From Candidatus Saccharimonadota bacterium (lineage in GTDB: Bacteria; Patescibacteriota; Gracilibacteria; BD1-5; UBA6164): 32,000 nucleotides of DNA. The stretch lies in assembly GCA_004563595.2 (NCBI GenBank), contig CP042461.1, forward strand, positions 930,001-962,000, read 5' to 3'. Both the position numbers and the translations under genes were made by a program. Each line of letters starts with the position of its first letter. Positions within the stretch are counted from its first letter, which is position 1. The notes beneath the pieces were generated by a model, which saw only the letters and a list, made by a program, of their open reading frames with translations, was not told the origin of the DNA and searched no databases. Below are positions 1-32,000 of this stretch, piece after piece.

Positions 1-858
1 TGATGTAGCCGTTCAGTTGTAATATACTGCATTGCCTATACTTGGTTCTGCAGAACATGCATAAGATACAAGCTTTCCTCATAAGAGTAATACTGCAAAA
101 TTTTCTAAATCGTTATTATCACCTAAGTTTACTCAAGAGAGATAATTGTATTCTCCAGCACTTAAATCAGTTGATCCACTATAAGCAGAGTGTAGGTTTG
201 TTGTAAAATTTGCATAATTACCAGAAATATTACTTGTATTTACTCCTAAATCTTGCACTGTAAATAGAGTGTCATGTGTATCTACATGGAACGTTGATTC
301 CGCAGATAAATCTGCACCATCAGCATGAAGTGAAGGTGATGCATAGTATTTGTTATCACCTCAAATAACATAAAAACCATTATATTGTCATACTACCTTT
401 GGAAAAGTTGTTTCAGAGGCATAAGTAGAATTTGTGATATTATTTTGTTGTGTTACCTCAAAATCATACATAAGTTGATATTCCTTTTGATTCAAGGTTG
501 TTGAGTAATTCATATATTTTCAAGTCAATGGGTCTTCTGGGATTTTTGATATCCTCCCAACTTGTGTTTGTATAGAAGTAGCTACTTCTCATGTATGCCA
601 AAGGTTTGTTCCTGATGCTGTTACGAGTGTTGATGAGTCTGGAAGAGGGTACTTACCATACTTAATCACATGTAATTCTAATACATTTTTAATTGATTGC
701 ATATCAACTATTCTTGTAGAGTTTCTGGCTAATTTACTATATCATTGAAGTGATATAAAAGCGATTGTTCATAAAATAGCCAAAATAGTAATTGTAACGA
801 TCAATTCAACAAGGGTAAAAGCTTTAGTAGATCGATATGTTTTTTCAAGTATGTTCAT
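1..858 (-). CDS. Type IV pilin / pseudopilin-like protein (prepilin-type N-terminal methylation domain); the C-terminus runs off the left edge
   Basis: ATG at complement 858-856. The code-25 frame is open for all 286 codons down to position 1. The N-terminus MNILEKTYRSTKAFTLVELIVTITILAILGTIAFISLQGY has a short basic leader, the FTLVELIV motif (Glu at +5) and a hydrophobic helix, which is the class III prepilin signal. There are several in-frame TGA codons. Confidence 0.7.
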
Positions 859-974
859 AATAGTGCTCTATATTATATTCTTAAAATACTCAAATCATGT
901 TATAACAATTTGTACTAATTGCAAAAGTATTTCCTATAAATGATAGCTAAAGTATTATAAACAATAATAAAATA

Positions 975-1022
975 AAAAGTAAAGAGTATTTGGCTTTAAC
1001 TTACCAAATACTCTTTACTTTT
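975..1022 (-). terminator. Rho-independent terminator downstream of aspS
   Basis: Perfect 19-bp stem aaaagtaaagagtatttgg (975-993) / ccaaatactctttactttt (1004-1022) with a 10-nt loop. On the minus strand it is followed by a T-rich run. It lies 20 nt past the aspS stop. Confidence 0.6.
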
Positions 1023-1042
1023 CATGAAGATATGTTGAGATA

Positions 1043-2827
1043 TTATTCCTCTTCTTGAATAACTTCAATATGAAGTTCTGTTAATTGTTCATCATCTATA
1101 AATGAAGGCGCATTCATCATAGCATCTTGACCTTTTCATGATTTAGGAAAAGCATATACTTCCCTAATATTATGTTCATCCTTGAGAATCATCATAAATC
1201 TATCCATTCAGATAGCAAATCATCCATGTGGAGGAACTCCATATTGAAATGCTTCATACATAGCTCCAAATTTCTCTTGTACTTCTTCTTTTGTTCTTCC
1301 TACTGTTTCAAAAGCTTTTACAAGACTTTCAATATCATGATTACGGATTGAACCTGATAATATTTCATACCCGTTACAAGCAAGATCATATTGAACTGAT
1401 TTTACATCTAACAGATTTTCTTCATTAAATGCTTCTACTCAACCTTTTGGCATAGAGAATGGATTATGTCCAAAATCTATTTTTCCTGTTATTTCATTTT
1501 CTTCAAACATTGGGAAGTCTGTTACCCAACAAAATGCAAGTAAGTCTTTTGAAGCAAGATCCATGAGTTCTGCTAAGTGGATTCTAAATCTTCCCATATA
1601 ATCACAGACTAAATCTTTTTCTCAAGCTCAGAAGAATACTACATCTCAAACTTCAAGCTTTGTAACATTTACTATTTCTTGTAAATCAGCTTCTGTAAAG
1701 AATTTATTGAGAGGTCCTTTTAATCCATCTTCTTTCATTTGAAAATATCCAAGTCCTTTTGCTCCAAATTTTCTTACATAATTTTCAAATCCTTTCATTT
1801 GAGTTTTTGAAAATACATTATCTCCATTTGGAACTCTAATAGCTTTGATTCTGTTTGTTGTTTTATCACTTGCAATAGAAGAAAAAATTTCATTTGTACT
1901 TTTTGCAAAGATATCAATCACATCTACTAATTCTAATCCATATCTTAAATCTGGCTTATCTGAACCATATTTTTCCATTGCATCAGCATAACTCATAGAA
2001 TAAAACTTTGAATCAAGCACTTTTTTATCAGAGAGTTCTTTTACCGTATCAAACATAAAATCCTCTACTACTTTGAAGATATCTGATTGTTCAACAAAAC
2101 TCATTTCACAATCAATTTGATAAAATTCACAAGCATGCCTATCTGCCCTTGGGTCCTCATCTCTAAAACAAGGAGCAACTTGAAAGTATTTATCAATTCA
2201 TCCAACCATTAATAGTTGTTTATATTGTTGAGGTGCTTGAGGGAGTGCATAAAACTGCCCTGGATTTAATCTTGAAGGAATTACAAAATCTCTTGCTCCT
2301 TCTGGAGATGATGCTGTAAAGATAGGAGTTTGTACATCTAAAAAGTCTCTATCAGTAAACCAGTTTCTTGTAAAATTTAAGAATTTTGATCTGAATTTTA
2401 TATTGTCTAAAACTTTTTTTCTTCTGATATCAATATATCTATGTTTATATCTAATTTCTTCATTTGCCTCTTCTGTATGTTCATCAAGCTCAAATGGTGG
2501 AGTCTTAGATTTTGATAATAATACCACCTTTGAAACAATTATTTCAACTGCTCATGTAGTCATATTTTTATTTTCTTGCCCTTCTGGTCTTGACCTTACA
2601 GTCCCTTCTATTTGAATCACGAATTCACTTCTAAAAGTGTTTGCTAGTTCGTGAGAATCTGCATCATCTTCAGGGTCAAAAACAACTTGAGTCAAACCAT
2701 ACCTATCTCTCATATCAATAAAGATAATTCAACCATGATCTCTTCTATTACTTACCCAACCAGATAAAGTAATCGCTTCCCCTATATTTTCTTTTGTGAG
2801 TTCATTACACGTATGAGTTCTTAACAT
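1043..2827 (-). CDS. aspS: Aspartate--tRNA ligase (bacterial type)
   Basis: 595 codons, ATG at complement 2827-2825, TAA at 1045-1043. It joins the standard-code fragments 1646-2104 and 2198-2527 in one frame across TGA codons. N-terminus [32 protein letters not shown](G)[11 protein letters not shown]. The motif 3 region is YGVPPHG(G)FAI(G)MDRFMMIL...AFPKS, where (G) marks a TGA at an invariant Gly. Confidence 0.95.
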
Positions 2828-3021
2828 AAGATTTCTTATCAATTATAAAAATTAAAAATCCACCTAAGTATATAAAAAATCAGAAAAAATCAAGAGAATA
2901 ATCAAGCTTATTTCACAAATATAAATAATTTATAACAATAAATGTAGTTATTTATTGACAATTTAAAATAGATATAGTATCGTATATCTATCAACTAAAA
3001 TATTTTTCTAAAAGAACACAG

Positions 3022-4185
3022 ATGCCTAGTATATTCTATGAAATTTTTAATAAACATATTGATCTCAATGCAAAAGGGCTCAGAAAAATCAAAGGTGCTC
3101 TTGACCAATTATTTAAAGAGTTAGCTGAAAAATCTGATATTGATAACTTAAAAGTTACTAGAAATAGATTAGAAATCCTTCTTCATGAAAAATGAAAAAA
3201 AGCTGATAAAAAAGGAAAAAAGGACTTGAGAGCTTTGTATGTTATTCTTGACGAAATCAATGATTTTATAGAAGAAAAGGAAAAAGTAAAAAAAGATTCT
3301 ATAGAACTTGTGGATGTTGTTAAAAAAGTAGAAAATAAATATAAGGTTTGTAAAAATGTAAAAGAAGAAAAAAGAGGTAAATATATTCAAACTTGTGTAA
3401 AACAAGAAACAATTGATTATGAAAAAGAACTTATACAATTACAAGTTGAGTTGTTAAAACTTCAAAAACATATCAAAGAAAAAGGTGAAAAGCTTCTTAT
3501 CATCTTTGAATGAAGAGATGCAGCTTGAAAATGAGGAACTATTAAAAGATTCAGAGAATATTTAAATCCAAGATGAGCAAGAGTAGTTGCTCTTGAAAAA
3601 CCAACAGATTTAGAAAAATCACAATGGTATTTTCAAAGATATGTAAATCATCTTCCAAGTGGTTGAGAAATGGCATTCTTTGATAGAAGTTGGTATAATA
3701 GAGCATGAGTGGAACCAGTAATGGGATTTGTAAATAAAAATGATTATAATAAATTCCTTACTGATGTCCCATTATTCGAAAAAATGCTTATTGATTCAGG
3801 AACAAAAATAATTAAGTTTTATTTTTCAGTTTCAAAATCAGAACAAGCAAAAAGATTTGATTCAAGAAGAACCAACCCCTTAAAACAATTTAAACTATCT
3901 CCTATTGATCAATTCTCTCAAGAATTATGGTGAAAATATTCACTTGCTGAATATAAAAATTTCTCTACAACTCACTCAAAACATGCTCCATGGACACTTG
4001 TAAAAAGTGATGACAAGAAAAAAGCGAGAGTAAATGCAATTAAATATGTATTAAATCAATTTGATTATGAAGATAAAATTGATAAAAAAGCATTAAAGCT
4101 TGATCCAGAAATAGTTTATGATGGAGAAGAAAAAGTAAGAAGATTATCTGAAGAAATTGATATAAAAAAAGATTTATTTGAATAA
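3022..4185 (+). CDS. ppk2: Polyphosphate kinase 2 family protein with a long N-terminal coiled-coil extension
   Basis: 388 codons. It joins ORFs 3226-3513 and 3709-3933 in one frame. The hallmark is LLIIFE(G)RDAA(G)K(G)GTIKRF...LNPR(G)ARVVAL..P...E....YFQRY...LPSG(G)EMAFFDRSWYNRA(G)VEPVMGF. Three Walker A glycines are encoded by TGA. Stop is TAA at 4183-4185. Confidence 0.9.
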
Positions 4186-4188
4186 AAA

Positions 4189-4353
4189 AAATAACCCATC
4201 CCCCTACGGGTACTTCCCTTAAATTAAGGGAAGACTGAAAATAACAATTTAAGAAAGAGTTTTAAAAAGCATATATTATTCAAAATATATGCTTTTTAAG
4301 TGCTAGTCTTCCATTCGTATGAAGGGAAGTACCCGTAGGGGGATGGGTTATTT
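4189..4353. repeat. Nested palindromic element (32-bp perfect inverted arms plus inner stems) filling the ppk2/lexA convergent spacer
   Basis: The left arm aaataacccatccccctacgggtacttccctt (4189-4220) is the exact reverse complement of 4322-4353. A second tier ggaagact (about 4229-4236) pairs with agtcttcc (4305-4312). The central hairpin is ttaaaaagcatatat / atatatgctttttaa (about 4262-4299). The arms are markedly GC-richer than the surrounding sequence. Confidence 0.85.
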
Positions 4354-4360
4354 CTTTATT

Positions 4361-4990
4361 CTAAAAATTAAATACGTCCACAACTTTCCCGTTCACTCTT
4401 ACATTATCGTCTTCTGACAAGATAATTGGTTTATGGTAGTCGTCATTTGAATCTGGAAGAAGATAGAGAGTTCCTCCATCTTTTTTATATTTTTTAATGG
4501 TAGCAGAATTATTTACTATAAATAGAAATGCATCTTGTTCATTAGGTGTAGATTCTTCTTTTTTTACGAGTATGTAACTTCAGTTATTAATGTTTTTCTC
4601 ATTTACTACAAAATTATTCATAGATGTCCCCTCTATTCTTAAGACAAAATAGTTTGATTCATCTCATGAAATAATATTCTTTGAGATTGGTAAAACTCCA
4701 TAATCACTTTCTGCTGCCTCAACAAGAGGAGTTCAAGCATTCGCATACCCCAGTATAGGGATATTTAGTGTTGTTTGAAATCATACTGAGTTTCAAAGCT
4801 TAATAGATCTAAATCAAAATCACCTGGTTAAAAATCATTTTTTTTCTAGTACTTCAAGGTATTGAGTTACTCCCCTTTTAGATTTTTGATTTAATAGGTT
4901 TTTCAACTCCTCAATTGTTGGAGATTTTCCATATTTTGAGATAAACTCTGTAATAGTATCTAGAACGAATTGTTGTTTTTCTGTAAGCAT
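4361..4990 (-). CDS. lexA: LexA repressor (wHTH plus S24 autopeptidase)
   Basis: 210 codons, ATG at complement 4990-4988, TAG at 4363-4361. MLTEKQQFVLDTITEFISKYGKSPTIEELKNLL...RGVTQYLEVLEKK(G)FL is a LexA-type DNA-binding domain. ANA(G)TPL matches the Ala-Gly self-cleavage site. RIEGTSMN matches the catalytic Ser and ATIKKY the catalytic Lys. Confidence 0.85.
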
Positions 4991-5008
4991 ATTCTTATAG
5001 TTATTATA

Positions 5009-5028
5009 TACTGTATATAGATAGTGTA
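5009..5028. promoter_or_regulatory. Candidate LexA operator (SOS-box-like imperfect palindrome) in the lexA promoter
   Basis: The sequence tactgtatatagatagtgta lies 19-38 nt upstream of the lexA ATG. One half matches the CTGT-N8-ACAG type box, and overall 7 of 10 positions are palindromic. Confidence 0.35.
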
Positions 5029-5074
5029 TATATTTTTATATGCAAGTCAAATATTTTCAAAAAAAAATGTATTT

Positions 5075-5096
5075 TTCTTACTTTGTTCTTACTTTG
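5075..5096 (+). promoter_or_regulatory. Site 1 of the 11-bp-phased direct repeat TTCTTAC-N4-TTCTTAC (candidate OmpR-family response-regulator box)
   Basis: ttcttactttg ttcttactttg is a perfect tandem of an 11-bp unit. It lies about 98 nt upstream of the ATG at 5191 and in the same orientation as that gene. Confidence 0.5.
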
Positions 5097-5190
5097 AATA
5101 TTTAACATATATAGTGTTAAGTATTATTTCTTAAACTTATTAAGGCTATTCTCTGTTATTATTTATTATTTTATATGTAACTATCATATT

Positions 5191-6444
5191 ATGAAAAAAT
5201 TAATATCACTTATATCAGCTCTTGCTCTGATAGTCTCATTTTCTTTTTCAGCTGTTTTTGCTGACCATAACTACTGACACAGTAAAAAAATAGAAAAAAC
5301 TGAGAAAAAAGTAAACAAAGCAAGTAAAAAAGCTTTAAAAGCTCTTGAAAAAAATAAAATAAAAAAATCTGCTAGATGAGAAAGAATTAAAAAGAAACTC
5401 AAAAAAGCTTTAAACAAAAGGTTTAAAAAGCTTGATAAATATTCTGTTGAAAAACAACTTGAAATCTATAACAGATTAAATGAAAGAATTGATCTACTCA
5501 TTGAAAGAAGTGGTGATAATGCTCTTCACTCTGCAGTATTTGAAATATTAAGAGAAATTGTCGATGCTAAAATTGCAGAGTTAACATGAACCTGATCGAT
5601 AGATGAAGATGACATTATAGATGATGTTGTTAATGGTGATGATGAAGATGAAGATGAAGACGAAGATGAGGACGAAGACGAAGACGAAGATGAAGATGAA
5701 GATGAAGGTGAAGGTGAAGGTGAAGATGAAGGTGAAGATGAAGGTGAAGGTGAAGGTGAAGGTGAAGGTGAAGATGAAGATGAAGGTGAAGGTGAAGATG
5801 AAGGTGAAGGTGAAGATGAAGGTGAAACAGAGGCTAGAGAAGCTATAGATGATGCAGCTGAAGAAATAACTAAAGCTGAAGATGCTATAAGCGAAGCCCA
5901 AGAAGACGGAAGAGAAACTGGAGCATCTGAACAATTAGTTGAGGAAGCAAAAGAAGCTCTTGAAGATGCAGAAGCTAAATTCGATGCAGGTGAATTTGAA
6001 GAAGCTGAAGATCTTGCTGATATAGCTGATGATTTAGCAAAAGATGCAAGATTAGAATACCTGTGAGAAACAGTTGAAGAACTTGAGGCAGATAGAGCAG
6101 ATGAAAATTTAGAAACAGAAGCTCAGGAAGCTATAGATAGTGCAACTGAAGAAATAACTGAATCTGAGGAGGCTATAGCAGAAGCTCAAGAAGATGATAG
6201 AGAAACTGGAGCATCTGAACAATTAGTTGAAGAAGCGAAAGAAGCTCTTGAAGATGCACAAACTAAATTTGATGCAGGTGAATTTGAAGAGGCTGAAGAT
6301 CTTGCTGAAGAAGCCCATGATTTAGCAAGAGATGCAAGACTAGAATACCTCTGAGAAACAGTCGAAGAACTTGAAGAAGATAGAACAGAAGATGAAGATG
6401 AAGATACAGGTACGGGAACTACAAGTACATGAACGACTAATTAG
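5191..6444 (+). CDS. Exported, extremely acidic repeat protein (signal peptide, Lys-rich helix, DE/GE low-complexity tract, two 91-aa helical repeats)
   Basis: 418 codons. Signal peptide MKKLISLISALALIVSFSFSAVFA|DH. A 63-codon run of (D/E/G)E follows. The module E..EAID.A.EEIT..E.AI.EAQED.RETGASEQLVEEAKEALEDA..KFDAGEFEEAEDLA..A.DLA.DARLEYL(G)ETVEEL..DR then occurs twice. Stop is TAG at 6442-6444. Confidence 0.8.
5638..5826 (+). repeat. Hexanucleotide (GAAGAT / GAAGGT / GAAGAC) microsatellite-like tract encoding the DE/GE run
   Basis: Read directly as gat gat gaa gat gaa gat gaa gac ... gaa ggt gaa ggt ... for 63 codons. This tract also generates the spurious ORFs 5581-5934(-) and 5621-5848(+) in the ORF track. 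Confidence 0.9.
5824..6384 (+). repeat. Two 273-nt in-frame near-tandem repeats (5824-6096 and 6112-6384) inside the acidic protein gene
   Basis: The two copies align codon for codon with mostly synonymous or conservative differences. Both carry TGA at the same position (LEYL-G-ETVEEL). Confidence 0.85.
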
Positions 6445-6451
6445 TTTCAAT

Positions 6452-6483
6452 AAAAAAAAGATCCCAAGGGATCTTTTTTTGTT
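6452..6483 (+). terminator. Rho-independent terminator
   Basis: The sequence aaaaaaagatccc aa gggatcttttttt has an A-run, a GC-containing stem and a T-run. It starts 8 nt after the stop codon. Confidence 0.7.
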
Positions 6484-6543
6484 TTTCTTTATCATTTCAA
6501 AATTATCTATATAATTAACCTTGTGTTTATAATATACAAGAAT

Positions 6544-7842
6544 ATGCCTTATTCAAATGTCATACAAATAGTAAACAAACTCCACACAATATGAAAACAA
6601 ACATATATTGTAGGGGGCTATTGTCGTGACTCTATCTTGGAATTACAACTTGATTGAGATATAGATTTAGCTACCAATGCTCTTCCTGAAGAAATTGAAG
6701 ATAGTCTCAAAACCATTGCACATATCGGAAAAAAATATGGAACATCCATTATAAACGAATGAAACGAGTATTATGAAATCACTACTTTTAGAAAAGATAT
6801 ATGATCAATAAATAATAGAAAACCTGCTGAAGTAGAATTTACTGACAAATTAGAAGAAGATGCAAAAAGAAGAGACTTTACTATGAATGCAATCTATTAT
6901 AACCCAATAAAAAGTGAATACATTGACCCAACTTGAGGTATCAAAGACTTAGAAAATTGAATTATTCGATTCATCTGAAACAAAGAAGATAGAATAGACG
7001 AAGATGCTCTGAGAATCCTCAGATATATTAGATTTAAAAATAAATATAACCTAGAAGCCGCAAAGAATACATACACAGATACATTAAAACGTAAGATACA
7101 TTTATTGCAAAATATATCGATAGAAAGAATCAAAGATGAGCTAGATAAAATACTGCTACTAGAAAATAATATCCAAGCCTTAAAAGATTTAAAAGAAATA
7201 TGATTTTTTACATTATTTTTAACTGAAATTGAAGCTCTAGAAAATACCCCTGGGTCTAAATATCACCAAGAATGAAATGTATGGATTCATACACTTATGA
7301 CTCTCAAGTATTTAAATTGACTGAGAAAAAAATCAAAGAAAGATGCTAGTTATTTTCTAGACCTATACTGGGCTATGTTATTTCATGATATAGCAAAAAC
7401 TGAGTGTCTGAGTACAGATTCTGATTGAAATGTTCATTACTATGGTCATGAAAACTCTGGCTCAGAAATATTCAGATCAAAAATTGCACAAGAATTGAGA
7501 TTCTCTACATCATCAAAAAATAGAATATCTTGGATAATAGAAAATCACCTCAAAGTATTCAAGGTCATGGAAATGAAAAAACTAAAAAGTAGAAAGCTAA
7601 TGATGCATAAGTACTTCACAGATCTCATGATTATTTGAGAATCTGATCATATGTGAAGGATTCCTGCAACAATAGATGTTGTTGATAGATTAAAAGAGTT
7701 TTACTCTGATTTTCAAGAAATACTCTCAAAAAAAACTTTTTTTACTGGAAAAGATATCATGAAGAAGTATCCTCACCTTCAATGAATTGCTATATGAAAT
7801 AAACTCAGAGAAGAAAATGATAAAATATTAATATCGGATTAA
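6544..7842 (+). CDS. cca: CCA-adding enzyme / tRNA nucleotidyltransferase (PolyA-pol head plus HD domain)
   Basis: 433 codons. Conserved motifs are YIVGGYCRDSIL....D(G)DIDLAT, KRRDFTMNAIYY, DP.(G)GI.DL.N(G)IIRFI(G)...RI.EDALRILRYIRF and an HD region LFHDIAK...HYYGHE. There are many in-frame TGA codons. Stop is TAA at 7840-7842. Confidence 0.85.
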
Positions 7843-7852
7843 AATTCAAAAG

Positions 7853-7870
7853 CTCTTACATTATTCTTAC
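7853..7870 (+). promoter_or_regulatory. Site 2 of the YTCTTAC-N4-TTCTTAC direct repeat, upstream of the response-regulator gene (candidate autoregulation)
   Basis: The sequence ctcttac atta ttcttac has 11-bp phasing. It ends 45 nt upstream of the ATG at 7916, and a tataat hexamer lies at 7893-7898. Confidence 0.5.
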
Positions 7871-7915
7871 ATAAGTTATTTACTATTACTACTATAATAA
7901 TTAATAATCCTATAT

Positions 7916-8572
7916 ATGAAAATACTCATCGTAGAAGATAATGAAATTCTCTCTCAGAATATTGCCACATATTTGAAATTAGAAAATATTCAATCAAAGC
8001 AGTTATTTGAGTGAGGACAAGTAAATTATGAACTTACCATGAATAATTATGATTTGGTTATTCTTGATTTATGACTCCCTGATATAGACTGACTTGATAT
8101 ATGTAAAAAGATAAGAGGTAGTGAAAAAAATATACCTATACTTATGCTCACAGCAAGAAACACTACACAAGATAAAATATCAGGATTTCAGTCTGGATCA
8201 GATGATTATTTAACAAAACCATTTGATTATGAGGAATTACTCATGAGAATACATGCTCTCATAAGAAGAAATTTTACAGTGAAAAGTAATAAAATAAATA
8301 TATGAGATATAGAATTAAATATTGCTGATAAAAAAGTCTCTCTACAATGAGAAGAGGTACATCTCAGTAATTTAGAAATTGACTTGATCATATATCTCGT
8401 TCAAAATAAATGAAAAGTAATATCAAAAGAGGAGTTATTAGAAAAAGTATGGTGAGAATATGATGCTTATAGTATGAGTAGAACTGTTGACGTATACATA
8501 TGATATCTCAGAAAAAAACTTGGAAAAGATTTAATAGAAACTATCAGAGGTCAATGATACCTTATTCGTTAA
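7916..8572 (+). CDS. OmpR/PhoB-family response regulator (receiver plus winged-helix)
   Basis: 219 codons. MKILIVEDNE...LVILDL(G)LPDID(G)L...PILMLTA....D...G...G.DDYLTKPF matches a receiver domain. The C-terminus ...LS..E.DL..YL..N.(G)KV.SKEELL.KVW(G)....S..RTVDVYI(G)YLRKKL matches a trans_reg_C winged helix. By hand count about 10 of 16 Gly codons are TGA. Confidence 0.9.
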
Positions 8573-8586
8573 AATTTCATACGAGA

Positions 8587-9774
8587 ATGGAAAATTATAG
8601 ATTATTAGAAAAACATAGAAAAAAACTCAGTATATATTTTGCATTATTTATACTCTTTTCACTTTGGATCACTGAAGGAATCTTCTTGTTATCAAATTAT
8701 GTTACTCACAATATTGAATTAGAGGGCAAACTTGAAACAAGAATAGTCTGAGTAAAAAATATTATCTCAAATAAATGAGAATATTTACAAAAAATTGAAT
8801 CAAATGATTATACTATTAAAGTAATTCTTGAAAAAACCCTCGATTGAGTAACCATTATTGAGAATTGAGATCGAATCTTAGGTAATATTAATCATGAAAT
8901 TTTTATAGATCAAGGAGAAATACTCAATAGTACTCAATATAAATTTTATCAAGAAAATTTTATACTCAACTGAAATGATTATACTGTTATTATTCAATCT
9001 TTTAATGAGTATTCATACTATAAACTCGGAAAAGAATATTGATATTTTATAATATTTTCCCTTCCCTTCATGATATTTTTCTATTTCATTTGATACATAT
9101 TTGTTTGAAAGAACTTTCGACCAATAAAAGAAACTATTTCATCTCTTGAGACTTTTAGTGCAAATATTAATCATGAAATGAAAACTCCACTTGCTGAAAT
9201 CATTTCAACACTGAGTTTAGCAAAGAAATTAAAAGGAAATTATGATGAAGCAATTAACCAAAGCTTAAAATCATCAAAGAAATTAAATAAGATACTTGAT
9301 TCAATGTTATGAATCATTAACTTAGTCGATTCATCATATAAACAGGAGAAAATTGACTTAGTGTCTGAACTGAAAGAAATTATCAAAGAAAACAAAACCA
9401 AAGCTGAGAAAAAAAATATAAAAATAAAAACTGATTTTATGAATAAGTCGTATACTATTCATATCAATAAAGAACATTATCACATATGTGTTTGAAATAT
9501 TCTCAAAAATGCCATTAAGTATTCACATGATAATTCTAAAATAAAGATAAAATTTGAGGATTGAAAAATAGAGGTTACTGACTTTGGAGTTTGAATAGAA
9601 GAGAAAAATTTAAAAAATATTTTTAACAGATATTTTAGAGAGGACTACATTAAAGAAGAATGATCATGACTTTGACTCGCTCTGGTTAAAAAGATAGTTG
9701 ATATGCACTTATGGAAAATAGAAATAGAGAGTAAAAAAGATAAATGAACAAAAGTAACATTAACTATTGTGTAA
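8587..9774 (+). CDS. Sensor histidine kinase (two TM segments flanking a ~115-aa extracytoplasmic domain; HisKA plus HATPase_c)
   Basis: 396 codons, starting 14 nt after the response-regulator stop. H-box NINHEMKTPLAEI, N-box NILKNAIKYS, G1 VTDF(G)V(G)I, G2 E(G)S(G)L(G)LALVKKIV. The G2 glycines are encoded by TGA. Confidence 0.9.
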
Positions 9775-9802
9775 AATTTAAAACTCTAATTTTAAAAAAT
9801 TA

Positions 9803-10252
9803 ATGAAAAATATAATATATATTATCCCCTTACTATTCCTTTTTTGATGTTCATATATTAATGAGGAGCAAGTTATTCAAAGTAAGAGCCCAGAAACAAA
9901 TATAGATTCATTTTTATGACTCACAGATACAGATTCTGATAATATAAAAGATATTAATCTAGTAGATACCAGTACATGAAAAGCTTGAACAGAAATACCA
10001 AAAAGAACGAGTCCGGATGATATCAAGGACAATACTGATTTAAATGAAATATGAGATGATACATCAGAAGAAAAAAAAGAAACCCCTGATACTCAAATAG
10101 TTGAAACCGAACTTGTCAAAATAGAAAATATAGAAATTGAAGTAGATGATACTTTAGTTCAAGAAACTGATGAAGAAGCAACTATCATTGAAGAATTTAC
10201 AGATGAAGACATAGAAGAATTAATTGATATTTTATTTGAGACATCAAGTTAA
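9803..10252 (+). CDS. Small acidic lipoprotein
   Basis: 150 codons. MKNIIYIIPLLFLF(G)CSY contains the lipobox LF-G-C, and its Gly is a TGA codon. The mature part is strongly acidic (DTDSD, EEFTDEDIEELIDILFE). It starts 28 nt after the kinase stop. Confidence 0.7.
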
Positions 10253-10297
10253 ACCAATCTATTATATAAACAAAATACTTCCAATAATTATAAAATC

Positions 10298-11095
10298 ATG
10301 AAAATAACTACTTTACAGAAATATCTGATAACAATAACATATGCAATACTTATGTTGTTATTTGTGGGGCTAAATTTAAATATTGCATCAGCTGAAGAGA
10401 CTTCTACTCCTCTAAGAGATGCTCAATTACTAGAAGGAGAACAACTCACAGATGAAGAAAGAGCGAGAAGAAGAGCGAGAAGAGAAGCAAGATTGCTCGA
10501 ATGAGAAAGGCTTACTGACGAAGAAAGAAGAACAAGAAGAGTTCAAAGAGAAGAGCAAGCTGATGATACTAGAGCAATACAAGTAGATGACACTAACATA
10601 AAACCAAGAATAAGTGAAAGCGAAAGAACAAGATTAAAAGCACTTGCAAGAGAAAAGAGAATGGGAGAAATTATACCGGCACGTAAAGAAAGAATGCAAA
10701 TAAGACGAGATGAAATACATATCAAATTTGAAGAAACAAAAAATGAAATCCTTGATAAAGTGAAAAAATGAGAAATAACAAGAAAAGCTGCTAGAAAACT
10801 TATTTTCCAAGCAAAAGAAGATATTATTGTAAACGCAAAAGTGAAAATTCAACAAGAAAAAAAGCAAATACAACAAGAAAATCTCAGTAGATTAAAAAAC
10901 ATAATTCAAATAAAATTGGATTCGAAGCTCTCAAAACTTAATACTCTATCAATTACCAATCAAAATAGCGTGTACCAAAAATTGATTGATAAAATAAATT
11001 CAAAATTAGATTTATGAACTTTATCAAAAAAGAAAAATATTCTTATGAATATAATCAAAGACATACTCCTAGCCAAAAAAAGTACTCTGAATTAA
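10298..11095 (+). CDS. Exported Arg/Glu/Lys-rich coiled-coil protein with a tandem 22-aa LLEGE.LTDEER repeat
   Basis: 266 codons. Signal peptide MKITTLQKYLITITYAILMLLFVGLNLNIASA|EE. The remainder is almost entirely charged and helical. The standard-code ORF 10298-10504 stops at a TGA that continues in frame. Confidence 0.7.
10427..10558 (+). repeat. Tandem 66-nt in-frame repeat (10427-10492 and 10493-10558) encoding LLEGEQLTDEERARRRARREAR / LLEGERLTDEERRTRRVQREEQ
   Basis: The Gly of LLEGE is GGA (10436-10438) in copy 1 and TGA (10502-10504) in copy 2. This is internal evidence that GGA and UGA are synonymous here. Confidence 0.8.
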
Positions 11096-11112
11096 TTCAG
11101 AGTACTTTTTTT
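11075..11112 (+). terminator. Rho-independent terminator overlapping the end of the 10298-11095 CDS
   Basis: The sequence aaaaaaagtactctgaa ttaa ttcagagtacttttttt forms a 17-bp stem including the A/T runs. Confidence 0.7.
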
Positions 11113-11117
11113 ATTAT

Positions 11118-11135
11118 TTCTTACATTTTTCTTAC
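11118..11135 (+). promoter_or_regulatory. Site 3 of the TTCTTAC-N4-TTCTTAC direct repeat
   Basis: The sequence ttcttac attt ttcttac lies immediately after the terminator. A tataat hexamer is at 11146-11151, and the ATG at 11284 is about 148 nt downstream. Confidence 0.5.
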
Positions 11136-11283
11136 ATACTCTATATATAATAAAGCTATCCTCAAAAACAGAGGTTCAAGAATATTTATAGAATAGTTTA
11201 CACATAACAATAAGAAACTACACTTCTATACAGTTCCTCTTGAATATTAATACTTATATTTATTTATATAAAAATATTATACT

Positions 11284-12132
11284 ATGAAAACCATAAAAAA
11301 TACAGCATTACTTGTAACACTACTAACATTTTTATTTACAAGCATTGCAGTAAGCGCAGATGAAACTAATACAGATTCTACAAACCCTTGAGCTATGTAC
11401 TCAGTAAAACTAGCTAAGGATGCTCTCAAAGCTGAAAGAGAAAGAATACAAGCAGAAAGAGCAGAATTTAAAGCTGAAAAAGAAGCAAGAAACCAAGAAA
11501 TGAAAGACAATAGAGCAAAATTTAAAGAAGCTCATAAATGAGAAATGAAAGAAGCATTTTCTGGATTGTCTGATGATACAAAAGTTGAATTAAAAGAATT
11601 AAAGAATGATTTTAAAGCAATATCAGCTGATCTACACAACGATTTAAAAGATAAAGATCTTAGCTTAGAAGAAAGAGAAGAATTAAAAGATTCACTTGCT
11701 GATTTAAGTAATACTTATAATGAAGCAGTAAATGAACTTGTTGCAGGAAATGCTGAAGCTTCTGCATTCTTAGCAGAAAGAAAAGCATTAAAAGATGAAA
11801 ATAAAGCATTAAGAGATGAAGCAAGAGCAGATAGAAAAGAAACAAGAGAGCAATTACAAATTACAAACCATGAATTAATTGACCAATACAAAGAAAAATA
11901 TCTTAATCAACTTGCAGTAGTTATTCCAAAAGTTTCTGATGCAAAATTAGAAAAAATTAGTAATAAAGTAAGTGAAATGATAGAAAAAATTGAAGAAAGT
12001 ACAACACTTTCAGATTCAAAAAAAGAAAAAATCCTTTCTCAAATTATTTCAATTCAAGAAATAATGGAAGAAGAATTAGAATCTAGAGCTGAAGCAATTG
12101 AAGAAATTGATTTAGATGATATAGACTCATAA
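11284..12132 (+). CDS. Exported charged coiled-coil protein
   Basis: 283 codons. Signal peptide MKTIKNTALLVTLLTFLFTSIAVSA|DE. It extends ORF 11545-12132 upstream across two in-frame TGA codons. The sequence is helical and rich in K, E and D, for example LSLEEREELKDSLADL. Confidence 0.75.
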
Positions 12133-12150
12133 ACAAAAAACTTATTTTTA

Positions 12151-12191
12151 AAAAACGAGAAATGATCCTCCTTATCATTCCTCGTTTTTTT
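12151..12191 (+). terminator. Rho-independent terminator
   Basis: Stem aacgagaaatgat / atcattcctcgtt (13 bp, 1 mismatch), a 7-nt loop, then a T-run. Confidence 0.7.
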
Positions 12192-12443
12192 GTTGTAAAT
12201 AATATATTGAAATATTATAAAATAAATATATACTTTATATATACTTATTTCATATACTCCTCGCTATGAAATTTAAAACATCAAATAAACTCCCACTATA
12301 AGAATCATAAGATCTGATACGGAATTGACCTCCTTCATTTATGAAAAGCAACAAAGTATAAAATAAGAGAGTAGTATAATTTTATTGAAAAATAATTAAA
12401 ATAAATTATACTCTGAGTATATTAATTTATTAAAAATAACACT

Positions 12444-12689
12444 ATGTGAAGAGATTTTTGGCAAGAACAAGATAATTGAGATGATGGCGATGTAATAGTT
12501 GTAACAGATGCAAATGGAAATGTATTACATGATGGTGATAGTGTGGCTGCAACAAAAGATATAAAAGTAAAAGGTGCTTCTGATATCAAAAGGTGAGATA
12601 AATTTAAAAATATCAGACTCACTGATGATGAAGACCTTATAGAATCAGGAAAAATGGTATTGAGAACTGAGTTTTTCAAGAAGATATAA
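12444..12689 (+). CDS. PhnA/YjdM C-terminal-domain protein (stand-alone, no Zn-ribbon)
   Basis: 82 codons. M(G)RDFWQEQDN(G)[38 protein letters not shown](G)[30 protein letters not shown] matches the PhnA C-terminal pattern D.NGN.L.DGDSV...KDLKVKG.S..K.G..V.NIRL......I......LK.EF.KK. An in-frame TAA lies 7 codons upstream of the ATG. Confidence 0.75.
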
Positions 12690-12721
12690 AAAAAAGAACG
12701 GAAATTTCCGTTCTTTTTTTT
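12688..12721. terminator. Bidirectional rho-independent terminator between convergent genes
   Basis: The sequence aaaaaaaagaacggaaa / tttccgttctttttttt is a perfect palindrome with flanking A and T runs. Confidence 0.75.
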
Positions 12722-12724
12722 ATA

Positions 12725-13828
12725 TTACTGATTATATATTTCAACGTCATTAATATTTCAATAAAATTGATTTAAAAATATATTTAAGTTCTTAAATTCA
12801 TTACGTTTTATTTCTTTAAATTGTTTTTTATCCCAAGCTTGACGTTCGGTATGCATCGATATATATTCAAACATATTTTGAAAAGTTTGATGTATTTGTT
12901 TTTTCTTCTCTATGATTCTTTGAGACTTTGGTTGCTTTTGACTCAGGTTTATGATTTTCTTTTTTTGAGATTTCAGGTCACTTTGAAAAAGGGCTATTTG
13001 TTTTTGAATTTGTGAAATTTTTTCTTCAGAAAAGTTATATTTTAATACTGGATCTATTTTTCACATAAATCACTTAAAGTTTAATTTTACTGTTTCATAA
13101 CGATTAAAAACAACTTTCGTACCATAAATATATCTATGTCATTTATCTCAATAGATATACACTCTTCATTCTAAAAGTGATCATTTATCAGGTCACCAGA
13201 GAGTATCAAAATCTCATGTGATTTTGATTTTTTTTCATATAAAATCGAAATCAAAATTCGTTTTCATACGACCATATACATACAAAGTTCCTTTTACTTT
13301 TGAATATGGTCACATAATCATATTTCAAGAAATTTTTGATTTTCATCAAAGAGTTAATTCTGATCACGAGGTAAAATCTCATGTAACATAAGCTCAATTT
13401 ACTATAGTGACTGATCATTTTGTCAGTAGGTTTCAAAGCGCAATAACTCTATCTACTCTTAATGATGATCAAGTAGTAATATTTTTTCATTTCAAAGTTC
13501 CTTGTATATATATTTGATTTCAAATTTGAATATTTCAAATTACTACAAGATGTCATAATACTTTTAAAGAGCTTCCTGCTACTAAATTCCCATATACAAT
13601 CAAATTTCAATCTACTGTTACATTGTTCACAAGCTCTAAGTTTCAAGTCACCACAAAAGTTTTACTCTTTATTTTTCAAGGAGAATATATTATAGTCACT
13701 CAGGTCTGAGTCTCTAAGCTTGTAATTGTATCAGCTACTTGCAATTGAGTATTATCAGCTAATCACACATGAGGATTAAAGATCCATAGAAGAGACAATA
13801 CAAATAATATAGTTCATTTTTTATACAT
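12725..13828 (-). CDS. Beta-helix (bactofilin-like, Gly-periodic) repeat protein with an N-terminal signal/anchor and a C-terminal coiled coil
   Basis: 368 codons. I checked every triplet and found no in-frame TAA or TAG. N-terminus MYKK(G)TILFVLSLLWIFNPHV(G)LA|DN. The core is VT(G)NLELVNNVTVD(G)NLIVYGNLVAGSSLKVL(G)HLVVI(G)NIQI(G)NQIYIQGTLK(G)KNITT(G)SSL..., with Gly every 5-7 residues. By hand count about 30 Gly codons are TGA and 6 are GGN. Confidence 0.7.
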
Positions 13829-13903
13829 AATATTTTTTAATGATATGAATTTATATATATTATATATAAAAAATATTGAAAGTCATCTTGTTTTTGAAGA
13901 GAA

Positions 13904-14755
13904 TTACAAATTCACAAATAATAAACCTATAAATCAAACAATAATCAAAAGCCATTGATACCAATGTAATTTTTCATTAAAAATAAAATATGAAGATATA
14001 CTCAGAAGAATAGGAACCAGAGATAAGAATAAAATTGAAACTGATATATCTCAGAGTACCGTTGAATAGAAAAACATCGAAGTTGCTAAAGCTGGAGCAA
14101 ATGATGATATAAAAATATTTCAGAACACTTTTTTGTCTAAAATGATATTTTTCCTTAAAGACTTAAATAACAAAATAAATGTAGATAAGATCAAAAATAT
14201 ACTTAATTCTGATAAAAATACTCATGTAAATATATCTAATTCCCTACTTAAATATGCAAATCCGAACCCCCAAAAGGCTCATCATAACATTCAAATAAAT
14301 GCTAATAGTATTCATAAATACCATCTTGTATCTAAATGACTATGGTTTGATTTAAAACATCATAATAAGATTCAAGAAAATATAAGCAATAATGCACCAA
14401 TATATCAATATAAAGTGAGTTGTTCAGAGTATAAGAAATACGATAACACTATTACTACAATACTCTCCAAAGAAATAATTGAGCTTACAATTCCAGCTGG
14501 TAAAAATTGATAAGCTTTCAAATGTGATAAAAAATATATCACTCAACAAAATCAAAACAACACAGATAGCCCCAAATAATGCAACGAAAAATGAGAAAAA
14601 TTAGCAAAAAACAATAATCATGACATGATTATTGTTAATGATACAGTTCTGTAAAAATTTACTAAAAATGTTCCCTGCTGTCTTATATGTTTTGCAAATA
14701 ATAAATTACTTGCTACATATGAAATAACAGAGATTATGATTACAAGATAATACAT
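13904..14755 (-). CDS. EamA/DMT-family transporter
   Basis: 284 codons. I checked every triplet and found no TAA or TAG. The protein is very hydrophobic with about 10 predicted TM segments in two halves, for example ...AKHIRQQGTFLVNFYR... and ...FFYSTVL(G)DISVSILFLSLVPILLSISSYFIFNEKLHWYQWLLIIV(G)FIGLLFVNL. This layout is typical of the EamA duplication. Confidence 0.75.
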
Positions 14756-14770
14756 TTTTATTTTATATTT

Positions 14771-15850
14771 CTAATATTTTAAAGTTATTGTTTTTTTATC
14801 ATCGGGTCAGATTTCTTCTTTTTCTAAATATAATTCCATTAATTCTCATTCATCATTATATTCCCCTCTCGAAAATCCATTTTCATAAAACCATCTTGAT
14901 GAATTTAACTGAGTTTTTGTTGAAATTGGCAACCCATTTTTATTAGTGAATTCTATAGTATCACAAGAATCTAACCTTTTTATGGCTCAGAATGTTGTAG
15001 TAACTCCATTTATTACAAGCTCTCATAAATTTTTCGCTCGTCTAAATCCTGTTCCTCTGTGATATTTCTGTATCGTTTTATTTCCTCATTTTAAATGCTT
15101 TAAAGATAGTACAGGTAAATATAATATAGTCTTTAAATCTCAATTTTCATCATACTCAAAAAGTATTTTATCAGATCACATTCATAGCTTTGTTTGTTCT
15201 ATTATTTCTGGTTTATTAATACTATTATATGTAATTGATAATTTATTATCTACTTCAAGATCTCTAGATAGACGCATATTAGTAACTAATCCATTTTCTC
15301 TTTCAAATGAAATTTCTTGATCTACTCCAAATCAACCTCACTCTAAATCTAAATTAGTGGGTCTTTCAAACAATATGTTATCTATTTCGTTACCTTTTCC
15401 ATAATTAAAATTTAATTTCGTTTCATTTGCTGGCAAAAATCCATCTCATGTTATTGCTTTTATTCTCCTTCATTTAACTCAATTTCCTTCTATATCTTCA
15501 TAAGAAAAATCATACTCATAATCTTGTGCCCAGTTCCGATCTAGATTCATTTTTTTAGGAGTTTTCAATGAAGTGATCGTATTTTTTCCGTTAATAACCT
15601 CAACTAAAGAATAAATAGCCATGAGTTCTTCTTCTCATAATTCTACTTCTCAATCAAACAACTCATCTAAATCTCTATTTTCTGGCAATCTCGCTAAGGT
15701 AGTTAAATATGTCAGATATAAAATGGTTTCTTGGTCATGTTTTATCTCCAGATCTATTTCTCAAGTTTCTTTTTGTGTAGAGGCTTTTATTGATTTTCTA
15801 TTAGTATCTGTATTTCATGTTTCAAATGAAGGACCATTAGGTAATCACAT
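14771..15850 (-). CDS. Hypothetical cytoplasmic protein (possible YD/MORN-like short repeats)
   Basis: 360 codons. I checked every triplet and found no TAA or TAG. ATG at complement 15850-15848 is preceded by an in-frame TAA. There is no signal peptide. Motifs such as FEYDEN(G)DLKTILY and WFYENGFSRGEYNDE(G)ELMELY recur. Its stop lies 15 nt before the EamA start. Confidence 0.65.
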
Positions 15851-15946
15851 GATGAATTAATTTATGAATAAAATATATTAATAGCTTAACATAAAATTAA
15901 ACATTTAGCAAAATACTACAATAATATACACAATGATATTTCATTA

Positions 15947-17110
15947 TTATTTCACAGGAGTTCATTTAAAGCATCATACCATATAGGGGTAGTTTGCAGT
16001 TGCATGGTAATGATATATTTTTTTATCCGTTCCATCCCATGAGATTGTATGTGAATGCCCATGACATTCGTCTAAGTCATCATTTGTAAGATTTTTTCCA
16101 TCTTCCTGGTTTCAGTAGATACCAAATCCATCAAGAGCATATCATACCAGCTTTGCGCTTCCATTAGTTGTGTCTTCTACAGAGTCTTCTAAACATGATC
16201 AAATATTATGATAATGATAGACTCCATCTCTCTCAGGATGCCCTTCACAGTTGTCTTGTATTTCATGAGCTACAGCATCTCTTCATACTGCATCTAGTCC
16301 ATTAAAAAGCGCAACTCATGTTGTTGAGATTCAAATGGTTCACATTCAGACACAACTTGCAGATCAAGCAATTTTAGGATTTGCAGGAAGAGAGTAATAT
16401 ATTTTATAATCATCAATAGAATTCGGATTTCTATCATAGTTATAGGCATCATCATTCCTACTTACTGGAAATACTCAAGTATTATGATCCTCAGGTACTC
16501 AATTTCATGATATTACTCTTTTATCTCACTGAAGAGTAAATGAAATCTCTCCATCCCAACTTACATTTCCATCAACATGAACTGTTTTTTTACTTGGGTA
16601 CCAATAGTTTCCATCTATCCAATCCCCATCTTTCCAAGCTCCCCCTCATCCAAACCTTGTTACACAAGAATATATATATCATATTTTTGGGCTTGAGCTT
16701 ATTTTTCCATCTCAGAGTTCATATTTTTCAATTGTATCAGGAGTTGTATCTGGAACATATTTTTGAGTTATCGATTGATTATTTCAGTCTTCATTTACAA
16801 CATCTCTTAATGCATGCAAAAGAGAAAATATTTTCAATCTTTTTCTATCATCTATATTTCTATCATTTTCATATTTACTTATCAGTTCGTCTATTTTTGT
16901 AACTAAAATCTGTAATTTTGTATCAGATAAAGACTCAATCTTAGAAGAATATTTATTCTTGAGGAGTACTTTGTAGATACTTTTTGAACTTAAAAAATTA
17001 CTATTCGTTTTATAGTCTCATTTTGCTGGCAATGCCATAACAGCAGACGATAATACCCCTATAACAATAGATATTATTACTCATGTAATCAGGTATTTTT
17101 TTGTACTCAT
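15947..17110 (-). CDS. YHYH-domain protein with an N-terminal membrane anchor/signal
   Basis: 388 codons. N-terminus MSTKKYLIT(G)VIISIVIGVLSSAVMA. The C-terminal region N(G)VPEDHNT(G)VFP...NPNSI...T(G)VALFNGLDAV(G)RDAVAHEIQDNCEGHPERDGVYHYHNI(G)SC...LV(G)YALDGFGIY(G)...LDECHGHSH...YHYHATANYPYMV(G)CFK(G) carries the signature of the YHYH family. Confidence 0.85.
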
Positions 17111-17160
17111 AAGTAAAGTTTTAGAAATATAATACTTATTTGTCATAATATAGAAGTAAG

Positions 17161-17178
17161 GTAAGAATAAGGTAAGGA
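17161..17178 (-). promoter_or_regulatory. Site 4 of the YCCTTAC/TTCTTAC 11-bp direct repeat, upstream of the YHYH operon
   Basis: The minus strand reads tccttac ctta ttcttac. The proximal repeat ends 50 nt upstream of the YHYH ATG (17110), in the same orientation relative to its gene as sites 1-3. Confidence 0.45.
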
Positions 17179-17196
17179 ATTAAAATAATTATATAA

Positions 17197-17223
17197 TTGA
17201 CTTGTGGTTTTATTAGGTATAAT
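17197..17223 (+). promoter_or_regulatory. Near-consensus sigma70-type promoter (TTGACT-15 nt-TATAAT)
   Basis: ttgact at 17197-17202 and tataat at 17218-17223, about 34 nt upstream of the ATG at 17257. Confidence 0.45.
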
Positions 17224-17256
17224 ATTTATACTTTCAAACAAAGTAGGGTGAGTATA

Positions 17257-17622
17257 ATGAATAAATATGATGGATTACTTGAATACTCTGGTTTCCACAA
17301 TATATCATCTCATTGTAGAATTCGGATCTATAAAGTTAACAATAAATCCATAGTTATTCTATCTGAGATGGAAAACACTGGAACTTCAATTACTAATGTA
17401 ATAGAAAAAATTGTACCTTTGCTAATTAAGAACTATGATATTCCATATGAACAACTTACTTTAGTTGAACATTACCCAATTGATATGGGAATAGTAGCTG
17501 ATAGGGACACTTTTCAATTTGTTACTTTTAGCCAGGAAAATAATTGTTATGCTAATCCCGGTTGGGACGATGTAAATAAAAAGGAGCTTGAGGAACTTAT
17601 TGGCGAAAAATTAGATGATTAA
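17257..17622 (+). CDS. Hypothetical 121-aa protein; UGA-free, SD-led ORF
   Basis: ATG at 17257 is preceded by gggtgag at a 6-nt spacing. The ORF has 121 codons plus TAA. All six Gly codons are GGN (gga, ggt, gga, gga, ggt, ggc) and there is no TGA. It has its own promoter and terminator. I recognise no family (MNKYDGLLEYSGFHNISSHCRIRIYKVNNKSIVILSEMENTGTSITNVIEKIV...). Confidence 0.6.
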   Translation: MNKYDGLLEYSGFHNISSHCRIRIYKVNNKSIVILSEMENTGTSITNVIEKIVPLLIKNYDIPYEQLTLVEHYPIDMGIVADRDTFQFVTFSQENNCYANPGWDDVNKKELEELIGEKLDD

Positions 17623-17645
17623 TTTTTACGTTCAATATGCATTAT

Positions 17646-17679
17646 AAAAAGCACTATGGTATAACCATGGTGCTTTTTT
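17646..17679. terminator. Bidirectional terminator between the 17257 ORF and the PBP gene
   Basis: The sequence aaaaagcactatgg tataa ccatggtgcttttt has one G-U pair and is flanked by A and T runs. Confidence 0.7.
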
Positions 17680-17772
17680 CTTTTATTATCTATTAACTAT
17701 AAATTAAAAACTATAGTCCTAAAAACCTTCCTAAAAAAGAAAAAAATATACTCCTAATACTAGCTTTATGTA

Positions 17773-20055
17773 TTATTTCATAATCAAATGTAGATCTTTT
17801 TTAGGTTTTTCCCATTTTTCAACTTTTAAATCCTTATGTACAAAGATCATAAAATCTCTCATGATTGGTCATGCTCAGGTAATTCAATATGCTTTTCAAG
17901 TAAGCTCTTCTCAAGAGGTATTTCAAGCCCAAACGACAGTAGTAATTTGTGGGGTGTATCAAACCGTCCATAAATCTCTTGGAACAATGATATCTTCTTC
18001 ATCTTCTGGATTTTCTTTATATTGTTTACTTGATGTTCCGGTTTTTGATGCCATTTGCCTTCATGGAATTGTTAAAAAATGATTCCAAGATTTTGGTCTA
18101 TCTTCTCCATTTGATAATATGGAATTAATTTTGTAACTATATTTTTCATCTAAAATTCTTGCTCATTGCTTACTTGTTTCAATACTTTCAAGTATCTTTC
18201 AATTTGAATCCACAACCTTTAATAAAGACTTTACTTCATTTTTAACTCAAGAATTAGCAAAGACAGAATATGCTTTAGCTAATTCAAGTGGAGTTATTTG
18301 CACTGTTCATAAAGCCATAGGTGCTGCATATACATAGTTGTATCAGTATTTCTTTTTAAAATCTTTTTTAAAGTCTACTAAGCTCTTTATTCAAAAAGGT
18401 AATAAAAATTTTATTATTTTTTCCTCTTCCCCTGCTGCATAATATGCTTTCACAGCTGGAATATTTCTAGAATGATTTAAGGCTTCAGATAAGGTTATTT
18501 TTCACATATATTTTCCATCAGAGTTTTCTGGTATGTAGTCTCAAGGAAAAGTAAACTTTTTATCTCTAAAGATAGTATTTTTTGTAAAACCATGCTGTAT
18601 CATAGCTAACATATAAACAAAAGGCTTAAAAGTACTTCCAGGTTGCAGTCTTGCAAAAATCATATTGTTATAACCAAGATTCGTTTCATCAAAGTAATCT
18701 ACTCATCAAACCATTGATAATATTTCACCGGTTTTATTATCTAAACTTATGAGGGCTGCATTTTTTGCTCAAAATTTTCCTGTATTTATAACTACTTGTT
18801 GTTCTATTAACTCTTGAGCTTTATCTTGAAGCTTTGAATCGATAGTTGTGTATATTTTAAATCCTCATTCTTGTATCAATTTCTCTCAATACTTTTGTAC
18901 TAAGTAATCCTTAACATACATTACAAAATGAGGAGATTTTATATCATCTGAATATTCTTTGAATTCAAATCAAAAAGATCATATAAGTGATTTTTTATAC
19001 TGATCAAAACTAATATAACCGTCCTCGAGCATCCTTCATAAAACATAATCTTTTCTTCATGTCTTATACTCTACATAAAACTTGTCATTTTTTATAGATA
19101 TAGAATTTAAAAATAATAATAATTTATTTATTTTTAAATTTGTACATCAATCTGCAGCTATATAAAAATGACTCTGCTTGATATTTTTTTTATCTATTCA
19201 ACATATTTTTAGAGAATCTCATTTATGATCAGCACTGAGATTATTTATAAAATTTATAAGTACCTCTACTTGAGTCTTATTATTCTCTAAATTTTCTTTT
19301 GATAATATCTTTGTTGTATCTATTTTGTCAGATATCTGTATGAGAAATGGATATCCTAATAATTTATCCCTTTTATGATATGGGGATAATCACGTTGGCG
19401 CTTTTGGTAAAGAAGCTAAAATACTTGATTCTAATACTCATAATTCTGATGCTGCTGTTCAAAAAAATGTTTGAGAGGCTTGTTCAATTCCATACGAATT
19501 TCATCAAAAAAATATTTTATTCAGATAGAGTTCTAAAATATCTTTTTTCTCAAAAATAGAATCTAACTCAATGGATAAATATAATTCTTTTACTTTTCTT
19601 TCTATTGTTCTTTCATCTGTTAGGTATGTTACTTTTGCTAGTTGCTGAGTTATTCATGAAGTTCAAGCAAATTTTGTCCTATGGATTACTCCATTAAAAA
19701 TGGCTCTCAAAATACCTATTCCATCGTATCCAGGGTGTTTCCAAAACCTCTTATCTTCTCATGCTATGATTGCATGAATCATATTTATATTTATATCTTC
19801 ATAATCAACGTAGGTTCTTTTTTCGGAATATATTTTATATAATTCTACTCAATTTCTATCATAAATAACTGAAGATTCATGCATCGGGATAGTTTTGTAT
19901 GCTTTTACATCAGGAAATGGTCATATGCTCTTTAAATATGATAAAAATAGGAATAAACATATAAGTGATAAAATAAGAAAACATAATAAAAGAACTATAA
20001 GCTTAAATATTATATTTTTTTTATCTATGAAGCATTTCTTATTCTGTTTTAACAT
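17773..20055 (-). CDS. Class A penicillin-binding protein (GT51 transglycosylase plus transpeptidase)
   Basis: 761 codons with an N-terminal TM segment. GT51 motifs are A(G)EDKRFWKHPGYD, A(G)TS(G)ITQQLAK, RKVKELYLSIELD and LELYLNKIFF(G)(G)NSYGIE. Transpeptidase motifs are QPGSTFKPF (SxxK), HSRN (SxN) and SKTGTS (KTG). A 7-T run at about 19505-19512 must be read correctly to keep the frame. Confidence 0.92.
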
Positions 20056-20294
20056 ATTTATATGAGTTAAGAGATTGTAAACTCAGTCTGATATATCTTC
20101 TTCTGTTACTCATCTAATAAGAATAAATAATAAATGGGTTTTTACAAGTTTGGTTTTAAAAATAGGATAATGAAAAAAAGAAGCGACTGTTCAGGATCCA
20201 ATATTTCACTAAAAATAATCCTGTTTTCTACGATATTGACTTTTTTATTATTTTAAGTAATATTTCATACGAAATCTATTAATCCAATTCATAT

Positions 20295-20900
20295 ATGAAT
20301 ACAAATAAAGAAAGAATTCTTATCGATGCAGATGAAACTACAGCTAGAACTATAGAAGATTGAGTTTACCCTATTGTTAATGCTGAATATTGAACGAATC
20401 TTTCATTTAATACTACACTTAATTGCAGGGATGTATTTTGAAGTTTAATTCAAGAGAACTGAGTTCCAATAACGTTAGAGAAAAAAATTAAAATATTTAA
20501 ATCCGCTATTGCTCAAGATATTTGAAAAAATCAAATAAGAACAGTAGCATGATCTGTAGAAAAAATACTTGAACTTTCGGAATGATATCAATTAGATATA
20601 CTAACTGCAAGACACCCTGATTTAATTGAGTATACTACTAACTGGACTCAGTATAAGTACAATTGAGCTATAGCTAAAGTTTTTTCATCTAATTGTTATT
20701 ATGGTTGAAAAGTAAGTAAATCAGATATATGTAAAAATGAGGGAGTAAAAATGATGATTGAAGATGATATGGATTATGCCCTTGAACTTGCAAAAGAATG
20801 AATAAAAGTATATTTACTCAAAAAACCATGGAATGTGCAGAGACCTGAAAAGCATAGAAATATTGTGAAAGTTGATTGATGGAATGAAATAAAAATATAA
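20295..20900 (+). CDS. HAD-superfamily 5'(3')-deoxyribonucleotidase-like protein
   Basis: 202 codons. RILIDADETTA matches the DxDxT nucleophile motif, and MIEDDMDYALE matches the acidic motif IV region. In-frame TGA-Gly codons are frequent, as in native genes. Confidence 0.6.
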
Positions 20901-20924
20901 AAAAATGTCTAAGCAATACAATCT

Positions 20925-21500
20925 ATGAATACAACAACTGATTCAAAAAATCTGTTAGCACTCAATAAACCAAAGGGTTATATAGTCTCGCGTTCCGATG
21001 AACGTGGGCGAAAAACTGTTTATGACCTTTTACCTGATTGGGTTTTTGATGAGGGGTGGATGCCCATCGGACGACTTGATTTAGAGTCTAAGTGACTTTT
21101 ATTATTCACAAGAGATGGTAAAATAGGGAATGTATTAACCAAACCTGGAAATTGTATTAAGATATATGAAATATGGGTCAGAGGTCATGTAACACAGGAA
21201 CATATTGAAACCGCTTTAAAAGGAGTTGAAAGCCCACACGGTTTACTCAAAGCTCTCATCGTAGAAAAAATAGGTAATGGTGGAGCAAAAACAAAATTAA
21301 GAGTACAAATTGACGAAGGAAAGAATAGACACATCCGTCGTTTATTTGGAGCGATGAAAGACCCAAAATTTGGTACTCCTTTAAAAGTATTAAGCTTAAG
21401 TAGAATCAGTATCGGTAGTTTAAAACTCAATATCGAAAGCGGAAAATGGCGTTATCTTTCAGAAGATGAAGAGAGCATGTTACTGAAAGATTTGGCTTAA
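20925..21500 (+). CDS. Pseudouridine synthase, RsuA/RluB/RluE family (no S4 domain)
   Basis: 192 codons. LALNKPKGYIVSRSDERGRKTVYDLLP......PIGRLDLESK(G)LLLFTRDG...IYEIWVRG...IDEGKNRHIRRLF...L.RI.IGSL.L....GKWRYLSEDE. Only 1 of about 19 Gly codons is TGA. CGN Arg codons are used, and the GC content is visibly higher than in neighbouring genes. Confidence 0.85.
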
Positions 21501-21621
21501 TTAAAAATATAATTATTAAAATTAATTATTTTCTTTACAAAAAATAGAGATAAACTTACTATTGACTTATTTGATATTAATTATATTATATATATCTAAT
21601 CTTAAAGAAAAGGAGAAAAAT

Positions 21622-21936
21622 ATGAATAAGGTAATTGAAGGGATTAAGAGTAAGCTAATTGAAGGAATTAAGAACTATGTTGATCTACTCAATAAGTCAC
21701 TAATAATTAGAGTACCTTTCTATATTTTAGCAATTATGTTTATGATGGATCTATCTGGTATAATCAATTCATTTAGAATGCTTATTCACTATAATTGGTT
21801 TGATATAGAATTTACTCATTGGAAAAACCTGATAACTGGGCTATTCGAAGCTCCTGCTTTTACATATGTTATTTATCGTTTATTTTATGTATGGGGCAAA
21901 AAAACTCAAGATGTAAAATGAATAAAAAACGGCTAA
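21622..21936 (+). CDS. Small two-TM membrane protein; SD-led, with TGA only at the position of a probable ancestral stop
   Basis: AAGGAG lies 7 nt before the ATG at 21622. Five Gly codons are GGN. The only TGA (21919-21921) sits exactly where the standard-code ORF ends. Under code 25 the ORF reads 4 more codons (GIKNG) into the terminator stem, to TAA at 21934-21936. Confidence 0.55.
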
Positions 21937-21973
21937 TTATAGCCGTTTTTATGTTCAATATTTTAATGAAGGT
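21921..21973. repeat. Direct repeat copy A (terminator plus 3' flank plus tRNA-Cys 3'-end-like tail)
   Basis: aataaaaaacggctaattatagccgtttttatgttcaatattttaatgaaggt differs from copy B at 23073-23124 by about 5 substitutions and 1 indel. Three of the substitutions are in the hairpin loop. Confidence 0.75.
21924..21950 (+). terminator. Rho-independent terminator (copy A of the repeated terminator)
   Basis: The sequence aaaaacggcta atta tagccgttttt forms the hairpin. Confidence 0.7.
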
Positions 21974-22025
21974 AGCAGTTCTAGAATGTATCGAACTTTG
22001 AAAGAATTCTTAAATAAAGTTCATA

Positions 22026-22997
22026 TTAAAAATTAATACTATATGCATATAAACTTTTTTGTTTTAAAAATCTCTTTATCATTATATCTAAGTTCATGAT
22101 ATTTTTGTATTTTTCTAATACTTCAGTTTTACAATTTTCTATAATTTCATCTGAATAATAATGCTTATTAATACTTGATATATCTATTCATACATTTTTA
22201 AAAAAGTCTTCCTCTGTATCATGTAAACATTCAAGAATAATTGAATCCACATTTCTCATAACTTCTATATGGTCATCATATGTGAATCATTCATGGACCA
22301 ACCAACTTGTGAAATTTTCATGAGTTGGCATATCAATTGAAACATACTCTAATCTAATTCAATGATCTTTTAATTGAGTCGAAATATTTCTTAAATTATC
22401 AAAATATTTTTTTTGTTGATCTGGTTTAAGATAAATAAGTAATCACTCATTCATTACGAGTAATTTATCTAGCAATGGATTTCTCTCTTTACAACTTAAA
22501 ACCAACTGAACAACTTGATCAATTTCGTCCTCTACCACATTGTAGTTAGATAAAGTCGGTTTATTCACTCATTCCATTGATAAATAAAACTCTTCTTTCA
22601 AAGAAGTAACCTCTTCCCTATCAGTTTCAATATATTGATCTGCACTTATCTCATGATTATTGATCAAATTTATAGCTCTTGGAGAAAATCATGATGCTAC
22701 TTCTAATATAACGGTATTTTTATCAACTTTTTCAATTAATAAAGAATCTATTAATTCTCATCTTGCCTCAATAATTGCAGAAAAACTCAGTGCTGATATT
22801 TTTTTACCATAATCCTCTCAAAAAATAGCATCAAATCAATCCCATCTTTTTTGTAACTCTTGATCTTCCAATCAACTCTTTAATAGTAGATAATCTATAA
22901 TTTCTCTACTATAAGGGTATTCAATCAAACTTCTAAAAAAAGCTGTCAAAGTATAAGTTTCTGCTAAAGCTTCTTGTGAATTAATTTCTGGTTGCAT
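22026..22997 (-). CDS. Class I SAM-dependent methyltransferase-like protein (LCMT/TcmP-like)
   Basis: 324 codons. I checked every triplet and found no TAA or TAG. VILEVAS(G)FSPRA resembles the SAM-binding G-loop (V..LGAG.DTRA type), and LLVMNE(G)LLIYL resembles the EGLL.YL motif of the Leu carboxyl methyltransferase family. Both glycines are TGA, as in native genes. Confidence 0.6.
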
Positions 22998-23072
22998 TAG
23001 ATAGTTTTTAAATTTTAATTAAATTGATTATATTAAAAATTTAAAATTTAGATATATTTTTATTCCAATCAC

Positions 23073-23124
23073 AATAAAAACGGCTATAAATAGCCGTTTT
23101 TATATTCAATATTTTAATGGAGGT
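23073..23124. repeat. Direct repeat copy B (tRNA-Cys terminator plus spacer plus the last 7 nt of tRNA-Cys)
   Basis: The sequence is aataaaaacggctataaatagccgtttttatattcaatattttaatggaggt. The hairpin stems are conserved relative to copy A and the loop differs. Confidence 0.75.
23076..23101 (-). terminator. Terminator downstream of tRNA-Cys
   Basis: The palindromic sequence aaaaacggcta taaa tagccgttttt lies 17 nt past the tRNA 3' end. Confidence 0.65.
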
Positions 23125-23191
23125 GCCAAGCGGGTTCGAACCGCTGTATACGGTGTTGCAGACCGCTGTATAACCACTCTACCATGGCACC
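23118..23191 (-). tRNA. tRNA-Cys (anticodon GCA), CCA encoded
   Basis: The minus strand reads GGTGCCA TG GTAG AGTGGTT A TAC A GCGGT CTGCAAC ACCGT ATAC AGCGG TTCGAAC CCGCT TGGCACC T CCA. It has a 7-bp acceptor stem, a D-arm with a G13:A22 mismatch (typical of tRNA-Cys), an anticodon loop CU-GCA-AC, a T-loop TTCGAAC and discriminator U73. Confidence 0.9.
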
Positions 23192-23254
23192 AAATATATA
23201 TGAAGTAAGGAAAGTATATGAAAAACTTGAAAAAAACAAATTATTTTTTGAGTT

Positions 23255-23287
23255 TATAGCCCTCTCTCTATTTGGGAGAGAGCTATA
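23255..23287 (-). terminator. Hairpin downstream of the lipoprotein gene (possible terminator)
   Basis: tatagc(c)ctctctc tatttgg gagagag gctata forms an interrupted stem of about 13 bp. No clean T-run follows on the minus strand. Confidence 0.35.
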
Positions 23288-23296
23288 ATACAGAAC

Positions 23297-23863
23297 TTAT
23301 TTACATTTAAATGTTTTTATTAATGCTTCATATTTTGAAGTATCTTTTATTTCTGTAGAAAGAGCAATTGTGAATAAAAAAGCTTTATTTTGGTTACAAA
23401 CATGAGCGGTTTGGAGAAATTTTAACTTTGGAGTCTCCATATTATACTTTGCTTCAAAGATATAAAGTATACTCACCTCTTCATCTGTAAAAATAATTTC
23501 TTTTGAATCAAGTTTTGTATACTCAAGATAATCTTTTGATGCTCCTACATTATTTAGCATTGAAAACTCTTTTGATGTTGTAAATGTATTCAAAGTATCA
23601 GATAGGATAAGCATATTATTAGAAAATCATGCTTTGATCTCTTTAGAGGTTACAGCCAGCTCAATATTTCCATCACTTGGCTTTGGAAGAATTCTCTCTA
23701 CATCCTCAATCACTCACCAAGAAGCAGGAATCGAAATAGAAAAATCACTCAATGGCATCTGTGTTAATCATTTTGTTGATACTTCAGTAGTTTCTAAAGC
23801 ATCATCACCACAAGAAACGATAAACAATGATAAAAATAATAAACAAAGTACTTTCTTGAACAT
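23297..23863 (-). CDS. Lipoprotein, unknown function
   Basis: 189 codons. It extends ORF 23297-23614 upstream across three in-frame TGA codons. MFKKVLCLLFLSLFIVSCGDD contains the lipobox IVS-C. Confidence 0.7.
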
Positions 23864-23867
23864 ATTA

Positions 23868-24221
23868 TTAGTTTAAAAAATATAAAACCCCTCATTTAAC
23901 AGCTATTGGGAGAAGTAAAAATATAAGTAAATTTACAAGTATAAAAAAAAGGATGTAAAATAAAAAATTTGAAATTTTTCCAATAAAAATATTTTTGAAT
24001 AAAAAGTAGAGATAATAAAAAAGAGACATGAGAAAGAATAAATATGTATATGGAAGAGTCAGGACCAATTCATTACTATAAAACTTTGCTCATACAAAAA
24101 AGAAATTCACAAAAAACATAAAAGCAGCAAAAACAAACAAAAACTTTGCAGCTTTATATCTATGCACAGTAATTATTTTTGGATCTCAAAATTCTTTTTT
24201 TAATATTTCTTTCAATCACAT
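23868..24221 (-). CDS. Small integral membrane protein (about 3 TM)
   Basis: 118 codons. I checked every triplet and found no TAA or TAG. The protein reads M(G)LKEILKKEF(G)DPKIITVHRYKAAKFLFVFAAFMFFVNFFFV... and its stop lies 4 nt before the lipoprotein ATG, consistent with an operon. Confidence 0.5.
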
Positions 24222-24286
24222 ACTTGATTTTTTTCAATTTAAAAATATATTTAAATAAATATACATTTAATTAATCATACAAATAA

Positions 24287-24574
24287 ATGAGCTTAACACA
24301 AGAACAAATAGAAAAATTACTCAAAAATCTAAGTAAAATTACTACCGATAATAAAAAACTCGGAGATGATGCAAATGAAATCTTACAATATATTGAACTT
24401 TTAAATGAAGTAGATACTACATGAGTGAAATCAACAGTATCTGTAATACAAAAAGAAAATACTCTCAGAGCAGATATCCAAAAACCAAGCGTTTCAACTA
24501 CAGCTGAGCTTTTAGCTTGTTCAAACCAAAAAGTTATTAATAATCAAATAGCAATTGGAGCAATAATGAAATAA
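24287..24574 (+). CDS. gatC: Asp/Glu-tRNA amidotransferase subunit C
   Basis: 96 codons. MSLTQEQIEKLLKNLSKI..........ANEILQYIELLNEVDTT(G)VKSTVSV......LRADI......ELLA matches the GatC pattern (L.EVDT..V.P........LR.D). Confidence 0.75.
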
Positions 24575-24579
24575 AACCT

Positions 24580-25617
24580 ATGATAGAATCAATAAAATTA
24601 GTAAATTTTAGGAATTTTCATGAAAAAAAATTGGATTCTATTCAAGAAAAAAATTTCATTGTGTGAGAAAATGGTGCCTGAAAAACAAATATACTTGAAG
24701 CTCTTAGTCTTCTCTGAAATAATTCTCTCTCTGGTTTACAAATAGAAAATTTTGTAAAAAAATGAGAGAATATTTTTTATATTGAATATCAAACAAGTGA
24801 ATGAGACACGGTTGCTCTCTCATATGACAAAGAAAAAAAGAAAAAAAATTACATAGTAAACGGAAAACATGTCAGTAAAAAGAAATTTACAGATGCCGGT
24901 TACAAGTGTGTGGTATTCTCCCCTATCATCATGAACCTTATGTACTTATCACCATCACTCAGAAGAGACTTTCTTGATACTATACTCTCAAATTCATATT
25001 CTGAATACAGCAATGTACTCAAAGAATATAAAAAAATACTCTCTAGTAGAAATAAAGTATTAAAGAATATTTCAGAATGACAGAGTAAAAAAGAAGAAAT
25101 ACTTTTTTGGGATACAAAATTTATTGAAAAAGCAAGTAAAATATATGGATACAGATTTAAACTCATACATTTTTTTGAATCTCAGATTTCACAGTCATTA
25201 GAGTACTTTAATGGAAAAATAGAAAATATAGACTTTATCTATAAAACAAAAATAGATGAAGAAAATATAGAAAAAAATATCAGTAGCTATATAACAGAAA
25301 ATATTGAAAGAGATATAATATTAGCCAAAACTCCTATTTGACCACATGTAGATGATTTTGATATATATGTCGATGGAATCAGCCTGACCTCATATGCATC
25401 AAGGTGAGAAACAAAGAGTGTGATACTTTGGCTCAAACTTCTTGAAATAGTCTTCACGGAAAAAATGACATGAAAAAAGCCAATCTTACTTATCGATGAT
25501 CTTCTCAGTGAACTTGATGACGTTCACAAAGATATGTTTACAAAAAAGATTAAATACTATCAGACGTTTATCACATCCATACATATATGAGAAGAGAATA
25601 ATATTATTAAATTATAA
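24580..25617 (+). CDS. recF: DNA replication/repair protein RecF
   Basis: 346 codons, starting 5 nt after gatC. IKLVNFRNF.......NFIV(G)EN(G)A(G)KTNILEAL is a Walker A with TGA glycines. Further motifs are SLRRDFLD, I(G)PHVDDF, ASR(G)ETKSVILWLKL and PILLIDDLLSELD (Walker B). Confidence 0.9.
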
Positions 25618-25713
25618 TTTAGCTATTTGTAAAGTAGAAATACTTACTTTCGCTTTAAACAAAGGGAAATATTAGTAAGATAATCAAAGTATTTTAATAT
25701 TAAGATGTAATTC

Positions 25714-27102
25714 ATGAAATTAACTAGAAAATTAATATTATCAGTTATCCCTCTACTTTTCCTTTGATACTCATCAGTACTCGCAGCTTGAATAGACCAC
25801 TTTGAAGTGAAACTCAGTCCTGAAAGTGCAGAAGTATGAGAACCTCTCGATCTTATCATTGAAGCTGTTGATAAAAACAATGCAATAGTAACTGACTATA
25901 ATGGAACCATTCTTATCTTTTCAGAAAGTGATCCTGAAACAGAGTTACCAACTATATTAGATGAAAATACATATGTTTTCTCAGACACAGATCAATGAAA
26001 AATTACATTTGAAAATGCAGTAAAATTTAAAGCAGCATGAACTCAAGATATGCATATATATGATCTGAATGATGATACTGTACTATGAGTTGCTGAAGTA
26101 CAAATAACACAAAAAGAAGTAGAAGAAAATATAGATATAGATATACTCTCTCCTGAAAACTGACTTACTATTTGAGAGAATAAAATAAATATATCATGAA
26201 CTACTAAAAAGAATCATACTATAAAAATTATTATAAACGGTACTACTGAAGTAAGCACAACCAGCAATGACTCATGACTTTATGAAAAAGCACTCGAAAG
26301 TTTAATTGACTGAGAAAATACAATAAAGACACAAGTCCTCAATGCTGATGAAGAAGTGGTATGAGAATCAGAAGAAATAAAAATACAGGTTGAATCTAAC
26401 CTTCCTCAACTCAAAAATATTAAACTTACTCCTTCTGAAGTAGATCCTGAAAGTGGTTTCGAAATAGAAATAATAGCAAATAAATGACTTGTAGAAGTAA
26501 GTGTGGTAATAGATGATGTACTTACAAAATTAGAAGAAACAGAAGAATGAATATATAAAGCAAATATCTTTTCACCTAAGAAAGCATGATCTTATAAAAT
26601 AGATACTGTTCTCAAAGATGAACTATGACATGAAACAAAAGAGCTTTGATCAAGTAACTTAGTAGTAAATGAGTCTGAACATAATGCTGCTGATATTGAA
26701 AAAGAGACTGAGACTCCAGTAGTTATTAATGAAGAAGATCCTGAAATAATTGATATAAAAATATCTGGATTAAAACTTACAAAACTAAAATCAAAATCAG
26801 TATTAACTTGGGACCAAGTAAGTTGAGCAGAAAACTATGCTGTATACAAAAAATTAACTTCTTGAGAATTAGAATTTGTTGAAAACGTAGTAGAACCAAG
26901 ATTTGAAATAGAAATAACTTGAGATGAAATTCAATATGAGTATTTCGCAGTAAAAGTAGTAACAAAAACTGCTAGCTGAGAACTTGTATTCTCAGATCCA
27001 TCTGAAATTACAAAAATTCAAACATGACCAGAAATATTAATTCTTTTCATACTCTCACTCTTCATCGGATGATTCATATTCATGACAAAGAGAAAAGCAT
27101 AA
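25714..27102 (+). CDS. Cell-surface protein with Ig/FN3-like domains and a C-terminal sorting-signal-like tail
   Basis: 463 codons, with the frame verified line by line. Signal peptide MKLTRKLILSVIPLLFL(G)YSSVLAA. FN3-like region ISGLKLTKLKSKSVLTWDQVS(G)AENYAVYKK. C-terminus KIQT(G)PE-ILILFILSLFIG(G)FIF-MTKRKA. Confidence 0.8.
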
Positions 27103-27116
27103 TTAATGAAATGATT

Positions 27117-27148
27117 AAAAAAAGAATATCGTAAGATATTCTTTTTTT
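27117..27148. terminator. Bidirectional rho-independent terminator
   Basis: The sequence aaaaaaagaatatc gtaa gatattcttttttt forms the hairpin. Confidence 0.7.
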
Positions 27149-27154
27149 GTCTAT

Positions 27155-27943
27155 TTAAAATCCTCTCAATCCTTCCCCTATAAACAATCCCCCATTTTTC
27201 TTAATAATATCTAAAAATACTAAATATAAATCATAATCAATATTTTTCGCTATTTCTTTGAGCCTATTAAATGACATAATAAATTTAAATTGTCCGATAT
27301 CATAAAAGATATCTGTATTTAAAATTTTAGAATACTTTTTAATTGTTTTATTCAGTAAATCAACAGGTATTCATTCTAAAGTATCATTCAGTAATGCTGC
27401 TTCAATTAATGAAAGTTCTAAATTAGAAATTTTAAATATGAGTCATTCAATTTCTTTATCAACAACATACTCTGATAATTTTGAATATAAATTTATCTTC
27501 TTTCAATTATCTTTTCAAGAAACTGTTTTAAAGATCACTTCCAAATTTCAAAACTTTATTTTTTTATTGAGACTTCTATTTACAATAAATATTTTTTCTG
27601 GAATTTCTCAATTCTTCATATGAAATTCCAAAGCTTTTTTTCATGAGATATAATATGCATTTCATACGTAATATGTTATATATTTCTTTATAAGCCTCAG
27701 ATAATATTTTTCTATTAAATCTACCTTATTTAAAGTTTTATCATCCTCAGACGGTACTACATATACTCATGCCTTCATTGATATGAGTATTCATTGAGCT
27801 TTTAACCTATATATAAGTTTATCCACTCAAGCTTTATATTGCTCCTTTTTTTCAGGATCAATCAACTCAAAAATATCTGACTTCAAGAATACTTTTCATC
27901 ATTTTTTTAACAGTTTATTCACAATTTTGTCAAAAGTTAACAT
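27155..27943 (-). CDS. AbiEi-like (type IV TA antitoxin / wHTH regulator-like) protein with no adjacent AbiEii
   Basis: 263 codons. The N-terminal wHTH-like part ends in LKAQ(G)ILISMKA(G)VYVVP (compare AbiEi ..G.l.r..rGvY). It is followed by YYIS(G)KKALEFH....IP.KIFIV......K...G...V.F......... and NLELSLIEAALL (compare yiS..sAL..hgl / E.tllD). The family call is pattern-based only. Confidence 0.5.
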
Positions 27944-27989
27944 CGTTTATATTCCTTTATATAAAGTAAAATTAAGCTATAAAAATTAT

Positions 27990-28032
27990 ATAGTTTTTTC
28001 TATAAAAATCAAATAGTTTTTTCTATAAAAAT
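27990..28032. promoter_or_regulatory. Two perfect 20-bp direct repeats (27990-28009 and 28013-28032) upstream of the AbiEi-like gene; candidate operator
   Basis: The unit atagttttttctataaaaat occurs twice with a 23-bp period. Each unit contains the short inverted repeat atag-N6-ctat. The repeats lie 47-90 nt upstream of the ATG at complement 27943. Confidence 0.5.
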
Positions 28033-28119
28033 ATATGTATTTCTCCTAATCTCTCGCAGAAAAAAGCCCCCTTAATAGGAGACTTATCAGACTAAAATAG
28101 TTTTTAACAATTCTTATTA

Positions 28120-29043
28120 TTAAGAAATTTTTTCTTTTTGAACTAATGTCATATGTGGATATGGGATCTTGATAGCTGACTGTTTACATGCTAAGTTCAA
28201 AGTCTCCGTCACGTTTGATTTCAGCTGTATATAATCATCATCGGTATGCATCCAAAATCTAATTAATAATTTTATTCAACTATTATCAAGTTTATCAACT
28301 AAGATATCCGGATGAGGAGCATTTAATATATTAGGGAAACTCTCAATTACTTTTAAAATAGTTTTTTTCGTCTTAACAATATCAGTATCATAATCAACTA
28401 ATAATTCTATTTCCGTTCTTCTTTTATCATTTGTTTTAAAGTTTGATATCACCTCTTCCATAAATATTACATTTGGTATATAGAAAATAACTCCATCAAG
28501 CTGTTCCATAGAAGTAAAAAGTGAGTTTATTTTTACAATCTTTCATTTCTTTCATCTGACTTCCACCAAATCTCAGTTATGATAAAATCATTGAGTTACC
28601 ATAGTTATTCATCAAACAAAATTTGTTAAGAATGTCTTCAGGGTAAATCATAAACCAAATCAAATTCATCACATAAATATACCTAAATCTACTCATAAAA
28701 TAGAAAGAGATGCTGATCCTCATATAAATAAAAATGTAATATTAACTGTTCTAGATAACATCCCTGCCATTTCTTCTGATCATCAACCTTCACTTCAATT
28801 TCTTTCTAAAAAACTTGTTAATTTAGCTGAAACAATCCTTGCAATTACTATTGAAAGAATCATCACCACTACAGCAAAAACAAGATTTAACAAAGTCTCA
28901 GCTGAAAAAAATCTTGTAAATGCTGACGTGTTTTGCTTTGCTTGTTCTAAATTTTGATCTCACAAAGTAGCTGCAAATCACGATGGTAAATCAATAATTA
29001 GTGCTGTGATATAAACTATAAATAATAGTTTTAATTTTTTCAT
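28120..29043 (-). CDS. MscS-family mechanosensitive channel
   Basis: 308 codons. It extends ORF 28276-28509 in both directions across TGA codons. The pore and beta-domain signature is (G)(G)I(G)F(G)L(G)FTLKTFLTNFV(G)(G)ITMVTQ(G)FYHN(G)DLVEVR(G)KK(G)KIVKINSLFT...VIFYIPN....EVISN. Confidence 0.88.
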
Positions 29044-29047
29044 AAAT

Positions 29048-29094
29048 AAAAAGATATGTATTAAATTCCTTTCAATTTTAACACATATCTTTTT
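29048..29094 (-). terminator. Hairpin between the M23 peptidase gene and the mscS-like gene (possible terminator/attenuator)
   Basis: aaaaagatatgt (29048-29059) pairs with acatatcttttt (29083-29094), forming a 12-bp stem with a 23-nt loop. Confidence 0.3.
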
Positions 29095-29115
29095 ATTACG
29101 CAAAATAACTATTAC

Positions 29116-31110
29116 TTATTTCATGATTCTATAATTATAGTTATCTGGAACATATACTCACTTAATACTCCCCATACACGTGATAATATTATTATGCCAA
29201 TGATCTGGACTAGAAGCATATATAGATCAGGTTTTATTTCAATATCTACTTAAGTCTTTTATTTCATTATATTTTCATAAATATTTGTTATTCAATGTTT
29301 TTATCATCCAATATACTCATGATCTTGCATTTGGAAATGCTTTTACGGCACCAGAATCGGTATTTCAAATATTTCAAACATTATAAGGTGTCTTCAAATG
29401 AAGTCATAATCAGCTTTCTGCTAATCAAATACACATAACAAACGTTGGGTCAATATTTCCATCGAGTGATTCTTCAACCCACATATCCCAATTTCTAAAT
29501 GCTCATACAGCATATTTATCTATGAGACTTTGTTGCCTTTCTACTTCAGAAAGTCAATCAAGTTTAAACACTTTAGAATTCTTAGCCCTTTCTACATATG
29601 TGTATCATTTTCTTTCTTTAAAATCTACAGAATACTTGAATCTGTATTTTTGTGGAAGTCTATCAAATTGAATAAATGAAATATTCATAACACTTAAAGG
29701 ATCTACATATGCCTCATCTTTAAATACCTCAAAATGTAAATGTGGTCATGTAGTCATAAGTCACGCTCATTTTGTACCAAACTCTCAACCTGTTTTTCAA
29801 ATAACTTGTCATTTACGGACAAAATCAAATTCATTTATAAATACTTCATTCACATGACCATATACAGTCAAATATCCATCTGAATGTTTTAATGCAAACG
29901 AAGAATACTCTCCAGACGTTGGTTTTTGTATGAAGGTTACATATCAATCTGCTGGTGCTTTTATATCCGTTCATTGGTTTTGAACTATATCAATAGCATC
30001 ATGAGTGGATCAGAATAATTCCTCATACTCAGAATCATGATAATAAGAACTAATTCATAGCTTAGGAGAAACTGGCCATGAAAATATATTTTTTCATACT
30101 ACTCAAAATCATTTCAATTTTGATTCAGCGTAAATAACTTTATTTAATTCAAGACATTTTCATTTTAAACTTGCTCATTCCAAAGTGTCTTTTCATAAAT
30201 CTACAAATCTACATCCATACTTCTCTAATAGTTTTTGTTTTACATTATTAAATTTTATTTTCTCCTTAAATGTCCTTAATTTTACTGCTTTTTCTACTTT
30301 TAGCTTGTCATAAATATATCTTTCATATAACGCTTGTCTTCACTTTGAAACTTTTATAATCCTCTCTTTGAAGTCTTTTTTATCATTTAAAATTTTTCTA
30401 TCAATAATTCCAAACTTCCTTACTTGCTTTAACTTCATTTCTTGTTTTTCTAGATCAATCTTCTTGATATATAATTCTGAGACGAATTTTCTATGTTTAT
30501 CAATCAGTTTTTTCCCAGTCACTTCAATGATTCATTTAAAATATAAATCATTTAAGATATCAGAAATATTTTCCTCATTTAAAAGAATAGTTTTTAGGTT
30601 ATCTACTTCTGTTTCACCATAAACATTATTTCATTTCTTATATATATAAACTAAATACTTCAAAAGAACTTTTCTATTCTCATATATTTTTTTTCTTAAC
30701 AACTCTATTGTTTTCTTACTCCCTCAAACCTCTTTTTTAATACTGATAATTTTTGCATTCACCTTATTTACTTTGTCAGTAGCCTCTTGAATATCGTCAT
30801 CTAGCAACTGTATTGATTCTTCTAGTGATAGTATTCTCGCTGCAACATTTTCTTTTTTATTTTCAAGCTTTTCTCTTTCTGTAGATATTTTATCTTTAAT
30901 ATTTCAAAAAATATTAATTTTTTTTGAAATATTAAAGATGCTAGCATCTTCTTTATCTATTTCTGATGTTTGAGTTTCAAATAATAACTCATACTGAGAT
31001 TTTTTAAAATTCTCTAAAATAGCTCCCTTTTGTTTTACTGAAAGGGCTCTCACTCAAGAAGAAAATAGAAAAAATATTAATAACAAAGAAATGATCTTTT
31101 TTTTATGCAT
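29116..31110 (-). CDS. Exported coiled-coil M23 metallopeptidase with an extra C-terminal glucosaminidase-like domain
   Basis: 665 codons, in frame with ORF 30340-30522. Signal peptide MHKKKIISLLLIFFLFSS(G)VRA. A long coiled coil of the EnvC type follows. The M23 core is HDAIDI...(G)TDIKAPAD(G)YV....GY.TVYGHV.......V.K(G)QVI(G)KT(G)....(G)PHLHFEV. The C-terminal region ...MCI(G)LAES(G)L(G)LHLKTPYNV(G)NI(G)N... resembles muramidase/glucosaminidase ESG.G...NN.FG motifs. Confidence 0.85.
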
Positions 31111-31141
31111 GACCTATAATAAAAATTAAGCGACTGAAGTA

Positions 31142-31516
31142 CTAACTATCTATATTTTTAATAAATAACTCTGTAAAAATTAACAATAATAACAATGCAA
31201 ATCCCGCAATGAATATTGAAGCTCCGATAACCTTAAAAAATATTAAGGATAACAGAAAACTTGCAATAAAAAATCATTGCCTAAAGCTGGTTAATACATG
31301 GTGAATATAAATTTTTCACCTAAAGTATACTTTTTTTATAAAGTATAAAAAAAACGAAAAAAATGCTGATGCTCAGAGTAAAAAAGTAAACACAAGAGAC
31401 ATAAGTCAAATCATTTTATGACTATAGGGGTCTAAATAGTATATTATTAAGAAGAAAGTCATGAGACTTAGAAGGAATATAGCAAGGATTATTAACAGGA
31501 GGAATCTTTTTTTCAT
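31142..31516 (-). CDS. Small integral membrane protein (about 4 TM)
   Basis: 125 codons reading MKKRFLLLIILAIFLLSLMTFFLIIYYLDPYSHKMI(G)LMSLVFTFLL(G)ASAFF.... Stop is TAG at 31144-31142, 31 nt upstream of the M23 start. Confidence 0.55.
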
Positions 31517-31593
31517 ATTTTTTTAAAAATTGATTGTAACAAGTATTAATATAAGGGAAAAACAATAAAAAACAACATTTACTTCTTATCTGT

Positions 31594-32000
31594 TTACAAT
31601 TTTGATCTTATTCTAATTTTCTCAATTGTTTCACATTTTCAATGATCTCAAATCTCTACACATACCCCATTCACAACATAATCATTTCATAAATTTTGTT
31701 CTATTTTTCATCCTAATCATGTGAGAAATCTCTTTTTTACACTTTCAAAGTCTGCTCATATCACAGAATACAATGGCCCATTCATTCATACATCTGATAT
31801 AAGTCATGTTCATTGAGGAAGAATAAGCTCATCATTCGTTTGAATATGCGTATGGGTTCCAAATACAAAACTTGCTTTCCCATCAAGTAAGTAAGCCATC
31901 CCATATCATTCTGATGTTGTTTCTTTATGAAAATCTATAAAAATTCCATCAAATTTTTCATTTTCTAGACTTTTTAATATTTCTTGAACTTTCAAAAAAG
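31594..32000 (-). CDS. ymdB: YmdB-like metallophosphoesterase (TIGR00282 type), C-terminal part; the N-terminus lies beyond the right edge
   Basis: The partial frame is ...FDGIFIDFHKETTSE(G)YGMAYLLDGKASFVFGTHTHIQTNDELILPQ(G)T(G)LISDV(G)MNGP...V.(G)....V..RF... . Stop is TAA at 31596-31594. Confidence 0.8.

Follow-up and report, generated by a model that had tools for sequence, protein, structure and literature searches.

A sense codon UGA at glycine positions in a 32-kb stretch of the Candidatus Gracilibacteria bacterium 28_42_T64 chromosome

How is UGA read in a stretch of DNA whose genes fall apart under the standard code? The stretch analyzed here (32 kb; hereafter the window) has a GC content of 27.9%. 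Under table 11, its longest open frame is 199 aa, and the 22 frames that stay open for 100 aa or more sum to 8.5 kb, in line with an earlier note on this DNA, which had seen only short ORF fragments under the standard code. With TAA and TAG as the sole stops, the longest open frame reaches 812 aa. After manual correction, the gene set comprised 32 protein genes, 30 of them complete, and a tRNA-Cys gene, together spanning 89.8% of the window (Table 1); the earlier count of 33 genes was close. The protein genes hold 361 TGA, 266 GGN, and 57 TGG codons in frame, and TGA is present in nearly every gene, at a frequency of 375 per 10,000 codons. The 31 genes with a 3' end inside the window stop at TAA (27) or TAG (4). 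The earlier statement that all genes end in one of these two codons is thus accurate, but it is true by construction because TGA was taken as sense. That UAA and UAG still act as stops is indicated by AspRS, whose C-terminus lies no more than three residues from the end of its alignment with the Pseudomonas aeruginosa (P. aeruginosa) enzyme.

Table 1. Features of the window, with in-frame TGA and GGN codon counts and the homology evidence used for each gene.
Feature	Position	Strand	TGA / GGN	Evidence or remark
Pilin-like protein, N-terminal methylation motif	1..858	-	9 / 13	3' end off window
Aspartyl-tRNA synthetase (AspRS), 594 aa, TGA-poor	1043..2827	-	10 / 29	Pfam, PDB alignment, 77 orthologues
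Polyphosphate kinase 2 (PPK2)	3022..4185	+	8 / 10	Pfam, PDB; exact match QFR39426.1
LexA-like repressor	4361..4990	-	8 / 8	Pfam, PDB, relatives' DNA; exact match QFR39427.1
Acidic repeat protein (DUF4398 x2)	5191..6444	+	7 / 23	
Hexanucleotide repeat	5637-5826			inside acidic repeat protein gene
288-bp tandem duplication	5824-6389			inside acidic repeat protein gene
CCA-adding enzyme / poly(A) polymerase family with HD domain (g06)	6544..7842	+	15 / 9	Pfam, PDB
OmpR-type response regulator	7916..8572	+	9 / 6	missed by greedy ORF caller
Sensor histidine kinase	8554..9774	+	16 / 7	Pfam; start 8554 or 8587
Hypothetical secreted acidic protein	9803..10252	+	5 / 0	
Hypothetical protein	10298..11095	+	3 / 3	66-nt imperfect tandem repeat 10427-10558
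Hypothetical coiled-coil protein	11284..12132	+	2 / 2	
YjdM/PhnA-domain protein, 81 aa	12444..12689	+	3 / 5	called YjdM on source contig
Bactofilin-like protein, TGA-rich	12725..13828	-	30 / 6	
EamA-family transporter	13904..14755	-	14 / 7	
Hypothetical protein	14771..15850	-	18 / 16	carries one of two CGG codons in window
YHYH-domain protein	15947..17146	-	21 / 18	
Hypothetical protein	17257..17622	+	0 / 6	carries second CGG codon of window
Class A penicillin-binding protein (PBP; transglycosylase + transpeptidase)	17773..20055	-	38 / 17	100% identical to A9Q91_04395; Pfam, PDB
Hypothetical protein	20295..20900	+	11 / 2	
Pseudouridine synthase without S4 domain (g20), GC 36%	20925..21500	+	1 / 18	Pfam
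Hypothetical membrane protein	21622..21936	+	1 / 6	
Hypothetical protein	22026..22997	-	10 / 1	weak methyltransferase match
tRNA-Cys (GCA)	23118..23191	-		sole RNA gene of window
Hypothetical lipoprotein-like protein	23297..23863	-	3 / 3	
Hypothetical membrane protein	23868..24266	-	5 / 2	
GatC	24287..24574	+	1 / 2	
RecF	24580..25617	+	10 / 7	Pfam, PDB; exact match QFR39447.1
Hypothetical surface protein with C-terminal membrane anchor	25714..27102	+	23 / 5	
Hypothetical protein	27155..27943	-	13 / 6	
MscS-family mechanosensitive channel	28120..29043	-	18 / 6	Pfam
M23 peptidase with coiled-coil N-terminus	29116..31110	-	35 / 14	Pfam, PDB, relatives' DNA
Hypothetical membrane protein	31142..31516	-	4 / 2	
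YmdB-like metallophosphoesterase, C-terminal 134 aa	31594..31998	-	10 / 7	start beyond window

Two ORFs were judged spurious during curation: one at 12162-12374, and one at 12422-12679 that is longer than the YjdM/PhnA gene on the opposite strand, where six-frame translation shows the + strand gene. The same translation assigns to the YjdM/PhnA gene a conserved stretch at 12479-12728 (71-80% nucleotide identity to 10 relatives), which had been considered as a non-coding RNA; Rfam gave sub-threshold matches only, on a terminator hairpin.

If TGA were a true stop, as in the standard code, these genes would be pseudogenes or products of sequencing or assembly errors, and the short table 11 frames would fit that reading. 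However, the 361 in-frame TGA codons stand against no in-frame TAA or TAG in approximately 9,570 codons, where about 613 were expected from the off-frame density. The TGAs occur at conserved glycines and match codon-for-codon in the independent assemblies of relatives, the window itself shows no difference from an independent ENA assembly across 20.6 kb, and TGA did not fall at random with respect to conserved residues. We therefore regard the standard code as exceedingly improbable here.

Which residue UGA encodes was addressed with motifs, composition, profiles, and structures. Besides glycine, a candidate is tryptophan (code 4), the reading used by Mycoplasmatales and by several insect endosymbionts; the low GC content and the clear use of TGA as sense are compatible with it, and some public pipelines have used it, so that W-translations of these very window genes exist publicly (P0122, P0126, and P0131). 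Every motif in which the earlier note had placed TGA at a glycine was found, with TGA where it was said to be. With TGA written as x, AspRS contains RDHG-x and PPHG-x-FAI-x-MDR, the PBP contains FF-x-x-NSYG, and the M23 peptidase contains x-PHLHFE; the Walker A motifs are spelled E-TGA-RDAA-TGA-K-TGA-G in PPK2 and TGA-ENGA-TGA-KT in RecF, and the G2 box of the histidine kinase is TGA-S-TGA-L-TGA-L. Translation with code 25 gives 6.5% Gly and 0.6% Trp, whereas code 4 gives just 2.75% Gly and 4.4% Trp. Comparison of the table translations by profile score, a check proposed earlier, pointed the same way: the G translation scored clearly above the W translation in 14 of 18 Pfam domain matches (in the other four, the difference was <1 bit three times and 3.5 bits once), and over one set of eight domains in five proteins the bit sums were 878.7 for G, 806.3 for S, 795.7 for A, 768.9 for R, 736.4 for C, and 710.8 for W, the lowest of the six residues. 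The residue aligned to each TGA, also proposed for tabulation, was mostly Gly. In PDB alignments made with TGA masked as X, and hand-counted from the printed alignments, Gly was found at 42 of 73 aligned TGA positions (binomial p = 2e-28 against a 7.5% background of Gly) and Trp at none. The roughly 40% of TGA positions that face another residue in these distant homologues reflect ordinary divergence, because GGN codons behave alike (about 30%); in a control with five of the same alignments, GGN codons fell on Gly in 21 of 30 cases and TGA in 22 of 39 (Fisher p = 0.32). Protein matches from Gracilibacteria were left out of this evidence because public translations already embed the choice of G or W.

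Orthologous DNA gave the same answer. All ten window TGA columns of AspRS are Gly-majority among 77 orthologues, in which the TGA and GGN counts are strongly anticorrelated (r = -0.94) and add up to a constant 41.8 ± 4.1; the closest relatives are at most 80% identical and mostly labelled as Gracilibacteria MAGs. In the 22 TGA-free orthologues, Campylobacter and Peregrinibacteria included, these columns are 89.5% Gly, with log-odds (in bits) of +38.6 for G and -24.3 for W, and none of the 78 sequences has TGA at the three Trp-conserved AspRS columns. When other window genes were compared with relatives' DNA, TGA stood opposite TGA in 264 cases and opposite GGN in 197, and it was never paired with TGG; at the TGA columns of the LexA-like repressor, the relatives have 72 GGN and 64 TGA and no other codon. 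Within the window, the 66-nt tandem repeat (10427-10492 and 10493-10558) cited earlier is real but weak, with 45 of 66 nt identical and no TRF call; the exchange of GGA (10436) for TGA (10502) between its copies was confirmed (LLE-G-EQLTDEER and LLE-TGA-ERLTDEER). The claim that Trp is not tolerated at TGA sites is borne out by the PDB positions and the AspRS log-odds, and together with the composition, the Pfam sums, and the Trp-conserved columns, these alignments already refute code 4, which we consider very improbable.

Six window proteins, when translated with glycine, match GenBank entries for Candidatus Gracilibacteria bacterium 28_42_T64 with 100% identity, all encoded on a contig of 1,343,103 bp. 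The window thus belongs to the closed chromosome (1.343 Mb) of 28_42_T64, a member of Patescibacteria/CPR that NCBI places in the phylum Candidatus Altimarinota, and the earlier attribution to a Gracilibacteria/Absconditabacteria-type genome was correct. UGA is a sense codon in this window and stands where homologues have glycine; the independent tests all favor Gly, and not one favors Trp or stop, as the earlier note had proposed for the whole stretch. We estimate a probability of about 97% that 28_42_T64 uses code 25, in which UGA is glycine, UAA and UAG are the sole stops, and UGG is tryptophan.

A variant of code 25 in which CGA and/or CGG has also become Trp, a change predicted to have occurred in Absconditabacteria and in some Gracilibacteria, has to be weighed against this reading. 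CGG = Trp was predicted in some Gracilibacteria (Shulgina & Eddy 2021, PMC8629427), seven relatives (L064, L065, L068, L069, L071, L075, and L080) have CGA or CGG in place of TGG at Trp-conserved AspRS columns, and CGG has almost vanished from the window, where its two codons are both in proteins without informative homologues. By contrast, each of the three AspRS Trp columns has TGG in the window, and the window's CGA codons occur at conserved Arg, namely R50 in the GRLD motif of the pseudouridine synthase (read from the sequence) and R142 of the CCA-adding enzyme family protein, which is aligned to Arg in CCA-adding enzyme. This variant is improbable, though less so than code 4.

According to the literature, code 25 as used by 28_42_T64 would be decoded by a UCA-anticodon tRNA that bears the identity elements of glycine (G1:C72, C2:G71, G3:C70, and U73); loss of RF2 (prfB) would leave nothing to terminate at UGA, and RF1 would handle UAA and UAG. 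With UGA and GGN synonymous, a strong A+T mutational bias (28% GC) would then turn GGA into TGA. For 28_42_T64, prfB was not detected and prfA is present (Sieber et al. 2019, PMC6851277). No tRNA(UCA) was found in the window, whose one tRNA is tRNA-Cys, or in 63 related loci scanned (60 AspRS loci and L131-L133). A pattern scan of metagenomes for Gly-identity tRNAs with a UCA anticodon returned 50 loci. We accept as real a 79-nt tRNA(UCA) family with a 7-nt loop, located beside tRNA-Gly(GCC) and carrying the Gly acceptor-stem identity set (L081, L082, L096, L110, and L118), on UGA-recoded, low-GC contigs from genomes other than that of the window. A second, large family, located on BNJS/BNJT/BNJU contigs of Mb size, was dismissed as artefactual: the tRNA arrays that ARAGORN reported there have anticodon loops of 6 and 8 nt, and ORFs are sparse whichever code is applied, which fits homopolymer errors that make tRNA-Gly(UCC) look like UCA. 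Because the window ends inside the YmdB gene, and YmdB lies about 70-550 bp from tRNA(UCA) in L082, L100, and L123 and about 1.8 kb in L105, such a tRNA was suspected just past position 32000; this was rejected because the syntenic relatives L131-L133, which have the YmdB ... M23 order in all three and then MscS in L131, lack a tRNA at this place. ARAGORN labels UCA-anticodon tRNAs 'tRNA-SeC', which would suit UGA as selenocysteine, or programmed readthrough, in an unreassigned code. However, the TGA frequency is far too high for SECIS-dependent decoding, the positions are glycines rather than Cys/Sec sites (736 bits for C against 879 for G), and the tRNA(UCA) of recoded contigs has Gly identity and neighbors tRNA-Gly(GCC), making this the least probable of the explanations.

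TGA is the commonest Gly codon of the window (361 against 129 GGA, the latter counted in a preliminary gene set), as the earlier note had estimated, but its overall share of 58% is at the low end of the suggested 60-80%. The share per gene has a median of 59%, an interquartile range of 44-70%, and a full range of 0-100%; it tends to be higher in AT-rich genes (Spearman -0.46 against the GC of non-Gly codons, p = 0.016), and the variation between genes is far above a purely neutral model (p = 6.5e-5 for AspRS and 2e-6 for the pseudouridine synthase). Restricting the estimate to 'native' genes is not supported, as there are TGA-low genes but evidence of foreign origin for only one, the pseudouridine synthase. 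This gene has one TGA among 19 Gly codons and a GC content of 36% in a 28% GC genome; its protein is 83-86% and its DNA 80-82% identical to genes on Campylobacterota contigs, where the single TGA aligns to GGG. It is the best candidate for a possible import from standard-code bacteria, and if imported, it would indicate gene flow from Campylobacterota into Gracilibacteria and perhaps a host or prey relationship. Whether the TGA share is a clock of a gene's residence, with TGA-poor genes being recent standard-code imports still undergoing 'amelioration', is a tentative idea that we consider somewhat doubtful. It does not obviously explain AspRS, for which selection against UGA in particular genes is an alternative. 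Among recoded relatives, TGA makes up 0 of 40 AspRS Gly codons in L001 and L038 and 36 of 41 in L018.

Predictions that UGA is glycine in Gracilibacteria and SR1 date from 2012-2013, and proteomic confirmation followed in 2014. Code 25 in Gracilibacteria (BD1-5) and Absconditabacteria (SR1) was reportedly described by Wrighton in 2012, Campbell and Rinke in 2013, and Hanke in 2014. The recoding is therefore already known, and UGA = Gly here has no scientific novelty. The 28_42_T64 genome was itself published with code 25 (Sieber et al. 2019, mBio, PMC6851277), proteomics of a BD1-5 bacterium found 97 Gly-specific and 3 Trp-specific peptides (PMC4032931), and for 13 of 15 Gracilibacteria species Codetta predicted UGA = Gly (PMC8629427). 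The consequences for annotation are considerable: with table 11 every gene is broken into pieces, and with table 4 some 360 glycine positions become Trp; possibly useful by-products are limited to the gene-to-gene TGA differences and one likely cross-phylum gene transfer. The window differs in nothing from the published BD1-5/SR1 case: UGA is Gly, only UAA and UAG stop, the GC content is low, the genome is CPR-sized, prfB is reported absent, and the window proteins equal the code-25 translations in GenBank. With code 4 of Mycoplasmatales, Entomoplasmatales, and insect endosymbionts, it shares the captured codon, an AT-rich reduced genome, and RF2 loss, but UGA is Gly rather than Trp, and the decoder of code 25 is, per the literature, tRNA-Gly(UCA). 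With the Absconditabacteria-type recoding (UGA = Gly plus CGA/CGG = Trp), a sister lineage, it shares the UGA reassignment, whereas CGA has kept its Arg meaning at conserved sites, TGG stands at Trp columns, and CGG, with two codons, is too rare to judge.

UGA is a sense codon for glycine in this stretch, as the earlier note had read it; the stops are UAA and UAG, and UGG remains a tryptophan codon. The window has a GC content of 27.9%, and under the standard bacterial code it yielded 22 open frames of at least 100 aa, which summed to 8.5 kb and did not exceed 199 aa, whereas open frames reached 812 aa when the stops were limited to TAA and TAG, which agrees with the earlier description of mere ORF fragments under the standard code. 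The gene set was started from a greedy ORF call (32 ORFs) and corrected manually by removing two spurious ORFs and adding an OmpR-type response regulator gene and a YjdM/PhnA-domain gene (see table). If the histidine kinase gene is extended to its most upstream start, it runs into the response regulator gene (8500-8590); the kinase therefore probably starts at 8554 or 8587. For the conserved stretch around the YjdM/PhnA-domain gene, a non-coding RNA reading was rejected in favor of this gene. The corrected set comprises 32 protein genes (30 complete) and one tRNA-Cys gene, covers 89.8% of the bases, and contains 361 TGA, 266 GGN, and 57 TGG codons in frame, with 27 TAA and 4 TAG as gene stops. 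No TAA or TAG was found in frame inside the genes, against approximately 613 expected from the off-frame TAA/TAG density if they were non-coding. An independent ENA contig (ERZ510998, NODE_17; 412,643 bp) was identical to the window across the 20.6 kb fetched. Pseudogenes or sequencing errors are excluded as explanations of the in-frame TGA codons, as are selenocysteine insertion or readthrough at UGA. Every quoted protein motif was found with TGA at its claimed place, and the GGA/TGA pair in the 66-nt tandem repeat was borne out (LLE-GGA-EQLTDEER versus LLE-TGA-ERLTDEER); the repeat copies are identical at only 45 of 66 nt and gave no TRF call.

Coordinates of features in the window and in fetched loci of relatives or metagenomic contigs (L-numbers)
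Feature	Sequence	Coordinates	Strand	Remarks
AspRS gene	window	1043-2827	-
Hexanucleotide repeat, acidic protein	window	5637-5826		31.7 copies; codes for runs of alternating Asp/Glu and Gly/Glu
Tandem duplication, acidic protein	window	5824-6389		288 bp, 87% identical; two DUF4398-like units
OmpR-type response regulator gene	window	7916-8572	+	occupies an apparent 650-bp gap
Spurious ORF	window	12162-12374		removed
Spurious ORF	window	12422-12679		removed; strand opposite the YjdM/PhnA-domain gene and longer than that gene
Conserved stretch	window	12422-12730		DNA identity 71-80% to 10 relatives
YjdM/PhnA-domain gene	window	12444-12689	+	within the conserved stretch
Hairpin	window	12685-12724		bidirectional terminator-like; between the YjdM/PhnA and convergent bactofilin-like genes
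Pseudouridine synthase gene (g20)	window	20925-21500	+	191 aa, GC 36%
tRNA-Cys(GCA)	window	23118-23191
AspRS gene	L001, L038	10001-11800		TGA 0/40
AspRS gene	L018	10001-11812		TGA 36/41
g20 homologue	L134	5001-5579
g20 homologue	L135	5001-5579		GC 0.40 vs 0.275 in surroundings
79-nt tRNA(UCA) site	L096	8419-9179
79-nt tRNA(UCA) site	L118	1934-2573
79-nt tRNA(UCA) site	L082	624-796
79-nt tRNA(UCA) site	L110	241-402
79-nt tRNA(UCA) site	L081	2639-2799

The residue composition was 6.5% Gly and 0.6% Trp under code 25 (UGA as Gly), and 2.75% Gly and 4.4% Trp under code 4 (UGA as Trp). When ten conserved proteins were retranslated, a check that the earlier note had proposed, the glycine translation scored clearly above the tryptophan translation in 14 of 18 Pfam domain matches, including Transpeptidase (125.7 versus 85.9 bits), M23 (77.7 versus 48.6), PPK2 (311.5 versus 281.9), and HATPase_c (76.8 versus 52.9); three of the remaining matches differed by less than 1 bit and one by 3.5 bits. 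Further residues, namely, one-base-change neighbors of UGA and small residues, were placed at TGA in five TGA-rich proteins, and the bits summed over the same eight domains were highest for G (878.7), followed by S (806.3), A (795.7), R (768.9), C (736.4), and W (710.8). We also masked TGA as X, aligned seven proteins with solved structures from standard-code organisms, and counted the residues opposite X by hand. Gly was found at 42 of 73 aligned TGA positions (binomial p = 2e-28 versus a 7.5% Gly background): 7/10 in AspRS, 6/7 in PPK2, 5/9 in RecF, 13/24 in PBP1A, 4/7 in M23, 4/8 in the CCA-adding enzyme, and 3/8 in LexA. In five of these alignments, Gly was opposite GGN at 21 of 30 positions and opposite TGA at 22 of 39, a difference that was not significant (Fisher p = 0.32). 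Trp occurred at none of the 73 positions and had the lowest Pfam sum, which excludes code 4.

A genome scan for AspRS returned 80 loci, the majority labeled Gracilibacteria MAGs, with Peregrinibacteria and Campylobacter included, and 77 orthologues were translated from DNA. All ten TGA columns of the window AspRS were Gly-majority, TGA being the next commonest codon. Each orthologue had between 0 and 36 TGA codons; the fewer there were, the more GGN codons were present (r = -0.94), and the two together stayed constant at 41.8 ± 4.1. Among the 22 TGA-free orthologues, Gly occupied 89.5% of the window TGA columns and 77% of the window GGN columns, and Trp occupied 86% of the window TGG columns. 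Over the ten TGA columns, Gly had a log-odds of +38.6 bits, with the next best residue at -19.3 and Trp at -24.3. Where other genes had relatives among the fetched loci, TGA of the window was opposite TGA 264 times, GGN 197 times, and TGG never.

TGA was the commonest Gly codon in the window (349 TGA, 129 GGA, 79 GGT, 40 GGG, and 7 GGC in the preliminary gene set), but its share per gene ranged from 0 to 100%, and the differences between genes far exceeded chance. The share was low in AspRS (10/39, p = 6.5e-5), the acidic repeat protein (7/30, p = 2.7e-4), the hypothetical protein g17 (0/6, p = 0.006), and g20 (1/19, p = 2e-6), and high in the bactofilin-like protein (30/36, p = 0.002). The low share in the acidic protein arises because the Gly codons in its repeat are GGT. 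In L001 and L038, from recoded relatives with a TGA-free AspRS gene, the neighboring PPK2, LexA, and CCA genes do use TGA. The AspRS pattern would amount to avoidance or turnover of UGA in particular genes. Across genes, the share was higher in AT-rich genes (Spearman -0.46 against GC of non-Gly codons, p = 0.016); this correlation fits G-to-T drift under AT pressure, which may have led to TGA dominance once UGA and GGN were synonymous.

Other Gracilibacteria copies of the g20 protein match it at 88-91% identity. The single TGA of g20 is opposite GGG in genes from Campylobacterota contigs (Sulfurimonas, Sulfurovum, Poseidonibacter, and one 3.5-Mb contig); these genes share 83-86% protein identity and 80-82% DNA identity with g20, and are 80-88% identical among themselves. 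On the 3.5-Mb contig, the homologue lies among mobile and defense-type genes. The simplest reading of these identities is that an unusually conserved gene was likely transferred horizontally across phyla.

Read with TGA as glycine, the PBP gene product showed 100% identity across 760 aa to A9Q91_04395, which is encoded on a 1,343,103-bp contig of Candidatus Gracilibacteria bacterium 28_42_T64 (Patescibacteria group, Candidatus Altimarinota in the NCBI taxonomy), and five other glycine translations exactly matched QFR39426, 39427, 39439, 39442, and 39447 of this organism. From matching size (1.343 Mb), GC (28.87%), and coverage (42x), together with the isolate name, we infer that this is the closed genome of Sieber et al. 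2019; the main text of that paper does not give the isolate name. In that paper, genes were predicted with code 25, prfA was present, prfB was not detected, and 33 tRNA genes were reported (PMC6851277). From the literature, a UCA-anticodon tRNA-Gly would decode UGA in this genome, and with RF2 absent, UGA would no longer cause termination. No tRNA(UCA) was found in the window, where tRNA-Cys is the sole tRNA, or in 63 related loci. A metagenome pattern scan that required a UCA anticodon together with the acceptor-stem identity set of tRNA-Gly gave 50 loci. One match family was set aside as the product of homopolymer errors in long-read contigs: the Mb-size, low-GC BNJS/BNJT/BNJU contigs (L083, L088, L094, L095, L097, L102, L111, L112, and others) carry dense tRNA arrays, often with 6- or 8-nt anticodon loops, and scarce ORFs under any code, and the odd arrays look like such errors rather than biology. 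The second family is 79 nt long, with a proper 7-nt anticodon loop, the Gly identity set, and an enlarged D-arm, and immediately precedes tRNA-Gly(GCC) on contigs where ORFs are open only if TGA is read as sense. In L096 and L118, the pair is followed by a small conserved ORF and tRNA-Arg(GCG); a YmdB gene lies approximately 70 to 550 bp from tRNA(UCA) in L082, L100, and L123 and approximately 1.8 kb away in L105. This tRNA supports the mechanism for recoded bacteria generally, not for 28_42_T64 specifically.

The glycine finding, correct and well argued, was already known: textbooks list this alternative code, and the genome has been published with code 25 annotation. Proteomics in the lineage confirmed it (97 Gly-specific versus 3 Trp-specific peptides; PMC4032931), and a Codetta screen recovered it (PMC8629427). 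Public gene-calling pipelines give window genes with Trp at every TGA, as under code 4 (protein entries P0122, P0124, P0126, and P0131), and the JGI gene calls for relatives consist of code-11 fragments, such as YmdB pieces of 142 to 232 aa; both show database corruption by UGA recoding. Absconditabacteria are known to have CGA/CGG reassigned to Trp, and the same change has been predicted in some Gracilibacteria (PMC8629427), but for CGA it is not supported here: window CGA sits on conserved Arg in two proteins, and window Trp columns retain TGG. The two CGG codons in the window are too few to judge CGG. At three Trp-conserved AspRS columns, TGA occurred in no sequence compared, TGG occurred in 64 to 74 sequences, and CGA or CGG occurred in L064, L065, L068, L069, L071, L075, and L080. 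These seven relatives thus reproduce the Absconditabacteria-type pattern, whereas the window is without it.

Follow-up and report, generated by a model that had tools for sequence, protein, structure and literature searches.

An 18-bp phased direct repeat is the probable operator of an OmpR/PhoB-family regulator in Gracilibacteria

In a 32,000-nt stretch of Gracilibacteria DNA (the window), an 18-bp box stands in front of four transcription units, one of which encodes an OmpR/PhoB-family response regulator (RR). Judged from its sequence, the box is very likely the operator of this adjacent regulator, which would act as an activator replacing the -35 element. The consensus, TTCTTACA-wwt-yTCTTACA, is made up of two 8-bp units one helical turn apart. 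Four properties of the box are documented: pattern, conservation, position and promoter geometry. All features are listed in Table 1.

Table 1. Boxes, predicted promoter elements and genes in the window
Feature	Position	Strand	Remarks
Box 1	5075..5092	+	TTCTTACtttgTTCTTAC; PWM 21.4 bits; from pattern search
Predicted -10 TAACAT	5103..5108	+	10 nt past box 1
Exported poly-acidic protein	5191..6444	+	417 aa; signal peptide; D/E/G repeats; two DUF4398-like repeats (E = 3e-7)
Intrinsic terminator of acidic-protein unit	6453..6480	+	
Box 2	7853..7870	+	CTCTTACattaTTCTTAC; 24.5 bits; putative autoregulatory site
Predicted -10 TACTAT	7881..7886	+	10 nt past box 2
OmpR/PhoB-family response regulator (RR)	7916..8572	+	218 aa; 8 in-frame TGA = Gly; 100% identical to P0001
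Sensor histidine kinase (HK)	8587..9774	+	395 aa; HisKA + HATPase_c; starts 14 nt past RR stop
Small acidic lipoprotein (Lp)	9803..10252	+	lipobox LFLFGC; conserved C-terminal motif EEDIEELIDILFETS
Exported charged helical protein X	10298..11095	+	265 aa; last gene of RR-HK-Lp-X operon in this genome
Intrinsic terminator of RR-HK-Lp-X operon	11075..11112	+	17-bp stem; directly 5' of box 3
Box 3	11118..11135	+	TTCTTACatttTTCTTAC; perfect pair; 28.0 bits; promoter box of gene Y
Predicted -10 TATAAT	11146..11151	+	10 nt past box 3
Small hairpin CCTC-N7-GAGG	11160..11174	+	predicted 5' end of Y transcript
Exported all-helical protein Y	11284..12132	+	282 aa; paralogue of X; predicted core conserved target
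EamA/DMT transporter	13904..14755	-	gap 15 nt after hypothetical protein
Hypothetical protein	14771..15850	-	359 aa; gap 96 nt after YHYH
Exported YHYH-domain protein	15947..17110	-	387 aa; PF14240 E = 3e-20; first gene of box-4 unit
Predicted -10 TATTAT	17145..17150	-	10 nt past box 4; overlaps ATG at 17146
Box 4	17161..17178	-	TCCTTACcttaTTCTTAC; 20.4 bits

A search of the window for YYCTTAC-N4-TTCTTAC (pattern YYCTTACNNNNTTCTTAC) returned exactly four matches. These are the sites where an earlier note on this DNA had described phased pairs with 11-bp spacing, intergenic and oriented with the downstream gene, and all four are indeed intergenic and point the same way as the next gene. The distances given there also agree: box 2 ends 45 nt upstream of the RR start (7916), and box 4 ends 50 nt upstream of the YHYH start if this is the ATG at 17110. 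The note had seen no further phased pair, and the second-ranking one, at 18156, has two mismatches and lies within a coding region. In 100 dinucleotide-preserving shuffles of the window the pattern count was 0 (expected 0, against 4 in the real sequence). The single heptamer is not enriched (9 copies vs 7.7 expected), and six of the nine copies belong to the four pairs. TTCTTAC is the top 11-bp-phased heptamer of the window with 4 pairs, all others reaching at most 2, and apart from one pair at period 20 its pairs occur at period 11 only. Since some heptamer reached four phased pairs in 2 of 100 Markov randomisations, the window evidence alone is moderately significant (look-elsewhere-corrected, ∼0.02). 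The window belongs to Ca. Gracilibacteria bacterium 28_42_T64 and uses genetic code 25 (TGA = Gly). Table 11 breaks its open reading frames into fragments, so that table-11 lists are useless here, and the gene calls made earlier are correct under code 25 only.

The comparative data make the decisive case for the box. The set comprised 10 Gracilibacteria loci (200,464 bp, 87% coding) with RR identities of 54-100%. Pairs with at most one mismatch numbered 16 in these loci, against 0.2 expected. All 16 are intergenic and 15 are co-oriented with the next gene; the remaining one faces a Y gene that is cut by the contig end. With a PWM threshold of at least 20 bits, 16 matches were obtained in the 200 kb of Gracilibacteria loci and none in 1.30 Mb around OmpR-family regulators from other phyla. 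The scores of weak sites are partly circular because the PWM was trained on sites of the very loci later scored; the mismatch counts and the negative control are unaffected by this.

Conservation at orthologous promoters, a check proposed in the earlier note, was found before the RR gene, before all Y genes, before X and before the YHYH gene of a second lineage. A strong box lies 5' of the RR gene in six of 12 lineages (the window, L001, L002, L083, L084 and L089/L202) and a weaker one in three (L085, L088 and L210). No box was detectable 5' of the RR gene in L086, L087 and L159, so that autoregulation would not be universal. The -45 position of box 2 relative to the RR start recurs in L089/L202 and L088. 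The recurrence of the box before RR orthologues supports the proposed autoregulation of the two-component system (TCS; 7916-9774). Boxes also precede 12 of 12 Y orthologues, including that of L207, where no TCS is encoded within 8 kb, and X in five lineages. In L210, an independent lineage, the YHYH orthologue is preceded by three phased heptamers. Control of the exported charged proteins and the YHYH operon, which the note had suggested, is thus supported as a prediction. At the orthologous promoters the box is kept and the flanking sequence is not: identity is at least 23/27 at 14 box positions, across lineages of 20-38% GC. The box also stands before lexA in L159.

The promoter geometry was derived from a gap-free alignment of 27 non-redundant sites. 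The invariant positions are T at +29 and A at +30, and 26 sites have T at +34. A predicted -10 hexamer TAnnnT thereby starts exactly 10 nt past the box in 26/27 sites, while any other offset is seen in at most 10/27. No conserved -35-like hexamer (TTGACA) was found 16-18 nt upstream of the -10 in this alignment; the CTTACA cores are separated from the -10 by spacers of about 9-10 and 20-21 nt. At the sequence level, a -10 at fixed distance with no -35 at 16-18 nt is the layout of an activator-dependent sigma-70-type promoter. Since the predicted -10 of box 4 overlaps the ATG at 17146 and the close relative L081 has the 387-aa form, the YHYH start is placed at the ATG at 17110.

A box in this position could also serve repression, with the bound regulator occluding the promoter, because it overlaps the region usually contacted by RNA polymerase at -35. 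OmpR-family regulators can repress from positions overlapping the -35 region. M. tuberculosis PhoP, which has a dual role (PMC11825685), is an example. We consider repression very unlikely at these promoters. As no -35-like hexamer is conserved, they should be weak without a helper, and the invariant 10-nt spacing fits a polymerase contact that depends on the face of the helix, as at Pho boxes, whereas a simple roadblock would tolerate variable spacing.

The same geometry bears on the possibility that the box is not a regulator site at all. It might be an alternative sigma factor element, a remnant of promoter duplication among paralogues or a product of AT-rich chance. The window is 72% A+T, and 2 of the 100 randomisations mentioned above did yield four phased copies. 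Moreover, three of its four targets (the acidic protein, X in the RR operon, and Y) share the X/Y module, and duplication of the genes could thus have carried some boxes with it. However, the RR and YHYH genes carry the box without being paralogues of X/Y, and the 14 positions persist between unconserved flanks across the whole GC range. To our knowledge, no sigma-70-family -35/-10 geometry has spacers of about 9-10 or 20-21 nt, and sigma elements do not take the form of tandem repeats. Over-representation, the empty control loci and geometry largely refute this explanation, which is extremely improbable.

The preferred reading, an operator of the adjacent regulator, agrees with the domain structure of the TCS. 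RR consists of a receiver domain (Response_reg PF00072, E = 2e-26) and a C-terminal winged-helix domain (Trans_reg_C PF00486, E = 3e-23), and it aligns full-length to the DrrD and BasR structures. Across 12 orthologues (50-100% identity) the receiver residues D8, D51, T79 and K101 do not vary, and the recognition helix SRTVDVYIGYLRKKL hardly does. HK has two hydrophobic membrane segments (predicted by eye) around a ∼130-aa loop, followed by HisKA/HATPase_c; the domain search gave no PAS match. The RR-HK pairing is kept in all loci examined.

A second, paralogous-looking TCS type occurs in L088 and L210. The box might be a real operator that is read by such a paralogue or by both regulators. 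In L210 (a 16.8-kb contig) the strong triple box precedes the YHYH gene, while the sole TCS is of the L088-like type without Lp-X-Y (recognition helix SKTIDVYVGYLRKKL); where regulators of the L088 type have boxes 5' of their own genes, these are weak. Several two-component systems are mentioned in the genome paper (PMC6851277). We regard another reader as unlikely, as six lineages have strong boxes directly 5' of the Lp-X-Y-type RR gene, and all of them also 5' of its companions X and Y. Because the two types have almost identical recognition helices, both regulators are expected to read the same site, and the L088/L210-type TCS could thus read the box in addition.

Box 1 is located in the divergent intergenic region between lexA and the acidic-protein gene and faces the latter, which appears to be monocistronic. 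Residues 61-129 of the acidic protein form an X-type module (hhalign against the X family 87%, E = 4e-6). X and Y are related to each other (hhalign 98%, E = 2e-13), and the model of a 50%-identical homologue (P0241) predicts Y to be all-helical. The Lp gene always follows the kinase gene. Seven of the 12 Y leaders contain the hairpin, and at one position of its stem three different types of base pair occur. No terminator was found in the gaps between the YHYH, hypothetical and EamA genes, and the latter two are probably co-transcribed with YHYH. Judged from the short gaps, the EamA gene and a bactofilin-like gene may lie on the YHYH transcript; in L210 the gene after YHYH encodes a sulfatase, not EamA.

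Among known systems, the closest layout is that of E. coli PhoB, likewise an OmpR/PhoB-family regulator with a neighbouring kinase. PhoB autoregulates phoBR. The Pho box, too, has 18 bp, with two tandem 8-bp units and a 3-bp A/T linker; it takes the place of the -35 and lies 10 bp upstream of the -10, a TAN3T hexamer (PMC1906773). The repeats differ, being CTGTCATA in E. coli and TTCTTACA here. From its layout the box would act in the manner of a Pho box, which does not make it a Pho box. Together with the conserved boxes at orthologous promoters and their absence from the 1.3 Mb of controls, this Pho-box-like spacing supports the OmpR/PhoB-type phased operator that the earlier note had proposed. 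RR scored 182.4 bits with the PhoB model TIGR02154 (cutoff 296.2) and 165.7 with a Bacteroidetes PhoB model (cutoff 270). HK scored 117.5 bits with phoR_proteo (cutoff 334); the catalytic core alone aligns, no PAS match was obtained, and the ∼130-aa loop is present. RR and HK were accordingly rejected as PhoB and PhoR. Over the roughly 250 kb examined, none of the boxes adjoins a phosphate-acquisition gene (pst, phoA/D/X, phoU), and the PPK2 gene (3022-4185) has no box.

PmrA/BasR of Enterobacteria (structures 4s04, 8jo2) is a further candidate: PmrA is the best NCBIfam match to RR and BasR the second-best PDB match. The PmrA box lies at the -35 region and is a direct repeat, CTTAAT-N5-CTTAAT, with the CTTA core and 11-bp period also seen here. 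Its half-site ends in AAT, unlike ACA in our box, and its lipid-A/LPS modification targets are absent from this organism. RR was rejected as PmrA (NF007928, 183.7 bits vs cutoff 330). In B. subtilis the PhoP boxes consist of TT(A/T/C)ACA units that recur every 11 bp and match cTTACA at five of six positions. A documented binding mode of this regulator family is a direct repeat of 7 bp with 4 bp between the copies, the same spacing as in the window box: M. tuberculosis PhoP occupies such repeats as a tandem dimer, cooperatively (PMC4832192), and 11-bp units are described for C. difficile RR_1586 (PMC6222199). Regulon content differs from that of both PhoP systems, and orthology to PhoP regulators is not established, as the scores stay below the cutoff of every equivalog model.

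The identical half-site TTCTTACA also flanks OmpR-type TCS operons in unrelated metagenome contigs of Firmicutes, which supports a role as operator. In the gut-metagenome contigs L100, L174 and L095, with Bce-like RR-HK-ABC modules and BceR-type regulators, it lies between kinase and ABC-transporter genes. There, in contrast, an inverted third copy follows the direct repeat (TTCTTACA-aaaa-TGTAAGAA), and the repeat points away from the transporter genes. A BceRS-BceAB module was rejected: the kinase loop is large, no ABC transporter stands beside the TCS in any Gracilibacteria locus, and the repeats are purely direct. S. aureus saePQRS is an autoregulated OmpR-family TCS operon with a small lipoprotein, controlling secreted proteins via direct-repeat sites. 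The likeness is organisational only, by analogy, as gene order differs and the accessory proteins have no sequence relationship.

The following scheme is inferred, and this holds for the binding itself, the protein that binds, the direction of control and the signal. An extracellular signal would be sensed by the membrane kinase, possibly jointly with the conserved small lipoprotein whose gene lies just 3', and the kinase would phosphorylate the regulator at Asp51. As a tandem dimer in head-to-tail orientation, the regulator would then occupy both repeats. Bound to a box that spans about -40 to -23, it would substitute for the -35 contact and recruit RNA polymerase in the way known from PhoB at Pho boxes, because the box is 10 nt from the TAnnnT -10 and a -35 hexamer is missing. 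This would switch on its own operon, RR-HK-lipoprotein-X (positive autoregulation), as well as the genes for exported helical Y and the acidic exported protein with its X-type module, and the YHYH operon. The mechanism is not of a new kind.

What the regulon is for can be addressed only tentatively, and the label given to it earlier (envelope, cation or metal stress) is guesswork. A rather doubtful proposal is that RR-HK-lipoprotein and the box-driven secreted X/Y proteins form a Gracilibacteria-specific circuit for surface remodelling or host contact. Kinase and lipoprotein would sense a cell-surface cue, for example host-cell contact or the loss of cations or phosphate bound to the wall. The regulator would then deploy secreted proteins that are highly charged and often poly-acidic. 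These could serve as attachment factors or as anionic surface polymers made of protein, the organism supposedly being unable to make the usual envelope polymers. If this were true, the box before lexA in L159 would couple a surface signal to the DNA-damage regulator.

Almost nothing is known of transcriptional control in bacteria belonging to the candidate phyla radiation, which cannot so far be grown alone. The box defines, by sequence, a circuit that can be tested without culture: one kinase, one regulator and an 18-bp operator with fixed promoter geometry. It would control a small regulon of lineage-specific secreted proteins, common to Gracilibacteria of 20-38% GC. Being conserved throughout the sampled lineages of Gracilibacteria, the arrangement offers a first testable regulatory circuit for this poorly known group, and PhoB-style replacement of the -35 by an activator probably operates in a recoded lineage. 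The X/Y family, the small lipoprotein and the YHYH protein are flagged as candidate co-regulated surface components, and the motif can be used for regulon annotation in Gracilibacteria metagenome bins.

An 18-bp tandem repeat, YYCTTAC-N4-TTCTTAC (the box), has exactly four matches in the window, numbered 1 to 4 along it. The earlier note had claimed four phased heptamer pairs, and all four positions were confirmed; the pattern did not occur once in 100 dinucleotide-preserving shuffles of the window. The single heptamer is not enriched there (9 observed versus 7.7 expected), and six of the nine copies lie within phased pairs. The next-best phased pair carries two mismatches and is located inside a coding region. 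In a look-elsewhere control, TTCTTAC was the most frequent 11-bp-phased heptamer of the window (4 pairs versus at most 2 for any other), its pairs being found at period 11 with a single additional pair at period 20. Some heptamer reached four phased pairs in 2 of 100 randomisations, so that the window by itself is suggestive, short of conclusive.

The window has a GC content of 27.9%. Translation table 11 gave hardly any long ORFs, and reading TGA as a sense codon gave a dense gene map. TGA aligns with invariant glycines of the response regulator (RR; LDL-G-LPDID-G and RGQ-G-Y) in a structure alignment with DrrD and BasR, and the G2 box of the adjacent sensor histidine kinase likewise has TGA. 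The genetic code of the window is code 25, in which TGA encodes Gly. In the called genes TGA accounts for 58% of Gly codons (357 TGA versus 259 GGN), and the 31 genes end on TAA (26) or TAG (4), the remaining one leaving the window edge. Output of table-11 tools is misleading for this window; since TGA is a sense codon, the ORF list from table 11 was set aside and all genes were called anew with code 25. The RR matches a protein of Candidatus Gracilibacteria bacterium 28_42_T64 at 100% identity. The genome paper states that two-component systems are retained and says no more on them (PMC6851277), and no description of this two-component system (TCS) or of the box motif was found in the literature searched.

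Features of the window and of compared contigs
Feature	Position	Strand	Remark
lexA	4361-4990	-	code-25 call
Box 1	5075-5092	+	ahead of poly-acidic protein gene
Exported poly-acidic protein	5191-6444	+	code-25 call; downstream of box 1
Terminator	6453-6480		after poly-acidic protein gene
CCA-adding enzyme gene			between terminator 6453-6480 and box 2
Box 2	7853-7870	+	ahead of RR gene
RR	7916-8572	+	Response_reg and Trans_reg_C domains
Kinase	8587-9774	+	after RR
Small acidic lipoprotein Lp	9803-10252	+	after kinase
Exported charged protein X	10298-11095	+	after Lp
Terminator	11075-11112		after X, before box 3
Box 3	11118-11135	+	ahead of Y gene
Y-leader hairpin	11160-11174		also in Y leaders of L001, L083, L084, L085, L089, L211
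Exported helical protein Y	11284-12132	+	downstream of box 3
YjdM/PhnA-like small gene	12444-12689	+	81 aa; between Y and bactofilin-like gene
Bactofilin-like exported protein	12725-13828	-	possible further gene after EamA
359-aa hypothetical protein, then EamA transporter		-	after YHYH
YHYH-domain protein	15947-17110	-	first gene after box 4
Box 4	17161-17178	-	ahead of YHYH gene
Small gene	17197-17622	+	divergent from box 4
tRNA-Cys (GCA)	23118-23191	-	
Bce-like half-site loci	L100 3457-3475; L174 1142-1160; L095 257-275		gut metagenome contigs
Clostridia-type direct repeats	L101 3565-3583; L133 3941-3959; L172 2353-2371		

Several smaller features accompany these units. The bactofilin-like gene uses TGA (Gly) for 30 of its 367 codons; a sigma-70-like promoter match in the 75-nt gap after EamA means that it may be a unit separate from the YHYH operon. 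The YjdM/PhnA-like gene is seen under code 25 only, the table-11 list having an antisense ORF instead. The small gene divergent from box 4 has no TGA codon, and box 4 lies 18-78 nt upstream of its candidate starts; it could likewise be affected by the RR via box 4. An Rfam search of the window returned the tRNA-Cys as sole RNA.

Many orthologues of the RR occur in Gracilibacteria (50-96% identity). We compared the orthologous loci L001, L002 and L083-L089 and the further Gracilibacteria contigs L159, L202, L207, L189, L210 and L211, which came from homologues of the targets and from a metagenome consensus scan (120 loci, mostly chance matches in unrelated taxa, with about six informative Gracilibacteria contigs). 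L081 and L082 are near-identical to the window and thus carry no evolutionary information. Scanning genome contigs for the RR gave just two loci from Gracilibacteria; the other 78 were distant OmpR-family loci and served as negative control.

The gene order RR-kinase-Lp-X-Y is kept across the orthologous loci. A box lies ahead of the RR gene in six lineages, with weaker copies of the same geometry in three more, and its position at -45 is shared by the window, L089/L202 and L088; no box was found before the RR gene in L086, L087 and L159. X is preceded by a box in five lineages and Y in all 12 orthologues, including that of L207, which has no TCS closer than 8 kb. Three phased heptamers precede the YHYH orthologue of L210 (60% identity), and in L159 a box is also located ahead of a 470-aa exported protein and ahead of lexA. 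Over 200,464 bp of Gracilibacteria loci (87% coding), 16 pairs with at most one mismatch were found, where 0.2 would be expected. Every one of them is intergenic. Fifteen point in the direction of the gene that follows, and the remaining pair faces a Y gene cut off by the contig end. A PWM threshold of at least 20 bits likewise gave 16 matches in these loci; it gave no match in 1.30 Mb of sequence surrounding OmpR-family regulators from other phyla.

The lexA gene recurrently adjoins the regulon. In the window it diverges from box 1, in L159 a perfect box followed by N10 and TATAAT lies directly upstream of it (5855-5873), and in L086 (13686-14315) it is directly downstream of Y. Three lineages keep AspRS, PPK2 and lexA in synteny with the TCS.

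Promoter geometry was derived from an ungapped alignment of 27 non-redundant sites. At 14 box positions at least 23 of the 27 sites are identical, and the box flanks are not conserved. Beyond the box, +29 is T and +30 is A in 27/27, and +34 is T in 26/27, so TAnnnT follows the 18-bp box by exactly 10 nt at 26/27 sites, other offsets reaching at most 10/27; the L210 and L211 sites agree with this spacing. No conserved -35 hexamer was detected at 16-18 nt in the aligned sites. E. coli Pho boxes consist of two 8-bp repeats with a 3-bp A/T linker, placed 10 bp upstream of TAN3T, and the layout here is the same (PMC1906773). As judged from the aligned sites, this geometry argues for an activator that would replace the -35 contact rather than for a repressor. 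The predicted -10 element of box 4 overlaps the ATG at 17146, placing the YHYH start at 17110. Transcription is predicted to begin near 5115, 7893 and 11158 (+) and 17138 (-). An origin of the box by chance or as an alternative-sigma promoter was rejected on cross-locus counts, control loci, promoter geometry and the look-elsewhere control.

Residues D8, D51, T79 and K101 of the RR are invariant among 12 orthologues and its recognition helix SRTVDVYIGYLRKKL is almost so, matching the conserved box. For the OmpR family, binding to 7-4-7 direct repeats is the documented mode (PMC4832192; PMC6222199). PhoBR was considered on account of the box geometry, a PnpS match that is weak though full-length, and the PPK2 and YjdM/PhnA-like genes close by. 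Membership was rejected: no phosphate-uptake targets were seen in the loci examined, and for the RR every NCBIfam equivalog stayed far below its cutoff (PmrA 184, PhoB 182 and MtrA 182 bits versus cutoffs of 296-330). The box would work like a Pho box, and by the available tests the system does not belong to the PhoB, PmrA or BceR family.

Lp and its orthologues are always encoded directly after the kinase gene and are highly variable outside a C-terminal motif, EEDIxELIDILFE, kept in all lineages (fuller form (T)EEDI(E/D)ELIDILFE(T)). Lp may be an accessory partner of the kinase.

X and Y are paralogous (hhalign 98%, E = 2e-13), and the poly-acidic protein contains the C-terminal module of X (87%, E = 4e-6); three of the four units in the window thus code for members of a single exported helical family, whose highly charged regions vary. 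Neither Pfam nor the PDB sequences gave a match for Y, and a word-indexed search gave only 5 homologues. The AlphaFold model of one homologue (P0241) is all-helical with pLDDT 74, and its best Foldseek match was no better than E = 0.75. Coding tandem repeats at 5600-5850 (periods 12 and 18, GAAGGTG...) specify a D/E/G-rich stretch of the acidic protein; X/Y orthologues elsewhere carry different charged repeats in the equivalent place, such as QDQDRTQDQDRLQDCTGDCD three times in L002 and REDR four times in L086.

The nearest relatives of YHYH show 55-60% identity over the C-terminal two-thirds. Those with source names include Alphaproteobacteria, Chloroflexota, Anaerolineae and Acidobacteria, most matches lacking a source name, and the search turned up a single Gracilibacteria-like homologue of full length. 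This distribution suggests that YHYH was acquired horizontally and then recruited into the regulon.

When the 12 Y leaders were folded singly, 7 of the 12 lineages showed a small hairpin (consensus aACCU-N4-AGGUu) where the Y mRNA is predicted to begin. Three kinds of base pair occur at one position of the stem, namely U-A, G-C (L083) and C-G (window), and the energies are just -3 to -6 kcal/mol. RNAalifold on the ungapped leaders returned no consensus structure because loop lengths differ. The hairpin may act as a 5'-end stabiliser.

The half-site was also observed in other bacteria, and in several Firmicutes contigs it adjoins OmpR-type TCS operons. In Bce-like RR-kinase-ABC modules of Firmicutes, TTCTTACAnAGTTCTTACA-aaaa-TGTAAGAA lies between the kinase gene and those for the transporter; the half-site is that of Gracilibacteria, here with an inverted copy added to the direct repeat. 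A Clostridia-type RR-kinase operon carries the same direct repeat, located 70-90 nt ahead of the RR gene and facing away from it; L133 and L172 show a further TCTTAC copy ~27 nt upstream. These occurrences fit TCTTACA as a putative winged-helix half-site in more than one subfamily.

The earlier note had read the box as a candidate operator of the neighbouring OmpR/PhoB-type regulator, and the TCS as autoregulated. Conservation, specificity and geometry support both: the box is a putative operator of the adjacent RR, which would control its own TCS and a small regulon made up of exported proteins and YHYH.

What the first reader, a model, noticed from the sequence alone, without database searches (positions are those of the whole stretch)
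20925..21500. Pseudouridine synthase gene is a compositional island (GC-richer, CGN Arg codons, 1 UGA among ~19 Gly codons)
Stretches such as gtctcgcgttccgatgaacgtgggcgaaaaactg and gaggggtggatgcccatcggacgac contrast sharply with the flanking AT-rich genes. Arg is encoded by CGT, CGA and CGG, whereas AGA is almost universal elsewhere. The higher GC also creates the long antisense shadow ORF 21185-21430. The single TGA sits at the conserved Gly of the catalytic RLDxxSxGLLL motif. This fits a gene acquired from a standard-code organism and only beginning to ameliorate, or strong selection for unusual composition.
Basis: seen in the sequence. Interest (0 to 1): 0.6.

Follow-up and report, generated by a model that had tools for sequence, protein, structure and literature searches.

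The report
Imported pseudouridine synthase gene, half-adapted
A bacterium that reads the stop codon TGA as glycine carries an RNA-modifying enzyme gene that still has the codon habits of ordinary-code Campylobacterota, so it is most likely a gene taken from them and only partly adapted; this is a clear but fairly ordinary case of gene transfer.

Summary
ORF 20925-21500 encodes a 191-aa RsuA/RluB/RluE-family pseudouridine synthase without an S4 domain. It has 36.3% GC against 28.9% for the genome, 1 TGA among 19 Gly codons (genome 55% TGA) and 7 CGN among 12 Arg codons (genome 12.5%). It ranks in the top 1-3% of 1098 ORFs.

About 45% of the GC excess comes from amino-acid composition. The gene is also GC-richer than its flanks in its non-recoded relatives.

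Its closest relatives, at 75-89% amino-acid identity, are standard-code Campylobacterota: Arcobacteraceae, Sulfurimonas and Sulfurovum. A dozen other code-25 Gracilibacteria also carry it. None of 200 other genomes sampled from its class has it.

Win's Arg codon family (CGN or AGR) matches the Campylobacterota homologues column by column. Across 13 Gracilibacteria copies, TGA use runs from 0 to 83% of Gly codons and rises with divergence from the Campylobacterota consensus. So the low TGA count reflects incomplete amelioration, not selection against TGA.

The gene sits beside a tRNA-Cys insertion hotspot. Its history inside Gracilibacteria disagrees with the genome history, which suggests repeated or secondary transfers. 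Tree rooting alone does not fix the direction of transfer.

Earlier notes of this scan describe other TGA-poor genes in the same genome. Verdict: a new member of a known kind, of moderate interest.

The parts
20925..21500 (+). Pseudouridine synthase gene (191 aa plus TAA stop). RsuA/RluB/RluE/RluF family, catalytic domain only, no S4 domain. Foreign codon usage.
   Evidence: PF00849 61.4 bits (cut-off 26.8). TIGR00093 127.7 bits (cut-off 109.3). AlphaFold pLDDT 92.4, TM 0.83 to the RluB catalytic domain 4lgt. Composition.
21078..21080 (+). GAT codon of Asp52, the catalytic aspartate in the GRLD motif.
   Evidence: Invariant column D52. Aligns with the GRLD motif of E. coli RluB. Its catalytic role rests on established knowledge of the family.
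21093..21095 (+). The only in-frame TGA. It encodes Gly57 of the conserved xGLLL motif.
   Evidence: The same column is GGN in all 9 Campylobacterota copies tabulated. It is TGA in 5 of 13 code-25 copies.
21020..21430 (-). Antisense shadow ORF (136 codons). Not a gene.
   Evidence: The longest open stretch in this frame varies from 40 to 176 codons among 65 orthologues.
21610..21936 (+). Neighbouring small hydrophobic ORF of 104 aa (ATG at 21622). It has an AAGGAG Shine-Dalgarno sequence at 21610-21615 and a relic TGA stop at 21919-21921, five codons before TAA. Probably a second import from a standard-code source.
   Evidence: A terminator hairpin follows at 21925-21950.
21925..21973 (+). First copy of a 49-nt direct repeat: a terminator hairpin plus a degenerate tRNA-Cys 3' end.
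   Evidence: 90% identity to 23076-23124; 2 matches found against 0.02 expected by chance.
22026..22997 (-). LCM-like methyltransferase gene (323 aa, 10 TGA among 11 Gly codons), bracketed by the 49-nt repeats. A later insertion at the tRNA-Cys site.
23076..23124 (+). Second copy of the 49-nt direct repeat. It overlaps the true 3' end of tRNA-Cys and its terminator.
23118..23191 (-). tRNA-Cys (GCA). It marks the boundary between a conserved gene block and the variable region that holds the imported gene.
   Evidence: The same tRNA lies beside the orthologue in L041, L043 (140 nt after the stop), L054, L102 (41 nt after the stop) and L065.

Best explanation
The gene encodes an intact, selectively maintained pseudouridine synthase of the RsuA/RluB/RluE/RluF family that lacks the S4 domain. 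By inference it isomerises a specific uridine, most likely in rRNA, using Asp52.

It is not native to Gracilibacteria. It entered this lineage as a single-gene fragment from a standard-code bacterium. The donor was most likely a Campylobacterota of about 30-37% GC, resembling Arcobacteraceae or Sulfurimonadaceae. The gene landed in the variable region next to tRNA-Cys.

All its glycines were GGN, so it was readable at once under code 25. Since then AT-biased mutation has been converting it: GGA to TGA, CGA to AGA, and third positions to A/T. The two first-position synonymous switches each need one specific first-position change from one specific codon. I infer that this makes them slower than third-position change.

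The window's copy is the least converted full-length copy of 13 known code-25 copies. It has 1 TGA, and all 11 shared Arg columns are still in the donor's codon family. This produces the compositional island.

Shown here: family membership, composition, relatives, distribution and codon-by-codon inheritance. Inferred: the direction of transfer, the donor group, the enzymatic target and the number of transfers.
For: Family and integrity:
- Pfam and NCBIfam scores are above their cut-offs and no S4 domain is found.
- The predicted fold matches the RluB, RsuA and RluE catalytic domains.
- All 13 invariant family residues are present.
- dN/dS is about 0.1 against L041.

Foreign origin:
- The best hits are 81-92% identical and mix a few Gracilibacteria with many Campylobacterota.
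- Of 69 loci in species genomes, 10 read as code 25 and the rest as standard code, including complete Sulfurovum and Halarcobacter chromosomes.
- Orthologues occur in only 3 of 40 relatives and in 0 of 200 further genomes of the class.
- They occur in 10 of 61 and 17 of 61 species of two Campylobacterota families.
- The genome keeps its own S4-bearing RluF-like paralogue with 10 TGA, 33% identical to the target.

Codon evidence:
- 11 of 11 shared Arg columns have the same codon family (CGN or AGR) in win and L042.
- The gene is compositionally at home in L044: z 0.0, gene GC 0.362 against win's 0.365, flank CGN share 52%.
- TGA share in code-25 copies runs from 0 of 15 to 15 of 18 and falls with identity to the Campylobacterota consensus (Spearman rho -0.75, p 0.003).

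Timing:
- Excess synonymous codon identity of win is +0.21 to +0.23 against Campylobacterota copies (z 6.6-7.4) and +0.23 to +0.28 against L041 and L043.
- For native flanking genes between the same Gracilibacteria genomes it is 0 to +0.07.

Placement and context:
- In the DNA tree the code-25 copies form a clade (support 93) that is sister to L044 (95).
- A starred clade (96/89) holds the 13 code-25 copies plus 7 Campylobacterota copies.
- The tRNA-Cys neighbourhood and the repeat-flanked neighbouring insertion point to an insertion hotspot.
Against: - With distant outgroups the careful protein tree roots on the long L023 (code-25) branch. That leaves Campylobacterota as the derived group. 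So the direction of transfer is not fixed by topology.
- The gene is GC- and CGN-richer than its flanks in most Campylobacterota as well (median z 1.7), and it is patchy there. Campylobacterota may themselves be recipients.
- No integrase, att site or other mobile-element gene accompanies the target itself.
- Another TGA-free gene of this genome, DapD, is only 40-51% identical to Campylobacterota, so they are not a general donor.
Confidence: 0.8

Rival explanations
1. The gene is old and native to this Gracilibacteria lineage. Its GGN/CGN-rich, GC-richer composition is kept by selection, for example for accurate or efficient translation of a very conserved enzyme. Earlier notes of this scan concluded this for some other TGA-free genes of the same genome.
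For: - Native highly expressed genes here (EF-Tu, BipA, a pilin) also avoid TGA.
- The protein is unusually conserved, at 70-90% identity across phyla.
- Part of the GC excess follows from amino-acid composition.
- Several code-25 copies are TGA-poor.
Against: - TGA is freely used in other orthologues (9-15 of about 18 Gly codons in L102, L096, L023, L024), including the motif Gly. Win's own single TGA is at that Gly.
- Native TGA-avoiding genes use AGA only and have low GC3. The target has donor-type CGN codons.
- The gene was not found in 200 other genomes of the class.
- Its closest relatives use the standard code.
Confidence: 0.04
2. The transfer ran the other way. The family arose in Gracilibacteria, and a TGA-free copy passed into Campylobacterota and spread there.
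For: - In the careful protein tree the outgroups attach to a code-25 branch (L023) and 51 Campylobacterota copies form one clade with support 91/86.
- The gene is patchy and slightly atypical in composition in Campylobacterota.
Against: - The root sits where outgroup branches of 1.8-2.7 substitutions per site meet the longest ingroup branch. That is the classic setting for long-branch attraction.
- A tree with more outgroups placed the code-25 copies as a derived clade.
- The gene is far rarer in Gracilibacteria than in Campylobacterota.
- A gene resident under code 25 would be expected to carry many TGA and few CGN codons. Yet the least-diverged code-25 copies are the most donor-like.
- The composition fits L044 and L042 genomes, not G000.
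Confidence: 0.06
3. Both Campylobacterota and Gracilibacteria received the gene from a third, unsampled source, such as a phage, plasmid or another phylum sharing sulfidic or marine habitats.
For: - The gene is GC-richer than its flanks almost everywhere.
- It is patchy within families.
- The gene tree mixes Campylobacterota genera and includes two Gammaproteobacteria.
- Its neighbourhood is not conserved.
Against: - No mobile-element genes flank it in 52 standard-code loci. The neighbours there are ordinary chromosomal genes: ABC-F, an RlmI-like methyltransferase, TruA and shikimate kinase.
- The nearest sequences outside the clade are only 53-62% identical.
- The code-25 copies share N9, N118, S157 and L166 specifically with an Arcobacteraceae contig.
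Confidence: 0.09
4. Assembly or binning artefact: a Campylobacterota fragment was wrongly joined into the Gracilibacteria contig.
For: The composition is foreign, and high similarity to other copies stops at the ORF ends.
Against: - The genome is a single 1.34-Mb contig.
- The gene carries an in-frame TGA at an invariant Gly, so it is readable only under code 25.
- A 99% identical protein is on record from another contig of 413 kb.
- Twelve other code-25 genomes carry it, six of them next to the same tRNA-Cys or gene block.
Confidence: 0.01

Closest known systems
E. coli RluB (23S rRNA pseudouridine 2605 synthase), catalytic domain (PDB 4lab, 4lgt)
   Same: It is the best sequence match among solved structures (E 9e-19) and the best structural match (TM 0.83, rmsd 2.1). 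It shares the GRLD catalytic motif and the NRxxRR motif.
   Different: The target has no N-terminal S4 domain and no C-terminal tail. It scores 79 bits against the RluB equivalog cut-off of 290. Identity is about 30-40% over the catalytic domain.
E. coli RluE (23S rRNA pseudouridine 2457 synthase; PDB 2oml, 2olw)
   Same: Same family, same S4-less architecture of about 190-220 aa, same fold (TM 0.77).
   Different: It scores only 51.5 bits against the RluE equivalog cut-off of 284, and the sequence match covers only the first half. It is therefore not an RluE orthologue, and its target uridine is unknown.
Amelioration of horizontally transferred genes (Lawrence and Ochman model; cited from my own knowledge)
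   Same: A foreign gene drifts toward the recipient's composition. The degree of conversion varies among copies and tracks divergence.
   Different: Here the recipient uses another genetic code. Uptake of the recoded codon TGA adds a separate, slower gauge than GC3. For example, L041 has GC3 of 0.09 but only 2 TGA among 18 Gly codons.
Other TGA-poor or TGA-free genes and small islands noted earlier in this same genome (scan notes e1-2808152, e1-2924466, e1-2808004)
   Same: They show the same signature: few or no TGA codons, higher GC, and sometimes Shine-Dalgarno sites or relic TGA stops. The small ORF next to the target shows the last two features.
   Different: For this gene a donor group can be named at 80-89% identity. 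A series of 13 orthologues also shows TGA being taken up, which argues against selection keeping TGA out, as some of those notes concluded for other genes.

Membership tests
RsuA/RluB/RluE/RluF pseudouridine synthase family (Pfam PF00849, NCBIfam TIGR00093) | Profile score above the curated cut-off | tested here: met
   PF00849 scores 61.4 bits against a cut-off of 26.8. TIGR00093 scores 127.7 against 109.3.
RsuA/RluB/RluE/RluF pseudouridine synthase family (Pfam PF00849, NCBIfam TIGR00093) | Catalytic Asp in the (G)RLD motif and the conserved motif residues | tested here: met
   G49, L51, D52, G57, L58, Y81, R135 and R176 are invariant in a 30-sequence alignment and all are present in the window's protein. 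The motif aligns with GRLD of RluB.
RsuA/RluB/RluE/RluF pseudouridine synthase family (Pfam PF00849, NCBIfam TIGR00093) | Pseudouridine synthase catalytic fold | tested here: met
   The model has pLDDT 92.4. Foldseek gives TM 0.77-0.83 to RluB, RsuA, RluE and RluF.
RsuA/RluB/RluE/RluF pseudouridine synthase family (Pfam PF00849, NCBIfam TIGR00093) | Pseudouridine synthase activity on a defined RNA uridine | not testable with these tools
   No assay or modification map is available.
Equivalog of a named E. coli enzyme (RluB, RluE, RluF, RsuA) | Score above the NCBIfam equivalog cut-off | tested here: not met
   RluB 79 against 290; RluF 60 against 318; RsuA 56 against 275; RluE 51.5 against 284.
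Equivalog of a named E. coli enzyme (RluB, RluE, RluF, RsuA) | N-terminal S4 RNA-binding domain (present in RsuA, RluB and RluF; absent in RluE) | tested here: not met
   The Pfam match starts at residue 9 and no S4 hit is found. The model begins directly with the catalytic-domain strand at residues 6-15.
Horizontally acquired gene | Composition and codon usage atypical for the host genome | tested here: met
   Among 1098 ORFs it ranks 12 for per-codon atypicality, 15 for CGN share, 18 for GC and 35 for low TGA share.
Horizontally acquired gene | Closest relatives lie in an unrelated lineage, and the gene is rare in the host's own lineage | tested here: met
   It is 75-89% identical to standard-code Campylobacterota. 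Orthologues occur in 3 of 40 relatives and 0 of 200 further genomes of the class.
Horizontally acquired gene | Composition matches the proposed donor | tested here: met
   In L044 the gene GC is 0.362 and equals the GC expected from the flanks' codon usage (z 0.0). Win's gene GC is 0.365. Arg codon families match in 11 of 11 shared columns.
Horizontally acquired gene | Direction of transfer shown by a rooted tree | tested here: inconclusive
   The root moves with the choice of outgroups. Monophyly of the code-25 copies is neither required nor rejected (AU p 0.54).
Horizontally acquired gene | Integration signature (tRNA site, flanking repeats, integrase) | tested here: inconclusive
   tRNA-Cys adjoins the locus in 6 genomes. 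The 49-nt repeats bracket the neighbouring methyltransferase gene, not the target. No integrase is present.

The most novel reading that the evidence does not exclude
The gene did not enter Gracilibacteria once. It was imported repeatedly, or passed between Gracilibacteria, from one Arcobacteraceae/Sulfurimonas-like line into the same tRNA-Cys hotspot.

That would mark these Campylobacterota as the physical partners (hosts or prey) of this Gracilibacteria group. It would also make the share of TGA among glycine codons a usable clock for dating imports across the code boundary.
Probability: 0.2. Interest if true: 0.6.

Novelty: new member of a known kind. Interest (0 to 1): 0.38.

Why it matters
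- It documents gene flow across a genetic-code boundary with a nameable donor group. It shows that a standard-code gene works at once in a UGA=Gly cell.
- The 13 orthologues form a natural series in which uptake of the recoded codon runs from 0 to 83% of Gly codons. Uptake lags behind GC3 change and tracks divergence. This gives a way to tell 'not yet ameliorated' from 'TGA kept out by selection' for the many TGA-poor genes of such genomes.
- The donor signal (Arcobacteraceae/Sulfurimonadaceae-like) is a testable clue to the partners of an uncultured lineage whose host is unknown. The genome matches the closed 1.343-Mb, 28.87% GC Gracilibacterium of PMC6851277, whose authors state that the host is not known.
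- As a single gene of ordinary function, it is not a surprise to specialists.

Tried and rejected
- Conserved antisense gene as the cause of the high conservation: rejected. The antisense frame is open for only 40 codons in some orthologues.
- Mosaic gene made by internal recombination: no support. 90-nt windows show even identity to both Gracilibacteria and Campylobacterota copies.
- Multi-gene co-transfer: rejected. Flanking genes shared between code-25 and standard-code loci are only 24-47% identical. High nucleotide similarity runs from about 17 nt before the ATG to the stop codon.
- Mobile-element cargo in Campylobacterota: not supported. The neighbours are ordinary chromosomal genes.
- Campylobacterota as the general donor of this genome's TGA-free genes: not supported for DapD, which is 40-51% identical.
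- A third copy of the tRNA-Cys repeat that would bracket the target itself: not found.
- Plain dS for codon-biased genes was misleading, because EF-Tu 'saturates' at pS of about 0.38. I replaced it with a within-amino-acid codon permutation test.
- The AU test of monophyly of the code-25 copies was uninformative (p 0.54).

Full report
**Setting.** The window is G000:C1:930001-962000 of a single-contig genome of 1,343,103 bases with 28.9% GC. Long ORFs appear only when TGA is read as an amino acid. Genome-wide, TGA makes up 55% of glycine codons and CGN 12.5% of arginine codons. Size and GC equal those of the closed Gracilibacterium (BD1-5) genome from an oil-degrading enrichment (1.343 Mb, 28.87% GC). 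Its authors state that the host is unknown (PMC6851277). I did not confirm the identity by sequence.

**The observation.**
- ORF 20925-21500 gives 191 aa with one TGA at codon 57.
- Its GC of 0.363 is the highest of the 33 ORFs in the window and ranks 18 of 1098 ORFs in the genome.
- Gly is encoded by 18 GGN and 1 TGA (binomial p 5e-6). Arg is encoded by 5 AGA and 7 CGN (p 2e-4).
- The CGN codons are 5 CGT and 2 CGA; there is no in-frame CGG.
- Encoding the same protein with the genome's average synonymous usage would give 0.324 GC, against a genome mean of 0.291. So a little under half of the GC excess is a property of the protein. The rest is codon choice (z 3.6, rank 34; per-codon atypicality rank 12).
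- The antisense open frame (21020-21430) is not conserved among orthologues.

**The gene is an outlier, but not a unique one.** About 50 ORFs avoid TGA comparably, and they fall into two classes.
- Native, presumably highly expressed genes (EF-Tu, BipA, a pilin) use AGA only and have very low GC3.
- A second class has almost no TGA, many CGN codons and GC of 0.35-0.38. It includes PurL, PurM, a PurC-PurE fusion, PurB, DapD and an AdoMet decarboxylase.
- The target belongs to the second class. Earlier notes of this scan discuss several such genes in this genome and reach differing conclusions: import for some, selection for others.

**What the protein is.**
- Pfam PF00849 and NCBIfam TIGR00093 both score above their cut-offs. 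None of the E. coli equivalog models (RluB, RluE, RluF, RsuA) is reached, and no S4 domain is found.
- The AlphaFold model (pLDDT 92.4) superposes on the catalytic domains of RluB, RsuA, RluE and RluF at TM 0.77-0.83.
- All 13 invariant family residues are present, including Asp52 of GRLD and Gly57, which TGA encodes.
- The genome also has a native RluF-like paralogue with an S4 domain: 234 aa, 10 TGA, 33% identical to the target. The target is therefore an addition, not a replacement.
- dN/dS of about 0.1 against the L041 copy indicates purifying selection.

**Relatives.**
- The best database hits are 81-92% identical. They mix a few Gracilibacteria with many Campylobacterota.
- In species-representative genomes, 69 loci encode a close relative.
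- To assign the genetic code I compared coverage by long ORFs with TGA read as stop and as sense. Ten loci read as code 25. All others read as standard code, among them complete Sulfurovum and Halarcobacter chromosomes and two Gammaproteobacteria.
- Outside this tight clade the nearest full-length proteins are only 53-62% identical.
- Distribution: orthologues occur in 3 of 40 relatives and in 0 of 200 further genomes of the class. They occur in 6 of 151 Campylobacterota overall, and in 10 of 61 and 17 of 61 species of the families around Sulfurovum and Arcobacter.
- In Campylobacterota the neighbours are ordinary chromosomal genes: ABC-F, an RlmI-like methyltransferase, TruA and shikimate kinase. 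Synteny there is weak and no mobile-element genes are present.

**Codon-level inheritance.**
- In a codon alignment, win's Arg columns carry the same codon family (CGN or AGR) as the nearest Campylobacterota copy in 11 of 11 shared columns. More diverged code-25 copies have switched to AGA at several of them.
- TGA counts in the 13 code-25 copies are 0, 1, 2, 2, 2, 3, 3, 3, 5, 9, 10, 11 and 15. The TGA share falls with identity to the Campylobacterota consensus (rho -0.75, p 0.003; the copies are not independent).
- TGA occurs even at the motif Gly in five copies. So TGA is tolerated, and its rarity in win reflects lack of change rather than selection.
- GC3 follows each host genome (0.06 to 0.39), while TGA uptake lags. 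L041, for example, has GC3 of 0.09 but only 2 TGA among 18 Gly codons. GGA to TGA and CGA to AGA each need one specific first-position change from one specific codon, which I infer makes them slower.
- In the Arcobacteraceae contig L044 the gene's GC (0.362) equals the expectation from flank codon usage (z 0.0) and equals win's GC (0.365). In most other Campylobacterota the gene is mildly GC- and CGN-rich (median z 1.7).

**Trees.**
- A quick protein tree with twelve outgroups and a DNA tree both place all code-25 copies in one clade (support 83 and 93). They lie next to L044, L042 and L046.
- A careful protein tree gives a starred clade (96/89) of the 13 code-25 copies plus 7 Campylobacterota copies.
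- That careful tree does not recover monophyly of the code-25 copies, and it roots on the long L023 branch.
- An AU test does not reject monophyly (p 0.54; the constrained tree scores slightly higher).
- No residue is exclusive to the code-25 copies. N9, N118, S157 and L166 are shared with L044.
- Topology therefore does not settle the direction of transfer. I infer the direction from distribution, from the TGA barrier and from the compositional fit.

**Timing and an unresolved conflict.**
- I shuffled codons within amino-acid classes to measure residual positional codon identity.
- Native flanking genes between win and L041, L043 or L054 are at or near the saturated expectation (excess 0 to +0.07, z -0.2 to 2.5). 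EF-Tu and BipA show +0.06 to +0.09.
- The target shows +0.23 to +0.28 against L041 and L043 (z 8-9), and +0.21 to +0.23 against Campylobacterota L042 and L052 (z 6.6-7.4).
- By EF-Tu and BipA, the genome nearest to G000 is G020 (91% and 88% identity). Yet the G020 copy of the target is only 76% identical, has 11 TGA, is saturated at synonymous sites and lies in another context.
- The more distant G045 carries a copy that is 91% identical.
- Both TGA-poor copies (win, L041, L043, L054) and TGA-rich copies (L024, L102) lie next to the same conserved gene block. tRNA-Cys(GCA) lies between the gene and that block in win, L041, L043, L054 and L102, but not in L024, where it lies about 7 kb away.
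- Taken at face value, win's copy shares a more recent ancestor with some Campylobacterota copies than G000 shares with its nearest sampled relative.
- One import followed only by vertical descent does not fit. The possible explanations are repeated imports from one donor line into a hotspot, transfer between Gracilibacteria, or allele replacement. I could not separate them. No mosaic structure was seen, and similarity is confined to the ORF plus about 17 nt upstream.

**Local context.**
- The region between the target and tRNA-Cys is variable among genomes, holding 0-2 unrelated genes.
- In the window it holds a 104-aa ORF and an LCM-like methyltransferase gene.
- The 104-aa ORF has an AAGGAG Shine-Dalgarno sequence and a relic TGA stop five codons before TAA.
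- The methyltransferase gene is bracketed by 49-nt direct repeats. One of them is the 3' end of tRNA-Cys plus its terminator.
- This supports an insertion hotspot, but the repeats do not bracket the target itself.

**Verdict.** The compositional island is real and is best explained as a single-gene import from a standard-code donor, most likely Campylobacterota. The gene is still largely in its original codon dress. This is a new member of a known kind. The graded TGA series and the incongruent history within Gracilibacteria are the parts worth following up.

Noticed in passing
window 21610-21936: A small 104-aa hydrophobic ORF lies right after the target. It has an AAGGAG Shine-Dalgarno sequence (21610-21615). 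Its only TGA is at codon 100 (21919-21921), five codons before TAA, which looks like a relic standard-code stop. A terminator hairpin follows at 21925-21950. This is probably another import.
   Followed up: partly
window 21925-21973 and 23076-23124: A 49-nt direct repeat (90% identical). The second copy is the 3' end of tRNA-Cys (23118-23191, minus strand) plus its terminator. The pair brackets the LCM-like methyltransferase gene 22026-22997. This looks like an insertion at the tRNA 3' end, without an integrase.
   Followed up: partly
window 5083-6444: A secreted-looking acidic protein with long DE/GE repeats and two about 100-aa internal repeats. It accounts for the highest GC (0.40) and the purine-skew peak of the window.
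   Followed up: no
G000 genome-wide (e.g. C1:307107-310895, 115833-117149, 532039-533091): There are two classes of TGA-avoiding genes. Native expressed genes use AGA only and have GC3 of about 0.1-0.15. A CGN-rich class with GC of 0.35-0.38 includes PurL, PurM, a PurC-PurE fusion, PurB, DapD and AdoMet decarboxylase. DapD is only 40-51% identical to Campylobacterota, so its source differs from that of the target.
   Followed up: partly
L110-L117 (EF-Tu and BipA of G020, G024, G045, G003): EF-Tu and BipA have no TGA in G000 and G020 but 6-28 TGA in G045, G003 and G024. So TGA avoidance in highly expressed genes is lineage-specific within one family.
   Followed up: no
L107 (CAZKLD010000009.1) and L064 (CAMCYD010000139.1): L107 is titled Candidatus Peribacteria, but its ORFs are open only under code 25. 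L064 is titled Helicobacter pylori but groups with Sulfuricurvum. Both record labels look wrong.
   Followed up: no
L070 and L074: Two Gammaproteobacteria (one in Thiotrichaceae; GC about 0.49) carry the same gene nested among Sulfurovum copies (support 99-100). This is a further inter-phylum transfer of this gene.
   Followed up: no
G236:C2:110718-111263 and 116265-116810: One Sulfurovaceae-family genome holds two copies of the gene 5.5 kb apart.
   Followed up: no
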